Position numbers and translations under genes: made by a program
The notes under the pieces: model-generated
What the model saw: only the letters and a program-made list of their open reading frames with translations
Told to the model about the DNA's origin: nothing
The model's database searches: none
Shown: in pieces, positions 1-64,000 of the stretch
Numbering within the stretch: position 1 is the first letter of the stretch
Layout of the letters: the number at the start of each line of letters is the position of its first letter
Origin: an uncultured Planctomycetaceae bacterium
Lineage (GTDB): Bacteria > Planctomycetota > Planctomycetia > Planctomycetales > Planctomycetaceae
Length of the DNA stretch: 64,000 nt
Direction: 5' to 3'
Assembly (NCBI GenBank): GCA_963815195.1
Contig: CAWFGE010000020.1
Coordinates: forward strand, 1 to 64,000

Positions 1-447
1 ATAACCGGAGTTGTAGCTATCGTTGCGTCAATCGCATTAAACGCCGCGGAGCGCGAGGCAGATGTGGCAAAAAGCGCGACCATCGTGTTCGCATCACCTA
101 TCCCGCGATCTGGGATCGCGCGTGTCAAAGCGATCGAGGTGAGGGACCGGAAATCGCTTTCGCAGCTTCAGTCGTTCTTTCCGGGTTATGAAAAGCGGCC
201 AACGAACAAGCGCGGGGCCGCATGGGAAACTGGGTATTACGTCTATTTCAACTTTCAAAACGGTGGGACTGTGCGCGTGACGGTATCGGCGAACGAAGAC
301 GGGGGTCATTGGACGATCGCTGGGGGAGACTTCGGAAACGAAGGGCAATTTCAAACGATTCCTGAACCGGATCGAACAAGACGAAAATTGATTGAGATGT
401 TTAGGGAATTATGGATCGGACCAAAAGTTTGGCAACATAGGTATTGA
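1..447 (+). CDS. Hypothetical exported protein, 5'-truncated by the window edge
   Basis: Frame is open from base 1 (ITGVVAIVASIALNAAEREADVAKS..., hydrophobic signal-like start) to the stop at 447. Confidence 0.5.
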   Translation: MTGVVAIVASIALNAAEREADVAKSATIVFASPIPRSGIARVKAIEVRDRKSLSQLQSFFPGYEKRPTNKRGAAWETGYYVYFNFQNGGTVRVTVSANEDGGHWTIAGGDFGNEGQFQTIPEPDRTRRKLIEMFRELWIGPKVWQHRY

Positions 448-469
448 CAAGTTTTAGCCAAGTAGCCAA

Positions 470-501
470 GTAGGGCAGGCTCCTGCCGGCTCCCGCCTGC
501 C
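470..501. repeat. REP-like palindrome (GTAG family)
   Basis: GTAGGGCAGGC...GCCTGCC hairpin preceded by AGCCAA, the same lead-in as AGCCAAGTAGGG at about 38945. Confidence 0.6.
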
Positions 502-948
502 GATTTCTCAGATGACCGGTGCAAAGATGACCAAATCGTTTCCGCATGATGCCAGCCATGAACCAGCCGAAATCGTGAGGCCGCGTTCGGCTCCGCCGAT
601 TCGGGTGGCTTTTGCGAGTCGGCCTGTTTTGAAGAGGGCCGATTCCGACGAACCCCCCCTCCCATTATCAGGCACATCGATCATTCAAACGGCAGCGGAA
701 AACTGGGAACCGATCTGGAAACTCATCCGCCCGTGTTGCCGGACTGTTTGCGGCGGACGGAGATTCAGACGGTTTCTCCTTTGCCTCGGGCGAAGCGATG
801 CGTCGCGACCGTGGGGTCGGCCCGTTATGCGGACCTCTTGGATAATCTGCTCGGCTCAGTTCGCGCCAACGGCGGATTGGACGATGCGCTATTGGTCGTG
901 TTTGTCGTGTTTGTCGTCAATGGGGATCCGGAGTGCTGTCGGATTGCG

Positions 949-1029
949 CCGGGTGCCACGGGCAGCTTGCCTGCCCGTGTCTTTGATCCCAGCACCCCGC
1001 ACTGGCAACAAGTTGCCAGTGGCACCCGG
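949..1029. repeat. REP doublet (GGTGCCAC family)
   Basis: CCGGGTGCCACGGGCA...TGCCCGTG spacer CACTGGCAACAAGTTGCCAGTGGCACCCGG; 27 bp at 1000-1026 are identical to 39195-39221. Confidence 0.75.
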
Positions 1030-1280
1030 TGCACTGAACACGAGCCGACAGAAACTGTCATAGTTGTTATTTGCACCCTTAGATTTCGTGAGGAGATCTA
1101 CATATTTCCTAAGTATCTCTACGGACCCCTGAAAGTAAAAGCACCAGGAATTTGTACGATCCTTGATTTATTAACAGAATTCTTCTTGCTATTTCGGGTA
1201 ATTCCCGGCATCTTCGATTCCCAAAACGACCTATGAACGATCGAATCGTCCCGCATCCTTGAGCACCACTGGACCGAGAC

Positions 1281-2051
1281 ATGGAATCGAGTCGTCCCCC
1301 CGCTCTGTCGCACTCGCCGTGGCTGTCCTTAGTCGAGCAAACCCAACCGGCTCTGCACCTCCTCCTGCGGGCCTATGTTTACGCGAACGAAGCCTCGGAC
1401 GAGCCTTGGCTATTCGCCGTCGAACTCGCCGACCTCCGGCACGGCGGCTTGATGCCCAGCGACCTCCGCTGGCTCATCACTCAAGGCCTCGTCGAACTTC
1501 AGGACGAAGGTTCGGGGCCGTCTTCCTCCGGCAACGGCCACCCGGCGGAACCGGGCTTTTGCGATTGCAGCCGGTTTCTCCCAACCGCCGCCGGCTACGA
1601 TCATCTCCAGCATCTCTTGCAAGGAGCGATCGGTGAGCGGCCGGGCGCTAGCCCCCGGCCCTCTGTTGAATGTCATCTCCCACATCTCTTGCAAGAACCG
1701 ATCCATGAGCGGCAGGCCGCTAGCCCCCGGTCTGATGGCATCGTCAAACCGAATTGGGATTCGATGCTCCGCGAACTTCGCGTGGGCGACGTCCTGGTGA
1801 AGCGATACCGCGTCCCCGCGGAAATCCAGGAACTCATCTTAAACGCCTTCCAAGAAGAAGCCTGGCCCCGCCGCATCGACGACCCCCTGCCCCCCGTCCC
1901 CGACATCAGCCCCAAACGCCGCCTAAGCACCGCCATCACCGCATTAAACCGCAACCAAAAGAGTCGAGCCATCCAATTCACAGGCGACGGCTGCGGCGAA
2001 GGCGTGATTTGGGCGTGCGGTGTGGTGACACAGCAATCGGTCGCAGATTGA
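1281..2051 (+). CDS. Hypothetical protein with a possible C-terminal winged-helix DNA-binding domain
   Basis: 256-aa ORF; C-terminal PNWDSMLRELRVG...ILNAFQEEAWPRRIDDPLP...RLSTAITALN resembles a type of planctomycete hypothetical regulator. Confidence 0.6.
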   Translation: MESSRPPALSHSPWLSLVEQTQPALHLLLRAYVYANEASDEPWLFAVELADLRHGGLMPSDLRWLITQGLVELQDEGSGPSSSGNGHPAEPGFCDCSRFLPTAAGYDHLQHLLQGAIGERPGASPRPSVECHLPHLLQEPIHERQAASPRSDGIVKPNWDSMLRELRVGDVLVKRYRVPAEIQELILNAFQEEAWPRRIDDPLPPVPDISPKRRLSTAITALNRNQKSRAIQFTGDGCGEGVIWACGVVTQQSVAD

Positions 2052-2150
2052 CCGCCAATTGCTGGTGGACTGCTGCGCTGGGTTTGCGAGAATCTTTTTA
2101 TCGAGATGATGATTTAAGGTCTCGTTCTTACCTACCCTAGGAGGTTTTCG

Positions 2151-2693
2151 ATGAGTTCGAACAAGCTGATACAGTACCCGCTAATGAGCGAGTCCATGCA
2201 GGTCATGAAGACGGCGGCCAAAGCCGCCCCTGACCTGGAACACAAGGCGGTCGCCAAATGGGAAGCGACTATCGAGCGGGTGCAACTTACGACCTACTAT
2301 TGGAATAATGTGCCGGTGACTGCCCCTTATCAGTTGCTGAACGATAGTGGGGGCAATCCGATCTGGGTTCTCGAAGCCATCTACACGTTCTCCGATGTGG
2401 CGTGGCGGTACGCCCACGGTGGCGAAACCATCACCGACTTCTGCGGTAAGCACGGTCAAGTGGATCCATCGTTCACCTGCAGCAAATCAAACATCTTCCA
2501 GATCGTTCCGGCGCTGCGCGAGAAGGGCGGGGCGAATATCTCCTTCGTCAACAATGCGTGTTACAACCCTGCTCGCATCGAATATGGGGTCGGTGGTCGC
2601 CTTATGGTCATCCCCAATGATCGTTGGGGGACCTACGAGGACAATAGTGGATCGTTCGATGTGAAGGTCGAGGTGGTCAAGTTCCTCCCGTGA
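2151..2693 (+). CDS. Hypothetical protein
   Basis: 180-aa ORF with AGGAGG RBS; no family recognised. Confidence 0.65.
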   Translation: MSSNKLIQYPLMSESMQVMKTAAKAAPDLEHKAVAKWEATIERVQLTTYYWNNVPVTAPYQLLNDSGGNPIWVLEAIYTFSDVAWRYAHGGETITDFCGKHGQVDPSFTCSKSNIFQIVPALREKGGANISFVNNACYNPARIEYGVGGRLMVIPNDRWGTYEDNSGSFDVKVEVVKFLP

Positions 2694-2810
2694 TGTTGCA
2701 ACGCCGGACCACCGTGTTTTCCCCGCGCTGCGGTGGTGGTGGGAAATGATCAAATAACGTCCTGCTGAGCCTTCTTGATTTGCGCGTCGATCTCATTTCG
2801 GAGGTTGCCG

Positions 2811-3812
2811 ATGAAATCCGTTATTACGACCTGGATTGTGCTGGCGGCAATGAGTCTTGCAAGTGCCCAGGAGACTCTCTCACCGTCGGAAGTCATCAAG
2901 TTCCCCGATCAGGTTGATGAATCAACCGGACTCAGCGGCGCTGCCGTCGATGGGGATGGGAGGCTCTTTGTTGTTGCCGACGAGGGTTGCCGGCTTCGCG
3001 TCCTTCACAAGCGAGCCGCGAACCAATCGTACAAACTCCTTCGCACGATCCCGCTTTCTAGTAATCCCAAAACCGAATTCGATCTCGAAGGACTCTCTCA
3101 AAGTGACGGTTGGCTGTATCTGATTGGCTCCCATTCCGCCAAGCGGGAACGGGTCAAACCCGACGAAGCAACGCAGGATGAAAACCATAAGCGATTGAGA
3201 AAGGTCGAGAAGGAATCCAGCCGTCGACAGATCCTCCGAATCAAGCTGGATTCTGTCCTTGATAATAATCCTGAGATCGAACAAGCCGACCTTTGGAACC
3301 GGATCAAGGACAGCACGACGCTCGAACGGTTTATCGAGATTCCAAGCAAGGAGAACGGAATCGACATCGAAGGCATTGCAGCGGATGGAGAGCATCTTTA
3401 TATCGGATTTCGCGGCCCCGTTCTCCGCGGCGGATTTGCGGTGGTGATGAAAACAAGATTCGCGTCCGACTCGGACGCCACACTGCTGTTCATGGACCTG
3501 GGGGGAGACGGAATCCGCGACTTGGTGAAGACCGAAACCGGATTTCTGATTCTTTCTGGCCCCGTTGGTGATCGAGGCGGCAGCATCAAACTCCATTCGT
3601 GGACGGGGGAAGACGGGCTTCCAGGCAGCGACAAACCGAACCTGATGCCAACCCGCTTTCTCGGACTGGTGCCACCACCCGATAACGACGCAAATGCAAA
3701 TGCCGAAGGCGCCACGGTTCTGAAAGAAACAAGCAACTCCTATTCGTTAATGATTGTGTACGACGGTCCGAAAAACGGGGCACCGACCGTCTTTCAAGTC
3801 GCCAAACCCTGA
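2811..3812 (+). CDS. DUF3616-family secreted protein
   Basis: Signal peptide MKSVITTWIVLAAMSLASA; motifs DLEGL, GSHS, ENGIDIEGIA, IGFRGPVLRG, LGGDGIRD. Confidence 0.8.
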   Translation: MKSVITTWIVLAAMSLASAQETLSPSEVIKFPDQVDESTGLSGAAVDGDGRLFVVADEGCRLRVLHKRAANQSYKLLRTIPLSSNPKTEFDLEGLSQSDGWLYLIGSHSAKRERVKPDEATQDENHKRLRKVEKESSRRQILRIKLDSVLDNNPEIEQADLWNRIKDSTTLERFIEIPSKENGIDIEGIAADGEHLYIGFRGPVLRGGFAVVMKTRFASDSDATLLFMDLGGDGIRDLVKTETGFLILSGPVGDRGGSIKLHSWTGEDGLPGSDKPNLMPTRFLGLVPPPDNDANANAEGATVLKETSNSYSLMIVYDGPKNGAPTVFQVAKP

Positions 3813-4058
3813 GGGGCAAGGCTCCGGTGGCCGTTTGACGGACAGGGGAGAAGACTGACTCAATCACTGAAAACCATCGCTTTTACCCACAAGACGCGGG
3901 TTCGCAGATCCGCGATGCCCTCAACTACTCGACCTCGCGGTTATCCAGTTCCCTTGGAGAATGTATTTCCCTTTGAAGTGGCGGTCGCATTAAGCATACG
4001 AGTTGTTGTTGACAAATGGCACTGGCAAAACAGTTTTCCCAATGAATAAGGAAATACA

Positions 4059-4877
4059 ATGGCGAAAAAACGTTCCCGCACTTCACGTTCCGCTGCACAG
4101 AAAACACCACACCCTAACGCCGGCAGCGAGACCGAATATGGACTGGGATTCACGGGCAGGCACATTGTGCTGCTGCGTGACGATGGTGTAAAGGAAGGAC
4201 TTCAAGCAATCAAGACCGCCGCGGGTTTGGCTGAGGTGTGTAACTCCGCTGATTACGAGGCGGCGGCAGTGGAGATGGCTGAGGCGGAAAATGCTGAAGT
4301 TTTCGTCCTGGATAAGTTGAAGGTCGCTATCGTAAATGCCGACGCAACCCAAGTCGTCGGGTTGACGGCGGCCGCGGCCGAAAACGGTGCGATCGTCGCC
4401 GTTGAGCCGGAACGGATGATGTACGCTCTGACTGTTCAAAACGAGTCACTTTTGCAGTTCCCGCTCCAATATTTGACGGGGTATAAGGACGCTGTCAACC
4501 ACTTGTATTCGTCGTTGACCGGTGCACCGTCTGAGACTGAAGCCGCGGCTGCTGCTGTGCTAAGTTACGCCGACAATGCTCAGTTCACGTGGGGTTTGCA
4601 GGCGACACGCGTGAGTCAGTCGCAGTTCAGCGGACGTGGCATTCGTGTTGCAGTGCTCGACACAGGCTTCGATCTTGACCACCCCGACTTCGTAGGTCGC
4701 ACCATTTTCAGCCAATCGTTCATTCAGGGCCAAGCTGTAAGCGATTTGAATGGTCACGGCACGCACTGTATCGGTACTTCGCTCGGACCCCAGCACCCGG
4801 CTGGCGGAGTTCGGCGATATGGCTGTGCATTCCGAGCTGAAATCTACGCTGGTAAGGTGTTGAGTAATGGTATTTGA
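4059..4877 (+). pseudogene. S8 subtilisin-family serine peptidase, 3'-truncated
   Basis: Catalytic Asp (VAVLDTG) and His (GHGTHCIGT) present; ORF stops at GKVLSNG and no GTSMA serine motif follows. Confidence 0.85.
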
Positions 4878-5190
4878 CCCCATCGCGAGTCATGTCCAGA
4901 ACGTCAGACAATTCCTGTAATGAGATTGTCGGGGTATCCCGCATCAACGAGAGAATGCGGTCCGACGTCTCGTTTGAGGTAGTGATTGGGGTAGTCTTTG
5001 GGGTAGTCCCTGCTACCTCATTGTCGCCCCGTAAATGGTCTGGATTGGCAGTGCGTTGAACAGATACGCCTGCTGTTTCAAAGTCGTATGCGGGCGATCG
5101 TCCCCAGGATTCAATGTAACCCGCCCGGAAAAACGCCCCCGCTAGCAAGGGATGGAACGGCTGCGATAGGTGGTGTGATGGAAAGCTGAT
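4866..5190 (-). pseudogene. C-terminal remnant of a RecG-like ATP-binding/wHTH regulator
   Basis: SQPFHPLLAGAFFRAGYIESWGR motif plus HTH ILSLMRDTPTISLQELSDVLDMTRDGVKYH; both ends missing. Confidence 0.65.
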
Positions 5191-5204
5191 TATTTCAGGT
5201 CGTA

Positions 5205-6392
5205 TCACTTCTTGCGACCTTTCTTTTTCCGTTTCGTCGGTTTGCTTTGCTTCGATTTTGGAGTGGCGGGCAATTGTGCAACAGCCTGTTGCCCATTTGG
5301 TGGATCCCCTTCCCCCGACTGTGATTCCGCCAGTTCGTAGAATTCGTGGAGTTTGGCCTGCAACAGCTTCTTGTCCGGCAATCGAGTCTGATACTCGGCG
5401 ACCAGAGCGGGCGACATGGCCCGGCTCAAGGCGTATTCGACGACTTCGTGGTTCTTGGTGGCGCAGAGCAGTACGCCGATTGATGGCTGCTCGTGCGGTT
5501 TCTTCACGTCGCGGTCGAGGGCTTCCAGGTAGAACTGGAGTTTGCCCAGATGCTCCGGCTCGAACTCGACGACCTTAAGTTCGAACGCGACCAGGCAGTT
5601 GAGCGCCCGGTTGAAGAAGAGCAGGTCGAGTTCAAAGTCTCGTCCGCCGACCTGAACCGGGTAATGACTGCCGACGTAGCAGAAGTCCCGGCCAAGTTCG
5701 ATCAGGAATTTCTTGAGTTGCTCGACCAGACCGCGTTGGAGGTCGGCTTCGGAATGTCCCGGCGGAAGGTCGAGGAACTCGACGAGATAACTGTCCTTAA
5801 AGAGAGTTGCGGCATCGGGGTGTAATTGTCGCACCGGCGGTGAGACTTTTGCCGGGGACATGACGACCCGCTCGAAAAGCGCTCCGTTGATCTGGCGTTC
5901 CAATTCTCGGCTCGACCACTTCTCGGCAGTCGCCATGCGGAGGTAGAACTCGCGTTCCTCCGCCCGCTTCGACTTGCCCAGGATGAGCAGATTGTGGGTC
6001 CAGGGCAATTGTGTCAGCAGTGCCGACACTTTTTCGTCCCCTCGGTAGGTCTCGTAGAACTGCCGCATCCGAAACAGGTTACGGCGGGTGAATCCCCGCT
6101 GGCTGGGATGCGTCTGGGCGATGTAGGCGGCTAGTTGATCGACCACGCCTTCGCCCCAGGCCGCTGATTCAATCTTGCGGCTGATGTGCTCGCCGATGTT
6201 CCAGTAAAGCTCGATCAGCGTCGTGTTGACGGCGGCGACGGCCCGGCTTCGGGCGGCGTCGATCAGCTCCAGCACCGTGTCGAAGTCCGCCTGGTTGGGA
6301 GTCAATGCCGGTGACGACGAAGCGGATGGTTTTGATTTCGGGCGGCCTTTACCGGCGGCCGGAGCGGATTTCGTTTTTGAACGCTTCTTCAT
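5205..6392 (-). CDS. YhcG / DUF1016 PD-(D/E)XK nuclease-domain protein
   Basis: AVNTTLIELYWNIG, NLFRMRQFY, LPWTHN, WSSRELERQI, FLIELGRDFCYVG, DLLFFNRALNCLVAFELK. Confidence 0.93.
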   Translation of the reverse strand: MKKRSKTKSAPAAGKGRPKSKPSASSSPALTPNQADFDTVLELIDAARSRAVAAVNTTLIELYWNIGEHISRKIESAAWGEGVVDQLAAYIAQTHPSQRGFTRRNLFRMRQFYETYRGDEKVSALLTQLPWTHNLLILGKSKRAEEREFYLRMATAEKWSSRELERQINGALFERVVMSPAKVSPPVRQLHPDAATLFKDSYLVEFLDLPPGHSEADLQRGLVEQLKKFLIELGRDFCYVGSHYPVQVGGRDFELDLLFFNRALNCLVAFELKVVEFEPEHLGKLQFYLEALDRDVKKPHEQPSIGVLLCATKNHEVVEYALSRAMSPALVAEYQTRLPDKKLLQAKLHEFYELAESQSGEGDPPNGQQAVAQLPATPKSKQSKPTKRKKKGRKK

Positions 6393-6647
6393 GCCTGCTC
6401 CCGCACTTGAGGGAGTTCGGGACGATTGGCGTTCTCTTCAAGCAGTACGTACCGCCATCCTTCCGGTCCTTTCTCGGCACGGATGTCATATCCCCTTTCC
6501 CGCAACGCCTCGACGGATCGCGATACGGTGGGAATCGAGACGCCGACTCTCTCGGCCAGGGCGGGCGTCGAATAGTTGCCGGTTTCGATCAGCCGCAAAA
6601 TGGCCTCAAGCCGATCTTCGATTTCGCGGGAGGCGCTGATAACGCAT
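6389..6647 (-). CDS. HTH DNA-binding protein (apparent frameshift near 6632)
   Basis: STPALAERVGVSIPTVSRSVEALRERGY HTH; ATG at 6647 gives MRYQRSREIEDRLEAILRLIE if one extra base is removed; ATGA overlap with yhcG. Confidence 0.75.
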
Positions 6648-6971
6648 CGGGTTTTCCCCTAAGTGCAAGCAATACCATACGTCTATCCAACAGTGATAGG
6701 CTTGTCAACCGCACGGATGTCCGCGTTTCCGGTCCTGAATGGTGATGCCCTGCCAGGATTGAAATAAACGGCCAATGAATGGCCTTTGATGATTTTCCGC
6801 TGGTCGGGGGCGGATTCAAGTCCTTCTCCTCTCCTTGGGCCATTTCTGGGCGAATTCGGGCTGGTCTGTCTTGAGCGTATCCCGACCTCGATTCTTACTT
6901 CCTCCTGAATGCCATATTTCCGGTCCTCGTTGCCGGGATCGGCGGCGATAGAACTCGGTCCCCCGATCGAC

Positions 6972-6980
6972 TTATCCACA
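6972..6980 (+). promoter_or_regulatory. DnaA box
   Basis: Perfect TTATCCACA beside an AT-rich tract (6991-7030) and iterons. Confidence 0.75.
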
Positions 6981-7074
6981 GGCGGTGCCCGTTAAGGAAG
7001 TTATAATAATACTTGGAGTTAAACAGTTAGCCGCCCGGCATGCCGTTGATTTCGTGGAAGAATCGGGCGGTTCG

Positions 7075-7384
7075 TGCGCCTGATGGGCCGTGGAGTTGCA
7101 CTAATCGACCGTGGGGCGATGCGCTTAATAGGTCGAATGGCGTGCGCCTTATAGGCCGTGCCAATTCTACAGCCCGGCCGCGTGAAATCTCCACCGAAGC
7201 GATGCGCCTGATAGGCCGTGCCGCTCGCCGGCCGCGTTTCGCGGCTGATTTTTGCCGTTTCATTGGCCGCTGGCCGGTCCGAATGCGTTAAAAAGCTCAT
7301 TTCACCGCTCGTTTTCCGGTGCCGGCGCCTAATAGGCCGTGCCTACTCGCTGGTCACCGGCTCATTTACGCTTGATAGGCCGTG
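7075..7384 (+). repeat. Iteron array of the putative oriV (7 x 18 bp)
   Basis: Consensus TGCGCCTNATAGGCCGTG at 7075, 7096 (degenerate), 7120, 7143, 7203, 7324 and 7367, at the 3' end of repA. Confidence 0.85.
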
Positions 7385-8317
7385 CTCGTCCCCCCTCACC
7401 TCATTGAATCGCAACGATTTCGAGGCGATGCCGCGGGCGATGCGGCGGCGGGGATGGCGCGGCGACTCGAATCGGGGGTCGTCGGCCGGGAGGCGGTCGC
7501 GTTTCAGGAAGTGGACGATCTCCTCCCCCTCCTCGTTCTTGTGGAGCATGGCGGTGTATTCCGGCAGGGAATCGGCTTCGACCACCTTGCGCACGTCGAT
7601 GGCGAAGTCGGAGAAGCGCGATGTCGAACCGGACTTCTCGTAGAGTTGCCGCATGGTGAACTGCCAGCCCAGTTCCTGCTGGCCGGCGTGCTTGCGGGCG
7701 ACGCGGTACAGCCAGCGCTCGATGCCCCCGGTGAGCAGGAAGTAATCCTCGTGGATGGTGAGCACACCGCCCTTCATCAGGATGCCGTCGAACAGCCAGT
7801 CCGGCAGCGTCATCGTCATGCCGGTGGTCTCCCCGCTGTGCTCGTCGGTCACCTCGGTCCAACTTTCCAGCCAGTGGAAGGAGGCGGCTTTCTTGCGGCC
7901 TTCGGCGCGGATGTTGGTCCGCACGGCCGTGTGCGTGAGCCGGTCGAGGGCGGCCCGCAGCCGGCGGTAATGTTCGCCTCCGGTCGGGCGGCGGATGGAT
8001 TTGAGCAGGTTGTGCGGGTGGAACTGCACGACGCGGCTGGGCGTCTGCCCCCGGTCGAGGGCTTCGGTGATCTGCGTCGAGGCCCAGATGAGGATGTCGG
8101 CATCCCAGATGGTGGCGATCCCGAATTTCGGGTTGGCGCTGACTTCGACCCACACGTCGCCGACATTGTATTCGATTGGCGTGAAGCGGGGTTTCTTTGC
8201 CAGGCTGAAGAACGGCCGCTCCATCGTGTCGCGCTGGTCGCGGATGGGGATGTCCGCGAAGTTCGCGGCGAACAGGTCGGCCTGGTGATCTCCTTTGGGC
8301 GGGAGCCGTTTGGTCAT
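7343..8317 (-). CDS. repA: Plasmid replication initiator protein A (RPA family)
   Basis: RDQRDTMERPFFSLAK, GIATIWDADILIWA, YFLLTGGIERWLYRVARKHAG, QLYEKSGS. Confidence 0.9.
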   Translation of the reverse strand: MTKRLPPKGDHQADLFAANFADIPIRDQRDTMERPFFSLAKKPRFTPIEYNVGDVWVEVSANPKFGIATIWDADILIWASTQITEALDRGQTPSRVVQFHPHNLLKSIRRPTGGEHYRRLRAALDRLTHTAVRTNIRAEGRKKAASFHWLESWTEVTDEHSGETTGMTMTLPDWLFDGILMKGGVLTIHEDYFLLTGGIERWLYRVARKHAGQQELGWQFTMRQLYEKSGSTSRFSDFAIDVRKVVEADSLPEYTAMLHKNEEGEEIVHFLKRDRLPADDPRFESPRHPRRRIARGIASKSLRFNEVRGDEHGLSSVNEPVTSE

Positions 8318-8450
8318 GCGTCGTCCCCGGTCGTCGTTGGGTTTCGCCGTGCGGCGAAGCTGATTCGGACACTAAAGGAAGACGGCCGGCGGTTCAAACG
8401 AAAACCGCAGGCCCGGCCTGCGTGCGAGGCCCCTCTCCCGCCGGCGTGCG

Positions 8451-8801
8451 TTACTTGAGGTAGCCGTTGTCGCGCAGCCAGGGTTCGAGGGCTTCTTCCA
8501 GAATGTCCTGGAGCGTGTGCGGGGTGACGCCGTTGAGTTGCCTCTCCAGCGAGGCCCGCTTGAGGGCGGCACCGAAGTCGGCCCGGATGCGGGTGGTCAG
8601 CGGTGTGCGGTTGATGGCGCTGCGGGACTGCCCCTTCCCTTCGCGGGTCTCGGCCGCCGGTGCCGCAGGCGGGGTTTCCGGCGGTTTCGGCTTGCCGGAA
8701 TACACGAACGCTTTTTCGAGCGAACGGTCCGGCCCGGCGGGATTCAGCCCCTCGACCAGCGACCGGCGTTCCTTGGTGGCGACATCGGTTTTGGTTTTCA
8801 T
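8451..8801 (-). CDS. Small partition partner protein (ParG-like, C-terminal ribbon-helix-helix)
   Basis: 116 aa, ATGA-coupled to parA; flexible N-terminus, then PLTTRIRADFGAALKRASLER...LQDILEEALEPWL. Confidence 0.7.
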   Translation of the reverse strand: MKTKTDVATKERRSLVEGLNPAGPDRSLEKAFVYSGKPKPPETPPAAPAAETREGKGQSRSAINRTPLTTRIRADFGAALKRASLERQLNGVTPHTLQDILEEALEPWLRDNGYLK

Positions 8802-9475
8802 GCGGTGGCCCTTCTTTTCGGTTGCCGGCGGGACGCCTTGATCCCGCGCGCTTCGGGGAGCACTTCGCGGAACAGCGCGTTGACCTCGGCCGTCGCGTCC
8901 CGCCCGCGGTGGCCGAGTTGCCAGACGACGGCCCCCTGCCCCGGCGCATCGGCGTAAATCTGTTTGAGGGTCAGCGCCGTTTTCGCGACGGGGAGTTCCA
9001 GCGCCCCGGCCGCGTCTTTCATGTCCTGGGTCAGCCGATAGTTCTTGCCGACCATGCTGAGCACGATCACGGCTTTGGGCAATTTGCCGCGAATGTCCTG
9101 GGCCTGGCGCAGGACGTTGGTGGCCTGGGCGATGCACCGAACTTCGAGCATGCTGGCTTTGCACGGGACGATGGCGCGGTCGGCCCGCAGCAACAGCGCC
9201 CGGCTGGTCTCGGTGTTGCTCCCCGGCCCGTCGGCGACGACGTAATCGCACTGCTGCCCGAGCGCCGGCAGACGGTCGAGGATTTCATCCGGGTCGTTGA
9301 GCCGGACCGTTTTGACGTCGGGGGCGGCCTCTTTGGCCCATTCGGACGAGGATTGCTGCGTGTCGCAGTCGGCGAGGATGACGGAATGCCCCTGCTCGTG
9401 CAGCCAGGCGGCGAGATGGACGGCGATGGTCGATTTCCCGACTCCGCCCTTGGAATTGGCGATCGCGATGATCAT
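8798..9475 (-). CDS. parA: ParA family partition ATPase (short type Ib)
   Basis: MIIAIANSKGGVGKST deviant Walker A; ADCDTQQS; VVADGPG. Confidence 0.93.
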   Translation of the reverse strand: MIIAIANSKGGVGKSTIAVHLAAWLHEQGHSVILADCDTQQSSSEWAKEAAPDVKTVRLNDPDEILDRLPALGQQCDYVVADGPGSNTETSRALLLRADRAIVPCKASMLEVRCIAQATNVLRQAQDIRGKLPKAVIVLSMVGKNYRLTQDMKDAAGALELPVAKTALTLKQIYADAPGQGAVVWQLGHRGRDATAEVNALFREVLPEARGIKASRRQPKRRATA

Positions 9476-9489
9476 GCGCCGGACACTAC

Positions 9490-9970
9490 ACCACCTGCCG
9501 ACATGCTGGCAAGCAATATGTGCATCAGGCTGGCATGTCGTGTCGCCAGCTTCCCGGCCTGTCATCCTGCGGGCATGCCGTCAAGCCAGCATACCGGCGT
9601 GCCGGTCGGCAAGATGCCCAGCCGGATTTCCAGAAAGCGGGCTGGCTTGCCAGCCTGCCGACAAGCTGGCAAGCCGGACGGTGAGCATGCATGAAGGCTT
9701 GCAAACATGACGGCAGGCTGTCCGGCAATGATGCAAGCAGGACAACAAGCCTGCACGAAAGCACGATGGCCTGCCGGCACGTCGCCGGAGGGCGTTTCCG
9801 GGCAAGCAATCCAGCAACCTTGCCTGCCAGCATGACGGCTTGCTTTCCGTCCGGGCATATTGCAAGCAGGCGGGCTTGTCATCATGCCAGCATGTCGGCA
9901 TGTCATCCGGCCGGGTGGCAAGCAAGCTGGCAAGCCTGCCAGTCAGTCGGCTGTCTGAGCGGCCGGCTGG
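9490..9970. repeat. Degenerate short-period GC repeat tract, candidate centromere
   Basis: Dense GCAAGC/GCTTGC/GCATGC/GCTGGC/GCCAGC motifs with GC recurring about every 4 nt, directly upstream of parA. Confidence 0.6.
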
Positions 9971-10104
9971 AACCGTTCCAGTCCGTCCTATGCCACGCAT
10001 AGGGAAGATGCCTGTCAGCATTTTGCTTTGCTCCGCTTTGGTGCTCGCGCCGCGAATTTTTCCAGTGCACGCGGCGCTGCTCGCGGTGTGAGACGGGAGT
10101 CTGA

Positions 10105-10140
10105 CACCTGCGTTTTCACCTGCGTTTCCACCTGCGTTTC
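10105..10140 (+). repeat. 3 x 12-bp tandem repeat CACCTGCGTTTY
   Basis: cacctgcgtttt cacctgcgtttc cacctgcgtttc. Confidence 0.9.
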
Positions 10141-10257
10141 GCCCGGCGGAGGGAGGGCGGAAAACACCGGCAGGGAGGCCGTGAAACCGCCCCCTCGACG
10201 GGCGGCGGTTTCACGCAGGGACTCGCCGGCGGAACGCCGGCGGCCGCGTTGCATGGC

Positions 10258-10291
10258 AAACAAAAAGCCCGGCCGCTGCAAGCGGCCGGGC
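10258..10291 (-). terminator. Rho-independent terminator of the ardC unit
   Basis: GCCCGGCCGC/GCGGCCGGGC stem followed by TTTTTGTTT on the minus strand. Confidence 0.7.
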
Positions 10292-10311
10292 GGCATCTTC
10301 GGCCGGGTGCC

Positions 10312-10662
10312 TTACGCTTCCGGCGTGCGGCAATCCGGGCAGACTCCGCAGTAATTCGCCTGCGGCAGATCGAAGGCAGGCTCGATGTCGCTCCAGCCTT
10401 CGGCGATCGCCTGGGCTTCGTTCTGGATATGTCCGCCGGCGTCGCAGTATTGGCAGACCAGTGTAAAGATCGGCCGGCCGCCGGCCGTGCGGCGGAGAAC
10501 GTTCGCGATGTAGGCGTCGATCTCCGTGGGTGTGTACTGGTAGGGATAGAATCCTCCCCTGGCCAGCCATTCCTTGAGAGCCAGGGCGAGTTCGCGGGCG
10601 GTCTCGTGGTCGCCGTCCCGCATGGCGTGGTACATGTCGAGATAGGTTTGATTGGGGTCCAT
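10312..10662 (-). CDS. Hypothetical protein with a C-terminal Cys-rich (Zn-binding) motif
   Basis: 116 aa, GGAG RBS; CQYC...CGVCPDC. Confidence 0.7.
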   Translation of the reverse strand: MDPNQTYLDMYHAMRDGDHETARELALALKEWLARGGFYPYQYTPTEIDAYIANVLRRTAGGRPIFTLVCQYCDAGGHIQNEAQAIAEGWSDIEPAFDLPQANYCGVCPDCRTPEA

Positions 10663-10729
10663 GATCGGCTCCGGTTGAGAGGGGAAAGAAAACCCGGCCG
10701 CCGGCGGGCGGCCGGGGAGGGGAAAGCGG

Positions 10730-11641
10730 TCAGGCGGTGGCCGCCTGCGGTTGCAGGCCGTGCAGGAAGTCCACGGCTTTGCTGGCGTGGGAAGCGGCGG
10801 AAAACACCGCCCGCTTGTCTTCCTTCAGGACTTTCAGCCACGAGTCGATATAGCTGGCGTGGTCGTCCCGCACTTCCGGCGTGAGGGCGAGGTCGGCACA
10901 CAGGAAGGCGGAACCGAGTTCGGCGACTAACTCCTCGATGGCGTAGCCTTCATCTCCGAATCTCTTGCGGCCGAAATCGCGATTGAGCCGGGACGGGTGC
11001 CGCGTCCAGTGGGTCAACTCATGGGCCAGCGTCGCCGCGTGCGACTCGGCGTCTCGGAACGTCTCAAAAGGGGGCATCTGCACGTAGTCGTCGGTGATGG
11101 CGTAGTAAGCCCGGTTCCCGCCCGTGCGGATGTCCGCCCCGGTGTTGGCGAAAAACGCCTCGGCGTGCTCGATGCGTTTAAGTATCTCGGCGGGCGGTTG
11201 GGCCAGGGCGAAAAAGTGCTGCGGCAACCCTTCGCACTGTTCGGCATTGAATACGCTGTATTCTTTGAGGAATGGAATCTCCTCCTCGACTTCCCGCCCG
11301 TCCTCTTTGGTCTCGGTCTTCTTGAACGTGCTGGCGTACACGACGGGGGAACCGTGTTCGCCTTTCTTGACGTGTCCGCCGAATTCTTTCGCCTGTTGGA
11401 AGGTGAGCCAGTAGGGGCAGGAAAACCCCTGCAACTCGGCGGCCGCCCAGAGCATCAAAATGTTGATGCCGTGATAGGGCAGGCCGTTGTGACGCAAGGG
11501 CCGGGTGATGCGGCCGGCGGCGTTTTCGGCGTTCCAGGGTTTGAACCAGGGCCTAACGCCTTGTTCGAGTTGGGCGACGATGTGCGACGTTACGCGGGTG
11601 TAAACGTCAACGCGGTTCTTGGTGCTGCTGCGGGTGGTCAT
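10730..11641 (-). CDS. ardC: ArdC antirestriction ssDNA-binding protein (DUF1738 plus zincin-like domain)
   Basis: DVYTRVTSHIVAQLEQGVRPWFKPW, YHGINILMLW, WLTFQQA, VFNAEQ, HELTHWT, YAIEELVAELGSAFL, HASYIDSWL. Confidence 0.95.
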   Translation of the reverse strand: MTTRSSTKNRVDVYTRVTSHIVAQLEQGVRPWFKPWNAENAAGRITRPLRHNGLPYHGINILMLWAAAELQGFSCPYWLTFQQAKEFGGHVKKGEHGSPVVYASTFKKTETKEDGREVEEEIPFLKEYSVFNAEQCEGLPQHFFALAQPPAEILKRIEHAEAFFANTGADIRTGGNRAYYAITDDYVQMPPFETFRDAESHAATLAHELTHWTRHPSRLNRDFGRKRFGDEGYAIEELVAELGSAFLCADLALTPEVRDDHASYIDSWLKVLKEDKRAVFSAASHASKAVDFLHGLQPQAATA

Positions 11642-12139
11642 GGGATTCGCTCCGTTTGTGAAAGAAAATGGAATTGTTCGTGAGCCAAAGCTCTTGCTTT
11701 TGGGCGAACGGAACGAAGTGCCCAAAGCCGGGGGGAGGGCGGTCAAGGACTGCCGGGCCGGAGGGCACCGGTCTGCACAAGCGAGGCACGAGCGCGGAAG
11801 ATCGGGCGGAGGCCGGCCCGGCAGCGCGGCTCCGATCCTTTACCGCACGGGGGGAAGCCCCCCTCACTCTTCAAAGAAACCGCACCGCAGGTGTCCTTTG
11901 GGGACGGAACGTCCCGCGCACAAGCGGGCGGAAGGGGGCGAAAGCCGTCCCTCGCAGAGGACCGCAGCGAAGCGCAGCCCGCAAGCACGCGGTCGCCGGG
12001 GGCGATGTGCCCAACACCGATTTACGCAGGGTGGATTGAATTGCTGGGGGGTTCGCAACGCCGAATGGTCTTTGTGCTTGTTTTGCCGGCGTGTGGACGA
12101 TAGTTTCTCTCGCATCGACGGGTTGTAAAAGGAGGGCGT

Positions 12140-12547
12140 ATGACATCAAGGGCGGCGGTAGGAATGCTCGCGTTATTGGAAGTGGCGGCGTGCTCGCCGG
12201 TCATGGAAGCGACACGTCCCGATCCTGTTGACTTGTCGGAATTCGTTGTTGGGGAAAGCCGGTTGAAGGTCATCGGTGAAGTGGGAAGCCCCTTGGCGTC
12301 GGAAAAGGACGGCAAGAACCAGTGCGATGTTTACAAGCTCTACACGAGAGGACCGGGAGCGGCGGGAAAAGGCGCTCTTGCCGCAGGCGAAGCCGTGGGT
12401 GATGTGCTGACGCTTGGTCTTACAGAAGTGCTGTTTACGCCGGCGGAAGCGGCAACGCGCAATAGTAAACACACCGTGATGTTCTGCTACGGGCCGGACC
12501 ACAAGCTGGTCTCGGTGAATGAGTCAGACATGAAAGTTGACAACTGA
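12140..12547 (+). CDS. Putative lipoprotein
   Basis: AGGAGG RBS; lipobox-like VAAC after an N-terminal signal; 135 aa. Confidence 0.7.
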   Translation: MTSRAAVGMLALLEVAACSPVMEATRPDPVDLSEFVVGESRLKVIGEVGSPLASEKDGKNQCDVYKLYTRGPGAAGKGALAAGEAVGDVLTLGLTEVLFTPAEAATRNSKHTVMFCYGPDHKLVSVNESDMKVDN

Positions 12548-12704
12548 TTTCAATAAAGCGCGCGGTCGCCCTGCGGCGATGTGCCCAACCGATTGCCTGT
12601 GACATTTCGGCAACACACAGGCGCGTAACGTCTCGAAGAGTGCGATGAGTGCTTGATCTTGCGGCCTTATCCGGATTCAGTGGCCAGGGACAACAACAGA
12701 GAGG

Positions 12705-13552
12705 ATGAAGATTATGAAAACACGCATCTTGAAAACCACCGCCCTCACGACGGCGGTTTTAGTCTGCTCCCTGCCGGCATTCGCTGATCCGGCGGCGGTT
12801 CCCTCATTGCCCAGCCCCGGCCAGTTTTCGCTGACGCCCACGGCGGGCACCGTGTTCAATGTCGGCGGCGATTTCGTAAAGAGCGGCAGCCAATCGATCT
12901 CGAATGCGTCGCTGTTCGGAGCAACCGTGACCGGCACCAGCACGTTCTCGGTGTCGAGTCGGAGCTTCCATGACGTGTACGACGTGCCGATCGACCTGGG
13001 CGTCGCGGCGAACTACGGACTGACGGACGCGGATGAGGTTTCGGCCCGGCTGCACTATCTGCATGCCACGGGCAAAAGTTTCAACGCGCTGAACGCGACG
13101 ACCGCCGGCACGATCAACGGCGTCGCCTTCGCGGGGAGCGCCGCGTTCCAGGGGGAATTCGACGACTACAACGAATTCGGATTGGAAGGGGGCTATAAGC
13201 ATTTCTTCGCGGTCGGCTCGTCCAAATTCCATCCCTACCTGGGAGGGCTATTGGGCGTGAAACATACGGGCGCGGTCAAGCTCGACCTGTCCTATAACGG
13301 CACCCCGGTGGCGAACGGCATCGCCTTCTACAAGTCGGGCTGGGGCTGGTCGGCCGGACTGGAAACCGGGTTCCGCTACGATGTCGCACCGTCGGTGGCG
13401 GTGGGCCTGGAGACGGGCCTGCGTTACGAAGGGGACCTGCGGCAGAACAGCCGGGACATCAACGCCGGCAGCGCGGCGCGCTGGCGAACGTGAACAACGG
13501 CGGCAGCCGCTGGGACATCCCGTTGCTGGCCACTTTGACGGCGAAATTCTAA
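12705..13552 (+). CDS. Outer-membrane beta-barrel protein (apparent frameshift near 13478)
   Basis: Signal peptide ending PAFA; amphipathic strands (FGLEGGYKHFF, FHPYLGGLLG, AGLETGFRY); shifted frame ends DIPLLATLTAKF*, a C-terminal Phe beta-signal. Confidence 0.8.
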
Positions 13553-13576
13553 TTTGATCCCTTCAGAGAATGAGAC

Positions 13577-13605
13577 AGAGGAGGCCGCGTGCCTCCTCTT
13601 TTTTT
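13577..13605 (+). terminator. Rho-independent terminator
   Basis: AGAGGAGGC-cgcgt-GCCTCCTCT followed by a T run. Confidence 0.75.
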
Positions 13606-13630
13606 CTGCGGCAGGTCAAGCCAGGCGAGT

Positions 13631-13879
13631 TCACTCGCCGAGGGCGATCCGTTTGGTTGTGGTGAGATTCTTGACGTTGACCCGTTCGGGGATGCCGGGG
13701 CGGTCCCATTCGATTTCGGCCAGGGTGGTCTCGCTGCCGAGATTGACCAGGGCCTTCACTTCGCCCCGTGCGTGGGGCACGTCTCCCGCGTATTGGCCGG
13801 TGCTTTGCAGAAACGCCTTGCTGTAGGCGACGGTATCGCCCACCTGAATCTCCTGCACTCGTTTGGTCCAATCCGCCAT
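13631..13879 (-). CDS. Small hypothetical protein (SH3/KOW-like pattern)
   Basis: 82 aa with GGAGG RBS; IQVGDTVAY...RGEVKAL...AEIEWD. Confidence 0.7.
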   Translation of the reverse strand: MADWTKRVQEIQVGDTVAYSKAFLQSTGQYAGDVPHARGEVKALVNLGSETTLAEIEWDRPGIPERVNVKNLTTTKRIALGE

Positions 13880-14152
13880 TTGCGCCTCCCTGCTGCCGGC
13901 ATCGGCATCGCTAATAGCGCCGATCCTCGAAACTGTCAAACGGACGGTGGAAGACGGCCCGGCTTTCATGCGTTTCGGTTTCATAAGATGCTGGCCTCCG
14001 GGCGTCCGGTTCGTGCGTTTCCACGGAAGAGGGGGGTCCTAAGCCCCGTTCGCCTCGCCTTCGTCTCGGCCTTCACTTGTTGAATTCCGGCCGAGACGAA
14101 GGCGAGGCGAATGGGGCTGTCCCGTTTGCTGAGCCTGAGCCGAGGCCGCCGG

Positions 14153-14344
14153 TTACGCGGATTCCGGCGACGAGCGTTCCTTCCTCCGGTTCTTGGCGGC
14201 CAGTTCCTGCTCGTAATAGGCATAGGCCCGCCGGCGGGTGGCTTCGCTGTCGGGCGGCCCTTGTTCCTCGATCGCCTGGTCAACATAGGCGGCGAAGGCG
14301 CAGCCGTGAAACAGGTCGTCGAGGATGTCGTCGTGATCGGGCAT
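14153..14344 (-). CDS. Small acidic hypothetical protein
   Basis: 63 aa, co-oriented within the minus-strand cluster. Confidence 0.65.
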   Translation of the reverse strand: MPDHDDILDDLFHGCAFAAYVDQAIEEQGPPDSEATRRRAYAYYEQELAAKNRRKERSSPESA

Positions 14345-14347
14345 CGG

Positions 14348-14464
14348 TCATCCCCCCTGGGTGCAGTCATCGCCGTCGGTATAGCGCCGGCCGGTAATCC
14401 GGGCAAACACTTCCTCGGCGTGCTCGCGGGCGATGCGTGCGAGGAGTCGGTCGAGTCGGTTCAT
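14348..14464 (-). pseudogene. 38-aa ORF duplicating the C-terminus of the 15258-15746 gene
   Basis: MNRLDRLLARIAREHAEEVFARITGRRY versus REHAEEIYARITGQLY. Confidence 0.5.
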
Positions 14465-14466
14465 AG

Positions 14467-15261
14467 TCAGTTTCCTTTCCGTGGGTGGTCGGCGGACTTC
14501 TCGAAGATCATGCAGACATCATGCAATCCCGGAATGAAGCTGCTGCGGTACACCTTGCGGCTGCTGCTGGCACCGTGGCTGAAGCGGATGATGTCGGTGC
14601 AGTGCTGCGCCAGGCCGGCCTCGAAGGCGAGCCGCTTGGTGTGGAAGACCAGCGGCACGAACCCGGCCTCGCGGTCGCAATAGTCGCCCATCAGGACCGC
14701 CAGCTTGCCTCCCGGTTTGAGGGACAAGGCGCAATTGCGGAGGAACTGCCCGTAGCGCCGCAGAAACTCTTCGAGCGTCGCAGCGCGGGAGAGGTCGCGG
14801 GGGTCGTCGGCATACAGTTTCTGCCGCCAGTAGGGTGGATGGCTCCAAATGAAATCGAACGTCTCCGCGGCCGGGAAGTCGGCCGCGTTGCAGGCGTCGA
14901 AGCCCTGATGGATGTCAAAGGCGAAGCAGGGAATCCCCAGTTCCCTACACACGTCTTGGGCCGTGCCGCTGCCGGTCATCGGGTCGAAGACCAGTCCGGG
15001 GCGGAAGTAATTCAGCAGGTCCTTGATGAGGTTGCCGCCGCAGTTGCCGGGCCACTTGCGGTCGCCGTACTCCCCGGCGCGGTGGAAGTGGTAGAGACTG
15101 GTCAGGTGCGGCACGGGTGACGCATTCCGCGGTGCCAGAGGCAGCCGGGCATAGCGCGGGGCCGCCGGTTCGGGCCGGGGTTGCGTCGCGGACCGCCCCA
15201 AGCGGGCGGCGTAGGCGGGATTGATCCGCGGATCGAAGGTAAGTGTCGGATACATGGTCAT
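14467..15261 (-). CDS. Orphan amino (m6A/m4C)-type DNA methyltransferase
   Basis: SAM-binding VFDPMTGSGT, catalytic-type HPPY, LKPGGKLAVL; no restriction enzyme gene adjacent. Confidence 0.85.
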   Translation of the reverse strand: MTMYPTLTFDPRINPAYAARLGRSATQPRPEPAAPRYARLPLAPRNASPVPHLTSLYHFHRAGEYGDRKWPGNCGGNLIKDLLNYFRPGLVFDPMTGSGTAQDVCRELGIPCFAFDIHQGFDACNAADFPAAETFDFIWSHPPYWRQKLYADDPRDLSRAATLEEFLRRYGQFLRNCALSLKPGGKLAVLMGDYCDREAGFVPLVFHTKRLAFEAGLAQHCTDIIRFSHGASSSRKVYRSSFIPGLHDVCMIFEKSADHPRKGN

Positions 15262-15746
15262 TCTCCTTGTTTCAGTTGGCATGGGTTGCGGTAGAGTTGC
15301 CCGGTGATCCGGGCGTAAATCTCCTCGGCGTGCTCGCGGGTGGGGAAGTCGCCGATCGCCTCGACGCCCCGGCCGGGAATGTGGCCGTAGAGCGTCCACA
15401 CGTGGGCTTCGTGAGGTTCGCACGGCTCGAAGTAGAACCGTCCGGGCCTGTCCGGTTCCTCGTGCCGCAGGCAGGGGGAGATTTCGTAGTCGTCGAACCG
15501 CTCGTGCGTGACCTCCACCGGCGCGGTCTCCGCCTCGTAATGGAACCGTGCCCGGTCGAACGCGGCGTCGAAGTCATAGTCGTTGCGGTCCGCCCAGTGC
15601 ATCAGGTCCCCCAGCAAATCACCGAGAACGTCTTCGTCATCGGTGCGAGTGGCGGCCTGGAAGGCGCGGACGGCGGAGCCGGCCCAGTCGGCCCGGCGGT
15701 CGTTCATGCCTTCGGGATCGGGAGGAAGTACGGTGCGATGTGTCAT
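15258..15746 (-). CDS. Hypothetical protein
   Basis: 162 aa, ATGA-coupled to the MTase; DLLGDLMHWAD...ARFHYEAE helical motif. Confidence 0.75.
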   Translation of the reverse strand: MTHRTVLPPDPEGMNDRRADWAGSAVRAFQAATRTDDEDVLGDLLGDLMHWADRNDYDFDAAFDRARFHYEAETAPVEVTHERFDDYEISPCLRHEEPDRPGRFYFEPCEPHEAHVWTLYGHIPGRGVEAIGDFPTREHAEEIYARITGQLYRNPCQLKQGE

Positions 15747-15802
15747 AGGAAAGTCCTTTCCGTGTGTGTGTGGGCGGGCCTCGCAGCCCGCCCGGTTGAG
15801 TT

Positions 15803-16012
15803 TCAGTCTTTCTTCTCGGCGGCGACGCGGAGCGTGATCCGGCCGTCGAGCGGCACGACTTCGAGTTGCACGTTGAAGCCTTTGGCGTCGCCGTGCGCCC
15901 AGGCGCTGCCGATGCGGGTCCAGAAGCTCTTCTTTCCTTCGCGGTCGCGGACCTGATAAGCGATATGCGTCGGGGCCTTGGAGGCGGTTTGATTGTTGGT
16001 GGTGTCAGACAT
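15803..16012 (-). CDS. Small DUF736-like / OB-fold-like protein of conjugative elements
   Basis: AYQVRDREGKKSFWTRIGSAWAH...GFNVQLEVVPLDGRITLR; AAGGAG RBS. Confidence 0.75.
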   Translation of the reverse strand: MSDTTNNQTASKAPTHIAYQVRDREGKKSFWTRIGSAWAHGDAKGFNVQLEVVPLDGRITLRVAAEKKD

Positions 16013-16804
16013 GACGGTCTCCTTCTCTTGGTGTTACCGGCCGCGACCATCGCGGCCTGATGTCACGCCACAAAAAGCCGCTTCAGGCCGGGGCGAAGCG
16101 TACCGGGCAAGCGGAATTACGGAGGGCACCCCCTGGGACGGAACCGTCATTCCGCTTGCCCGGCCCGGCGGCGGCTTTAAGCGTGACCTGAAACAGGCCG
16201 CAGGGTGCGGCGGACACCGGGAAGGGACGCACCGTGGAACATCACCAACGGAATCGATTGCAAGTTTGCGGACAACATCTGGAAAAACTTCGTCCGTTTT
16301 CTGAACACGAATGCACTGGCTCTACATCTTTGCAATTGCGGCTGAACGGGGAAGCCGATCGGAACCTTGCTGGCAAGGGTTTTCGATACGCTCGCAGGGT
16401 GCGTGCACAACTTTAGAGCAGCAGGTTTTCTAAAACTTTGCAATTGCGGTCAATCAGGAGCTTCGCCTCCGCTCAAGAATCGTTTCCCAATTCAAAGACC
16501 GGCAAATCCTCCTACAATCAGGACTCTCGCTTTTTCGAGCGAGCCATTTATTGGGAAGCCGAACCGCGTTGCAAGTGGTAACTATTCTGGAACTTACGGC
16601 TTGGATGGAGCCTTGCGCCTTATACAACAACACCGACCGAGGAAACCAAACAGAACCATTGGGCACAGAACTTGCTATGGGGTAATTTCCACAACCTCAT
16701 CAGTAAAAACACTTATATTTTCGCCTCTGTGTTTGAGTCGGGATAAATCTCGATATTGCGCACATGTAGATGTAATCATGCATTTTTAGTGTTGCGAGGT
16801 GTGC

Positions 16805-19488
16805 ATGCTTCGGATCACCCAGCAGGATAGCGCCGCAGATGCCAAGCGTTATTACGCCAGCGCCGACTATTACAGCGAGGGGCAGGAAATCGTCGGCTCG
16901 TGGGGCGGCCGGGCGCGGAGCGGCTGGGTCTGGCCGGCGTGGTGGACCGGGAGTCGTTCGACCGGCTGTGCGATAACCTGCATCCGCAAACCGGCCGAAA
17001 ACTGACCGCCAGAACGCGATCGGCCCGCACCGTGGGCTACGATTTCACGTTTTCGGTGCCGAAGTCCGTGTCCGTGCTTTATGCGCTCACCGGCGACCAG
17101 GAGATTCTCGACGCCTTCCGCGATGCGGTCGGGGAGACCATGCGCGACATCGAAACTGAGATGAAGACGCGGGTGAGGCGAGGGGGCAGGGACAGCGACC
17201 GGGTGACCGGCAACATGACTTGGGCCGAATTCATCCACACCACGTCGCGTCCCGTCGCGAATTTGCCGGACCCGCAATTGCACGCGCACGTGTTTGTGTT
17301 CAATTCGACCTGGGACGGCGAAGAACAGCGCTGGAAGGCGGGGCAGTTTCGCGGGCTGAAAGCCGATGCGCCTTATTTCCAGGCGGGCTTCCGGGCGCGG
17401 CTGGCCAACCGCTTGCAGGACATCGGCTTCGCCGTCGAGCGCCGGCGAGATGACTTTGAAATCTCGGGCGTGCCGGCGAGCGTGGTTCAAAAATTCTCCC
17501 GGCGGACAGAGGAAATCGAGCGGGTGGCGGCCGAGCGCGGCATCACCGATCCGCGCCGCAAGGCGGAACTGGGGGCCGAGACCCGCGAGAAGAAGAACGA
17601 GCAGCTTTCGTGGAACCAACTCCGCCGTGAGTGGGACAGCCGGCTGACCCGAGAGGAGCGCGAGGCGCTGGCCGGCGTTCACGAGCGCGAATCCGCCGGG
17701 GATCGCGGCGCATCGGGCGAAAAGGCAGCGGTGGATTTCGCCCTGGAGCACAGCTTCGCCCGCGAGGCCGTGGTCGGGGAACGCAAGCTCCTGACCGAAG
17801 CCCTCAAGCGGGGAATCGGCACCGTGACCGTCGAGGGCGTCAAACGGGAACTCGGCCAGCGGACCTTGGTGCGAGGGGAGTTGGGCGGAAAGAGCGTCGC
17901 CAGCACGCCGGCGGTGCTGGATGAAGAACGAAAAGTCGTTGATTTCGCCCGCAAGGGCCGGGGGCGTTTCCGCCCCTTTGGTGACCCCGATCGGCCGCTG
18001 TCGCGGGACTGGCTCAATCCGGGGCAGAAGCAGGCGGTGCGGCATGTCATCGGGTCGCGCGACCGGGTGACGCTGATCCGGGGGGCCGCCGGCACGGGCA
18101 AGACGAAACTCATGCAGGAAGCCGTCGAGCGGATGGAAGAGGGCGGCAACCGGGTGACCGTGCTCGCCCCGTCGGTTGGGGCCAGCTTCGACGTGCTACG
18201 CAACGAAGGCTTCGCGGAAGCGAACACGGTGGCCCGGTTTCTGCGGGACGCCGAGATGCAAGGGAACGCCGCCGGGCAGGTGGTGTGGGTGGACGAAGCG
18301 GGCATGCTGGGCACGCAGGACATGGGCCGGCTGTTCGACATCGCCGGCCGGATCGACGCCCGGATCGTGCTCTCGGGGGACCGGCGGCAGCACCGCGGCG
18401 TGGCGCGGGGCGAGCCGCTGAAACTCCTGGAAGAGCGGGCCGGGCTGCCGGTGGCGGAAGTCACCGGCATCATGCGGCAGAGCGGGAGCTATCGCAGCGC
18501 CGTGGCGCAGCTTTCGGCCGGCCGGACGGTGGAAGGCTTCGACGAACTCGACCGGCTGGGCTGGATCAGGGAAGTCTCGGACGCCGACCGTTACCGCCAG
18601 CTTGCCGAAGCGTACCTGGCCGCCACGCGGCGCAAGGACCGCAAGGGAAAGGACACGACGGCGCTGGTGGTAAGTCCGACGCATGCGGAGGCGGGGCGGA
18701 TCACGGGGACGATCCGCGAATCGCTGCATGCGAAGGGTGCGCTCAAAGACGAGCGGAGCATGGAGACCTGGGTGCCGCTGCACCTGACGGAGGCGCAGAA
18801 GGGCGATGCGGCGAACTACGAGCCGGGGGACATGCTCCAGTTCCACCAGAACGCGCCGGGCCACAAGATCGGCTCGCGGCTGATCGTGGCGGACGGAGAC
18901 AAACCGCCGGTGCAGTTCGCCGATCGCTTCGAGGTCTACCGCCCGGAGGCGCTGCCGCTGGCCAAAGGTGACCGGCTGCGGGTGACCGCCGGCGGCAAGA
19001 CCAAGGACGGCAAACACCGCTTGAGCAACGGGTCGCTCTATACCGTCGAGGGCTTCACGCCGCAGGGGGACGTGATCGTCAACGGCGATTGGGTGATCGC
19101 GAAGAATTTCGGGCACGTAGCCCACGGCTACACGGTGACCAGCCACGCCAGCCAGGGCAAGACGGTAGACCAGGTTTTTATAGGCCAGTCGAGCCTGTCC
19201 TTCCCGGCATCGAGCCGGCGGCAGTTCTACGTCTCGGTCTCGCGGGGCAGGAAGCAGGCGGTGGTTTTCACCGACGACAAGCAAGAACTGCGGAAAGCCA
19301 TCGCCCGCGCCGATGAGCCGCCCTCGGCGACCGATCTGGCGGATTCGCCGCCGAAGGGACTCGCGCTGGGCGTGCGTTTGAAGAAGCATCTTGCGCGAAT
19401 GCGGCGAATTGCTAGTCTGGCCTGGACGCAGGAAGCGAACCGGCCGGAAAGGGAAAGAACGCCTGAGGAGCTTGCACATGCCCGATAG
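16805..19488 (+). CDS. trwC: MOBF/TrwC-type relaxase-helicase (apparent frameshift near 16905)
   Basis: AKRYY..ADYY, GYDFTFSVPKSVS, HTTSRP..PDPQLHAH (HUH), helicase GAAGTGKT, VDEAGM, GDRRQH, HGYTVTSHASQGKT. Confidence 0.93.
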
Positions 19489-19995
19489 TCGCGATGTGTT
19501 GGATTCTGTGGTCAACCCCCATTTGGCGGGGATCGCCTCGCGTTCGCCGATCGACCGGGACGGCGAGAAACAATCCGAAGAGGAGTCCTGCCCAGCCTTC
19601 GGCTATCTTCGGGGGCTGCGCGACCGCGCCTGGCGGTGGAATTCCGGTTCCGCAACGGCGACCGCGAGTGGTTCGCCTACAGCCACCTGAGTTCGTTCCG
19701 GTTCAACCCGTCGGTGGGCCTGCTGCTGAAATTCGTGGGCGATGTGGTAAGCGTGGTGCTGATTCGCGGCAGCAATCTCGATGCCACGGTGAACGGCAGC
19801 GAGATGAACCTCACCGTTCGGGGCTTCCAGCGGCACCGCGTGCTGTGGGTCCGCGAAATGGACCAGGACCAATTGAGGAAAGTCGAGACGGCCGGGCCGA
19901 CCATCGACGCGATAGAAATCGCCGAATTCGAGTCGCAAGTCGAAGTCAAAGAATGGCTCATGCGGAATGGGCCGGCATTCATTCGGAAGACTTAA
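19478..19995 (+). CDS. Hypothetical protein coupled to the relaxase (apparent frameshift near 19630)
   Basis: MPDSRDVLDS...AFGYLRGLRDR continues as VEFRFRNGDREWFAYSHL after a one-base shift. Confidence 0.7.
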
Positions 19996-20011
19996 TGACG
20001 GAGTAACGATG

Positions 20012-21080
20012 TCAATATCTGAGTACATAAGCCGGCGATTTGCTCAGCCGATCACGGTTTCTGATATAGGTGAGTGTCGTCCTGGGGTCGGAATGCCCGG
20101 CGAAATCCTGGAGGTCGATGATGTCACTCCCTTGCTCCCTCGCTGTGGTCAATGCGGTGACGCGGAACGAATGGACGGTGACGTTGGGATCGAGCTTCAG
20201 CCGGCGGACGTAGGCATCGACAAGTTTCTGAACCGCCCGTCGGGTCAGCGGTCTTTCCGCGAATTGCTTGGGCCGGCCTCGCAGATTGTCGGTCGAAAGC
20301 GCGGCGTCTTGATAGGTCGCGGGTTCGAGAACGGGACGGCCGACTCCGCGAGCGGTCTTTGCGGGGCGGAACAGCGGACCGTCCGCGATTCCAGCGACGG
20401 CGATCCATGTTTCGAGACGCTCGGCCGCTTCGGGGTGCAGCGGCACCAGCCGTTCCTTACCGCCCTTGCCGAAAATTTCCAGCACCCGGTGGACGCCGTT
20501 CTGCTTGTAATTCGCGACGCGGAGCCGGACCAGTTCCCCGACGCGGCAGCCCGTGAACGCGAGCACGGCGAACATCGCCCGGTCACGAATGCCCATCGCC
20601 GTGTCGGATGGGGGCGCATCGAGGAGATACCGACAGTCCCTGGGAACCAAGGCGACCGTCTTCCCATCGCGGGCGACGGCCGGAGCGTCCACGAAATCGG
20701 AATGGGCCGGGTTGGTTCCCAGATAACCGTAGGTCTGCAAATAGCTGAAGAGCGATCGCAGCGCCGTCATCTTGCGGCGGATCGAACTGTTGGTCAGCCC
20801 TTGCTGCCGGAGATGATCCCGCCATGCGGCGACATGGTGCGGCCGGACGCTGACCAGCGCATCCGGTTTGTCGCTGGGGATGCCGACGTGGGCCAGGAAC
20901 TGGCGAACGTCGCGTTCGTAATTGGAGCGGCGTGTCCGCCGACGGGGATTTCGCCAGCCATCCTCGGCAGGCTTCACGGATTTGGTCAGCGACGCCGGGA
21001 GGTGTCGCGTCGGGTTCGTTAACTACCGTTAAGAATTGACCGGCCGGGAGGGGGGAAAGTGCGAAGAGGTCCTGGGCCAT
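20012..21080 (-). CDS. XerC/D-like tyrosine recombinase (apparent frameshift near 20935)
   Basis: IRRKMTALRSLFSYL, RDRAMFAVLAFTGCRVGEL, GKGGKER, HSFR, AGHSDPRTTLTY. Confidence 0.92.
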
Positions 21081-21081
21081 C

Positions 21082-21117
21082 GTATGGTTCGCCTAAAGTT
21101 GGTTAGGCGAACCATAC
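21082..21117. other. Symmetric dif/loxP-like recombination site
   Basis: GTATGGTTCGCCTAA-AGTTGG-TTAGGCGAACCATAC: perfect 15-bp inverted arms, 6-bp asymmetric spacer, one base from the recombinase start codon. Confidence 0.8.
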
Positions 21118-21176
21118 AGGGCACAGAGGTTTCGCGCAAGGAAAAATAGCCGACATCCAATCGGAAGGAGCGAACC

Positions 21177-21692
21177 ATGAATAAAAAGCGACTTCAAGAC
21201 TGGGCCGTCAATGACCTGGAACGACTGCTTCGGGACTTGAAGAATTTCTTCCGCGGAAGGTCCGTGCGCGACGGAAATGACGCGGAAGAACTTGCTCAGA
21301 AAGTCGTCTTTAAAGGACTGGAGCAGGGCGAACTCGATGCCCCCCGAGCCTTTCTGTTTGGAATAGCGAGGAACGAATTCAAAACATATTTTCGAGAGCG
21401 GATACGTCGGCAGAGGCTGCTCGGGGAACAGATTCCGCTGGACCAGGTCGCGGGGGGAGACGACCCATTGGATTTATCGATCCGGAATGAGTTGAAGACA
21501 ATTGTTGGTAAGGGCATGGACCAATTACCGCATTCAACTGCGCGATACGTTGACTTGTATTTGAGCGGTGAGTGTTTTGCGGAAATCGCTAGGCTGGTCA
21601 ATGTTCCGGAACAGGTCGTCCGTCGTGCGATTGGGAGGGGATTGAAACAGCTTCGGCCTCTGCTAGTCGATTATGGCGATGTGGGTCAATAG
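21177..21692 (+). CDS. ECF-type sigma-70 family factor
   Basis: DAEELAQKV, RAFLFGIARN (region 2); FAEIARLVNVPEQVVRRAIGRGLKQLR (region 4). Confidence 0.8.
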   Translation: MNKKRLQDWAVNDLERLLRDLKNFFRGRSVRDGNDAEELAQKVVFKGLEQGELDAPRAFLFGIARNEFKTYFRERIRRQRLLGEQIPLDQVAGGDDPLDLSIRNELKTIVGKGMDQLPHSTARYVDLYLSGECFAEIARLVNVPEQVVRRAIGRGLKQLRPLLVDYGDVGQ

Positions 21693-21733
21693 ATTCCGTG
21701 AGACGGCTCGCGACTATGCGAATACGGCAGTGA

Positions 21734-22240
21734 CTACGGAGTGGGAGGGCCATTTTTGCTGTTGTTTCCAAGAATCGCGCGAATGAGCCGATTAAAGCGG
21801 GCTTCGTCGATGGATTCGACGATTCGTGCATCGGCATCGCTCCGAAACTTGAATGGGTTGACGAGAACGGGTCCTTCCCGCGTTTCCTGATAGGCAGAAA
21901 GCAGAACGTCGGGAATATCTGCGCAAACGTCCCCAGTCCCTGCTCTCAGGAAGGCCGCGTCCTGTAGTTCAGCGATTACGTCGGGCGTCACTTCATTTCG
22001 GCGTCCCTGCACGATGGTTACGAGTGCATGAAAGAGTCGCGGTTCTACCCTGAGCAGACGCTCCAAACTCCGCAAAGACGCGATGGCGCGCGCGGCGTCT
22101 ACTTCTGCACCATTTTTAAGCGTGAGTCTATTCCGTTCTTGTTCTTCCAACGATCCCTCCCTGGATCGGTCCGGCAGCATCGGTTCCGGATCAATGGACA
22201 CTTTCGCGTCGGTCGCCTGCTTCGCATGAACCATTTTCAA
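21734..22240 (-). CDS. Hypothetical protein
   Basis: 168-aa ORF; start codon uncertain. Confidence 0.55.
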   Translation of the reverse strand: MKMVHAKQATDAKVSIDPEPMLPDRSREGSLEEQERNRLTLKNGAEVDAARAIASLRSLERLLRVEPRLFHALVTIVQGRRNEVTPDVIAELQDAAFLRAGTGDVCADIPDVLLSAYQETREGPVLVNPFKFRSDADARIVESIDEARFNRLIRAILGNNSKNGPPTP

Positions 22241-22451
22241 TGGATTCCTTTGCTCAGATTGTCTCGGACCAGCGCTGCCAATGTCTGGACGTTAAGAGAC
22301 GCGGCGGGGAAATGTCAAGAAAATCGTTGCTGATTCGCAAAAAAGTTGTCGCTTCAAGCGGGTGTGCGCGTGGAATAAGTGGGGGCGTCGCCTTGTACGT
22401 GGGCGAGGCTGGCCCCTGGTAAACCCCATTTTATCAAGAAAGGGCGAGACG

Positions 22452-23279
22452 ATGGAAAGGAAATCGCTGAGGCGAGAACTCGTGCGAAAGCTCCTCGATG
22501 AATTCATCCTCCCGGAACAGGTGCGAAAGAAATTCAACGAACAGCGGATTCGTGAATTGGGGGAGAGCATGCTGCTGCATGGGCAACTTCAGCCTGTCGG
22601 GGCACGGACCGATGGGACGCTGCGGTGGGGCTTTCGGCGATGGCACGCGGCGAAACTGGTGGGGCTGGACTCCCTGGACGCGCTCATTACGGACGAAGAG
22701 TTGAGTGAATCGGAAATCATCGTCCTGCAACTTACGGAAAACCTGCACCGGCAATCGCTGACGGCCTGGGAAATGTACGAGGCGTGCGACATGCTGTTGC
22801 AACTTCGGCCCGACTGGAAAATCACCGATCTGGCAAACCAATTGAATCGCGACCCGAGTTCTTTGACTCGAACCCTGTCGCCGTCTCGCACCATTCCAGC
22901 CGTCAGAGAGGCGCTCAAGGCGGGAAAGATCGGCGTCAGCGACTGCTACGCGATGAGCAAAGAGAGCGAAGATCGGCAGGCGGAACTGCTGGAGATGAAA
23001 CTCAACGGTGCGAGCCGCGACGAAATCGAACGCGCCCGCCGGCAACCGAAGCCGAAACCCAAACTGAAGCGCAAGACTCCGCGTCCCCGATTGAGTGAAA
23101 TGCGATGCCCGCTTCCGGGAGGCGGGAAATTGTCGCTGTGCGCGGAAACGCTCACGATGGACGCCGTTTTAGAGATGCTGATGGAGATGGTCGAGGCGGT
23201 GAAGAATTCGATTCAGGAAAATCATGACATCAGCCAATTCGCGTCGACGACGTGCGGGAACTTCAAGGCAGGAGGGTAG
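22452..23279 (+). CDS. ParB/RepB/Spo0J family protein
   Basis: QVRKKF, ELGESMLLHGQLQPV, GFRRWHAAK, LQLTENLHRQSL, HTH ITDLANQLNRDPSSLTR. Confidence 0.88.
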   Translation: MERKSLRRELVRKLLDEFILPEQVRKKFNEQRIRELGESMLLHGQLQPVGARTDGTLRWGFRRWHAAKLVGLDSLDALITDEELSESEIIVLQLTENLHRQSLTAWEMYEACDMLLQLRPDWKITDLANQLNRDPSSLTRTLSPSRTIPAVREALKAGKIGVSDCYAMSKESEDRQAELLEMKLNGASRDEIERARRQPKPKPKLKRKTPRPRLSEMRCPLPGGGKLSLCAETLTMDAVLEMLMEMVEAVKNSIQENHDISQFASTTCGNFKAGG

Positions 23280-23283
23280 GACG

Positions 23284-24741
23284 ATGTTTTTCAGAAGAAA
23301 GAAACAGAAACAGAAAGCGAAGCCCAAGGTGTCCGATCCGCTCGATACGCCTCTGCTGTCATGGTCGGAGCACGACCGCTTGACGGTGCGAGGTTTGCTC
23401 AACGGGGGCGTGGCCATACTGGGGGCTACGGGTAGCGGGAAAAGCAGTTCGTCCGGCCGCCTGCTCGCGCGTAGCATCCTGGCCCAACGTAACAACGGCG
23501 GGCTGTGGATATGCGCCAAGCCGGACGATGCTGCGCATGTGCGGGCGCTTTTTGCGGAGGCGTCTCGGCTCGATGATCTGGTGGTTTTTTCACCGGAGGA
23601 GAATTGGCGGTTTAACTTTCTGGATTACGAAATGCGCCGGGGCGGACATACCCGGAACATCGTCAAGCTCATCATGACGATCGGCGAAACGCTTCGGGCC
23701 GGTGAATCTAAGGGCACGGAGGACGCGGCTTTTTGGGAGATGGCACAGGAAAGAATGCTGTACAACGCGGTGCAGATTCTCAAAGTGGCTTTCGATCGCG
23801 TGGATGCCCCGACGTTGCAGCGATTCATCATGGGGGCGGCGCACGGTCCGGAGGAGATCGGCACCAGTGCCTGGCGGGACGGGTTTCATAATCAATGTAT
23901 AAAGGCGGCGTATCTGAAGCCGAAATCGCCCGTCGACGAACACGATTGCCGTTTGGCGTTCGACTACTGGCTGAGTGAATATGTGAACATGGCTCCTAAG
24001 ACACGAAGTTCGATTGAAGTGGGCGTCAACGGAACTTTACATGTGTTCAATACCGGAATAGTTCGATCGCTTGTTTCGGATAAGTCAAACATTTCTCCTG
24101 ACGATATGTGCAACAAAAAATGGGTCATGGTCGATATGTGCCCGTCGGAATGGGGCGAGTTAGGAAAAATCGTCAATTCTGGTTGGAAGTACCTTACCCA
24201 ACAAATGATCCTCCGCCGCGAACCGGTGGAAGGCGATCCGATTGTTGTCATTTTTTCGGACGAAGCCCAGGAATTTTTAACGTCTGTCGATAGTTCGTTC
24301 CTGGCACGTTGCCGTTCGCACTATGGGTGCATGTGTGTACTTACGCAATCTATTTCAAGCCTGTATGCGGTGCTCAAGGGGCCGGCGGGCCGTCACCAGG
24401 CCGACTCGCTGCTGGGGAACTTCGGACACCTCGTAGTGCATGCCTGCGATCCGATTTCGGCGGATTGGGCCAGCCAAAAGCTGGGAAAATCCCTTGAGAC
24501 TTTTATCGGCGGCTCGATGGCTCCGAGCGGAAACGTGTGGGACGAACTGGTGGGAAAATCCCAGTACACGGCGAACTTCAGCGAGCACTATGAGCCGATC
24601 TTGCAGCCGAACGTTTTCATGAACGGGCTGCGAACCGGCGGCAAAGTGAATGGACTGATTTGTGACGGGATTGTCATACGCAACGGGCGGCCCTTCTCTA
24701 ACGGTCAGAATTACCTGCGGGTCGCGTTCTCGCAGAAGTGA
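23284..24741 (+). CDS. Type IV coupling-protein-like ATPase (TraG/TraD/VirD4 family) with no obvious transmembrane anchor
   Basis: Walker A GATGSGKS, FNFLDYE, Walker B IFSDEAQ, ARCRS, LTQSIS, LLGNF, SADWASQKLG. Confidence 0.85.
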   Translation: MFFRRKKQKQKAKPKVSDPLDTPLLSWSEHDRLTVRGLLNGGVAILGATGSGKSSSSGRLLARSILAQRNNGGLWICAKPDDAAHVRALFAEASRLDDLVVFSPEENWRFNFLDYEMRRGGHTRNIVKLIMTIGETLRAGESKGTEDAAFWEMAQERMLYNAVQILKVAFDRVDAPTLQRFIMGAAHGPEEIGTSAWRDGFHNQCIKAAYLKPKSPVDEHDCRLAFDYWLSEYVNMAPKTRSSIEVGVNGTLHVFNTGIVRSLVSDKSNISPDDMCNKKWVMVDMCPSEWGELGKIVNSGWKYLTQQMILRREPVEGDPIVVIFSDEAQEFLTSVDSSFLARCRSHYGCMCVLTQSISSLYAVLKGPAGRHQADSLLGNFGHLVVHACDPISADWASQKLGKSLETFIGGSMAPSGNVWDELVGKSQYTANFSEHYEPILQPNVFMNGLRTGGKVNGLICDGIVIRNGRPFSNGQNYLRVAFSQK

Positions 24742-24834
24742 TAGAGAGCAAACTTGATTTCGCCGTGTGGCGATCAGCGCTGACGGTACGTACCACGATC
24801 GCCTGGACCGAGTGGCCAGGCCGGGAGCAGAAAC

Positions 24835-25395
24835 ATGCAAACGAACCCATCGCAATCATCACAGGATGATCGGTTCAGTATGAAGGACAGCTTCAATGCG
24901 ATGCTGTTCGTTGCCCAGGCGCATGCCGCTTGCCTTTGGGTGTTCCTCCGCAGGGGCATCGGCGTCGAGGCGCTTCGGGGACATGGCGCTGCCGCCTTCA
25001 TGCTGATGCTCATAATCTGCGCCGCCGGCTCGGAGTCGATGCTGGTTTATCTGGCCCTGTGGACCGTCTTCGCGGCGCGCCAGCGGTGGAAGGCGGACCC
25101 GGAGCAGCATTCGCGATACACGGGCTTCCCGGCCGTGGCGATCAAGATTCCGGGTTTCCGGTCGGAGAAGCAGGCCAAGGCCGCCGAGTGCCTGCTGTGC
25201 CTGTTCGTGGGCGTGCTGCTCATGCCGATCGACGAGGGGATCGGCGCTTTCGTGGCCGCGGGCACTTTTTCTCTGGGCTTCGTCGAAGGCGTCAGCCGGG
25301 AGATTAACCGGCAGCGTGTGCAACGGATGCGCGACGCACAAATTGAGCATCAACAACTCGCGGAGCGGTTTCGCGGGGAACGTGACGACTTTTAA
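24835..25395 (+). CDS. Hypothetical membrane protein
   Basis: About four hydrophobic segments; HSRYTGFP motif; charged C-terminal helix. Confidence 0.75.
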   Translation: MQTNPSQSSQDDRFSMKDSFNAMLFVAQAHAACLWVFLRRGIGVEALRGHGAAAFMLMLIICAAGSESMLVYLALWTVFAARQRWKADPEQHSRYTGFPAVAIKIPGFRSEKQAKAAECLLCLFVGVLLMPIDEGIGAFVAAGTFSLGFVEGVSREINRQRVQRMRDAQIEHQQLAERFRGERDDF

Positions 25396-25409
25396 TTGAA
25401 AGGAAAGCT

Positions 25410-25685
25410 ATGGCTGATGAACTCGAAGCACAGGACCGGCCGTCTTTTTCGGGACCGCTCCTGGCCGCATTACGCCAAGGATCAAAGGAAATGGTCGCGG
25501 TTTTACCTGCATTTCCTGATAGTATACAGGTCGTTAATGAACCAGGCACTTTGGGAAACCCGACTCCGCAATTGGTGACCGAGCAAATCAGCGCCGGTCA
25601 GGACTTTAACCGCATGCTCGACGGCTACGCTGCGATGTCGCAGGATGGCCCCGAGCGGTCTCAAGAATCGGAGATTGAACGATGA
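25410..25685 (+). CDS. Hypothetical protein
   Basis: 91 aa, AAGGA RBS, ends ESEIER. Confidence 0.65.
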   Translation: MADELEAQDRPSFSGPLLAALRQGSKEMVAVLPAFPDSIQVVNEPGTLGNPTPQLVTEQISAGQDFNRMLDGYAAMSQDGPERSQESEIER

Positions 25686-25992
25686 TCGACTCACCCAATG
25701 TTCGACGTTAGACGTTATTCGTTTTCGGCGTGATTGCCTGGATGCTCTACATGATGACGTTCCGCACGGAGGAATGGCTGAACCTGGTTGAGTCGGACCG
25801 GAAACAGAAAGAGACAATGTTGAAGGGCCTTGGTAAGGCCGCAAAGGGAGGCGTCTGGCTCGCGAGCTTGTTCATAAAGAGAAAGTGAATTGGGGTTGTC
25901 GCACTGGGCGCGACTTCGGAACTGGAATGCCTATGTTCATCTGGGAGCGGGGAACGCGGTTCCCCGCCATCTTTCCACGAAAGGCAAAAAAA

Positions 25993-26199
25993 ATGGAAGA
26001 GTATTACGTACCGATTGGTCTCGGCGTTTTTATGCGTGATTTGCGCTTGATTGACTCACGGAGCGACGAGCGACGAATCAAGACAATCCTGGAGGCAAAC
26101 GACCAAATGTGGAACGACATCATCAGCAAACACCAAGAAACGATCGCGAAGGCGTATGAGGAGGGACACCCCTGCACGTTCAGGATCAAACGAAATTAG
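25993..26199 (+). CDS. Hypothetical protein
   Basis: 68-aa ORF MEEYYVPIGLG... Confidence 0.45.
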   Translation: MEEYYVPIGLGVFMRDLRLIDSRSDERRIKTILEANDQMWNDIISKHQETIAKAYEEGHPCTFRIKRN

Positions 26200-26570
26200 G
26201 CGAATGGAACGCGAGCGGCCTGTTCGTCGGTCGCGTGCATTCGGAGAGTGATGTTCCGGCGGGGAGTCCGCTCCCCGCCATAACTTGAGAAAGGATTTAT
26301 TTGAAATGTTTCAGTTCATTGCGGTCGTCGTTCGCCGGATTCGCGTTTCGATTTTTCCGGTCATCGAAGGCTTGTGCCTGAAGTGGCACATTTCGGTATG
26401 AGCCGCCAAAAGCGGCACGGCGGACCCGTTTCATTGGGGGCCGACCTGAGAAGCGTTATGCGTGAAAAGCGGAAGGTATTCATCAACTGTTGAACTCGAT
26501 TGAAAGGCGTGCCCGTGCAGAAGCCCAAGATGATCTTACCATCCCAAAGTGAACCTCGCCCCAGGAGGCT

Positions 26571-26771
26571 ATGCTTTCGATCAAGGATGTTGCAGCGCGA
26601 CTGGGGGTTTCGGTTTCGTTCGCGCATAAGCTCGTTCGCAACGGCGACATCGAAAGCTATCGATTCGGGCGATGTCGCCGGGTCAGCGAAGAGCAACTTC
26701 AAAGGTATCTTGAGGAGTCCTTGGAGGATTCGGTAAGCAGCGTCGCGGATCGCAAATTGAAATACTTTTAG
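26571..26771 (+). CDS. Excisionase-like HTH protein
   Basis: MLSIKDVAARLGVSVSFAHKLVRNGDIESYRFGRCRRVSEEQL; AGGAGG RBS; convergent with and overlapping the integrase stop. Confidence 0.9.
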   Translation: MLSIKDVAARLGVSVSFAHKLVRNGDIESYRFGRCRRVSEEQLQRYLEESLEDSVSSVADRKLKYF

Positions 26772-27796
26772 GCCCGATTCTCCGTTGAATCACTTTTAGG
26801 GTCTCTGGGGGCCTTCACGCGTTTGGCTTGCTCGTGCAAGAAGGCCCGTTCGCGGGCGAGGTGCTGGTATGTCCGAGCGACTTGGCTGGCATCCTGATGG
26901 CCCATCAAATGGCCGAGCACAACGGAATCGACATCGTTGGTCAAGCCTTCGGTGGCGTAAGAATGTCGGACCCCGTAAGCGATGCAGCGGAAGCCGACTT
27001 TTTTCGAGATGCGGGTGAGTCGGCACTTGATGGCGTCTTTGGTCCAGGCGTTGCCCGCCGTGTTGCGAAACAGAGGGCCGTTCGGATGTTGGTCAATCAA
27101 CCGTGAGACGATGGCCGCGGCCTCGTCGTCCAAAAAAATGACGCGTTCGTGGACGCCGCCCTTGGCGAGGGATGGCGGCAAAACACAGATTTGCTGATCG
27201 AGATCAACATGAATTGCTTCCAGGACGCGGGCCTCTTGGGGACGACAACCGGTGGCCCAAAGGAAATCCAGCAAATCGCGAAATTCCGGGTCGGGGACGT
27301 GAGCGAGAATTTGGCCCCACTGTTCAGAGGTGTAATAGATTTCTCGGCGCGTGCGGCGGGGTTTCTTAATTTTCGGCAAAGGAGATTTCTCGATGTGCCC
27401 CTCTTCCAAGGCCCAATTGAAAACCCGCAACACGATCGTGATGGCGTCGTTCTGCGACGTGGTGGAGAGGTCCAACTCGTCGATCCACGCAGTGAGGTGC
27501 TTTTTGCGAAGCTTGGCGATCGGAAGACGCGTCCCCAGAGTCGCAATGAAGCTTTGGAGATAGTGCTTGTGTTTTTCGAAGGTGGCCGGTTTTCGGTGGG
27601 TTCGGCACCAGTCGAGGTAGACATCGCAAAGCTGGGCGACGGTGGCGAGGGTTTCCACGGAGGCTTGTTCGGCCATGATTTCGTGGTAACGCTGCCAGGC
27701 TTGTTTTTTGTCTTTGCCGAGGGGGTATTGTTTTCCGCGGATGGTGACGTACCAACTTTTGGTGAATTTGCGGAAAAACGGCTTGGGTTGTCGCAT
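26768..27796 (-). CDS. Phage-type tyrosine integrase
   Basis: N-terminal arm-like domain, ATGCRPQE, AKGG, YGVRHSYAT, LMGH, ARTYQH; starts 130 bp from the tRNA 3' end. Confidence 0.93.
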   Translation of the reverse strand: MRQPKPFFRKFTKSWYVTIRGKQYPLGKDKKQAWQRYHEIMAEQASVETLATVAQLCDVYLDWCRTHRKPATFEKHKHYLQSFIATLGTRLPIAKLRKKHLTAWIDELDLSTTSQNDAITIVLRVFNWALEEGHIEKSPLPKIKKPRRTRREIYYTSEQWGQILAHVPDPEFRDLLDFLWATGCRPQEARVLEAIHVDLDQQICVLPPSLAKGGVHERVIFLDDEAAAIVSRLIDQHPNGPLFRNTAGNAWTKDAIKCRLTRISKKVGFRCIAYGVRHSYATEGLTNDVDSVVLGHLMGHQDASQVARTYQHLARERAFLHEQAKRVKAPRDPKSDSTENRA

Positions 27797-27844
27797 CGTT
27801 TGGCCTCCCGAGTATGGAACCAGCGAGTCGGAAGGCTCGTATTT

Positions 27845-27879
27845 GGGACTCACCACGTGCCGGTGGTGAGTCCCTTTTT
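27845..27879. terminator. Terminator-like hairpin between tRNA and integrase
   Basis: GGGACTCACCAC-gtgccg-GTGGTGAGTCCC followed by TTTTT on the plus strand. Confidence 0.6.
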
Positions 27880-27925
27880 GTGCAACAAACTGTGCAATTC
27901 TTGAAGTGAATCGTCCTAAGTCAAG

Positions 27926-27999
27926 TCGGGGCGACAAGATTTGAACTTGCGACCTCTGCGTCCCGAACGCAGCGCTCTACCAGGCTGAGCCACGCCCCG
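27926..27999 (-). tRNA. tRNA-Pro (anticodon CGG)
   Basis: Minus strand CGGGGCGTGGCTCAGCCTGGTAGAGCGCTGCGTTCGGGACGCAGAGGTCGCAAGTTCAAATCTTGTCGCCCCGA folds as a cloverleaf; CCA not encoded. Confidence 0.97.
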
Positions 28000-28287
28000 T
28001 GGAAGGTTGTCTTCGATTGCTAAACTCGCTCTTGGTCATCCGCTCATGGGGTTGCCCAATAGGACAGCCTTGGTGAATGGGAAAGATCAAGGTCACGTGA
28101 TTTTAGCGAGATTACAAGTCAGGTCAACTCTGAGGGAACCAATTGAAGGTGCATCGGTGGAGAGGCTCGGTGAAGGATTTTTCCCATGATGCTTGATGGG
28201 GGCTGGGGGGCTTGCTACGTTATTTTTACGTTGCCAGGTTCGCTCGGCCCGTTTTCCTCAGGATCACGCGAGGAAGAGTTTTCGCAT

Positions 28288-28355
28288 TCATCAGCCGCCG
28301 GGCGTTAGTCCCGGTTCATTGGGAGAACCGGACGCTCGCGCGTTTTGGCTGGTGA
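28288..28355. repeat. REP-like doublet (ATCAGCCG family)
   Basis: ATCAGCCGCCGGGCGTTAGTCCCGGTT...AACCGG...GGCTGGTGA; a related half copy lies at about 46213-46240. Confidence 0.55.
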
Positions 28356-28428
28356 TTCGAAAGGATTTTCTCGAGCCTTGCTCAGTCTGCCGAGTCCCAC
28401 CGACACTCTCTGAAAAAGGGCATTTGGA

Positions 28429-29733
28429 ATGCGACGCGGAATGATTGCGATTTTGGCCGGCTGCGGTTTGGGGATTCTCTTGGCACAGGCCGTCCACGCC
28501 GAGAACTGGCCCCAATGGCGGGGCCCGGGCAGCAACGGCATTTCCACCGAGAAAAACCTGCCCGTCCAATGGGACAAGAAAAGCCACGTCGCCTGGCGGC
28601 TGCCTTTGCCCGGGCGAGCCGGGGCCACGCCTTGCGTGTGGAAGGATTCGATCTTTCTCACCTCGGCCACCGAAGACGGGTCGCTCGTGCTGTTGTGCGT
28701 CGGGACCGACGGCAAGGAACGCTGGCGGCGGACGATTGTCGAGTCCGGCAACAAAACCGTCCGCGGCGATGAAGGCAACATGGCCTCGCCTTCGCCCTCG
28801 ACCGATGGCAAATACGTCTGGACGATGATGGGCACCGGCGATCTGGCCTGCTTCGATTTCGCCGGGAATGAAATCTGGAAATTCAACCTGCAGGACCGCT
28901 ACGGGCAGTTTCGCATCCAGTTCGGCATGGCCTCCACGCCCGTGCTTTACGGCGAGCGGTTGTACTTGCAACTGATCCACGGCGACGGCAAAGCCGAGAC
29001 CGAGGAAGCCCGCGTGGTCGCCCTCGATAAGACCACAGGCAAGGAATTCTGGAAAGCCCCGCGCATGACCGGGGCCTCCAACGAAAACGAGCATTCCTAC
29101 GCGTCGCCCATGCTCTACGATGATGGGAAGCTGCAATATCTCCTCACGCACGGGGCGGATTACACCATCGCCTACAACCTGGAAGACGGCTCGGAACGCT
29201 GGCGGCTGGAAGGCTTGAACCCGCACGATGATCCCGCCCGCAGGTATCATCCCACGCTCCGCTTTGTCGCGTCCCCGGCGGCGAACGAAGGCATGGTCGT
29301 CGTGCCCACCGCGAAGAACGGGCCGGTGATCGCGCTCAAAGGCGATGCAAAGGGCACGGTCGATGCCGACTCGGACGCCCACCTCTGGACCCGCCCGCAA
29401 AACACGCCGGACGTGCCTTCGCCGCTGATTAAGGACGGGCTCGTGTATCTCTGCCGGGAGAACGGCAACCTGATCTGCCTCGATGCCCAGAGCGGCAAGG
29501 AATTCTACGAGCAGCGGACGCAACGCGGCCGGCACCGCGCTTCGCCGGTGTATGCCGACGGCAAAATCTACCTTACGTCCCGCGATGGCAAGATCACGGT
29601 CGTGAAAGCCGGGAAGGATTTTGAGATTCTCGCCGAAAACGATCTGGCAGAAGAAATTTCCGCTTCCCCGGCGATCTCGAACGGGACGATTTACCTGAGA
29701 ACGTTCGACGCGTTGTGGGCGATCCGCAAGTGA
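28429..29733 (+). CDS. Secreted PQQ-like beta-propeller repeat protein
   Basis: Signal peptide, ENWPQWRGP start, repeated ASP/STP...GKE.W blades, SASPAISNGTIYLRT. Confidence 0.92.
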   Translation: MRRGMIAILAGCGLGILLAQAVHAENWPQWRGPGSNGISTEKNLPVQWDKKSHVAWRLPLPGRAGATPCVWKDSIFLTSATEDGSLVLLCVGTDGKERWRRTIVESGNKTVRGDEGNMASPSPSTDGKYVWTMMGTGDLACFDFAGNEIWKFNLQDRYGQFRIQFGMASTPVLYGERLYLQLIHGDGKAETEEARVVALDKTTGKEFWKAPRMTGASNENEHSYASPMLYDDGKLQYLLTHGADYTIAYNLEDGSERWRLEGLNPHDDPARRYHPTLRFVASPAANEGMVVVPTAKNGPVIALKGDAKGTVDADSDAHLWTRPQNTPDVPSPLIKDGLVYLCRENGNLICLDAQSGKEFYEQRTQRGRHRASPVYADGKIYLTSRDGKITVVKAGKDFEILAENDLAEEISASPAISNGTIYLRTFDALWAIRK

Positions 29734-29766
29734 TTCATTGAGGAGCAATGGAAATCGGGGCGTCAT

Positions 29767-29909
29767 GGCGAGCGGCCGGCGTAAGCCGGCTGATCACTCG
29801 CGATCGCTTGAATTGGCTCACGTCTTCGCACGAAATCATGGACTGTCCCACGCTCGTCTTTTCCTGAACATCATGGGGCTGACGCCCGGGCTGACGCCCC
29901 ACGCTCGCC
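29767..29909. repeat. REP-like doublet (GGCGAGCG family)
   Basis: GGCGAGCG...CGCTCGCC termini with internal hairpins; same family as 31095-31178. Confidence 0.65.
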
Positions 29910-29926
29910 TTTCGAGAAGGGGGAGG

Positions 29927-31079
29927 ATGTCTAATTCCTCAATCGCCGCCGATGTTGCGGCCCGGATGCATTTGGATCCCGAGCGGTTCCAGCGGGCTTT
30001 GGATTTGGCCGGCGGGTGGTGCGATGCGGGGGCAGTGCCTTCGTTGGGGCTGTTGATCGGCCGGGCGGATCGGATGTCGCCGGCGATTCTGTTCGGTCGT
30101 CAAACCGCCGAGGCGGACGCTCCGCCGATCCGCGAGGACGCGATTTTTTTGATCGCCTCCATCACCAAGCCGATCGTGGCGATGGGGGCGATGTTGCTCG
30201 TGGAGCGCGGGCAGATTTTGCTCAACGACCGGGTGTCGGACGTGATTCCCGATTTCGCCCAGTCGCATAAAATCGCGATCACGATTCGGCATTTGCTCAC
30301 GCACACCTCCGGCCTCCCGGACATGCTTCCCAACAACCGCCAACTCCGGGCCGCCCATGCGCCGCTGTCCACGTTCGTCGAAGACACCTGCGCGGTGCAG
30401 ACGGCCTTTCCCGCGGGTCGCGGCGTGCAGTATCAAAGCATGGGCTTCGCCGTCTTGGGAGAGATCATCGGCCGAGTTAGCGGAATGCCCTGCGCAGGAG
30501 TTTCTGCGGCGCGAGTTTTTCGAGCCGTTGAACATGCCTGATACTGCGCTCGGTGCCCCGGACGATTGGCTCGCCGGATCGGACAAGAAATGGGACCGCA
30601 TCGCGGGCATTCGTTTGCCGGCGGACCAGGTCGGGGCGGATTGGAATTGGAACAGCCAGTACTGGCGGCAATTGGGAGCCCCTTGGGGCGGGCTGTTGAC
30701 GACGCCCGCGGATTTGGGCCAGTTTGCGCAGATGATGCTCAACCACGGCCGGTCGGGCGAAATGCAGATTCTCTCGCCGATGACGGTCGAATCCGCGACG
30801 CGGAACCAGCTCGATCCGCTCCGCGATGTGCCGGAGATCGACCGCCGCTGCCGGCCTTGGGGTTATGGCTGGCGTCTGCATTGGCCGGCGCATCGCGCGA
30901 ACTTCGGCGATCTGGTGGGGCCGCGGACGTACGGGCATTGGGGCGCGACGGGCACCGTGCTGTGGATCGATCCCGACCGTGAAGTCTTCTCGGTGATCTT
31001 CACGACGCAGCCGCAAGAACCGCTGGGCACGTACATCGCTCGCTTGTCCAACGCCGTCTCCGCGAGCGTGCTGGAATAG
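29927..31079 (+). CDS. Serine hydrolase, beta-lactamase class C-like family (apparent frameshift near 30497)
   Basis: FLIASITK (SxxK), HLLTHTSGL, YQS, GGLLTT, YGHWGATGT, WIDP. Confidence 0.88.
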
Positions 31080-31094
31080 AGCGGTGCGGGTTTT

Positions 31095-31178
31095 GGCGAG
31101 CGGGAGGTGTCAGCCTCCCGGTTTCGTGGAGTTTCGGGTTGCTCAGAATAACCAGGAGGCTTACGCCTCCCGCTCGCC
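31095..31178. repeat. REP-like doublet (GGCGAGCG family)
   Basis: GGCGAGCGGGAGGTGTCAGCCTCCCGGT...ACCAGGAGGCTTACGCCTCCCGCTCGCC. Confidence 0.7.
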
Positions 31179-31185
31179 TTTCCAT

Positions 31186-31230
31186 AAAAACAGCCCGCGA
31201 GCGGTGGCTCGCGGGCTGGGGTTTTTGTTT
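31186..31230. terminator. Bidirectional terminator
   Basis: AAAAA-CAGCCCGCGAGC-ggtg-GCTCGCGGGCTG...TTTTT between convergent genes. Confidence 0.75.
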
Positions 31231-31258
31231 AGGGAATCAGATTCTTCTCAGGCGAACT

Positions 31259-33795
<2,537 letters not shown>

Positions 33796-34531
33796 TCCGC
33801 TTGTCTCCCTCTTTGATAGCCCCCTGTCTCGCCGGCGAACCGAGCAACCGGGGCAAACGATCCGGAAGCGACATCTTCCGGATCAAAACATGATGCGGAA
33901 AATCCGCATCCCGATGGACGAGTTTTTAATGGGCGGGATTCGAGGAACCCCTTTAACATACCGCTTTGACGTTTCGTTTTGCCACAGATTTTTCGGGAAG
34001 TGATTTTGAACGGGTTTTTCCAATCATTTTCCGAGTGGGCGGGCCACTCTCCCTTATTTATACGCTATTTCACTTGCGGGAGTGGGATTTTTCCGAAATC
34101 CGGGGCGATTTGATCCGCAAACCCTGAGAGGGACATCATTTGAACCGTTTCGCCAAACTGGGCGAATCGAGAAGGAAACTCCGGCTGAGGATTATTTCTG
34201 GTCCACCCCACGAAAAGAGCAGCCGACGGCCTTTCGCGTCTCTTCCAAAGGCCCAACGGGCCAGCTTGAGCAACCGGAAATCCGTTTCGGTGAAGTTGGG
34301 GAAATTCTAGTCCCCATCCCCCGACGTGACAAGATACCCCGCGCGGGCAAATGGCGGCCGGCAAACTTCCGCGGATTGGGTGGGACGCCCCTGAGCGCAG
34401 CGAACAACGTGGCGACCGACGGACCACGCCCTTTGTTCCTCAGGCACGATTGTCGCGAGAAGCGCGTTCCTGCAAAATGAAACAAACCGCCGCAGCCCAA
34501 ACCGTCTAAAAATGGAAATCCCAGAAAGACC

Positions 34532-36094
34532 ATGTCCAGCCGTCCTTCCCGAAACACCCCCGGCGTGGAACGCATCTTGAAACTCACCCGCGACCTGGCC
34601 CTCCAATCGGCCGAGGCGGAGGTGCTGCCCTTCCATTTGTTGCGGGCGTTGGTGTTGGAAGAATCGCGCGGATCGGAGATTCTCCGTCAACATGGGCTGA
34701 CTTTGGACAAACTCCCGGCCGATCCGCCGCCAACAGTCGGCGAGAATCCACTGGGAACCGAACAACAGGAAATCCCCTTCAGCGAAGCCCTGAATGAAAT
34801 CCTCAAAACCGCCGACTTGCAATCGGGCCGGCAGGGGCGATACGCGGAATTGGGCAGCGAGCATTTGCTTTTGGGGTTGGCCGCCGTGTCTTCACCCGCC
34901 GCGGATTGGCTCCAAACCCACGGCCTCACCGCCGAGAAACTGCAATCGCTCCTCGATGACGCGGAAGGGCGCCCCGATGTTCCGCTCAGCGTGGACTTTG
35001 AACTGGCGGAACAGCGGCCCACCGCGACGGCGGAGACGGATTTGTTTCGCATCCTCGACGCCGCCGCCAACCGGGTGCGGGAAGGCGTGCGGGTTTTGGA
35101 AGATTACGTGCGGTTCGCCCGCGACGACAAGCATTTGACGTCGCTGCTCAAAACCTGGCGGCACGACCTCAGGGCTGTGCTTTCGGAAATCGACGACCGC
35201 CGGCTGCTCAGCTCCCGCGACACCGCGGGCGATGTGGGCACCGGAATCGGCACTCCCGGAGAACGGCACCGGCAATCCCTGCACGATGTGCTCCGCGCCA
35301 ACGCCAAGCGCGTGCAGGAAGGCCTGCGAACATTGGAGGAATACGGAAAAATCCGTTCGCCCAACATCGGCGAGGCGTTTTCGCAACTCCGCTACCGGTT
35401 TTACACGATCGAAAAGATCCTGGCCGTCAACGCCGAGAGCCGGCAAAAACTGGCGGACCGCAATCTCTATGTTTTAGTGACGCGGGATCAATGCCGGCTC
35501 GATCCGCAGACCGCGATCCGGATCGCGTTGGACGCCGGGGCGGACATCCTTCAAATCCGCGAGAAACACCTCTCGGATCGGGAACTCGTCGAATATGGAA
35601 AACAGGTCCGCGAATGGACCTGGGAAGCCCATGCGCTGTTGATCATGAACGATCGGCCCGATCTCGCCGTGCTGATCGACGCCGACGGCGTGCACGTCGG
35701 GCAGGAGGAACTCAGCGTCCGAGAGGCCCGGCGAATCCTCGGCCCGGACCGGTTGATCGGCGTCTCCACGCATTCGCTAAAACAAGCCAGGCAAGCGGTC
35801 AACGACGGGGCCGACTATCTGGGCGTCGGTCCGGTGTTCCCCTCGCACACAAAAGCCTTTTCCGAAACCGAATTGGCGGGACTGGAGTTCGTCCGCGAGG
35901 TGGCGGCGGAAATCACGCTGCCCTGGTTCGCCATCGGCGGCATCACGCCGGAAAACTTATTGGAACTCCGAACCGCCGGTGCCCAACGCATCGCCGTCAG
36001 CCATACGGTGTGCGGTTCGGAGTCCCCCGGCGAGATAGTGACGAAGTTGAAAGAAGCAATAGAGTTAAAGCCTTCAGCGGAACGACAAGGCTAA
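34532..36094 (+). CDS. thiE: Thiamine-phosphate synthase with N-terminal Clp_N repeats and a ThiD2-type helical domain
   Basis: HLLRAL and SEHLLLGL (Clp_N); RILDAAANRVREGVRVLED (ThiD2); QIREK, NDRPD, GVHVGQ, GVSTH, AIGGI (ThiE). Confidence 0.9.
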   Translation: MSSRPSRNTPGVERILKLTRDLALQSAEAEVLPFHLLRALVLEESRGSEILRQHGLTLDKLPADPPPTVGENPLGTEQQEIPFSEALNEILKTADLQSGRQGRYAELGSEHLLLGLAAVSSPAADWLQTHGLTAEKLQSLLDDAEGRPDVPLSVDFELAEQRPTATAETDLFRILDAAANRVREGVRVLEDYVRFARDDKHLTSLLKTWRHDLRAVLSEIDDRRLLSSRDTAGDVGTGIGTPGERHRQSLHDVLRANAKRVQEGLRTLEEYGKIRSPNIGEAFSQLRYRFYTIEKILAVNAESRQKLADRNLYVLVTRDQCRLDPQTAIRIALDAGADILQIREKHLSDRELVEYGKQVREWTWEAHALLIMNDRPDLAVLIDADGVHVGQEELSVREARRILGPDRLIGVSTHSLKQARQAVNDGADYLGVGPVFPSHTKAFSETELAGLEFVREVAAEITLPWFAIGGITPENLLELRTAGAQRIAVSHTVCGSESPGEIVTKLKEAIELKPSAERQG

Positions 36095-36150
36095 TTGCCG
36101 GCGCGGCATCTCTATGAAATCTGAAATTCATCACACGATTGGAGTCCGTA

Positions 36151-37607
36151 ATGGGTCAATTGGCGATGCGATGCTCGCAGTGTGGCTCTCGAATCGTCGA
36201 GCCGCCTGGGACCGATCAGTTTGAATGTCCCTTCTGCGAGGCAATCACGTTGCTGGTTCCTGCCGAGGGTTCGGCGGCAGAGGTGAAGAGGCTCAAGCGG
36301 GACGAATCGGTCGATCTTTCGAGGTTCACCATTGATCTCGACAGGCAGGATCTGGAATTGTCGTGGGGTTGGGATCGACTCAAGGGAGTGGCGGCCATTC
36401 TGCTGGCGGGCGTCGTTGGCTGGTTCGGTTCGATTTATCTCCCGGTGGCCGGTTCGAGTCATGGCAGGATCGACTGGATCGCTCTGCTGACTGGCTTGGG
36501 CATCATCGCTGTTGCCATCGGACTCGGATATACCGGCGTGGCGTTGTTGTTCAACAGCACGAGAATTTCGATTCAGAACCGCGTACTGCAAATCTCGCAC
36601 GGGCCGCTGCCATACTATCCCCGCAAGGTAATTCCGCTCGCATCTCTTCAGGAATTGCGGGTCCATCGCGAGGTGACGAAAGATTCGGACGGCAAGACCA
36701 GCAGCGATTGGCAATTACATGCCTGCACCAGTTCGGGCCGCACGATTCGGCTCATCATGGACCAGGGTTCCTCCAAGGTACCGGCGCGGTCAAAAGCGTG
36801 CTCGACACCCACATTCGCCGACTGTCCGAGACTCCCGCAACACCCGTCGAACAGTCGAAACAGGGAACCTCCCGGAACAAACTCCGGCAACGTCGAAAGG
36901 TCGTACTGATCTGTCCGCAGTGTGGTGGACTCGTCGCGGCCCCCCGTAAAATCACTTCATCGAAATGCCGTTACTGCCGGTCGGAGTTGACGATTCCGGA
37001 TGAAGTGTGGGAGTCGGTGGGCCTGCATCCGCCGCGCCGGCGCAACATCGAGCACAAACCGGTCACGTTCGTGCTCCGCCACGAAGGGCCGGCGCTCACG
37101 ATTTCCGCCGGGTGGAATCGTGATGGGTGCGGTGTGCTGTTTCTGATCGGGCTGGCGTTTATGGGCATCGCGACGCTCGGCATCCTGCTGGCTCTTTGGA
37201 GCGACAATTGGTCTCTCATTGAAACCATGAAAGACGTCAGTTTGGCCGTTTCGCTGATTTCGCTGCTGATTGGCGTGGTGGGTTCCGTCATCGCCTATCT
37301 GGCTTTTTGTCTGATGTTCAATCGAACGGTGGTGACAATCGACCCATCTCGGATTGATGTCTGGAATGGCCCGTTGCCCGTGCCGGGGAACAGCCAACTG
37401 CCGACGGAGAAGATCGCCCAAATCAGCATCCATCCCAGCCGCGGCTACCACAAAACCCCTTGTTACCGACTGGACGCGATTTCCGACTACGGCGGGACGC
37501 TGCAACTGTTTTTCGACCAACCCGAACTTAAAGGACTGCAAACGATCGAACGCCTCATCGAACGCCGTCTGAATCTGGCCGACCGTTTGGTCCAATCCGA
37601 GGCTTGA
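36151..37607 (+). CDS. Membrane protein with two tandem Zn-ribbon plus transmembrane modules (apparent frameshift near 36775)
   Basis: CSQC..CPFC and CPQC..CRYC, each followed by two hydrophobic helices and FNxT....GPLP. Confidence 0.7.
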
Positions 37608-37650
37608 TGAACGGACTCATCGCCGCAAGGGCTTTCTATCTCTTTGGCAA

Positions 37651-37799
37651 AGCCGAGTAGGGCCGGCTGTGCCGGCCTTTTGTTTTTGACACAACGATTT
37701 TTCTCGCACCAAATGGCCGGCACACCCAGCCGCCAATTGGGCATAAGCATGATTCCCTTTGGTCGAAAAGGCCGGCACAGCCGGCCCTACGTCACTGGC
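37651..37799. repeat. 149-bp REPIN-like element, copy 1
   Basis: Termini GTAGGGCCGGCTGTGCCGGCC / GGCCGGCACAGCCGGCCCTAC; identical to 39053-39201. Confidence 0.92.
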
Positions 37800-38357
37800 G
37801 ATGTCATCATTGGAAAAGATGGCCGGCATCACACGATCGAGAGGATTTCGCAACGCTATGAGGAAGCGTTTCCGGTATCCAATCTCACGATTGGCGAATA
37901 CCACAATTATGCCGTCGGCATCCATTCGATTCTCGTTCACAACCAAACGATTTGCGGGGCAGGTCAGGCAGCCCTTCAGGACATGCTCGATTCCGGGACG
38001 GCCAGTTACGATGAAATCGCTCGTCTGGTTAAGGGGTTTGACAACGCTGATGAGGTGTTGGATAATCTCGTTAAAAGCACCGCGGCATTCCACCTGCATC
38101 ACACTTGGCCGAAATACCTCGGAGGACCAACCAAACAAGACCTCGTTCGTTTGCCGAAGAACATTCACGATGCCTATCACAGAGGCTTAGGCGGAATTTT
38201 GGATAGAAGAAGGGGAGCGGAATACTACGATGCACTGAGCGCGGCGGCTCGTAAGCTGATCGAACAAAAGCTTGCAAAATTTACGAAGGAATTCGATGCG
38301 CAGTATGGAACGAAATTGTGGGAAGCGATTCTGAAAAATGGGTTTCCAGGGAGTTAA
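37791..38357 (+). pseudogene. Orphan polymorphic-toxin tip: C-terminal part of a Hint domain plus an HNH-like nuclease
   Basis: VSNLTIGEYHNYAVG..SILVHN Hint C-terminus; HHTWPKYLGG...L..L....H..YH His cluster; no 5' end or start codon. Confidence 0.8.
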
Positions 38358-38361
38358 TCAA

Positions 38362-38886
38362 ATGAAAAAGACCTTTACAGAGCTTTCAGTGAATGACATT
38401 TCAAAGTATCCTATTTGGAGGTTCACTAACAGCCACCCAGAGGACGAGCTTGAAATTGAATCCGTCACGGGTAGAGTATTTCACAACTTAAAGGGATTGA
38501 TCATCAGCTCGAAGGTCACGTTTTCAGATGGCTCGACACACTTAGCGTTGTTTCAGAATGTTAGTCTGGCCGGGCAAAAAGTGAACGACCATTTTCTGTC
38601 GCTAAGCGTGGAGAGAAATGGTGAATGGTTCCCGCTGGCGCAGTATCACAACCCCGCAATCGAGAAATACGGGCCTTTGCATCTTGCAGCATTCATGGGC
38701 AAAACCGTTGACGATGTCTTTCCGATCAAATACGACCTTCGCGAAGTATTGAATTCAAATTCGCCCAGGCTTGTTGGAATCGTATGTGCTGAGCCGCCCA
38801 TACGATTAACCGACGAAGAGATAATATCTTTGGCCTTAGAAGGTCTGCCAAAACCTCCGCTGAGGTCATCAGAAACCCTTGAATAG
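38362..38886 (+). CDS. Probable cognate immunity protein
   Basis: Starts 4 nt after the toxin stop; AT-richer than flanks; 174 aa. Confidence 0.7.
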   Translation: MKKTFTELSVNDISKYPIWRFTNSHPEDELEIESVTGRVFHNLKGLIISSKVTFSDGSTHLALFQNVSLAGQKVNDHFLSLSVERNGEWFPLAQYHNPAIEKYGPLHLAAFMGKTVDDVFPIKYDLREVLNSNSPRLVGIVCAEPPIRLTDEEIISLALEGLPKPPLRSSETLE

Positions 38887-38890
38887 CCGC

Positions 38891-39018
38891 GTAGGATCCG
38901 CTGTGCGGACCTTTGCTTTTGATTGTTTCCGCCCGCGACATCAAAGCCAAGTAGGGTCCGCTGTGCGGACCATTTGAAAAATCGATCTTATCTTATTGGT
39001 CCGCACAGCGGACCCTAC
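38891..39018. repeat. Three GTAG-family REPs (GTAGGGTCCGCTGTGCGGACC)
   Basis: Copies at 38891, 38951 and inverted at 38998-39018. Confidence 0.85.
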
Positions 39019-39052
39019 TTGCTTCGCGAGTGGTTAAGTAAGAAGTCGTTCC

Positions 39053-39221
39053 AGCCGAGTAGGGCCGGCTGTGCCGGCCTTTTGTTTTTGACACAACGAT
39101 TTTTCTCGCACCAAATGGCCGGCACACCCAGCCGCCAATTGGGCATAAGCATGATTCCCTTTGGTCGAAAAGGCCGGCACAGCCGGCCCTACGTCACTGG
39201 CAACAAGTTGCCAGTGGCACC
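39053..39221. repeat. 149-bp REPIN-like element, copy 2, fused to a half REP of the GGTGCCAC family
   Basis: 39053-39201 identical to 37651-37799; 39195-39221 identical to 1000-1026. Confidence 0.92.
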
Positions 39222-39239
39222 GGAATCTGGAGTTTCGCT

Positions 39240-39686
39240 ATGGAACTAACTACGCCCAAGCCTTCTATCGACGTGGAAGCGCATCTGCCAACCCTTGAGT
39301 CGTTAAAGAGTACGACTGTGCGTTTACACCCCCGCAGGGCGGAGGTCTCTGACGTCACAGCCAGCAAGATCGGCGGTATGATTCTCTGGCCGAAATGCGA
39401 ACCATGGCCGATGTGTGAAAGCGTGGAACCGCCAAGTTGGTGGGAGCTGGATTGGCCCATTCCTGACGACCGTTTAGATGATATTAGTGTTCCACTGGTA
39501 CCCGTGATTCAACTACGAGCCGATGATTTTCCTGAGATTGAGTTCTTTCCTGAAACTAATCTACTCCAGTTATTATGGTGCCCCTTGGACCATGAAGACC
39601 CGATTTTTGTTGCAAAGCCGTATTTGTACTGGCGAAAGATGGAAGAGGTGACTGAGCTTCTCCTGGAAGCGCCACACGTATATTAT
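39240..39686 (+). pseudogene. DUF1963/YwqG-like protein truncated by IS1380
   Basis: SKIGGMILWP..EPWP.C, PLVPVIQL, LLQLLWCP; reading frame runs into the IS terminal repeat at 39687. Confidence 0.7.
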
Positions 39687-41465
39687 CCCGGATTATTCAT
39701 CAGGTCCGTGCGTGGTGAGTATTTCCGTGGCGGAAAGTGCACCGGGTGGTTGGGGATCGGAGGATGGGCGGACCGCCCCCTTTCCCCCTGGGGCCTGGCG
39801 ATCGTTGGGTGAGTGAAGGAAAGAAACAGAAAGGCGGATGCCACGATGGCGAACTGCTCAGTCCCGAAGAACCAGTTGCTCATGGGCGTGACGTGGGAGA
39901 GGTGTGTAGGGCCGCGGGCGAGCTCCGCGCGGACGTGGCCAGAGGTTGGCCAGACGCAGCGATCGGATGCGGGAAGACATCGCGGCCCAAAACGCGCTCA
40001 CGCTTTCCTCAATGTAAATCACGAGGCGGCGGGAGTGCTTCACGACCCGCGCTCCTGTCCGCAGCACCGACTGCTGGAAACGATGCAAGTCCCAGCAACC
40101 GCCCAACTCGTCCTCGAACTCGATCCGCAGCATCGACGCCAGGTTGAACGCCAGCAGGCCCAACAGCAACGTCACTTCGTTCTCCGCAAACACCGATGAC
40201 GAAAGACGGCAGCCAATCACCGCGTTGAATTCGCCCAGCCGGTCCTCGAACGTGCCGCGCTTGCGGTAGTGCGACAACACCTCATCCGCCGAGCGTTGCT
40301 CCTCGGTCCAGTTTGTGATCAGGAAGAAGTAACGCGGAAACAGAGCCAGTTGGCCCGTCTTCGCCTCCGGCTTGTCGACGATGACCAGAATCACCCGCTG
40401 CGGATGACGCCAGCCCTCGGCTTGGTACTTTCCGAGTTCGATCACGTCCTCATATCCGCCTTTGGGCGGCCGGCCTACGGGACGTGTCAGATAGGGCGCG
40501 GCCATCTCTTCCAGCACGTTGTTCTTCTTGATTCTCCCGCAAAAACGGATGTTTTCGTCGGTCAACTCATCCAACACCGGGCCGGCGATGAAACCCGCAT
40601 CGATCCGGAGGTCGAAGCTCCACGCCAGTTGCCGGGCCTTGCCGACCACGTTGCGAATAAACCGCCGGATGCCATTGGCCGTATGCACGCTGCCTTGCCG
40701 CAGGATGGCATGAATGAAGCCGTTGCCCAGCCGCTGGCCTTCCCGCGTGCCGTCGTAGTCGCCGCCGACCGAGAAACTCGCGACCAGCGGATGATAGACC
40801 GTCTCTTTATAGTAACCGTTATAGCGGGCCCCCGGCTGCTGGCCATAAACCTGCATCGGGAAACTGTCGATGTCGATGGTGGCGTAGCGGACGCGGCGGT
40901 CGCTGTCGCCGGTGCTTTTGATGTGCCGATGGATCCAGTCGAACAAGGCGCTCCGCACGGCCTCGAGATTCGTCTTGCAGTCGGCCAGCCAATCGATGAG
41001 CCGGGATTGGGTGGGTTGGCTGGCCAGGCGTTGGTTGAGCACTTCTTCGCCGGGCCGGTCCCAGGCGGCCATCTTCATGGCGGGATCATGGGCGAGCCGG
41101 TCGAGATCATCCTGATCGGACTCTCCCAGGGCCATGGCGTAGATTCTTTCCCGCAGCAGTTCGACGCCTTGATAGCGGACGCGGTCTTGCCGGCGAGGAT
41201 CGATCAGTCGATCGGCAAGGGATTCGGTGAGTCCGAGCCGATGATCGAAGTCCCGCAGCAGAACGGCACCGGAGTGTGACGTGAGCCGCCCATCGACGGC
41301 CTTGACCTTGATGGAACGATTGAAATCGGGCTCGAAAATGTTAGGCTGAGCTTCACCCATCGCGTGATTCCTCCGTTTGGTTTCGGGATTGCGATATAAC
41401 CCTTAAACGCAGAGGGTCACGCGATGGTTCCTTCTTTTTTCATCTTTTTTGGTGAATAATCCGGG
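39687..41465 (-). mobile_element. IS1380-family insertion sequence
   Basis: 16-bp terminal inverted repeats CCCGGATTATTCA(T/C)CA at 39687-39702 and 41450-41465 enclosing one transposase gene. Confidence 0.93.
39858..41360 (-). CDS. IS1380-family DDE transposase
   Basis: LTSHSGAVLL, LASQPTQSR, IDIDS...YGQQPGARYNGYY..YHPL, RIDAGF, YRKRGTFE. Confidence 0.95.
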   Translation of the reverse strand: MGEAQPNIFEPDFNRSIKVKAVDGRLTSHSGAVLLRDFDHRLGLTESLADRLIDPRRQDRVRYQGVELLRERIYAMALGESDQDDLDRLAHDPAMKMAAWDRPGEEVLNQRLASQPTQSRLIDWLADCKTNLEAVRSALFDWIHRHIKSTGDSDRRVRYATIDIDSFPMQVYGQQPGARYNGYYKETVYHPLVASFSVGGDYDGTREGQRLGNGFIHAILRQGSVHTANGIRRFIRNVVGKARQLAWSFDLRIDAGFIAGPVLDELTDENIRFCGRIKKNNVLEEMAAPYLTRPVGRPPKGGYEDVIELGKYQAEGWRHPQRVILVIVDKPEAKTGQLALFPRYFFLITNWTEEQRSADEVLSHYRKRGTFEDRLGEFNAVIGCRLSSSVFAENEVTLLLGLLAFNLASMLRIEFEDELGGCWDLHRFQQSVLRTGARVVKHSRRLVIYIEESVSAFWAAMSSRIRSLRLANLWPRPRGARPRPYTPLPRHAHEQLVLRD

Positions 41466-41482
41466 TTAACGTTAGGCGACAA

Positions 41483-41758
41483 GTGTTGCACCCTCATCAA
41501 CACCGCATTGATCTGTGCAACGCTGCTTTGGAATCTGTTCGTTTACGCATTCCCGAGGACTTCTATCGCGACGTTTACGATTACATCAACCGCCACAATG
41601 AATGGGGACTCGGTCTCGAAATCCTGATTGACCAGATCATTGAATACGAGATCAAGATCGCCCCAGACCACTTTGCCAAGATTCACGAAGCAATGAGTTC
41701 AATGGGCTTGGCTGAGACCGAGCGTGTCAAAAGCCTTCGAGAAGAAGTGGTCGCCTAA
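41483..41758 (+). CDS. MafI-like immunity protein (gene cassette 1)
   Basis: DYINRHNEWGLGLEILIDQIIEYEIKI pattern; bounded by GTTAGGC (41471) and GCCTAAC (41753). Confidence 0.7.
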   Translation: MLHPHQHRIDLCNAALESVRLRIPEDFYRDVYDYINRHNEWGLGLEILIDQIIEYEIKIAPDHFAKIHEAMSSMGLAETERVKSLREEVVA

Positions 41759-41860
41759 CCACCGTCTGCAGTTGACCGGCGACGCCCGCGATGGATAATG
41801 AGTTGTCGGTTGTGAGTCTGCTCCCGCGGGCGGCCGGCAACTGAGCCTTTTACGTTATTT
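41753..41860 (+). other. Integron attC site
   Basis: R'' GCCTAAC; CT(G)CAGTTG(A)CCGGC pairs with GCCGGCAACTGAG leaving two extrahelical bases; R' GTT at 41854. Confidence 0.88.
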
Positions 41861-41976
41861 TACTGAACGCGAGTCTATCGCCAATGGACGATCGCAACGG
41901 ATTTGTCGCCGACGGATAGCGAGCGTGAAATCCAGAAATGCCTCAACACTTTTGCTCCGCCGGGTGCTTTCTCTTA

Positions 41977-42259
41977 ATGGACTTCAATGAAAAAGAACAA
42001 CTGATCGTTGACCGTCTCCGCGATCACGTTTTTGGCGAAAATGGGCCGACACAATCTCTGCTCAATGAAGGTCGGTTGCCTAACGGATGGGCAACCGAAT
42101 ACTTGAATTTGCTACGGACTGCTACTGAACACTGGCAATTTCGACCGATGTGGCCCCGGGAACTGGTCGCTGCAATTCACTTTACTTCGTGGTATCTTGT
42201 TCTCCGATACGACGCATGGTGCGCAACGAACAATCGCAATGAAAACACTGAACGCGGCT
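41977..42259 (+). pseudogene. Cassette 2 hypothetical gene, truncated by a REP doublet
   Basis: MDFNEKEQLIVDRL...WPRELVAAIHF runs directly into the palindrome at 42260. Confidence 0.6.
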
Positions 42260-42348
42260 GGGTGGCATGCTCATTGCTTTGCATGAGCATGCTGAACTTC
42301 ACTTGCTTGGCAAACCCATGCTTGCCCAAAGCGGCAAGCATGCCACCC
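42260..42348. repeat. REP-like doublet (GGGTGGC family)
   Basis: GGGTGGCATGCTCA..TGAGCATG spacer CATGCTTGCC..GGCAAGCATGCCACCC. Confidence 0.8.
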
Positions 42349-42387
42349 CGCCGTCGCCTCAAACGCCCCTGAGCTTAGGCGTTATCC
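42349..42387 (+). other. 3' half of an attC site
   Basis: CTGAGC..C-GTTATCC; GTTATCC is the exact complement of the next R'' GGATAAC (43043). Confidence 0.7.
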
Positions 42388-42422
42388 GACAGAAGACGAA
42401 TCTCACCACGTTGGAAACTGCA

Positions 42423-43028
42423 ATGGCGAAGAAAGTCCGCAAGAAAACGAAAGCCGAACTGGCTGACCCCGCCTTTCGGAAGCGTGCTTCCACGCGATCC
42501 GCAGTGCTGATGCAATCCTACGCCGCGAGCGAGAAACTGTCCAAATCACGGCATCAATACGTGCTCGATGTTGCTGACGATGCTTGGATCAGTCGGTTCG
42601 AACAAAATGACAACGCTGACGCGTTCGAGAAAGAGTGTCGCAAGTGGGAAAAGCTTCGCAGGGATTTTCTGAAATCCGTTGACAAGCCGCTGGAGATTCA
42701 TTGCTTCACCTGCAACTACAATGCATCGAGTGGCATGAAGCCGCTCATTCATTTGGTTAAACACCCATTGTGCGATGCTGGTACTGCGCTTCGCCTCTTT
42801 TGGATCAACGATCCGGTGTACTATTCTCAATACGCGACCATTTCGGAATGCCCATATAATGAAGAACGCGATGCAATGAAGCTGCTCAACGCAATCAAAC
42901 GACGATTCAAGAACGACGACTTCAAATCGCGCAAGATTTACTTCGACCCGCAACCTTGGATCGAGGCTGACGATGTCGATCTCGATATGCTGAACCTTCC
43001 AGATTCAATGCTCGCATCCGTGCCATGA
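42423..43028 (+). CDS. DUF4274-like protein (gene cassette 3)
   Basis: EIHCFTCNYN..G...LIHLVKHPLCDAGTALRLFW. Confidence 0.75.
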   Translation: MAKKVRKKTKAELADPAFRKRASTRSAVLMQSYAASEKLSKSRHQYVLDVADDAWISRFEQNDNADAFEKECRKWEKLRRDFLKSVDKPLEIHCFTCNYNASSGMKPLIHLVKHPLCDAGTALRLFWINDPVYYSQYATISECPYNEERDAMKLLNAIKRRFKNDDFKSRKIYFDPQPWIEADDVDLDMLNLPDSMLASVP

Positions 43029-43042
43029 CACCTTGCGAGGTC

Positions 43043-43133
43043 GGATAACCAAGCGGTGAACGGGAGTCGCCGATGACGCGGATTTTCAAATCATAGTTTT
43101 TGGGCGGCGGCCCCGTTACCGCCATCGCTAAAC
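43043..43133 (+). other. Integron attC site with a non-canonical right end
   Basis: R'' GGATAAC; CGGT(G)AACGGG pairs with CCCGTTACCG; the R' position reads GCTAAAC instead of GTTRRRY. Confidence 0.8.
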
Positions 43134-43353
43134 CGACCTCGTGTCGGTTTAGTGTGGAGTCGAGTGATCGGCTCCGCGGGTGTGGCGTTCCGCCATACCG
43201 AACCCGAGAGAGCCGGGCGGTCTAGCTTTCCTTTGGAGCGATCGGCTTTCTTGGTCTTGCATTCGACGTCGTGGAGACGACGGTAAAGGATCCTCGAGTT
43301 GAGTGATCATGAGCAAAGACGCCGATCACTCAACTCCACATTATGTGGCAAAG

Positions 43354-43764
43354 ATGGCAACGCTCATTGAAGATGTACGGAAGTCCGCCGATTGGGTCGC
43401 CAATGGTCTATCCAGTTCTGGATACAGTGCGGACTTCACAATTGAAAGCCTTAAAGAAATTGACCGCTTCTTCGATGAACACTCCCGCGATGGTGTGGCC
43501 GTCTCCGGCGGCCTTCTATCCGAACAGCTTGGTTCCCGAATTTTCGCAATTGGCTCATATGTCGGAGAGGTTATTCGCCGCAACGTTGGAGGCAGCTGGC
43601 AAGCAGATGACGATGACCCCGAAGGCGAAATGAACGTCCAATTGGTACAAGATAATGGCGGCACCATTTGGCCCGTTCAGCGTGTCATGAAACGATTCAA
43701 GAATGGCCCTGAAGACGGACTGTATGCTTACGGCGTCTTTGTCAGCGAAAAAGCGGACGGGTAA
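43354..43764 (+). CDS. Hypothetical protein (gene cassette 4)
   Basis: ADFTIESLKEIDRFFDE, AIGSYVGEVIRR..GGSW, WPVQRVMKRFKNG; upstream alternative start at 43309. Confidence 0.75.
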   Translation: MATLIEDVRKSADWVANGLSSSGYSADFTIESLKEIDRFFDEHSRDGVAVSGGLLSEQLGSRIFAIGSYVGEVIRRNVGGSWQADDDDPEGEMNVQLVQDNGGTIWPVQRVMKRFKNGPEDGLYAYGVFVSEKADG

Positions 43765-43837
43765 ACTGTTTCTTCAGCTACTTACATGGCTCTCTCGCCA
43801 TTGGCAACGAGCGGCTCAACGTCAACTCGCAAATGTC

Positions 43838-43946
43838 ACATAACGAATCGCTCAACTTGACCCGCCGCCTTCCCGGTAGTTTAATGGTTCTACAGAAACT
43901 CATACCCCGTCAAAATCCCGCGGGCAAGTTAGCTCAACCGTTAGCC
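43838..43946 (+). other. Integron attC site
   Basis: R'' ACATAAC; GCT(C)AACTTG(A)CCCGC pairs with GCGGGCAAGTTAGC; R' GTTAGCC at 43940. Confidence 0.9.
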
Positions 43947-43989
43947 GGCGGAGAGCATTGAGGTTCACACAAGTAACCGGAGGCAATCG

Positions 43990-45033
43990 ATGAAGCCGAA
44001 TGTGGAACGAGGGCAGCGGGTGGCGGCGTGGCTGGGTGTGGCCTGTCTGGGGCTGCTGCCGGTGTCGTCCCTGTCGGCACAAGAACCCAAGCTGCGGGCC
44101 ACCCTCAAGGGGCATACCGATGCGGTCGTGGCCGTGGCATTTAGCCCGGATAGCAAAACCTTGGCATCGGCCAGCTATGACGGGACGCTGAAATTGTGGG
44201 ACATGACCACAGGCAAAGAGCGAGCCACCCTGGGCGAGTACAAGGGCTGTCTCGGCTGTGTTGCGTTCTCCCCCGATGGGAAGACCCTGGCATCGGGGGC
44301 AATCGGATCGCCTGTCTACCTCCCCGACCTCAAGTACGTCAAGTTGTGGGACGTGGCCACCGGCAAGGTACGGACCACCCTTGAGGGGGAAACTTTCCAT
44401 GTCCACTCCGTGACATTCAGCCCGGATGGCAAAACCCTGGCCTCGGTGAACGGCGACGTCACGCTCTGGGACCTGGGCACCAACAAAGAGCGAGCCACCC
44501 TCAAGGGGCATACCAAAGAGGATAAGGAGACGAGCGAACCTGCATGGCCTGTCGAGTCCGTGGCGTTCAGCCCCGATGGCACGACACTGGCAGCGGCGAG
44601 CCATGATATGACCGTCAAAGTCTGGGACGTGGCCACCGCCAAGCGGTCCACCCTTCACGGGCATACCCATGCGGTCTATGCCGTGGCCTTTAGCTCGGAC
44701 AGCAAGACCCTGGCATCGGCGAGCGGCGACAAGACCGTCAGGCTCTGGGACCTGGCCACCAACAAGGCGCGGGCCACGCTACAGGGCCATACCGAGTCAG
44801 TAATGTCCGCAGCCTTCAGCCCCGATGGCAAGATCCTGGCCTCAGCAAGCCGCGACAAGACCATCAAGCTCTGGGATGTGGCCACCGGCAAGGAGCGAGC
44901 CACGCTCAAAGGAACCCAGGCGGTAAGGTCCGTGGCATTCAGCCCGGACGGTAGGATGTTGGCCTCTGCCAGTGGGACTACCGACAACGCGCCGGGTGAG
45001 TTGAAGGTCTGGGACATAGCCACCGGCAAATAG
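43990..45033 (+). CDS. Secreted WD40-repeat protein (gene cassette 5, attC missing)
   Basis: Signal peptide; seven GH...V..VAFSPDGKTLAS...D.T.KLWD repeats; GGAGG RBS. Confidence 0.93.
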   Translation: MKPNVERGQRVAAWLGVACLGLLPVSSLSAQEPKLRATLKGHTDAVVAVAFSPDSKTLASASYDGTLKLWDMTTGKERATLGEYKGCLGCVAFSPDGKTLASGAIGSPVYLPDLKYVKLWDVATGKVRTTLEGETFHVHSVTFSPDGKTLASVNGDVTLWDLGTNKERATLKGHTKEDKETSEPAWPVESVAFSPDGTTLAAASHDMTVKVWDVATAKRSTLHGHTHAVYAVAFSSDSKTLASASGDKTVRLWDLATNKARATLQGHTESVMSAAFSPDGKILASASRDKTIKLWDVATGKERATLKGTQAVRSVAFSPDGRMLASASGTTDNAPGELKVWDIATGK

Positions 45034-45056
45034 GCGGGCAGGTGGGGCTTATCTTC

Positions 45057-45220
45057 CGCGGGGTGGCCCAGGTTGCTCGCAACCTGGGTCGCGTAGCGAC
45101 AAGAGGTAATCGGGGTCGAGGAAGAGACGACACAGATTGTCCGTTGAGTACAAACCTCTTGGGCTTCGACCCCAGGTTGGCTTCGCCCCCAGGTTGGCAA
45201 GTAACCTGGGCCACCCCGCG
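45057..45220. repeat. REP-like doublet (GGGTGGC family)
   Basis: CGCGGGGTGGCCCAGGTT...AACCTGGGCCACCCCGCG terminal inverted repeats. Confidence 0.8.
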
Positions 45221-45377
45221 AACAACCGCGAACTCTTCGCAACCATGCAGCGGCCAAGGTGGTCGCGAGCCTTTCTTCGTCTGCGACGCAGCCCGCCTTC
45301 GAATTCAGCGAATTCACGCGATCGCCGGATGGACATTACGCAATTCTGGAAGCGTTCATCGGCAAGGCCTTCTTAGA

Positions 45378-46157
45378 TTAACAGTCGGCGAACGGGTCGT
45401 CCGGCGGTTCCGCGGGGGTCCAGCATTTGGCGGGGGACAAGGTTCCCAGGGTTTTGGCGAGATGCTCGGTCAACATCAGCAAACCGCCGGCGACGAGAAT
45501 CAGCGAGAACATCACGCACAACACCAGCAGCCCGCCGTGGATTTGCTGCACTTGCGCCAAGGCGACGCCGATCACGACCCCGAACACCAGCGAGACGGTC
45601 ACTGCGACGACGTCCGCGCCCAACAGGAGGGGATGGAGCTTGTTCGTGCCAAAGGGTTCCGGCGGCCAGATTTGGCGTTTTCGGAACCAGGAGACCGTGG
45701 AATCCACCCAGACCTTCATGCCCCGCCGCCAGGCGAGATAACAACCGATCCACGTGGACAGCGTGGCCAATCCGCAACTGACCCAGAGCGCGAACAGCGC
45801 CCCCAGAATCTCCGCTCCCGGAAATGCCAGCCGCAGGCTCGATGTGACGAGCCAAATGCCGAAGGTGAGCGCCACCGCGGTGAGGCTGATCTTCCAGAAG
45901 GCCAGCGCCAGATAAAACCAGAAATGCGTCTGGCCGCGTTGGGCGATCGGATCCCTCCGCCACAGCCAAAGCCCGTTGCGAAAATCGTACCAGCCGAATT
46001 TGAGGCAGGCGACCACGGCCACCAGCGAGGAGTTGGCGTGGAGTTCGAACAGCAGCCACGCGGTGCCCGCGACGATGATCCACACCAACCCCGACGGCCA
46101 CGCGCGGGCGGCGTCCTGCTCCAATTCCGGTTGATAGGTCAATTCTTCGGTGGCCAT
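45378..46157 (-). CDS. Hypothetical membrane protein
   Basis: 259 aa with several hydrophobic segments. Confidence 0.7.
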   Translation of the reverse strand: MATEELTYQPELEQDAARAWPSGLVWIIVAGTAWLLFELHANSSLVAVVACLKFGWYDFRNGLWLWRRDPIAQRGQTHFWFYLALAFWKISLTAVALTFGIWLVTSSLRLAFPGAEILGALFALWVSCGLATLSTWIGCYLAWRRGMKVWVDSTVSWFRKRQIWPPEPFGTNKLHPLLLGADVVAVTVSLVFGVVIGVALAQVQQIHGGLLVLCVMFSLILVAGGLLMLTEHLAKTLGTLSPAKCWTPAEPPDDPFADC

Positions 46158-46250
46158 GAGTTGAATCTACCCGTTGATGAGCCGGAACGGGCTCGCATTC
46201 GGTTCTCCCTATGAACCGGGGCTAGCACCCTGCGGCTAATCAATGCGACG

Positions 46251-47441
46251 CTAATCTTCATAGAGTGCATTGACGCTGGCAATACTTTGTCCCTCGCCAT
46301 TCGGGAATTTGTGTCCCTGAGCCATAAGGCAGCATTCGAGGGCCGCCAGGAATAATAAGACGTTGCGGGGCGTGCTGGCTTCGCCCATCAGGCCGATCCG
46401 CCAGGTCTTGCCCTTCATCGGTCCCAAGCCGCCGCCGATCTCGATGCCGAACTCGCTTAAGAGTTGCTTCCGCACGGCCACGTCGTCCACGCCCGCGGGG
46501 ATTTTGACGGCGTTGAGCATCGGCAAGCAATGCTCTTCCTCGACCGCGTATTCCACGCCGATCGCGTTCAACCCGGTTTTCAATGCCATATGATTCCGGC
46601 GGTGGCGATCGTGCCGGGCGGACAGCCCTTCCGCGAGCACCAGCCGCAGGGCTTCGTGGAGCGCGTAATTCATGTTGATGGGAGCGGTGTGGTGGTAGCT
46701 TCGCTGTTCGCCCCAGTAGTTCCGCACCATCGTCATGTCGAGATACCAACTCGCGACTTTGGTTTTGCGGTTGTCGATGGCTTCCACCGCGCGGGGGCTG
46801 AACGTGACCGGCGACAATCCCGGCGGGCAGCTCAGGCATTTTTGCGTGCCACTGTAAACGGCGTCGAGTTCCCATTCATCGACTTCCACCGGCACGCCGC
46901 CCAGCGAAGTTACGCAATCGACCAAGAGCAGCGCCCCGGCTTCGTGCACGGCTTTTGAAACGTCCGGCAACGGCTGCCAGGCCCCGGTGGAAGTCTCCGC
47001 ATGCACGATCCCCACGACTTTGGGATTGGATTTTTTGATCGCGGTTTGGATTTCTTCGACCGAAAACACTTCGCCGAAAGGCCGTTCGATGACGGACACC
47101 TCGGCTCCCGCACGTTCGGCAACATCGGCCATCCGCGCGCCGAACACGCCGTTCTTGCAGATGAGCATCCGGTCGCCGCGCTCGATCAGGTTGACCACGC
47201 AGGTTTCCATCCCGGAACTTCCGGTGCCGCTGACGGCGAGCGTCAATTCGTTCTTGGTCGAGAACACCCGCCGGAGCATGCTCTGCATTTCATCCATGAT
47301 CCGCAAAAAATAGGGATCGAGATGCCCGACCGTCGGGGCGGAGAGGGCGGCCAGAACGCTGGGAGCAATATCGCTCGGCCCCGGCCCCATCAAAATCCGG
47401 GACGGCGGAGCAATCGGCGCGGGCAATTCGGGGTTGGGCAT
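46251..47441 (-). CDS. Alanine-glyoxylate / serine-pyruvate aminotransferase (class V PLP)
   Basis: [52 protein letters not shown]. Confidence 0.95.
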
Positions 47442-47568
47442 GGCAGCGGCATTTCCAGGGATAAGAATCTGTGGTTTTCCGTCCCTTTCAGCCTACCTTT
47501 GTCGCCGCGGAAATTGAAGCGTGATTCTGCGGATTCGGTCCTGGGGCCGACTCCGATTGCCCGAGATC

Positions 47569-47602
47569 GGGTGGCACATCCCTGAGCAAAGCGAAGGGCG
47601 TG
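47569..47602. repeat. Single REP-like palindrome (GGGTGGC family)
   Basis: GGGTGGCACATCCCT...AGGGCGTG in an intergenic gap. Confidence 0.45.
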
Positions 47603-47632
47603 TCAATCGCAAAGACCGACGCCTTTGTTCCG

Positions 47633-48856
47633 TCATTGGTCATTTCCCCGGAGGAATTTCACATGGGGATAAGATTTCCCAAGCACCGTTGGCGAGGGCA
47701 CCTTGAGCCACTCGTCGAGCACCGTGGCATAGACCTGGCGGAAGTCGGTGTGATGCTTCAAATCGCCGTCGGTGAGGTCCTCGAGGCGGGGATGCTCGCC
47801 CACGAGTCCGGGGCGGACCGGTTCGCCGATCAAAAACATTTGCGAGGCGACGCCGTGGTCGGTGCCCGCGGACCCGTTTTCCTTCACGCGCCGGCCGAAC
47901 TCGGAGAACGTCATCGCCAGCACCCGCTTCGCGTGGCCTTGGTGGACGATGTCTTTCTGGAACGCCGCCAGGCCCTCGGCCAGTTCCCCCAGTAGCCGAG
48001 CGTGGGTCGGTTTTTGGCCGGCATGGGTGTCGAAGCCCTCGTGGGCGGTGTAATAAATCCGTTCGGGAATCCCCGCATCGATGAGTTGGGCGATGAGTTT
48101 TAGATTTCGCCCCAGCCGCGTTTCGGGATAGGACACGGGCGTTTGATAGGATCCCGCCACTCGTTCCAATTCCCGGGCCGAGGCGTAGGTCTCTTGGGTC
48201 GAAGCCCGCACGAGGTTTAGGAGATCATTGTCATCGGACGAACTCGCCGCGAGGCGTTCGATGGTCTCCCGCCGGGTTTGGCCTTCGGCTCCTGGCCCCG
48301 TTTTCAAGCGGTAATCTTTGAGCGAACTTACCGTGGGCGCATATCCTGCCGGCGACAATAAGGCCAACGGCCCTTCGCCCCCGCCGAGGTACAGGCCCTT
48401 TCCCGATTTCAAAAGAGGCAGTGATCGGCCCAACCAGCCGAACGTCTCTGCGGGCGAACGCGTGGCTTTGTGCCAGATGTCCATCGACTCAAAGTGCGAG
48501 CGGTTCGGATTGGGATAACCAACGCCCTGCACGATGGCGATCTGCGACGCTTCGAGCAAGTCGGCAAAGCCTTGCATCGCGGGATGAAAGCCCAGGTCCT
48601 CGTTGATCTTTTTTACTTCAGAGGCGGGCTGTTTCAACGTCGGCCGGGCCGCAAGATACGCCGGGTCGCGAAAGGGGATGACGGTGTTCAATCCATCATT
48701 GCCTCCGGTCAATTGCACGACGACCAGGATCGTCTGATCGCCCCCGGGCTGATCGGACTTCGGGGCCGCCCACGCCGCCCGTTGAAACACGCCCGGCAAC
48801 CCCGCCCCGAACGCCACCGTCGACGCCCCCAAAAATGCTCTGCGTGAAATGGTCAT
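47633..48856 (-). CDS. DUF1501 domain protein (Tat signal)
   Basis: SRRAFL, LVVVQLTGGNDGLNT, NRSHFES, GFDTH, FSEFGRR..ENGSAGTDHG, DFRQVY. Confidence 0.93.
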   Translation of the reverse strand: MTISRRAFLGASTVAFGAGLPGVFQRAAWAAPKSDQPGGDQTILVVVQLTGGNDGLNTVIPFRDPAYLAARPTLKQPASEVKKINEDLGFHPAMQGFADLLEASQIAIVQGVGYPNPNRSHFESMDIWHKATRSPAETFGWLGRSLPLLKSGKGLYLGGGEGPLALLSPAGYAPTVSSLKDYRLKTGPGAEGQTRRETIERLAASSSDDNDLLNLVRASTQETYASARELERVAGSYQTPVSYPETRLGRNLKLIAQLIDAGIPERIYYTAHEGFDTHAGQKPTHARLLGELAEGLAAFQKDIVHQGHAKRVLAMTFSEFGRRVKENGSAGTDHGVASQMFLIGEPVRPGLVGEHPRLEDLTDGDLKHHTDFRQVYATVLDEWLKVPSPTVLGKSYPHVKFLRGNDQ

Positions 48857-48894
48857 GGTTGTTGGTCCTTTGTCAGGTTGTCCATTGTGTTTCA

Positions 48895-50301
48895 TCAAGC
48901 GAGTTGTGCCTCCGGCAGGGTGAGCACCAAGTGGGCGGCGGTGCGGGCGAGGAGGCCATCGACCACGCGGGGCGATGTGAAGGGCCGCCCGCGGATTCGG
49001 GTTTGTTCCCCGTCCAAATGAGCGACCATTTCCGCAAAGCCGGGATGATCGGACCGCGCCAGGAACAGTTCCAAAAAGAACCGCACGAGGTTCTCGCTGC
49101 CGTGGATTTGATGGGCCGACGCGAGGCGGGCGGGGTCGGTGTTGTGGGCCTCATCGGGGGCGCTCGAAAGGGCGAACGCCAGGTTTTGCCGGGCGAGCAA
49201 GGTCGTCGAGTTGAGCCAAGCGGGCCCGCCGTCCCAGCCTTTGACGCTGGGCGGATAAAACAAACTCTGCCCCATAGGGTCCAAGGCCTCGGCCATTTTG
49301 AGCGGGCTGGCCCGGCCGTCGAGACCGCGAACGCCGCCCACCACAAAATCCACGGGGCTTTTGACTTTCTGCCGGATCGCCGCGGGGGAATAAAACACCC
49401 AACTGCTGAGCATTGTTTCGACGAGCCAGGCGGTGTCGTAATCGCGAAGCCGATACCCTTCGGAAAGCGGGGCGAGCATTTCGTCGGAGGGTTCGACCGT
49501 TTCGCTCACGAATTCGCGGAACAGCTTTCGCACCAAACACCGGCCGCACGCGGGTTGGCTCAAAGCAATCCGCACGACATCCCCCGCCGACCAGGGACCG
49601 GTTTGACCGAGAATGGTCTTCTCGCCCGCATCGTGCTTTTGGATGTCGAACTCGGCCCGGCCGTCCTTCAAGGTCCAACCGGTGAGGGCGCGGGCGGCTT
49701 CTTTGATGTCCGCCTCCGTGTAGTTGCCCACGCCGAGCGTGAATAGCTCAAACAGTTCGCGGGCCAGGTTTTCGTTGGGTTGGCCTTTTTGATTGGTCTC
49801 CGCGTCGAGCCAAATCAGCATTGCGGGGTCGAAGACGATCTTTTCCAGCATCGCTCCGAACCGTCCCAAGGCGTGTTCGCGAAAGATGGCGTTCTGCCGC
49901 TGCATCAGGCCCAGATCGTCGACCTTGGCGTTCGAGGTCGCGAAATGATTGTGCCAGAACAACGTCAATCGTTCTCGCAACGGGTGCGGCGAGAAGAGCA
50001 TGCGATACAGCCACGCCGCCTTCAGCCGCTGCGGATCGCCGTTGGCGATGGCTCCTTCGGTCAGGCGTTCGGCTTCCTCGGTAAACTGGTCTTGATCGCC
50101 CGCGCCATTGAGCAACGCGGAAATCACTTTCGCGGGCGTGGAGGCGATGCCTTGATGAATCTCGTTCCAATTCGCCCCGAACCCGGCTCGGCGATAGAGG
50201 TGGGCGACCTTTTCCGCATTCCAAGGATTGGCCCCGTTGGGAAAATACGCCTGCCACGCCGTCTCGGGGCGGAATCGTTCAAACGCTGTCTGTGCCGACA
50301 T
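48895..50301 (-). CDS. DUF1800 domain protein
   Basis: HLYRRAGFG, ERLTLFWHNHFATS, PNENLARELFELFTLG, PPSVKGW. Confidence 0.93.
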   Translation of the reverse strand: MSAQTAFERFRPETAWQAYFPNGANPWNAEKVAHLYRRAGFGANWNEIHQGIASTPAKVISALLNGAGDQDQFTEEAERLTEGAIANGDPQRLKAAWLYRMLFSPHPLRERLTLFWHNHFATSNAKVDDLGLMQRQNAIFREHALGRFGAMLEKIVFDPAMLIWLDAETNQKGQPNENLARELFELFTLGVGNYTEADIKEAARALTGWTLKDGRAEFDIQKHDAGEKTILGQTGPWSAGDVVRIALSQPACGRCLVRKLFREFVSETVEPSDEMLAPLSEGYRLRDYDTAWLVETMLSSWVFYSPAAIRQKVKSPVDFVVGGVRGLDGRASPLKMAEALDPMGQSLFYPPSVKGWDGGPAWLNSTTLLARQNLAFALSSAPDEAHNTDPARLASAHQIHGSENLVRFFLELFLARSDHPGFAEMVAHLDGEQTRIRGRPFTSPRVVDGLLARTAAHLVLTLPEAQLA

Positions 50302-50319
50302 GACAACTCCGAAGTTGGA

Positions 50320-50348
50320 ATGACCAATGACCAAGCCCCAATGACCAA
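50320..50348. repeat. Short heptamer repeat (ATGACCA)
   Basis: atgacca atgacca agcccca atgacca. Confidence 0.6.
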
Positions 50349-50446
50349 TTCCGCCTGGCGAGCGGCCAGCGTCAGCTGGCTGATTCCTCACATATGTTTT
50401 AATTCGCTAGGATGGCAAAATGCCTTCGCGATTTCGAAACCGACGC

Positions 50447-52228
50447 TCAATCCTTGAGATCATGGGGCGGACGACCCACGCTCGCCTTGGGCTGGATGCG
50501 GATTCGGTATTCGAATCCCCGGTCCGTGAACGCGGCTTCGGTGGTGAGCCGGCCCAACGACTGGACCAGATCGAGGCCGAGCTCGAATTCCCGCGCGGCT
50601 TCGGAAAGGCTCAGGCCGCGTTTGAGCGCGCTGTCTTCGAGAATCGCTTCGCGGAAATCCGTCAGCGCGCCGGCCAACTGGGTGAAGGACAGCGATTGCC
50701 GATCAGTGACCTGCGATAGAGGGCCCGTGCCCCTTCGCGGTTCCGCGGCCTGGCGATCGAGTTCATCGATGACCTGGGTGACGATGTGTCTTGTGGAGCC
50801 GACGATGAAATGCCCGCGGGCGACGGTCCACGTGGGATTGAAATTGAACCGGACGCGATTGCCCTCGCGGGCGGATTTTTCATCATCGCGGAACCAGATC
50901 CCCTTGAGCCGGGCCTGGGCGTGCTCGGAAGTTTTGGTGAGCATGCGGGCTTTGCCGAAGGTGGTGAGAAGCCCAATCGCCCGCGACAGAGGCTCGGCTT
51001 GGTCCTGGAACGCCGCCTCATCGCGGAGCGAAACACAGACCGCCGCCGCGGGGAGGCGGTCTTTCAATTCGATGCGGTATTCCGAAGGCCCGGAGCGCGC
51101 GAGCACGAAGCGAAAGTCCGTCCCCAGCTGCTCGAACAATCGGCTCGGCGTGAACGAGACGCCAAACGTCGAAAACTGCCGCTTCACATCGGCGTCGCCC
51201 TTTTCGATTTTCTTGAGGGCCGACTCGGTGAGCAGATCGGCCCGCTGGTTCCAGAGCGCCGCGTAATCGCGATACCAACTCGCGCTGTAAATCGTCCCGG
51301 CCGGTTCCAACAGTGGGGCCAAGGCGTGGTTGGGATCCCGGGCGAAAAAGCCGTCCAATACGTGGATCGGCTCGGTGCTGCGGGTCGCGATTTGAAGGGA
51401 GAACTCCGACGAACCGTTCGGCCACCCGAGGTTCACCCTCAAGCGGTCGGCCGCTCCCAACAGATCCAACCAACCGCCGAGGAGCGCCATCGGCCCCGCA
51501 TCATCCCCCGGGCGTTTGAGGACCTTCTGGAAACCTGGCACCTTGCGGACCGTTTCCAAATCCACTTCCAAGCTCACGCTCGGTTGGACATGCCCTGGAT
51601 CGACCGGTGATGCCGAGGCGGGGGCCGCGTGCTTCTGCAATTGATCGATGGCGCGTTTGAGGTGCGCTTCCTTTGATGCCGCGATCAGGCGGGGGCCGAT
51701 GATGGCGACGAAGGACTTGTCGACCCGGTAGATCTTCACACCCTGATACGATTCCGTCGGCGGCGATGGTTTTCCCTGATCTTTGATCAGCTTGAACATC
51801 GCTGACTCGATCCGCGGCCAAATCTCGGGGGCCGAGGCTTTGATAATCAGTGTCGTCTGCTCGTCGGGTTTGGGAGTGGCCGCGATCCAGATGCCGCCAG
51901 CGGTGAGTTGTTCGAGCGCATCGCTCCAGCTCTGTCCGCTGACTTGTTCCAGAAAACCCGAGCCTGCGCGGACGCGCTCGAACTCCGGCGTTTCCAGACG
52001 GGCTTTGAAGAGCGGACTTTGGGAAATGTCCTTCCACGCCCGCGCCAGAATCGGATGCTCCGCCCAACGCATCGGTTGGCGGACTTCCAAAATGAAGACG
52101 GCGTCTCGATGCAGCAGTTGGCGTTCCAGAGACTCCGCGGCCGAGGTTTGCGCGGAAAAAGCAAGACACCACGACGCCAGCACGAGTCCCGCGGACCATC
52201 GCCGGACGGGGAGTTTCCAATCGGCCAT
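50447..52228 (-). CDS. Secreted hypothetical protein (possibly DUF3352-like)
   Basis: Signal peptide and a long ORF co-oriented upstream of DUF1800/DUF1501. Confidence 0.7.
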   Translation of the reverse strand: MADWKLPVRRWSAGLVLASWCLAFSAQTSAAESLERQLLHRDAVFILEVRQPMRWAEHPILARAWKDISQSPLFKARLETPEFERVRAGSGFLEQVSGQSWSDALEQLTAGGIWIAATPKPDEQTTLIIKASAPEIWPRIESAMFKLIKDQGKPSPPTESYQGVKIYRVDKSFVAIIGPRLIAASKEAHLKRAIDQLQKHAAPASASPVDPGHVQPSVSLEVDLETVRKVPGFQKVLKRPGDDAGPMALLGGWLDLLGAADRLRVNLGWPNGSSEFSLQIATRSTEPIHVLDGFFARDPNHALAPLLEPAGTIYSASWYRDYAALWNQRADLLTESALKKIEKGDADVKRQFSTFGVSFTPSRLFEQLGTDFRFVLARSGPSEYRIELKDRLPAAAVCVSLRDEAAFQDQAEPLSRAIGLLTTFGKARMLTKTSEHAQARLKGIWFRDDEKSAREGNRVRFNFNPTWTVARGHFIVGSTRHIVTQVIDELDRQAAEPRRGTGPLSQVTDRQSLSFTQLAGALTDFREAILEDSALKRGLSLSEAAREFELGLDLVQSLGRLTTEAAFTDRGFEYRIRIQPKASVGRPPHDLKD

Positions 52229-52350
52229 CACAACGCCTCTCGCTTCGCCAAAGCAGCCGGAACACGAACTCTCGTTCAAAGTTACCCGGCGGGGATTTTC
52301 GGAGTTTCAACAAACCCAAAAATCTTCGGCGAAACCAAAGCGGAATGCTG

Positions 52351-52490
52351 GAAAACTCGAAATCCGAAACAAATTTCGAAGGCTCGAAATCCCAGATCCT
52401 CAAACTTCCCGGATGGCCGGTGACTCGTTTGGGATATTCGGATTTGAGATTTTGAAATTGTTTCGGATTTCGGATTTCGTGCTTCGGATT
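52351..52490. repeat. Inverted heptamer-repeat element (CGAAATC/GATTTCG)
   Basis: CTCGAAATCCGAAACAAATTTC...GAAATTGTTTCGGATTTCGGATTTCGTGCTTCGGATTT. Confidence 0.7.
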
Positions 52491-52525
52491 TACACGGGGG
52501 AGCGTGGCGATTTGCTGATCGGAGT

Positions 52526-53302
52526 TCAGCTGAATTCCGGCCGGCGTTGTCTGAGTTGATCTTTCAACCGGGCGACGATGCTTGAGTGCATCTGGCTGAC
52601 GCGGGATTCGGAGAGACCCAGCGTGTTGCCGATCTCCTTCATCGTCAGTTCTTCATAGTAATAAAGAATGATGATCAGCCGCTCGTTGCGGTTGAGGCCT
52701 TTCGTGACCAGTCGCATCACGTCGCGTTTTTGAATCCCCAGCGTGGGGTCTTCGCCTTTGGAGTCTTCGAGGATGTCGATTTCGCGGACATCCTTGTAGC
52801 TGTCGGTCTCGTACCACTTCTTGTTCAAGCTGACGAGGTTCACCGCGCTGGCTTCGGATTTCAGCTTGTCGAACTCTTCCAGCGAGAGCTTCATCTTGGC
52901 GGCGATCTCGGCGTCGGTCGGCGGGCGGCCGACCTCGGCTTCCACCTGCTTGCGAGCCGCCTCGAGCTTGCTGGCTTTGCTGCGGACGAGCCGGGGCACC
53001 CAGTCCATCGTCCGTAGCTCATCGAGCATCGCGCCGCGGATCCGCGGCACGCAATAGGTTTCAAACTTCACCCCGCGCTCCAGGTCGAACGCGTCGATTG
53101 CGTCCATCAGCCCGAACACGCCCGCGGAGATGAGGTCGTTCATGTCCACGCCTTCCGGCAGCTTGGCCCAGACCTTTTCCGCGTTGTAGCGGACCAAGGG
53201 CAGGTAGCGTTCGATCAGCGCGTTCCGCAGATCCTGATTCGTCTGATCCTGCTTGTACACTTTCCAAGTTTCCGTCACATCTTCGGTGACCCTGGTAGCC
53301 AT
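52526..53302 (-). CDS. fliA: FliA/WhiG family sigma factor
   Basis: DLISAGVFGLMDAI, KFETYCVPRIRGAMLDELRTMDWVPR, LYYYEELTMKEIGNTLGLSESRVSQMH. Confidence 0.95.
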   Translation of the reverse strand: MATRVTEDVTETWKVYKQDQTNQDLRNALIERYLPLVRYNAEKVWAKLPEGVDMNDLISAGVFGLMDAIDAFDLERGVKFETYCVPRIRGAMLDELRTMDWVPRLVRSKASKLEAARKQVEAEVGRPPTDAEIAAKMKLSLEEFDKLKSEASAVNLVSLNKKWYETDSYKDVREIDILEDSKGEDPTLGIQKRDVMRLVTKGLNRNERLIIILYYYEELTMKEIGNTLGLSESRVSQMHSSIVARLKDQLRQRRPEFS

Positions 53303-53349
53303 ACAACCCCTCCATGATGTTTGAGCCGTCCGCCAGGTTGCTCGCGGCA

Positions 53350-53592
53350 TTATGATTCCTTAGTTGATGCAGCTTTGCTTGCCGGGTTGGCTTTGGACAG
53401 CTCGGCGTCGACGCTTTCTTCGACGACCCGCCGGGCCACTTCGCCCATCAACAATCCCAGCCCCCAGAACACCCCGCCGGCGATCAGCGCCAATTGGATC
53501 GTGTCTTCAAACGTCCCGCCCCGCAACATCCCGTCAAAGGCGATGACGGAAAACGCGATGAGGGACAATCGGAGACCGAAGGCCATTGCCAC
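53350..53592 (-). CDS. Small membrane protein upstream of fliA
   Basis: Two hydrophobic helices; within the flagellar cluster. Confidence 0.65.
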   Translation of the reverse strand: MAMAFGLRLSLIAFSVIAFDGMLRGGTFEDTIQLALIAGGVFWGLGLLMGEVARRVVEESVDAELSKANPASKAASTKES

Positions 53593-53943
53593 GGATCAGG
53601 CTCTCCTGCCGGTTCGTCTCGGATGATCGTGCCAAACGTTTCACGGAGGGCTCCAGCGGAGCCGGCCGTGTTCTTAAAATTTATCGACATGTCTTATCCT
53701 GCGAATTGAGATTTTCTTGCCTGATCGGTTCGTTTTGAAAAATGGGCAAAACCGGAAGGGTCAGCGCCATCTTGCCCGATTTGACTCAGGCGATGCTCGA
53801 TAAAACCGGCGAGACAAGACAATCGAAGAAAGGTGAGAAATGTGAGAGTTGAGTGAGTGTGCTTGGCTTCAATTCCCGCGATGTGGTGAGAGGCACATCC
53901 TGGAAACGTTTTACGGTCTGGATCGGAAAAAACGGATCGGGGG

Positions 53944-54834
53944 TCAGGTGAGGATTGGAGACGACGACAAGCCGGGCGTGCGGGCCCGCGGGGAGTGGAT
54001 TGCGGGTTTTTGCCGGCTTTCGCGCTGATGAATCAACCGTCTCGCGAGTTGTTTCAGGGCGAGCGAGGCGGACGAGTGCGGGTGTTCCAGAAGGAACGGT
54101 TTCCGCACGGCGACCGAGGCCGCGACGTGAGAGTCTCGCGGCACCGAACCCGCCAATTCCAAGTCTTTCCGCAAAAACAACCGCGTCGTTTGTTTGAGCC
54201 TTTCGAGAATCTGATCCGTCTGCGAAGCCGACTCGGTCTGATTGATGAGGATTTCCCCATTGGGGCTGTCGAGGGATTTGACGGTGGCGTAGGCATCGGC
54301 GATGGCAGGCAATTCGGGCGTGGTCACGATCAGTACGCGATCCGCCATCTTCAAGAATTGCCGGAGCACACGATGAATGCCGGCACCCAAATCGACGACG
54401 ATAAAATCAAAGTCCTCTTTGAGCCGCCCGATCGCCGCGAAGAGTTCCACGACGGCAGCGGGTTTGTCCGCTTCTTCGGCGAGACTCCCCGCGCCCGGCA
54501 GGATTCTGACGCCCGACGAATGGTCGAGGAGGATTTCGTCCAGTCGGCGGGAGCCGCTGAGGACGTGCGAGAGATTCCAATACCCGTTCAAGCCGCAGAG
54601 CATGTCGATATGCCCTACGCCCCAGTTGGCATCGAGCAAGAGCACCGACTGCTCGGAGCGGGCCAAGGCGATCGCCAGGTTGAGCGCCAGGTTGCTTTTG
54701 CCCACGCCGCCTTTCCCGCTGGTGAGGGTCACGGCAAACGGCCGCTCCGCCGGGGCGGAATGGACCGCCGGCAGCGGCACCGCCGACGCCCGGCGTTCCA
54801 TTAAACCTCGAAGTGCATTGGCTTGATCGTGCAT
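53944..54834 (-). CDS. flhG: FlhG/FleN MinD-like ATPase
   Basis: DQANALR N-terminus, TSGKGGVGKSN, VDLGAGI, TTPELPAIADAYA; follows flhF. Confidence 0.9.
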   Translation of the reverse strand: MHDQANALRGLMERRASAVPLPAVHSAPAERPFAVTLTSGKGGVGKSNLALNLAIALARSEQSVLLLDANWGVGHIDMLCGLNGYWNLSHVLSGSRRLDEILLDHSSGVRILPGAGSLAEEADKPAAVVELFAAIGRLKEDFDFIVVDLGAGIHRVLRQFLKMADRVLIVTTPELPAIADAYATVKSLDSPNGEILINQTESASQTDQILERLKQTTRLFLRKDLELAGSVPRDSHVAASVAVRKPFLLEHPHSSASLALKQLARRLIHQRESRQKPAIHSPRARTPGLSSSPILT

Positions 54835-54876
54835 GGGGATTCGGTTGGGGGGACGAAAAAAGATTAAGATTAAAAA

Positions 54877-56184
54877 TCAGTTGGACATTTTGTCCGTGCC
54901 TAGGATCAGGCGGGCGATGCGGTCGGTGCGGGCGGGTTCGATGTCATTGGGCACATCCTGTCCTGTGGTGATGTAGCTGATGGGGAGCTTCACCTCCTGG
55001 GCCAGCGCGAGCAGATTGCCCAGGCCCGCGGCTTCGTCGAGCTTGGTCAAAATCAGCGAGGTCGCGTTCGCGGTGGCGAATTTCTCGGCCGAGGCCAAGA
55101 GGCTCCTGAGGCTCGATGTCAGGCTGAGCACCAGATGCACTTCGTCCACGCGGGCTTCGACCAGGAGGCGTTTTAATTCCTGGATTTGCAATTCGTCGCG
55201 GGGGCTGCGGCCGGCCGTGTCGATCAGCACGAGATCGAGGCCCACCAGCTCGTCCAAAGCCCGCCGCATTTCCAGCGGGTTGGTGACGACCTTCATCGGC
55301 AGGTCGATAATCTCCGCATACGTGCGAAGCTGCTCGACCGCGGCGATGCGGTAGGTGTCCACCGTCACCAGGCCCATCTTCACTTGATTCCGCAAGCGAA
55401 AGTTGGCCGCAAGCTTGGCGATGGTTGTGGTCTTGCCCACGCCGGTCGCCCCGATGAGCGCGACGACTTTCCGTTTGCCCGCGGTGAGTTGGATCGGCCC
55501 GCCCGCTGAGATGTTTTGCTCCACGAGCGCCGTCAAAAAGGCTTTGAGGGCCGCGGGATCGCCGAGTTGGGCCGGCGTGCACTCGGCTTTCAAGCGGCCG
55601 ATCAAATCGCGGGCGATGTCCTTCGGCACTTCTTCGTCCAACAGATTTTGATAAACCGCCTGGAGCGATGCCGGCAGTTCCTCCTCGGCTTTGGGGGCCG
55701 GCTTGGATCGGTCGCTCAATTTCAAGCCCAACTGCTCGAGCATGCTTTGAATGGATTCCACTTGCCGGGCGAGTTCCAGGATGGACTGATCGCCCGGCGG
55801 TTGCGAAGCGGCCGGTTGAATTTGGCGGGGTGGAATCTCGGCGGTTTCAGGCATCGCCGCGGAACGAAACGCCGCGGGTTGCCGGGGCGGTTGGGATAAT
55901 TCCAATGACACGCCGGCTTCCGCGGCACGCGCAAGGCCTGATGAGGAACGGGACTCCGCCGGCACCCGTGGCGAAATCGGCCGCGCGGGCTGGCTGTGCG
56001 AGCGGACGTTGATCCCGACGCCCGCGGTGATTTCCACTTCATCCGGGGCATGCTGCCACGGCAGCAGGCGTTTGCCGGGGATTTGCCGGGTGTGCAAAAT
56101 GACGGCTTCCGGCCCCAATTCCGTTTTGACAATCTCCAGCGCTTCCCGCATCGATTGGGCGCGAAAGGTCTTTACATCCGTCAT
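54877..56184 (-). CDS. flhF: Flagellar biosynthesis GTPase FlhF
   Basis: KTFRAQSMREAL, GATGVGKTTTIAKLAA, DTYRIAAVEQL, DTAGRS, TKLDE, GQDVPND. Confidence 0.95.
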   Translation of the reverse strand: MTDVKTFRAQSMREALEIVKTELGPEAVILHTRQIPGKRLLPWQHAPDEVEITAGVGINVRSHSQPARPISPRVPAESRSSSGLARAAEAGVSLELSQPPRQPAAFRSAAMPETAEIPPRQIQPAASQPPGDQSILELARQVESIQSMLEQLGLKLSDRSKPAPKAEEELPASLQAVYQNLLDEEVPKDIARDLIGRLKAECTPAQLGDPAALKAFLTALVEQNISAGGPIQLTAGKRKVVALIGATGVGKTTTIAKLAANFRLRNQVKMGLVTVDTYRIAAVEQLRTYAEIIDLPMKVVTNPLEMRRALDELVGLDLVLIDTAGRSPRDELQIQELKRLLVEARVDEVHLVLSLTSSLRSLLASAEKFATANATSLILTKLDEAAGLGNLLALAQEVKLPISYITTGQDVPNDIEPARTDRIARLILGTDKMSN

Positions 56185-56236
56185 GGGTTGGTTCCTGGGT
56201 TGGTCAAACATTGCTTATCGCTTTGATGTTCCTGAG

Positions 56237-58363
56237 TCAGGCTGCGCCGCTTGCAACCGGTTCGGGCGGCCGGACGGAGTCGGCACTCACCTGCCCCAGC
56301 GATTCGAGCACCGTGTCCCGCGTGATTTCATTCGTGCTTAACACCGCCAACCGGGGCAGGCGGGTTTCCGTCAGCATCTTGAGCCCCCGGCGGATCACCG
56401 GATGGCAGAGGATGACCTGGTCGTAACCGCGGATCACGAGCTTCTCCAATTCCTTGTCCAAGGCTTTGAGAAACCGCTCGCTGATGACCGGCGAGAGGTG
56501 CAGGCTCAAGTCCACGTGCTCGGTTTGTTTCATGCTGCCTTGGAACACCGTTTCGATGGCCGGGTCGAGCGTAATCACGTGCAGCACGCCGTTTTGATCG
56601 CGGTACTTCTGACAAATGGTCCGCATCAACGCGTGCCGGGTGTATTCGGTGAGCAGGTCCAAATCCTGCGTGCGGGCCGCGTAATTTCCCAGGGCGGTCA
56701 AAATCGTTTCCAAGTCGCGGATCGGCACCTGCTCGCTGAGCAGATTGCACAGAACCTGGTGCACCTGGGCGACTTTCAAGGGTTCGGGAATGAGTTCCTC
56801 AACGGTCTTGGGAGCGACCTTCTTCAGGTTTTCAATGAGCACGTGCACCTGCTCGCGGGTCAAGAGCTCCGCTCCGTGGTTCCGCACGATTTCCATGATG
56901 TGCGTCATCACGACCGAAGCGGGATCGATCACCTGATAGCCCATGAGTTGGGCGCGTTCCTTGTCTTTGGTTTCGATCCACAGGGCCTTGGTGCCGTAGA
57001 GTGGTTCGACGGTTTCCAAGCCGGGCACGCGCCCCGTGACCCCGCCTTTGTCCAAGGCCAATTGGCCCGTGGGGATGACTTCACCCTGGGCGATGGGCGC
57101 GCCGCGGAGCTTGAGTTGATAGGTGCTGGGCCTTAGGAGCATGTTATCGCGGATGCGGACGTTGGGCATGATGACGCCGAGTTCGTGGGCGAGCGCATGC
57201 CGGGCTTCAATGATCCGCTCGAGCAACTCGCCCCCGTGGTGGGGGTCGACGAGGCGGATCAATTCGCCGCTCAAATCGAGTTCCAAGGGATCGATTTGCA
57301 GATTGTTTTCGGGTTTCTCGTCTTCTTTTCGCTTGGCGGCGGCTTGCTCGTTTTGTTGGCGTTCTTCTTGGACCGTTTCGGCTTTGCGGGAGCGAAGCAG
57401 ATTCCAGCCGGTCGCTCCGCAGCCCGCCGAGAGCAACAGCAGCGGCACCATCGGCAATCCCGTGGTCGCCAGGACCAACAGAAAACCCGCGGAGAGCAGC
57501 ATCGCTTCGGGATGCCCAAAGAGTTGCCCCAGCACCTCGCGCGGCAAGTCGCTGTCCGCGGAGGTCCGCGTGACGATCAAACCCGCAGCCAAGGAGATCA
57601 AAAAGCCAGGGACCTGCGAGACCAAACCGTCGCCGATCGTCAATGTGGTAAAGACTTTGACGGCTTCGACAAAGGGCATGCCGTGCTCGACCATCCCCAC
57701 ATAAAGCCCGCCGATGATGTTGATCAGCGTGATGATAATCCCGGCGATGGCGTCGCCCCGCACGAATTTGCTGGCCCCGTCCATCGCTCCGTAGAAGTCG
57801 GCCTGCTCGGTGATTTCCTCCCGCCGTTTTTTGGCTTCGTCCTGCGTGATGAGGCCGGCATTCATGTCGGCGTCGATCGCCATCTGCTTGCCGGGCATGC
57901 CGTCCAATGCAAACCGGGCGGTGACTTCGCTGATCCGCGTGGCGCCTTTGGTGATCACCACGAACTGAATCACGATCAAGATGATAAAGATAATCAGCCC
58001 GACGACGATATTGTCGCCCGAAACAAACTGCCCGAAGGCTTCGATCACGCCGCCGGCCGCGCGGGTTCCATATTCCTTGGCTCCAGTGAGGATCAGCCGC
58101 GTGGAGGCGACATTGAGCACCAGCCGCACCAGCGTCGTGCCCAGGAGAATCGTGGGGAACACGCTGAACTCCAGCGGCCGGGTGACGTAGATCGTCGTCA
58201 GCAGAATCACCACGGCGATCGTCACGTTGCAGGCTAAGAGCAGGTCCATCACCGCCGGCGGCAAAGGTGCGACCAAGATCAGCACCGCCGCTACGATGAG
58301 CACGGGGAACACCAGTCCCCGGTTGTGCGCAACAGCTGCGCACCAACCGACCGTTGCCGGCAT
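56237..58363 (-). CDS. flhA: Flagellar export protein FlhA
   Basis: FVVITKGATRISEVTARFALDGMPGKQMAIDAD, FYGAMDGASKFVRGDAIAG, TIGDGLVSQ. Confidence 0.96.
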   Translation of the reverse strand: MPATVGWCAAVAHNRGLVFPVLIVAAVLILVAPLPPAVMDLLLACNVTIAVVILLTTIYVTRPLEFSVFPTILLGTTLVRLVLNVASTRLILTGAKEYGTRAAGGVIEAFGQFVSGDNIVVGLIIFIILIVIQFVVITKGATRISEVTARFALDGMPGKQMAIDADMNAGLITQDEAKKRREEITEQADFYGAMDGASKFVRGDAIAGIIITLINIIGGLYVGMVEHGMPFVEAVKVFTTLTIGDGLVSQVPGFLISLAAGLIVTRTSADSDLPREVLGQLFGHPEAMLLSAGFLLVLATTGLPMVPLLLLSAGCGATGWNLLRSRKAETVQEERQQNEQAAAKRKEDEKPENNLQIDPLELDLSGELIRLVDPHHGGELLERIIEARHALAHELGVIMPNVRIRDNMLLRPSTYQLKLRGAPIAQGEVIPTGQLALDKGGVTGRVPGLETVEPLYGTKALWIETKDKERAQLMGYQVIDPASVVMTHIMEIVRNHGAELLTREQVHVLIENLKKVAPKTVEELIPEPLKVAQVHQVLCNLLSEQVPIRDLETILTALGNYAARTQDLDLLTEYTRHALMRTICQKYRDQNGVLHVITLDPAIETVFQGSMKQTEHVDLSLHLSPVISERFLKALDKELEKLVIRGYDQVILCHPVIRRGLKMLTETRLPRLAVLSTNEITRDTVLESLGQVSADSVRPPEPVASGAA

Positions 58364-58693
58364 GACGTGACTCCGGAACGCCCCCGCAGGCAGGCCTTGC
58401 CTTAGGGCAGCCGCCGGGCGTGGGTTTCGTTGTGAAGGGGTGAGATTTGAGAAATGAGTGAGAGGGCCGCTATTTAGTGAAAAATATCCGGCGTGTCCAG
58501 ATAGATTTCAGAATGTTTCGCAATTCGCCGAAGGCGGGGCAAGACGGGCGCACCGCCAGAATCGCAGGGGCGGCTCGGACATGCCTCTGTGCCCGAGCGA
58601 TTGTCGTTTTTACAACCGGATGAATCCTTGCCCTTCAAGACGCGAAAGCGAATGATGCCAGCGACATCGAAATGCCGGAGGCTCTGTCGCGGC

Positions 58694-59728
58694 CTAAGGA
58701 TGACTCCACACCGTGTTCCCCGGCGTCGTCAAGTCAACACTCCACAGCGTGCCGCCGGCGGTGATGTAGAGAGTCTTGAAATCCTGGCCGCCGAAGGCGC
58801 AGTTGGTGACTTCATCTTTGGGGATGGGGATAAACGCCAATTGATCGCCTTGGGGGGAGAAGACGTAGATGCCCGCCGTGGGTTGTTTCGCGGTTTCGTA
58901 GGGCGGGTGGGGTTTGTTGAGGCCGGCGGCGACATAAAGCCGGCCTTTGGTATCCAGTTTCATGCCGTCGGGGCCGCGGGTGGTTTTCCAATCGTGGATC
59001 AGCGTTTGACTTCCGGGCTTGACAGTGCCTTTGGGCGTGAGCTCGAACCGCCAGAGTTTTCGCGCACCGCCTTTGGTGTTGTTGTTATTGTCGGCGACGT
59101 AGAGATAGCGGTCGTCGGGGGTGATCACCAAGCCGTTCGGGCGGTCCACTTCGTGGGTGATGATCCGCGCGACGGTGCCGTCGGGATCGATGCGGTACAC
59201 GCCTTCGACTTTTTTGCCGTCGGCATCGAGCATTTCCATTTTGCCGCGGTCGCCATACTGGGGATCGGAGAAATAAATTCGCCCGCGGGAGTCCATCGTC
59301 AGGTCGTTGGGCTGATTGAACTTTTGCCCGTGATAGTGGTAGGCGAGCCCGGTGAGTGTGCCGTCTTTCTCCATGCGGGTGATCCGCCGCCGGACCGCTT
59401 CGCAGATCACCAATCGGCCCTCGCGGTCGAACATCAATCCGTTGGAGCCGTAGTTTCTGCGGAAGATGCTTTGCTTGCCGTCCAAATCCCGCCGCATGAT
59501 GTGCCCGTCGCCGCTGGTGAGTAACCCCACCTGCGGATGCCAAACCGGGCCTTCGCCCGCCCCGGTGGTCTGAAGCAGCTTGGGCTTCGCACCGGGAGCC
59601 AGGATCGCCTCGTCCGCTGCCGCGGTCGAAAAACAACACAACACACAAAGCACGAACGCCGCTGCGCCCCAGGTGGCCACTCGCAAAAGCCGCCTGCGGG
59701 AAGATTTTGGAACCAGGTTTTTGGGCAT
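58694..59728 (-). CDS. SMP-30/gluconolactonase family protein
   Basis: EGPVW, SNGL, FNQPND, IYFSDP, RPNGL, GPDGM, TNCAFGG. Confidence 0.92.
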   Translation of the reverse strand: MPKNLVPKSSRRRLLRVATWGAAAFVLCVLCCFSTAAADEAILAPGAKPKLLQTTGAGEGPVWHPQVGLLTSGDGHIMRRDLDGKQSIFRRNYGSNGLMFDREGRLVICEAVRRRITRMEKDGTLTGLAYHYHGQKFNQPNDLTMDSRGRIYFSDPQYGDRGKMEMLDADGKKVEGVYRIDPDGTVARIITHEVDRPNGLVITPDDRYLYVADNNNNTKGGARKLWRFELTPKGTVKPGSQTLIHDWKTTRGPDGMKLDTKGRLYVAAGLNKPHPPYETAKQPTAGIYVFSPQGDQLAFIPIPKDEVTNCAFGGQDFKTLYITAGGTLWSVDLTTPGNTVWSHP

Positions 59729-59892
59729 CGCAAGAATCCTCAAATGGAAGTTACTTTTTGAATTTCTTGGCCTGGGCGATCAACGTTTGGAGAATGGTCT
59801 TCGTGGTGTTGGAATCCAATATTTCGATCGATTCAAACGCCAACGCACAAAACGCCAAGGAACTTTTCCGAAGTCCGCCAACGCGCCGAGAA

Positions 59893-60804
59893 TCACCCCA
59901 ACTGCTCGAGGGGGCAGGCTTTCGTCGCGACGGCGGCCGCGCCGACCGGGTGATATTGCAGCGTCATCTGGCGGTTTTCGATGGTGACCCCCGTGTAGCC
60001 CGGGCGGAATTCGGGCAGGTTGTAGCCGGGGGCGTTCTGGGCTTCGAGGCGGCGGTCCCGATTGTAGAGCACCGAGGGAAACGAGATTTCCTGGACCGGG
60101 GCATGATCGTCCCAACCGCGGACCCCGTTGTGAAAATGCCCGTGCAAGAGGCACAGCACCCGCTCGTTGTGCTTTTGAAGAATCTCGTAAAGCTCCGTTT
60201 GCCCGTTGGCGGGTTTGACGTACCAGCCGCGGTCGGGATGCCGATTCGTATGCGCCGGGACGTGCATGCAGAGGGCGAGGAATTTCCCATCCCGGCGGGC
60301 TTGTTCGCATTGCTCTGTGATCCATGCCAGTTGGGACTTCGATAAAAATCCATCGTGCGAATCGGTGCGGGCGTTGTTCAAGAGCAGAAACCGGAGCCAC
60401 TCGAGATCGACTGTGGTGTCCACGGGTTTGCGGATGTGTTTTTCAAAGAGTTCCTGCGGATCGTGGTTGCCGGGGATTTCATAAATCGGCTGCGGGAGGG
60501 ATTCGCGGATTTTGAGATAAACCGGATACTCGGCTTCGCGTCCGCCGTCCACGACGTCCCCCAGATGCAGCACCAGCTTGGCGGGCGACTTGGCGATTTC
60601 CGCCGCGGCTTTCTGCCACTGCTTCGCGGCCGCGGTGTTGTCGCGGTATCCCAAATGCGTATCGCTCACAACGAGAAACGACAGCTTGGGGAGCGTTTTC
60701 TCCGCCGCCAGCAAACACCCCGGCCGCACCACGAGCGCCGCGCCCCAGCCCGTCACCTGCAAAAACCGCCTGCGGGAAGCGTTCTGAATCGGTTGATTGT
60801 GCAT
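59893..60804 (-). CDS. Tat-exported metallophosphoesterase
   Basis: SRRRFL, SDTH, GDVVD, PGNHD, HGHFH. Confidence 0.9.
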   Translation of the reverse strand: MHNQPIQNASRRRFLQVTGWGAALVVRPGCLLAAEKTLPKLSFLVVSDTHLGYRDNTAAAKQWQKAAAEIAKSPAKLVLHLGDVVDGGREAEYPVYLKIRESLPQPIYEIPGNHDPQELFEKHIRKPVDTTVDLEWLRFLLLNNARTDSHDGFLSKSQLAWITEQCEQARRDGKFLALCMHVPAHTNRHPDRGWYVKPANGQTELYEILQKHNERVLCLLHGHFHNGVRGWDDHAPVQEISFPSVLYNRDRRLEAQNAPGYNLPEFRPGYTGVTIENRQMTLQYHPVGAAAVATKACPLEQLG

Positions 60805-61219
60805 CGCACGAATGCTCCAATGGAGGAACGTTATTTGCTAATTTCCACTGATAATGAAAGATCAGCACAAATTCGCGAAGTTTCGTGTTCCTCAAAATTG
60901 TTTGCTAAGGGGAAGACATTTTTTACCCAAATGCCCATGCACCCGAACACCAACGGAATGATTATTTTTCGATCCGTCGCGGATTCCACAAAGGAACTCC
61001 ATCAATTCTGCCGGCAGGAACTGGCTGCGTCCAGGAAATTTTCCGCAAAATCCAGGATCGGGGAAACTGCCGAATTGTGTTCCCTTGCGTCACGGGTCCG
61101 GCCCTCTATAATTTTGATGGAACGTAACTTTCCTGATCGCAGCATGGGCGAACCCTCCATTCCCTCTAATCGTCCCTGCCGCGTTTTCCTTCCGCTCTTT
61201 TCCTCCCCGAGAGGCCAAA

Positions 61220-61768
61220 ATGCGTGAATGGTTTCGCAATGTGTTCGTGACGGTTTGGACGGTGATGTACGGGATGTGGATCACGCTCCGCACCTGGTTC
61301 AAAACCTACAACCGCCGGACCTTCACCGAAGTTTACGAATACCCCGAAGTCCCCGCTCCGGTCAAACCGCGCTACCGAGGGTTTCACCGTTTCGATTTGA
61401 CCGTCTGCATCGGTTGCGAAAAATGCGCGGCCGCCTGCCCCATCGACTGCATCTATATCGAGAAGGAAAAAAGTCCGGTCGGCAAAGGCTTTCGTGTTGA
61501 CACCTTCACCATCGACTATACAAAGTGCATGTTTTGTGCCTTGTGTGTGGAGCCTTGCCCGGTGGACTGCATTTTCATGGGGTCAAATCACGATCTGAGT
61601 TGTTATAGCCGCGATGGTTGCATCGTGGATTATGCGAAACTGCCGCTGCAAGTGGCCTGGGGGCAAAACACCCTCAATCCGACCGCGGTGGCGGAATCGA
61701 AAGTTTTGTACGAACCGGTTTGGGTCAAGGGCGAACCAAGCCCCTTTGAATACAGTTCGGAATCGTAA
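61220..61768 (+). CDS. nuoI: NADH-quinone oxidoreductase subunit I
   Basis: YPE...[30 protein letters not shown]. Confidence 0.92.
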
Positions 61769-61872
61769 GGATTCAGGTTCCCGCGGGCCGAGGATTTCTT
61801 GTCGGTGACCAATTGCAAACTGCAGTCCCGCAGCTTGTTCCCACGCCCACCCATTACGAAAGGGGAAATGCC

Positions 61873-62352
61873 ATGACGACCGCTTCGCGAAAACGGCTGT
61901 TCACCGTTGAGGAAGCCAACCAGCGTTTGCCCTTGGTGCGGCTGATTGTGACCGACATCGTCAAACTCTACGAAGACGTTCAGCAACGGCGGGAACGGCT
62001 GAGCCACATCCGCCGGTCGCCCGCGAGCCACAAACAGGCACCGACCTTGTACAGCGAAGAAGTCCAACAGATTGAAGAAGAGTTGGAAAAGGACATCGAA
62101 CGTTTGGAGGAGTTCGCCAACGAACTCGAGGACTTGGGCGTGGAGCTCAAAGACCCCGTGCAGGGACTGGTGGATTTCCGCTCGATCATGGACGGCCGGC
62201 AGGTTTATCTCTGCTGGAAGCTCGGCGAAGAGGAAATCACCCACTGGCACGAATTGAACACGGGCTTCCAGGGCCGGCAGTCGCTGCTCGAAGACTCGGT
62301 GTTCGGCGACGGCAGCCTGGACGAAGATGTCCCTTCAACCGATGGAGAGTGA
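61873..62352 (+). CDS. DUF2203 domain protein
   Basis: FTVEEANQRLPLV, LGVELKD..QGLVDF, YLCWKLGE..I.HWH...GF.GR. Confidence 0.9.
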   Translation: MTTASRKRLFTVEEANQRLPLVRLIVTDIVKLYEDVQQRRERLSHIRRSPASHKQAPTLYSEEVQQIEEELEKDIERLEEFANELEDLGVELKDPVQGLVDFRSIMDGRQVYLCWKLGEEEITHWHELNTGFQGRQSLLEDSVFGDGSLDEDVPSTDGE

Positions 62353-62472
62353 GTCTGCTGCAGCCCGCAGCGCAAGCAAGGGTTTTTCAGAACGTGTGTC
62401 CCTCGCTGGCACGTCGGGATAGTTTGACATTCATTCGGCCGGCCGGGAATTACAGATTACGGGAATTTGATT

Positions 62473-63048
62473 ATGGTCGATCTCGTCGGGCATTTTTTAT
62501 TGTTTATGGTGGCGGCCATCGGGTTTTTGATGGTGCCTCTGCTGATCGGGAAATTCGTTCGCCCCAAACTGCCCACGCCGGAAAAAGACGCCATCTACGA
62601 ATGCGGCGAACCGACCATCGGCACCAGCTACGTCCAGTTCGACCTCAGGTTTTACGTGGTCGCGTTGCTGTTCATCATTTTTGATGTGGAAGTGGCGTTC
62701 TTCTTCCCCTGGGCGACGATTTACGGGGCGTCCATCCAACTGGCCGACCCCAACCTCAGCGATGCCGCCCGCACCGCCTTGAGCGAATCGCTGCTGGGCA
62801 CGCTGGCCGGCACCGGGCAGGCCATTTCCGCCGAACTGGCCCACACGATCGCCTTGTTCGGGTTCGTGGACATTCTGGTGTTCTTCGGCGTGCTGTTGGT
62901 GGGATTTGCCTACGTCTGGAAGCGGGGCGATTTGGATTGGGTCCGCGCGGTCGCCGAGCAAGCCAAGAAAGCCGCCGCCCGCCCGCGAACGCCCCACCAC
63001 GTCCACCCTTCACCTCCGACGAAGCCCCAAGAACCCGTGGGGGTTTAA
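62473..63048 (+). CDS. nuoA: NADH-quinone oxidoreductase subunit A
   Basis: YECGE, FYVVALLFIIFDVEVAFFFPWA, AYVWKRGDLDW. Confidence 0.94.
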   Translation: MVDLVGHFLLFMVAAIGFLMVPLLIGKFVRPKLPTPEKDAIYECGEPTIGTSYVQFDLRFYVVALLFIIFDVEVAFFFPWATIYGASIQLADPNLSDAARTALSESLLGTLAGTGQAISAELAHTIALFGFVDILVFFGVLLVGFAYVWKRGDLDWVRAVAEQAKKAAARPRTPHHVHPSPPTKPQEPVGV

Positions 63049-63078
63049 TGTTTTTCCTTTGAAGCACGGGAGAGTGTC

Positions 63079-63633
63079 ATGAAATTCCTGCCAGTCGTTT
63101 TCGTAACCTTGGCCATCACCGCCACGGGGTTTGCCATTCCCCATCGCTCTTTTTCGGACGGGACGCAGGAGAGAATCGAAGCTCCAAAGCCCATTGCCAT
63201 CAGCATCGATGATTTGGCGGTTCCCATCAAAAGCCGGTCGGAATTTCAGGAATCGAAAATTCCCAAAAAGATTTTGGAGCTTAACGGCAAACGAGTGCGG
63301 CTGATCGGGCAGATGTATTTCCCCGTTATCCCTGCTGTGGAGATGAAGGAATTCGTGTTCAATGGAGATACGGAACAGAAAACCTGTAACGGCTTCACGT
63401 CGCGGTCCGCAATTCCCCTCCAGCACATGATTAAGGTCCAAATGAAAGATGGGGCCGCAATCAAGTCCACTACCGGAACGATTGAAGTCATTGGCCGTTT
63501 GCGGGTCAAAGTGGAGCGATCAAAAAATGAAATCCTGTTTATCTACAAAATTGAAGATGCCACGGTTCGGCCGGGGGAGCGTGAGGAGGGATTTCAACCG
63601 TCCCTGCTGAGTTTGCCCATCATTACATGTTAA
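63079..63633 (+). CDS. DUF3299-like exported protein
   Basis: Signal peptide; ILELNGKRVRLIGQMY.P, EFV, I.V.GRL.V, YKIEDA. Confidence 0.6.
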   Translation: MKFLPVVFVTLAITATGFAIPHRSFSDGTQERIEAPKPIAISIDDLAVPIKSRSEFQESKIPKKILELNGKRVRLIGQMYFPVIPAVEMKEFVFNGDTEQKTCNGFTSRSAIPLQHMIKVQMKDGAAIKSTTGTIEVIGRLRVKVERSKNEILFIYKIEDATVRPGEREEGFQPSLLSLPIITC

Positions 63634-63669
63634 ACAGACTAGCCCAGTTGGTTTAGAAACCTGTACCCT

Positions 63670-64000
63670 ATGAACACTTCCCAAATCCACCAACTCCTGC
63701 TCGAACAATTTGGCGAAGCCAAAATCACCGGGGCCAATCTGGAAGCGACCGACCCGTGGGTGGAAGTCGCGGCCTCGGCCATTTTGGAAGTCGCGGCGTT
63801 CCTGAAAGACGACCCCCGGCTCGCGTTCGATCATTTGAACGACCTGTGCGGCGCCGATTACTGCGAACCGGACCCCAAAAAAGCCAAGAAGTTCCCCCAC
63901 GAGCCGCACGTGGAAGTCGTGTATCACCTTTCCAGCTACGACCAAAAACATTCCCTGGTGGTCAAAGTCAAGCTCCCCCGCTGGCAGGACGGACGGGAAG
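63670..64000 (+). CDS. nuoC: NADH-quinone oxidoreductase subunit C (runs off the window)
   Basis: FLKDDPRLAFDHLNDLCGADY, EVVYHLSSY, LVVKVKLPR. Confidence 0.88.
   Translation, partial: MNTSQIHQLLLEQFGEAKITGANLEATDPWVEVAASAILEVAAFLKDDPRLAFDHLNDLCGADYCEPDPKKAKKFPHEPHVEVVYHLSSYDQKHSLVVKVKLPRWQDGRE

Follow-up and report, generated by a model that had tools for sequence, protein, structure and literature searches.

A probable plasmid-derived mobilisable element, lacking attR, beside a tRNA-Pro gene of a planctomycete

Genes for integration, replication, partition and mobilisation lie side by side in the window (the whole stretch of 64,000 nucleotides analysed), which raises the question of whether they form one mobile element and whether this copy could still leave the chromosome. 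The module genes listed in a first-pass annotation were real and correctly placed, the RHH partner of ParA and the T4CP-like ATPase being the weaker assignments. We consider it fairly probable that the stretch is one plasmid-derived mobilisable element, integrated in the chromosome and one of a modular family met repeatedly in Planctomycetota, and that this copy is incomplete and most likely trapped. The gene identities, the recurrence of the family, the missing attR and the scar at the left border are the established part of this reading.

Gene content and setting

From tRNA-Pro(CGG) at the right, the locus continues leftwards with a tyrosine integrase and an excisionase, then with genes for a ParB-like protein, a T4CP-fold ATPase and an ECF-like sigma factor. 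Next come an Xer-like recombinase beside a palindrome, a MobF/TrwC relaxase and ArdC, and lastly ParA and a RepA of the RPA type with its five iterons. The contig continues for 484 kb, indicating a chromosomal setting, and the right flank carries thiamine, flagellar-export and NADH dehydrogenase genes. Two further split genes were noticed just right of the element. The features are as follows.

4868..4869: left breakpoint, a scar and not an att site; divergence point of the window and C19 copies
4869..5204, minus: winged-helix gene remnant, truncated at both ends; ORF 4720-5208(-) crosses the breakpoint
5205..6392, minus: YhcG/DUF1016 PD-(D/E)XK nuclease, cargo (YhcG_C E 5.5e-54; DUF1016_N E 2.6e-45)
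6389..6598, minus: small HTH_11 regulator (HTH_11 E 1.2e-7)
6995..7385: candidate oriV, AT-rich stretch and five iterons GCGCCTnATAGGCCGTGC (from repeats and composition)
7343..8317, minus: RepA, RPA family (PF10134; E 5.8e-82, full-length domain)
8451..8801, minus: ParA partner, RHH-like by sequence pattern only (frame conserved between ParA and RepA in 5/36 TrwC loci)
8798..9565, minus: ParA partition ATPase (CbiA E 1.8e-16)
9490..10150: repeat field upstream of parA, candidate centromere (from repeat families)
10312..10662, minus: orf10312, small conserved ORF accompanying ArdC (adjoins ArdC in 3/36 loci; PHROG 'HNH endonuclease' E 6.9e-7)
10730..11746, minus: ArdC-type anti-restriction/zincin protein (ArdcN E 8.2e-42; MPTase-PolyVal E 1.3e-55)
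14467..16012, minus: conserved leader genes upstream of the relaxase, orf14467 (methylase-like), orf15258 and orf15803
16013..16804: low-GC intergenic region, putative oriT
16805..19488, plus: MobF/TrwC relaxase-helicase with a broken frame (ORF 16900-19488; TrwC E 2.1e-66; NCBIfam MobF 178 bits, cut-off 100)
19636..19995, plus: orf19636, conserved relaxase partner (directly after TrwC in 36/36 related loci)
20012..20977, minus: Xer-like tyrosine recombinase (Phage_integrase E 3.1e-24)
21082..21117: perfect 15+6+15 palindrome GTATGGTTCGCCTAA-AGTTGG-TTAGGCGAACCATAC, candidate recombinase site, at a GC drop from 0.64 to 0.56
21177..21692, plus: ECF-like sigma factor (Sigma70_r2 28.6 bits, cut-off 24)
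22362..23279, plus: ParB-like protein, upstream partner of the ATPase (ParB_N 39.2 bits, cut-off 26.3; TIGR00180 71.4 bits, cut-off 58.45)
23224..24741, plus: T4CP-like ATPase without N-terminal membrane anchor (Walker A GATGSGKSS, DEAQ)
24835..26199, plus: membrane protein orf24835 and small ORFs 25410, 25730 and 25885 (kept after the ATPase in G154:C7, G154:C11 and G040:C111)
26571..26771, plus: excisionase (HTH_17 E 4.6e-13; NCBIfam 'excise' 49.6 bits, cut-off 28.8)
26768..27904, minus: tRNA-targeting tyrosine integrase (ORF 26768-27937; Pfam Phage_integrase E 2.2e-13)
27925..27999, minus: tRNA-Pro(CGG), integration target and only remaining att side (sole tRNA in the window)

The tRNA gene is the single CGG-anticodon tRNA-Pro of the assembly, and the integrase and excisionase that had been proposed lie beside it, the integrase start being probably the Met near 27796. 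Of 6 fetched loci with an integrase homologue, 5 had it immediately behind a tRNA gene, and sister elements at tRNA-Pro carry a large serine recombinase in place of the tyrosine integrase and excisionase.

At the other end, RepA, the only RPA protein of the assembly, and five iterons of 17-18 nt at 7075-7385, adjoining an AT-rich stretch (about 6995-7030), bore out the proposed iteron replicon. A 64% identical homologue of the HTH_11 regulator adjoins RepA in G031:C34, and DNA similarity to G031 and G032 starts at the candidate oriV (6951-7173). As to the proposed ParA/RHH pair, ParA stood, with 158 bits against NCBIfam ParA_partition (E 1.9e-46; under the cut-off of 180), a Walker A motif KGGVGKST and a true start probably at Met ~9475; its partner was weaker, matching no profile in Pfam, NCBIfam or PDB and appearing RHH-like only by our reading of its conserved C-terminus. 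Upstream of parA, 21-nt and 57-nt repeat families (9494-9941) and a 12-nt array in three copies (10105-10140) make up the repeat field, which may serve as the centromere.

The relaxase was confirmed as MOBF by family (E 3.4e-29 against PDB TrwC), but not as an intact gene: its frame breaks near 16905-16915, which leaves the N-terminal 35 residues with YY..DYY out of frame, whereas relatives read through. The break may be an assembly error; comparison with short-read contigs of the same strain revealed single-base indels at 6632, 7099, 12625, 19628 and 20929, and over 16741-16943 the window is one base shorter than a related contig. Profile searches found no family assignment for orf19636. The leader genes orf14467 and orf15803 were present in 13/36 and 16/36 related loci, respectively, the former with weak N6_N4_Mtase and PHROG methyltransferase matches. 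Examination of the putative oriT region (GC 0.46-0.52) revealed a 20-nt inverted repeat at 16103-16163 and two copies of CTTTGCAATTGCGG (16328 and 16436); the conserved upstream motif of the relatives was absent from 16013..16804, and an oriT could not be named. Motifs TGCR, HSFR and GH..Y were seen by eye in the Xer-like recombinase, which together with the palindrome agrees with the second recombination system that had been described.

The sigma factor and the ParB-like protein were both as annotated, with region 4 of the former under its cut-off and no copy of it at the 36 related loci, and the latter adjoining an ATPase homologue in G154:C7, G154:C11, G325:C29 and G116:C24. The T4CP-like ATPase itself scored under every Pfam cut-off; the annotation draws its support from homologues, 5/5 of which exceeded the TraG-D_C cut-off, and from a predicted model with TrwB, Cag-beta and DotL as best folds (E about 2e-5; the model is moderate, with pLDDT 59, and good for residues 80-345). 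A remnant of the orf24835 region was observed at G000:C12:11555-12191. The first-pass annotation saw no VirB4 or pilus genes and noted that a complete MPF locus just left of the window would indicate an ordinary ICE; neither VirB4 (PF03135) nor TrbI/VirB10 (PF03743) was found by profile search in the whole 8.87 Mb assembly (94.6% complete). The reading as one plasmid-like integrated mobilisable element with no mating-pore locus is thus supported in its last point by these searches, and in its unity by the recurrence described below.

Every activity that we ascribe to the element is predicted from sequence. In an intact member, a recombinase at a tRNA gene, here the tyrosine integrase with the excisionase at tRNA-Pro(CGG), would integrate and excise the element. 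RepA acting on the iterons, with ParA, its small partner and the repeat field, would maintain the free circle, and the Xer-like recombinase would resolve multimers at the palindrome. The MobF relaxase and its fixed small partner would nick oriT, and the soluble T4CP-like ATPase, always paired with the ParB-like protein and a small membrane protein, would pass the DNA to a channel encoded outside the element, ArdC possibly shielding the incoming strand.

Recurrence in Planctomycetota

All 36 relaxase-related loci (36/36) came from MAGs of Planctomycetota, and many of the contigs were of Mb size. In flanks of no more than 10 kb on each side of the relaxase, orf19636 occurred in 36, orf15803 in 16, orf14467 and the ParB-like gene in 13 each, ArdC and ParA in 8 each, the RHH-like gene in 5, RepA in 3, and Xer and the T4CP-like gene in 2 each; an integrase or excisionase homologue occurred in 0/36. 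The order RepA(89%)-RHH-ParA-orf10312-ArdC-TrwC-orf19636, with HTH_11 and YhcG past RepA, was found in G031/G154:C34. In G116:C24, the T4CP-like gene, the ParB-like gene, orf19636, TrwC, ParA and RepA(74%) are contained in about 12.5 kb, and G154:C11 has orf19636, the ParB-like gene, the T4CP-like gene, a recombinase and tRNA-Pro(GGG) in this order. Such linked recurrence of modules in other Planctomycetota chromosomes suggests a family member and not a chance stack; the idea of unrelated stacked insertions is weakened by G116:C24 and G154:C11.

The first-pass annotation regarded RPA-type repA as mainly alphaproteobacterial and the element as a possible cross-phylum mosaic. The best plasmid relatives of RepA are indeed alphaproteobacterial, at no more than 54% identity (54% for an Azospirillum plasmid RepA), but copies 74-89% identical with the same synteny occur in other planctomycete genomes. 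Nor is RPA foreign to the phylum, as a survey by Quinonero-Coronel, Devos and Garcillan-Barcia reports it in 13/21 planctomycete plasmids (10.1101/2024.01.22.576637).

The left border and alternative readings

Position 4870 had been given as the left end of the element. Window positions 393-4868 match C19:1-4474 at 99.6% and are identical over 2157-4868, and the two copies part exactly at 4868|4869. An S8 peptidase ORF (4059-4877) spans only profile positions 1-91 of 288, the gene being whole on C19; ORF 4720-5208(-) has HTH_24 as its sole match (E 9.6e-4, below cut-off), and from our reading of its translation the winged-helix domain appears to be cut at the junction. For integrase homologues, exact 44-nt and 47-nt repeats beginning 43 nt before the tRNA 3' end were found in 2/5 tRNA-adjacent loci, 8-15 kb away. 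A 43-47 nt tRNA 3' repeat was absent from the window, and elsewhere in the assembly only tRNA-Pro genes themselves matched when as many as 5 mismatches were allowed in 29 nt. With genes truncated on both sides and the tRNA repeat missing, 4868|4869 was rejected as a site-specific end and is regarded as a rearrangement scar. Since the second att site is missing and the left border is a scar, the earlier statement that the element can excise is unsupported for this copy; because the far end has been replaced by the junction and the relaxase frame is broken as assembled, the copy is most likely trapped.

The left edge lies 4.9 kb from the contig end, inside the repeat common to C19, and overlaps in repeats are frequent among the contig ends of this assembly, so that attR may lie past the contig end or the join may be chimeric. 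That the junction is an assembly artefact, with C20:1-4868 misattached and the true continuation on another contig or unassembled, seems very improbable to us: C19 and C20 both begin inside the same 4.5 kb sequence, similar overlaps occur at other contig ends, and all 17 differences, four of them single-base indels, are confined to the outer 2.2 kb, a pattern to be expected where contig ends are poorly polished, but the inner 2.7 kb is identical and leads straight into element DNA, and a tblastn search with 31 proteins of the window (28 of the element and three of the junction and flanks) gave only remnants on contigs C7 and C12, with no further element genes on other contigs. Among the listed pieces of low-depth metagenome contigs, none bridged 4868|4869. 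An intact and active element, as put forward in the first-pass annotation, which excises, replicates and is mobilised, with attR in unassembled DNA or 1-4868 as cargo and the frame break as a homopolymer error, is unlikely. RepA, ParA, the integrase, the excisionase and the Xer-like recombinase each have an open frame of full length that contains the expected motifs, the iterons and palindrome are intact, the assembly has single-base indel errors and the two split genes to the right, and the contig ends nearby within a repeat; against this, the junction truncates the peptidase gene as well as the winged-helix ORF on the element side, and the 8.87 Mb assembly holds no tRNA-Pro 3' repeat comparable to those of related integrases.

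It is also conceivable, though we think it unlikely, that a higher-GC RPA/MobF plasmid block (~7.0-21.0 kb) and a lower-GC tRNA-Pro island (21.1-28.0 kb) carrying the ParB-like gene, the T4CP-like ATPase, the integrase and the excisionase were recently joined by recombination at or near the Xer-like palindrome, giving a cointegrate and not a unit. The GC steps from 0.636 to 0.556 exactly at 21.0-21.1 kb, DNA similarity to G031 is confined to 6951-19960, and the GC of the RepA-TrwC block remains at 0.60-0.64 where that of the hosts ranges over 0.59-0.67. In G154 the two blocks are also found separately: C34 runs from RepA to orf19636 without the ParB-like/T4CP-like pair, and C7 has this pair with a serine recombinase and tRNA-Pro but no relaxase in 8 kb upstream. 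The low number of relaxase loci with T4CP-like homologues (2/36), and the lack of an integrase or excisionase within 10 kb in all 36, likewise speak against our main reading. However, G154:C11, G116:C24, L038, L034 and L037 show both blocks joined in the order seen here, the ParB-like gene follows the relaxase in 13/36 loci, the relaxase of plasmid pK2D_1 adjoins homologues of the ATPase (26%) and the ParB-like protein (31%), and a second palindrome-arm copy was not found at the other GC boundary. We retain the reading of one integrated element of a modular family.

Comparison with known systems

The first-pass annotation knew of no described planctomycete element class of this kind, but the kind is already known, at survey level. 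The same survey reports five chromosomal RPA genes interpreted as integrated plasmids, a plasmid backbone that is usually RPA with iterons and type I partition, and, across 21 chromosomes, 29 MOBF relaxases that are frequently accompanied by a T4CP but in no case by a full MPF (10.1101/2024.01.22.576637). These chromosomal MOBF+T4CP loci and RPA genes share phylum and gene kinds with our element; the survey treats them as counts and does not describe the anatomy of elements, their borders, integration sites or recombinases, although its supplementary tables may list such loci. At 30% identity, the planctomycete plasmid RPAs of the survey form no clusters with outsiders, unlike the RepA described here with its Azospirillum relative.

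Two planctomycete mobilisable plasmids, PALBO2 of Paludisphaera (NZ_CP019084.1) and pK2D_1 (CP036351.1), have MobF relaxases 41-42% identical to that of the element. The ArdC of PALBO2 is 66% identical, and in pK2D_1 the relaxase also adjoins ParA and a tyrosine recombinase. Both are free circular plasmids without a tRNA-side integrase and excisionase, whereas the element is integrated, and tblastn gave no RepA homologue in PALBO2 or in the fetched 30-70 kb half of pK2D_1.

SGI1-type integrative mobilisable elements are described as carrying mobilisation genes together with an integrase and an excisionase, as lacking a pore and as having a post-excision replicon (PMC7826253, PMC7433901). As far as these descriptions go, SGI1 resembles our element as an integrated island with all of these traits, and differs in phylum, replicon, relaxase and helper logic, and in that our copy lacks attR. 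The integrative plasmids of actinomycetes (AICEs such as pSAM2 and SLP1) insert at tRNA genes and encode Int, Xis and a replication protein. In place of a full type IV system they have a single transfer ATPase, an FtsK-like double-strand DNA translocase that is not known to work with a relaxase. The element described here differs from them in pairing a MobF relaxase with a T4CP-fold ATPase in place of an FtsK-like translocase alone.

Chromosomal setting and borders of the element

Contig C20 was 484 kb long, the window being its first 64 kb, and belonged to an assembly of 8.87 Mb in 25 contigs with a GC content of about 0.60. When all ORFs of the window were scanned against Pfam, NCBIfam and PHROGs, nearly every gene named in the first-pass annotation was borne out. 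The right edge of the element was formed by the following feature:

27925-27999, minus strand, tRNA-Pro(CGG)

From right to left, the gene order was 1) this tRNA, a tyrosine integrase, an HTH_17 excisionase, three small ORFs and a membrane protein (orf24835), 2) a 505-residue P-loop ATPase, a ParB-like protein, an ECF-like sigma factor and an Xer-like recombinase with its palindrome, 3) orf19636 (119 residues), a MobF/TrwC relaxase-helicase and three conserved leader ORFs, and 4) cargo (a signal-peptide protein), ArdC, ParA, its small partner and an RPA-type RepA with iterons, followed leftmost by an HTH_11 regulator and a YhcG nuclease. The integrase and excisionase lay directly after the 3′ end of the tRNA, placing a site-specific recombinase at the target-side border; the usual catalytic motifs were seen by eye in the integrase and the Xer-like protein, as was Walker A in ParA. 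To the right of the element were genes for a PQQ-propeller protein, thiamine synthesis, DUF1501/DUF1800, FliA, FlhF, FlhA and NADH dehydrogenase and, since these are ordinary chromosomal genes, the element sits in the chromosome.

It was also noticed that a beta-lactamase-family gene and a ClpC-like AAA+ gene (29738-31079 and 31259-33959) were each broken into two overlapping ORFs, being either pseudogenes or the result of single-base assembly errors. The IS at 39680-41467, with a DDE_Tnp_1_4 transposase, occurred in the assembly in no fewer than 15 near-identical copies. Also multi-copy were the 150-nt repeats of 37644-37799 and 39051-39201, and an 86-nt repeat at 947-1032 had a 99% identical copy at C20:285162-285247 and copies of about 75-80% on other contigs and in relatives.

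At the left edge, positions 393-4868 matched positions 1-4474 of contig C19 of the same assembly (99.6%, all 17 differences being left of 2157), and the two copies diverged exactly at 4868|4869. This 4.5-kb duplicate holds a PA-IL-like lectin gene, a DUF3616 gene and the 5′ part of an S8 peptidase gene. The peptidase gene continues intact on C19, and in the window it covers its profile only as far as position 91 of 288. The junction also cut into a winged-helix ORF on the element side, the opposite end of which was interrupted by the YhcG gene. Because genes are cut on both sides, the junction reads as a rearrangement scar and not as the product of site-specific recombination. Alternatively, 4868|4869 may be a chimeric contig join, or attR may lie further left, in favor of which C19 and C20 both begin within the shared sequence and repeat overlaps are frequent at contig ends of this assembly. 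Pieces from metagenome run X1, one of three runs kept as contigs, represented the same strain at low depth and were 100% identical to the window in both flank and element; no piece bridging the junction was present among the listed contig pieces from the three runs, at their low depth.

The reading as a scar was accompanied by the lack of a second att site. No repeat of the 3′ part of the tRNA was found in the window (pattern search tolerating at most 3 mismatches over 21 or 29 nt, and a k-mer scan), and when as many as 5 mismatches over 29 nt were allowed, the sole matches in the assembly were the tRNA-Pro genes themselves. An inverted 11-mer, TTGTCGCCCCG, at 5021 was rejected as an att remnant, about 4 such matches being expected by chance according to our estimate. 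Integrase homologues (35-48% identical) were present in 9 of the 400 other planctomycete genomes sampled, all of the same family (9 of its 20 genomes), and lay directly after a tRNA gene in five of six fetched loci. Two of these five had a second att site, as exact repeats of 44 and 47 nt located 14.5 and 8.2 kb away, respectively; the att repeats of the relatives begin 43 nt before the tRNA 3′ end. Of the two att sites that bound an IME, the second was thus not found for the window copy. An empty tRNA-Pro(CGG) site could not be reconstructed from three same-genus genomes, because the neighborhood of this tRNA was rearranged on both sides. We conclude that the window copy is truncated on the left and has no attR. 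What the first-pass annotation observed is real and for the most part correct, and its reading as a plasmid/IME hybrid holds in kind, with the truncation and the absent attR as exceptions; replication and transfer by this copy are putative. Its statement that the element can excise does not carry over, excision by the copy as assembled being unlikely with attR absent from window and assembly.

A planctomycete family and its recombinases

With the relaxase as query, 36 loci were obtained, all 36 from Planctomycetota MAGs (46-74% identity) and many on contigs of Mb size. Co-occurrence was counted by tblastn of the window proteins within 10 kb on either side of the relaxase in these loci, the low counts being lower bounds because contig ends cut some of them. 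The partner orf19636 was present in 36/36, always directly after the relaxase, followed in frequency by the leader ORFs orf15803 (16/36) and orf14467 (13/36), the ParB-like gene (13/36), the genes for ArdC (8/36), ParA (8/36), the small ParA partner (5/36) and RepA (3/36), and the Xer-like and T4CP-like genes (2/36 each); integrase and excisionase were found within this distance in 0/36.

The nearest relative, on a 334-kb contig of genome G031 (apparently the same genome as G154), had the order RepA (89%), partner, ParA (82%), orf10312 (a small ORF beside ArdC), ArdC (77%), relaxase (74%) and orf19636, with the HTH_11 and YhcG gene past RepA, within a stretch of defence genes. At this side of RepA, locus L063 (G031/G154:C34:50794-66345) carried genes for an SNF2 helicase, YhcG, an OLD-family ATPase, a type III restriction-modification pair, DUF2130, and SIR2 with HerA. 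Homologues of the ATPase were found in 10 of the 400 other genomes sampled, and four of six fetched loci had the series ATPase, orf24835, orf25410 (missing in G325:C29), large serine recombinase and tRNA gene; three of the four also had a ParB-like gene upstream of the ATPase, and in the remaining one, G040:C111, the contig ended at the ATPase. Contig G154:C11 starts with orf19636, and therefore the relaxase and ATPase blocks are joined there as in the window, and G116:C24 carried ATPase, ParB-like, orf19636, relaxase, ParA and RepA (74%) within about 12.5 kb. Judged by gene order, the element appears to be a member of a recurring planctomycete family and not a chance stack; the possibility of unrelated stacked insertions, named in the first-pass annotation as what would refute it, is made less likely by the linked modules in G031, G154:C11 and G116:C24.

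At L064 (G032:C4:745126-745212), in another MAG, the RepA-relaxase block begins about 350 nt from a tRNA-Leu(TAA), on its 5′ side, and the relaxase was spread over several frames. Contig C7 of the window's own assembly (53342-54211 and 74001-75741) carried diverged YhcG, HTH_11 and ParA copies (74-86% DNA identity) without RepA, the YhcG copy being interrupted by about 20 kb that included an IS.

The GC content was 0.571 for 4.9-7.2 kb, 0.636 for 7.2-21.1 kb, 0.556 for 21.1-27.9 kb and 0.588 for the right flank, and the GC step coincided with the palindrome of the Xer-like recombinase. DNA-level similarity to G031 was restricted to 6951-19960, and the RepA-relaxase block had a GC content of 0.60-0.64 within hosts of 0.59-0.67. 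Thus, the blocks have had separate recent histories, though they are functionally linked across the family. The origin of the window copy as a recent cointegrate of two blocks is a live alternative, to which the step at the palindrome, the limits of similarity to G031 and the GC content that the RepA-relaxase block keeps in differing hosts all lend support, but the linkage of the blocks across the family argues against it.

Sequence comparison at the tRNA side of the family revealed that the end of the serine recombinase gene overlaps the tRNA in the four ATPase loci (Pro-CGG, Pro-GGG, Pro-CGG and Asn). In the window's own genome, contig C12 carried homologues of the three small ORFs (11555-12191) and a serine recombinase (12446-13933) that was 89% identical to that of G154:C7 and abutted tRNA-Pro(GGG). 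The region C12:11555-13991 is a remnant of a sister element, upstream of which no ATPase or ParB-like gene was found, and two same-genus genomes had that serine recombinase directly at tRNA-Pro(CGG), following the tRNA. The place that the serine recombinase has in the sisters is taken in the window by the tyrosine integrase with its excisionase; therefore, recombinases of two classes serve one family at the same tRNA genes. No repeats of the tRNA ends were found beside the elements of G116, G032 and G154.

Replication, partition and transfer genes

RepA matched RPA (PF10134) with an E value of 5.8e-82 and was accompanied by the layout of an RPA iteron replicon, with five iterons of 17-18 nt at 7075-7385 and an AT-rich stretch at 6995-7030. 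RepA, TrwC and the integrase were compared by their identities and distributions. The best plasmid relatives of RepA were alphaproteobacterial (Azospirillum, 54%; Roseomonas, 51%; sphingomonads, 44-49%), and other RPA genes of the sampled phylum were 33-47% identical to it. G192:C1, a complete chromosome of the same family, carried three RPA genes (L088, L091 and L093), of which the one compared was 68-74% identical to RepAs of Rhodobacterales plasmids. A survey of planctomycete plasmids states that RPA is their commonest initiator, and that the plasmid RPAs of the phylum form a clade of their own and the chromosomal ones another (10.1101/2024.01.22.576637). From these statements of the survey and the RPA genes in the sampled genomes, RPA as such is native to Planctomycetota. 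The association of RPA mainly with Alphaproteobacteria therefore does not apply to the type as a whole, while it agrees with the plasmid relatives of this RepA: going by protein identities, its lineage, common to several planctomycete genomes, appears nearer to alphaproteobacterial plasmids than to the other planctomycete copies seen.

ParA was clear by both Pfam and NCBIfam, its small partner was conserved, and repeats alongside constitute a candidate centromere. The partner gave no family or PDB match, and a profile of five homologues had no PDB hit at E <= 10; its conserved C-terminus may resemble strand-helix-helix, and the proposed ParA/RHH pair is a putative type Ib partition system. A perfect 15+6+15 palindrome 105 nt upstream of the Xer-like recombinase is a candidate Xer/cer-type site. 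A 12+6+12 palindrome was located upstream of the Xer homologue of G427:C17, and none like that of the window was found near those of L037 and L051.

The relaxase scored 178 bits against NCBIfam MobF (cut-off, 100), and its SF1 helicase part matched AAA_30 (E 2.5e-45). From residue 39 onward, its body could be aligned to TrwC of R388, the alignment taking in the histidine motif (DPQLHAHVFVFN, aligned with DPQLHTHAVILN), and relaxase domain and helicase were thus both present. Translated N-termini of 8/8 relatives had MxRxxQQ (MLRITQQ in the nearest), then a YY..DYY segment and then the relaxase domain. In the window as assembled, the first 35 residues (from 16805, with YY..DYY) were one frame off the body at a G run around 16905-16915, so that the catalytic-tyrosine segment was out of frame with the relaxase domain, whereas the relatives were continuous. 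The break may be an assembly error; same-strain short-read contigs showed five single-base indels relative to the window, and a related contig was one base longer over 16741-16943. A single additional G in the run would bring the frame back to that of the relatives. Alignment of the upstream regions showed GGTGAYATTG and a TTAAC..GTTAAC pair conserved in many relatives; this motif was absent upstream of the window relaxase, and no oriT was identified there.

The ATPase had Walker A and DEAQ motifs and fell below the Pfam cut-offs (T4SS-DNA_transf, 19.4 vs 20.1; TraG-D_C, 18.1 vs 22). Among its homologues (38-60% identical), scanned in five of the six fetched loci with G172 left out, 5/5 passed TraG-D_C and 2/5 T4SS-DNA_transf. 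An AlphaFold model (mean pLDDT 59) was good for residues 80-345 and unreliable in the C-terminal third; the best fold matches were TrwB, Cag-beta and DotL (E about 2e-5), to which all chains listed at E <= 0.001 belonged, 37 chains being reported at that level. A profile search of PDB gave DotL alone (E 0.008), and hhalign against the T4CP of plasmid PALBO2 gave E 0.016 with a probability of 2.8%. By inspection, the first 60 or so residues were basic and not hydrophobic, without an N-terminal anchor, and a gene for a small membrane protein follows the ATPase gene in relatives. The designation T4CP-like is thus upheld by the homologues passing TraG-D_C, the P-loop motifs and the fold, though not by the Pfam scores of the protein itself. 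Two further TraG-D_C genes were noticed in the same genome (C19:264393-264800 and C17:79138-79365), one near a contig end.

Profile searches of the whole assembly gave no match for VirB4 (PF03135) or TrbI/VirB10 (PF03743) and nothing above cut-off for AAA_10 (PF12846), in agreement with the first-pass annotation, in which no VirB4 or pilus genes were visible; the right flank consisted of housekeeping genes, and the VirB4-family ATPase and MPF set of an ICE were not found within the assembly. This agrees with the survey, which states that no planctomycete chromosome has a complete MPF (10.1101/2024.01.22.576637). We consider it improbable, if worth stating, that the ParB-like protein, the soluble T4CP-like ATPase, the small membrane protein, MobF and the partner ORF form a self-sufficient DNA-export system for which a VirB4-type pore is unneeded. 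If so, it would explain 1) the many relaxase/T4CP loci without complete MPF in planctomycete chromosomes, and 2) the spread of the family across hosts of differing GC content while exchanging the integration module at the same tRNA-Pro genes. An ESM Atlas search with orf19636 and orf24835 gave unnamed clusters only, most commonly from Planctomycetota, Verrucomicrobiota and Acidobacteriota.

Relation to known planctomycete elements

The kind of element described here, for which the first-pass annotation knew no planctomycete class, has already been recorded in Planctomycetota at the level of a survey; according to the same source, there is no report of conjugation among planctomycetes, and genetic tools for them are scarce (10.1101/2024.01.22.576637). 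What is new is the anatomy of the family, the swap of recombinase class at tRNA-Pro, and a soluble T4CP-like ATPase that has fixed partners; the relaxase/T4CP loci, for which the survey gave counts only, gain from the locus and its relatives an anatomy that is concrete and can be tested. The window copy is probably decayed and therefore of more use in leading to intact relatives than for experiments on itself. The RepA-iteron-ParA cassette is a compact candidate for trial as a shuttle replicon, and RPA replicons near those of alphaproteobacterial plasmids are present in planctomycete chromosomes (54% here; 68-74% in the complete same-family genome). The best plasmid matches of the relaxase were from Runella and three planctomycete plasmids (36-42%). 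The planctomycete plasmids PALBO2 (NZ_CP019084.1) and pK2D_1 (CP036351.1) have in common with the element ArdC, ParA, a tyrosine recombinase, a ParB-like protein and a homologue of the ATPase.
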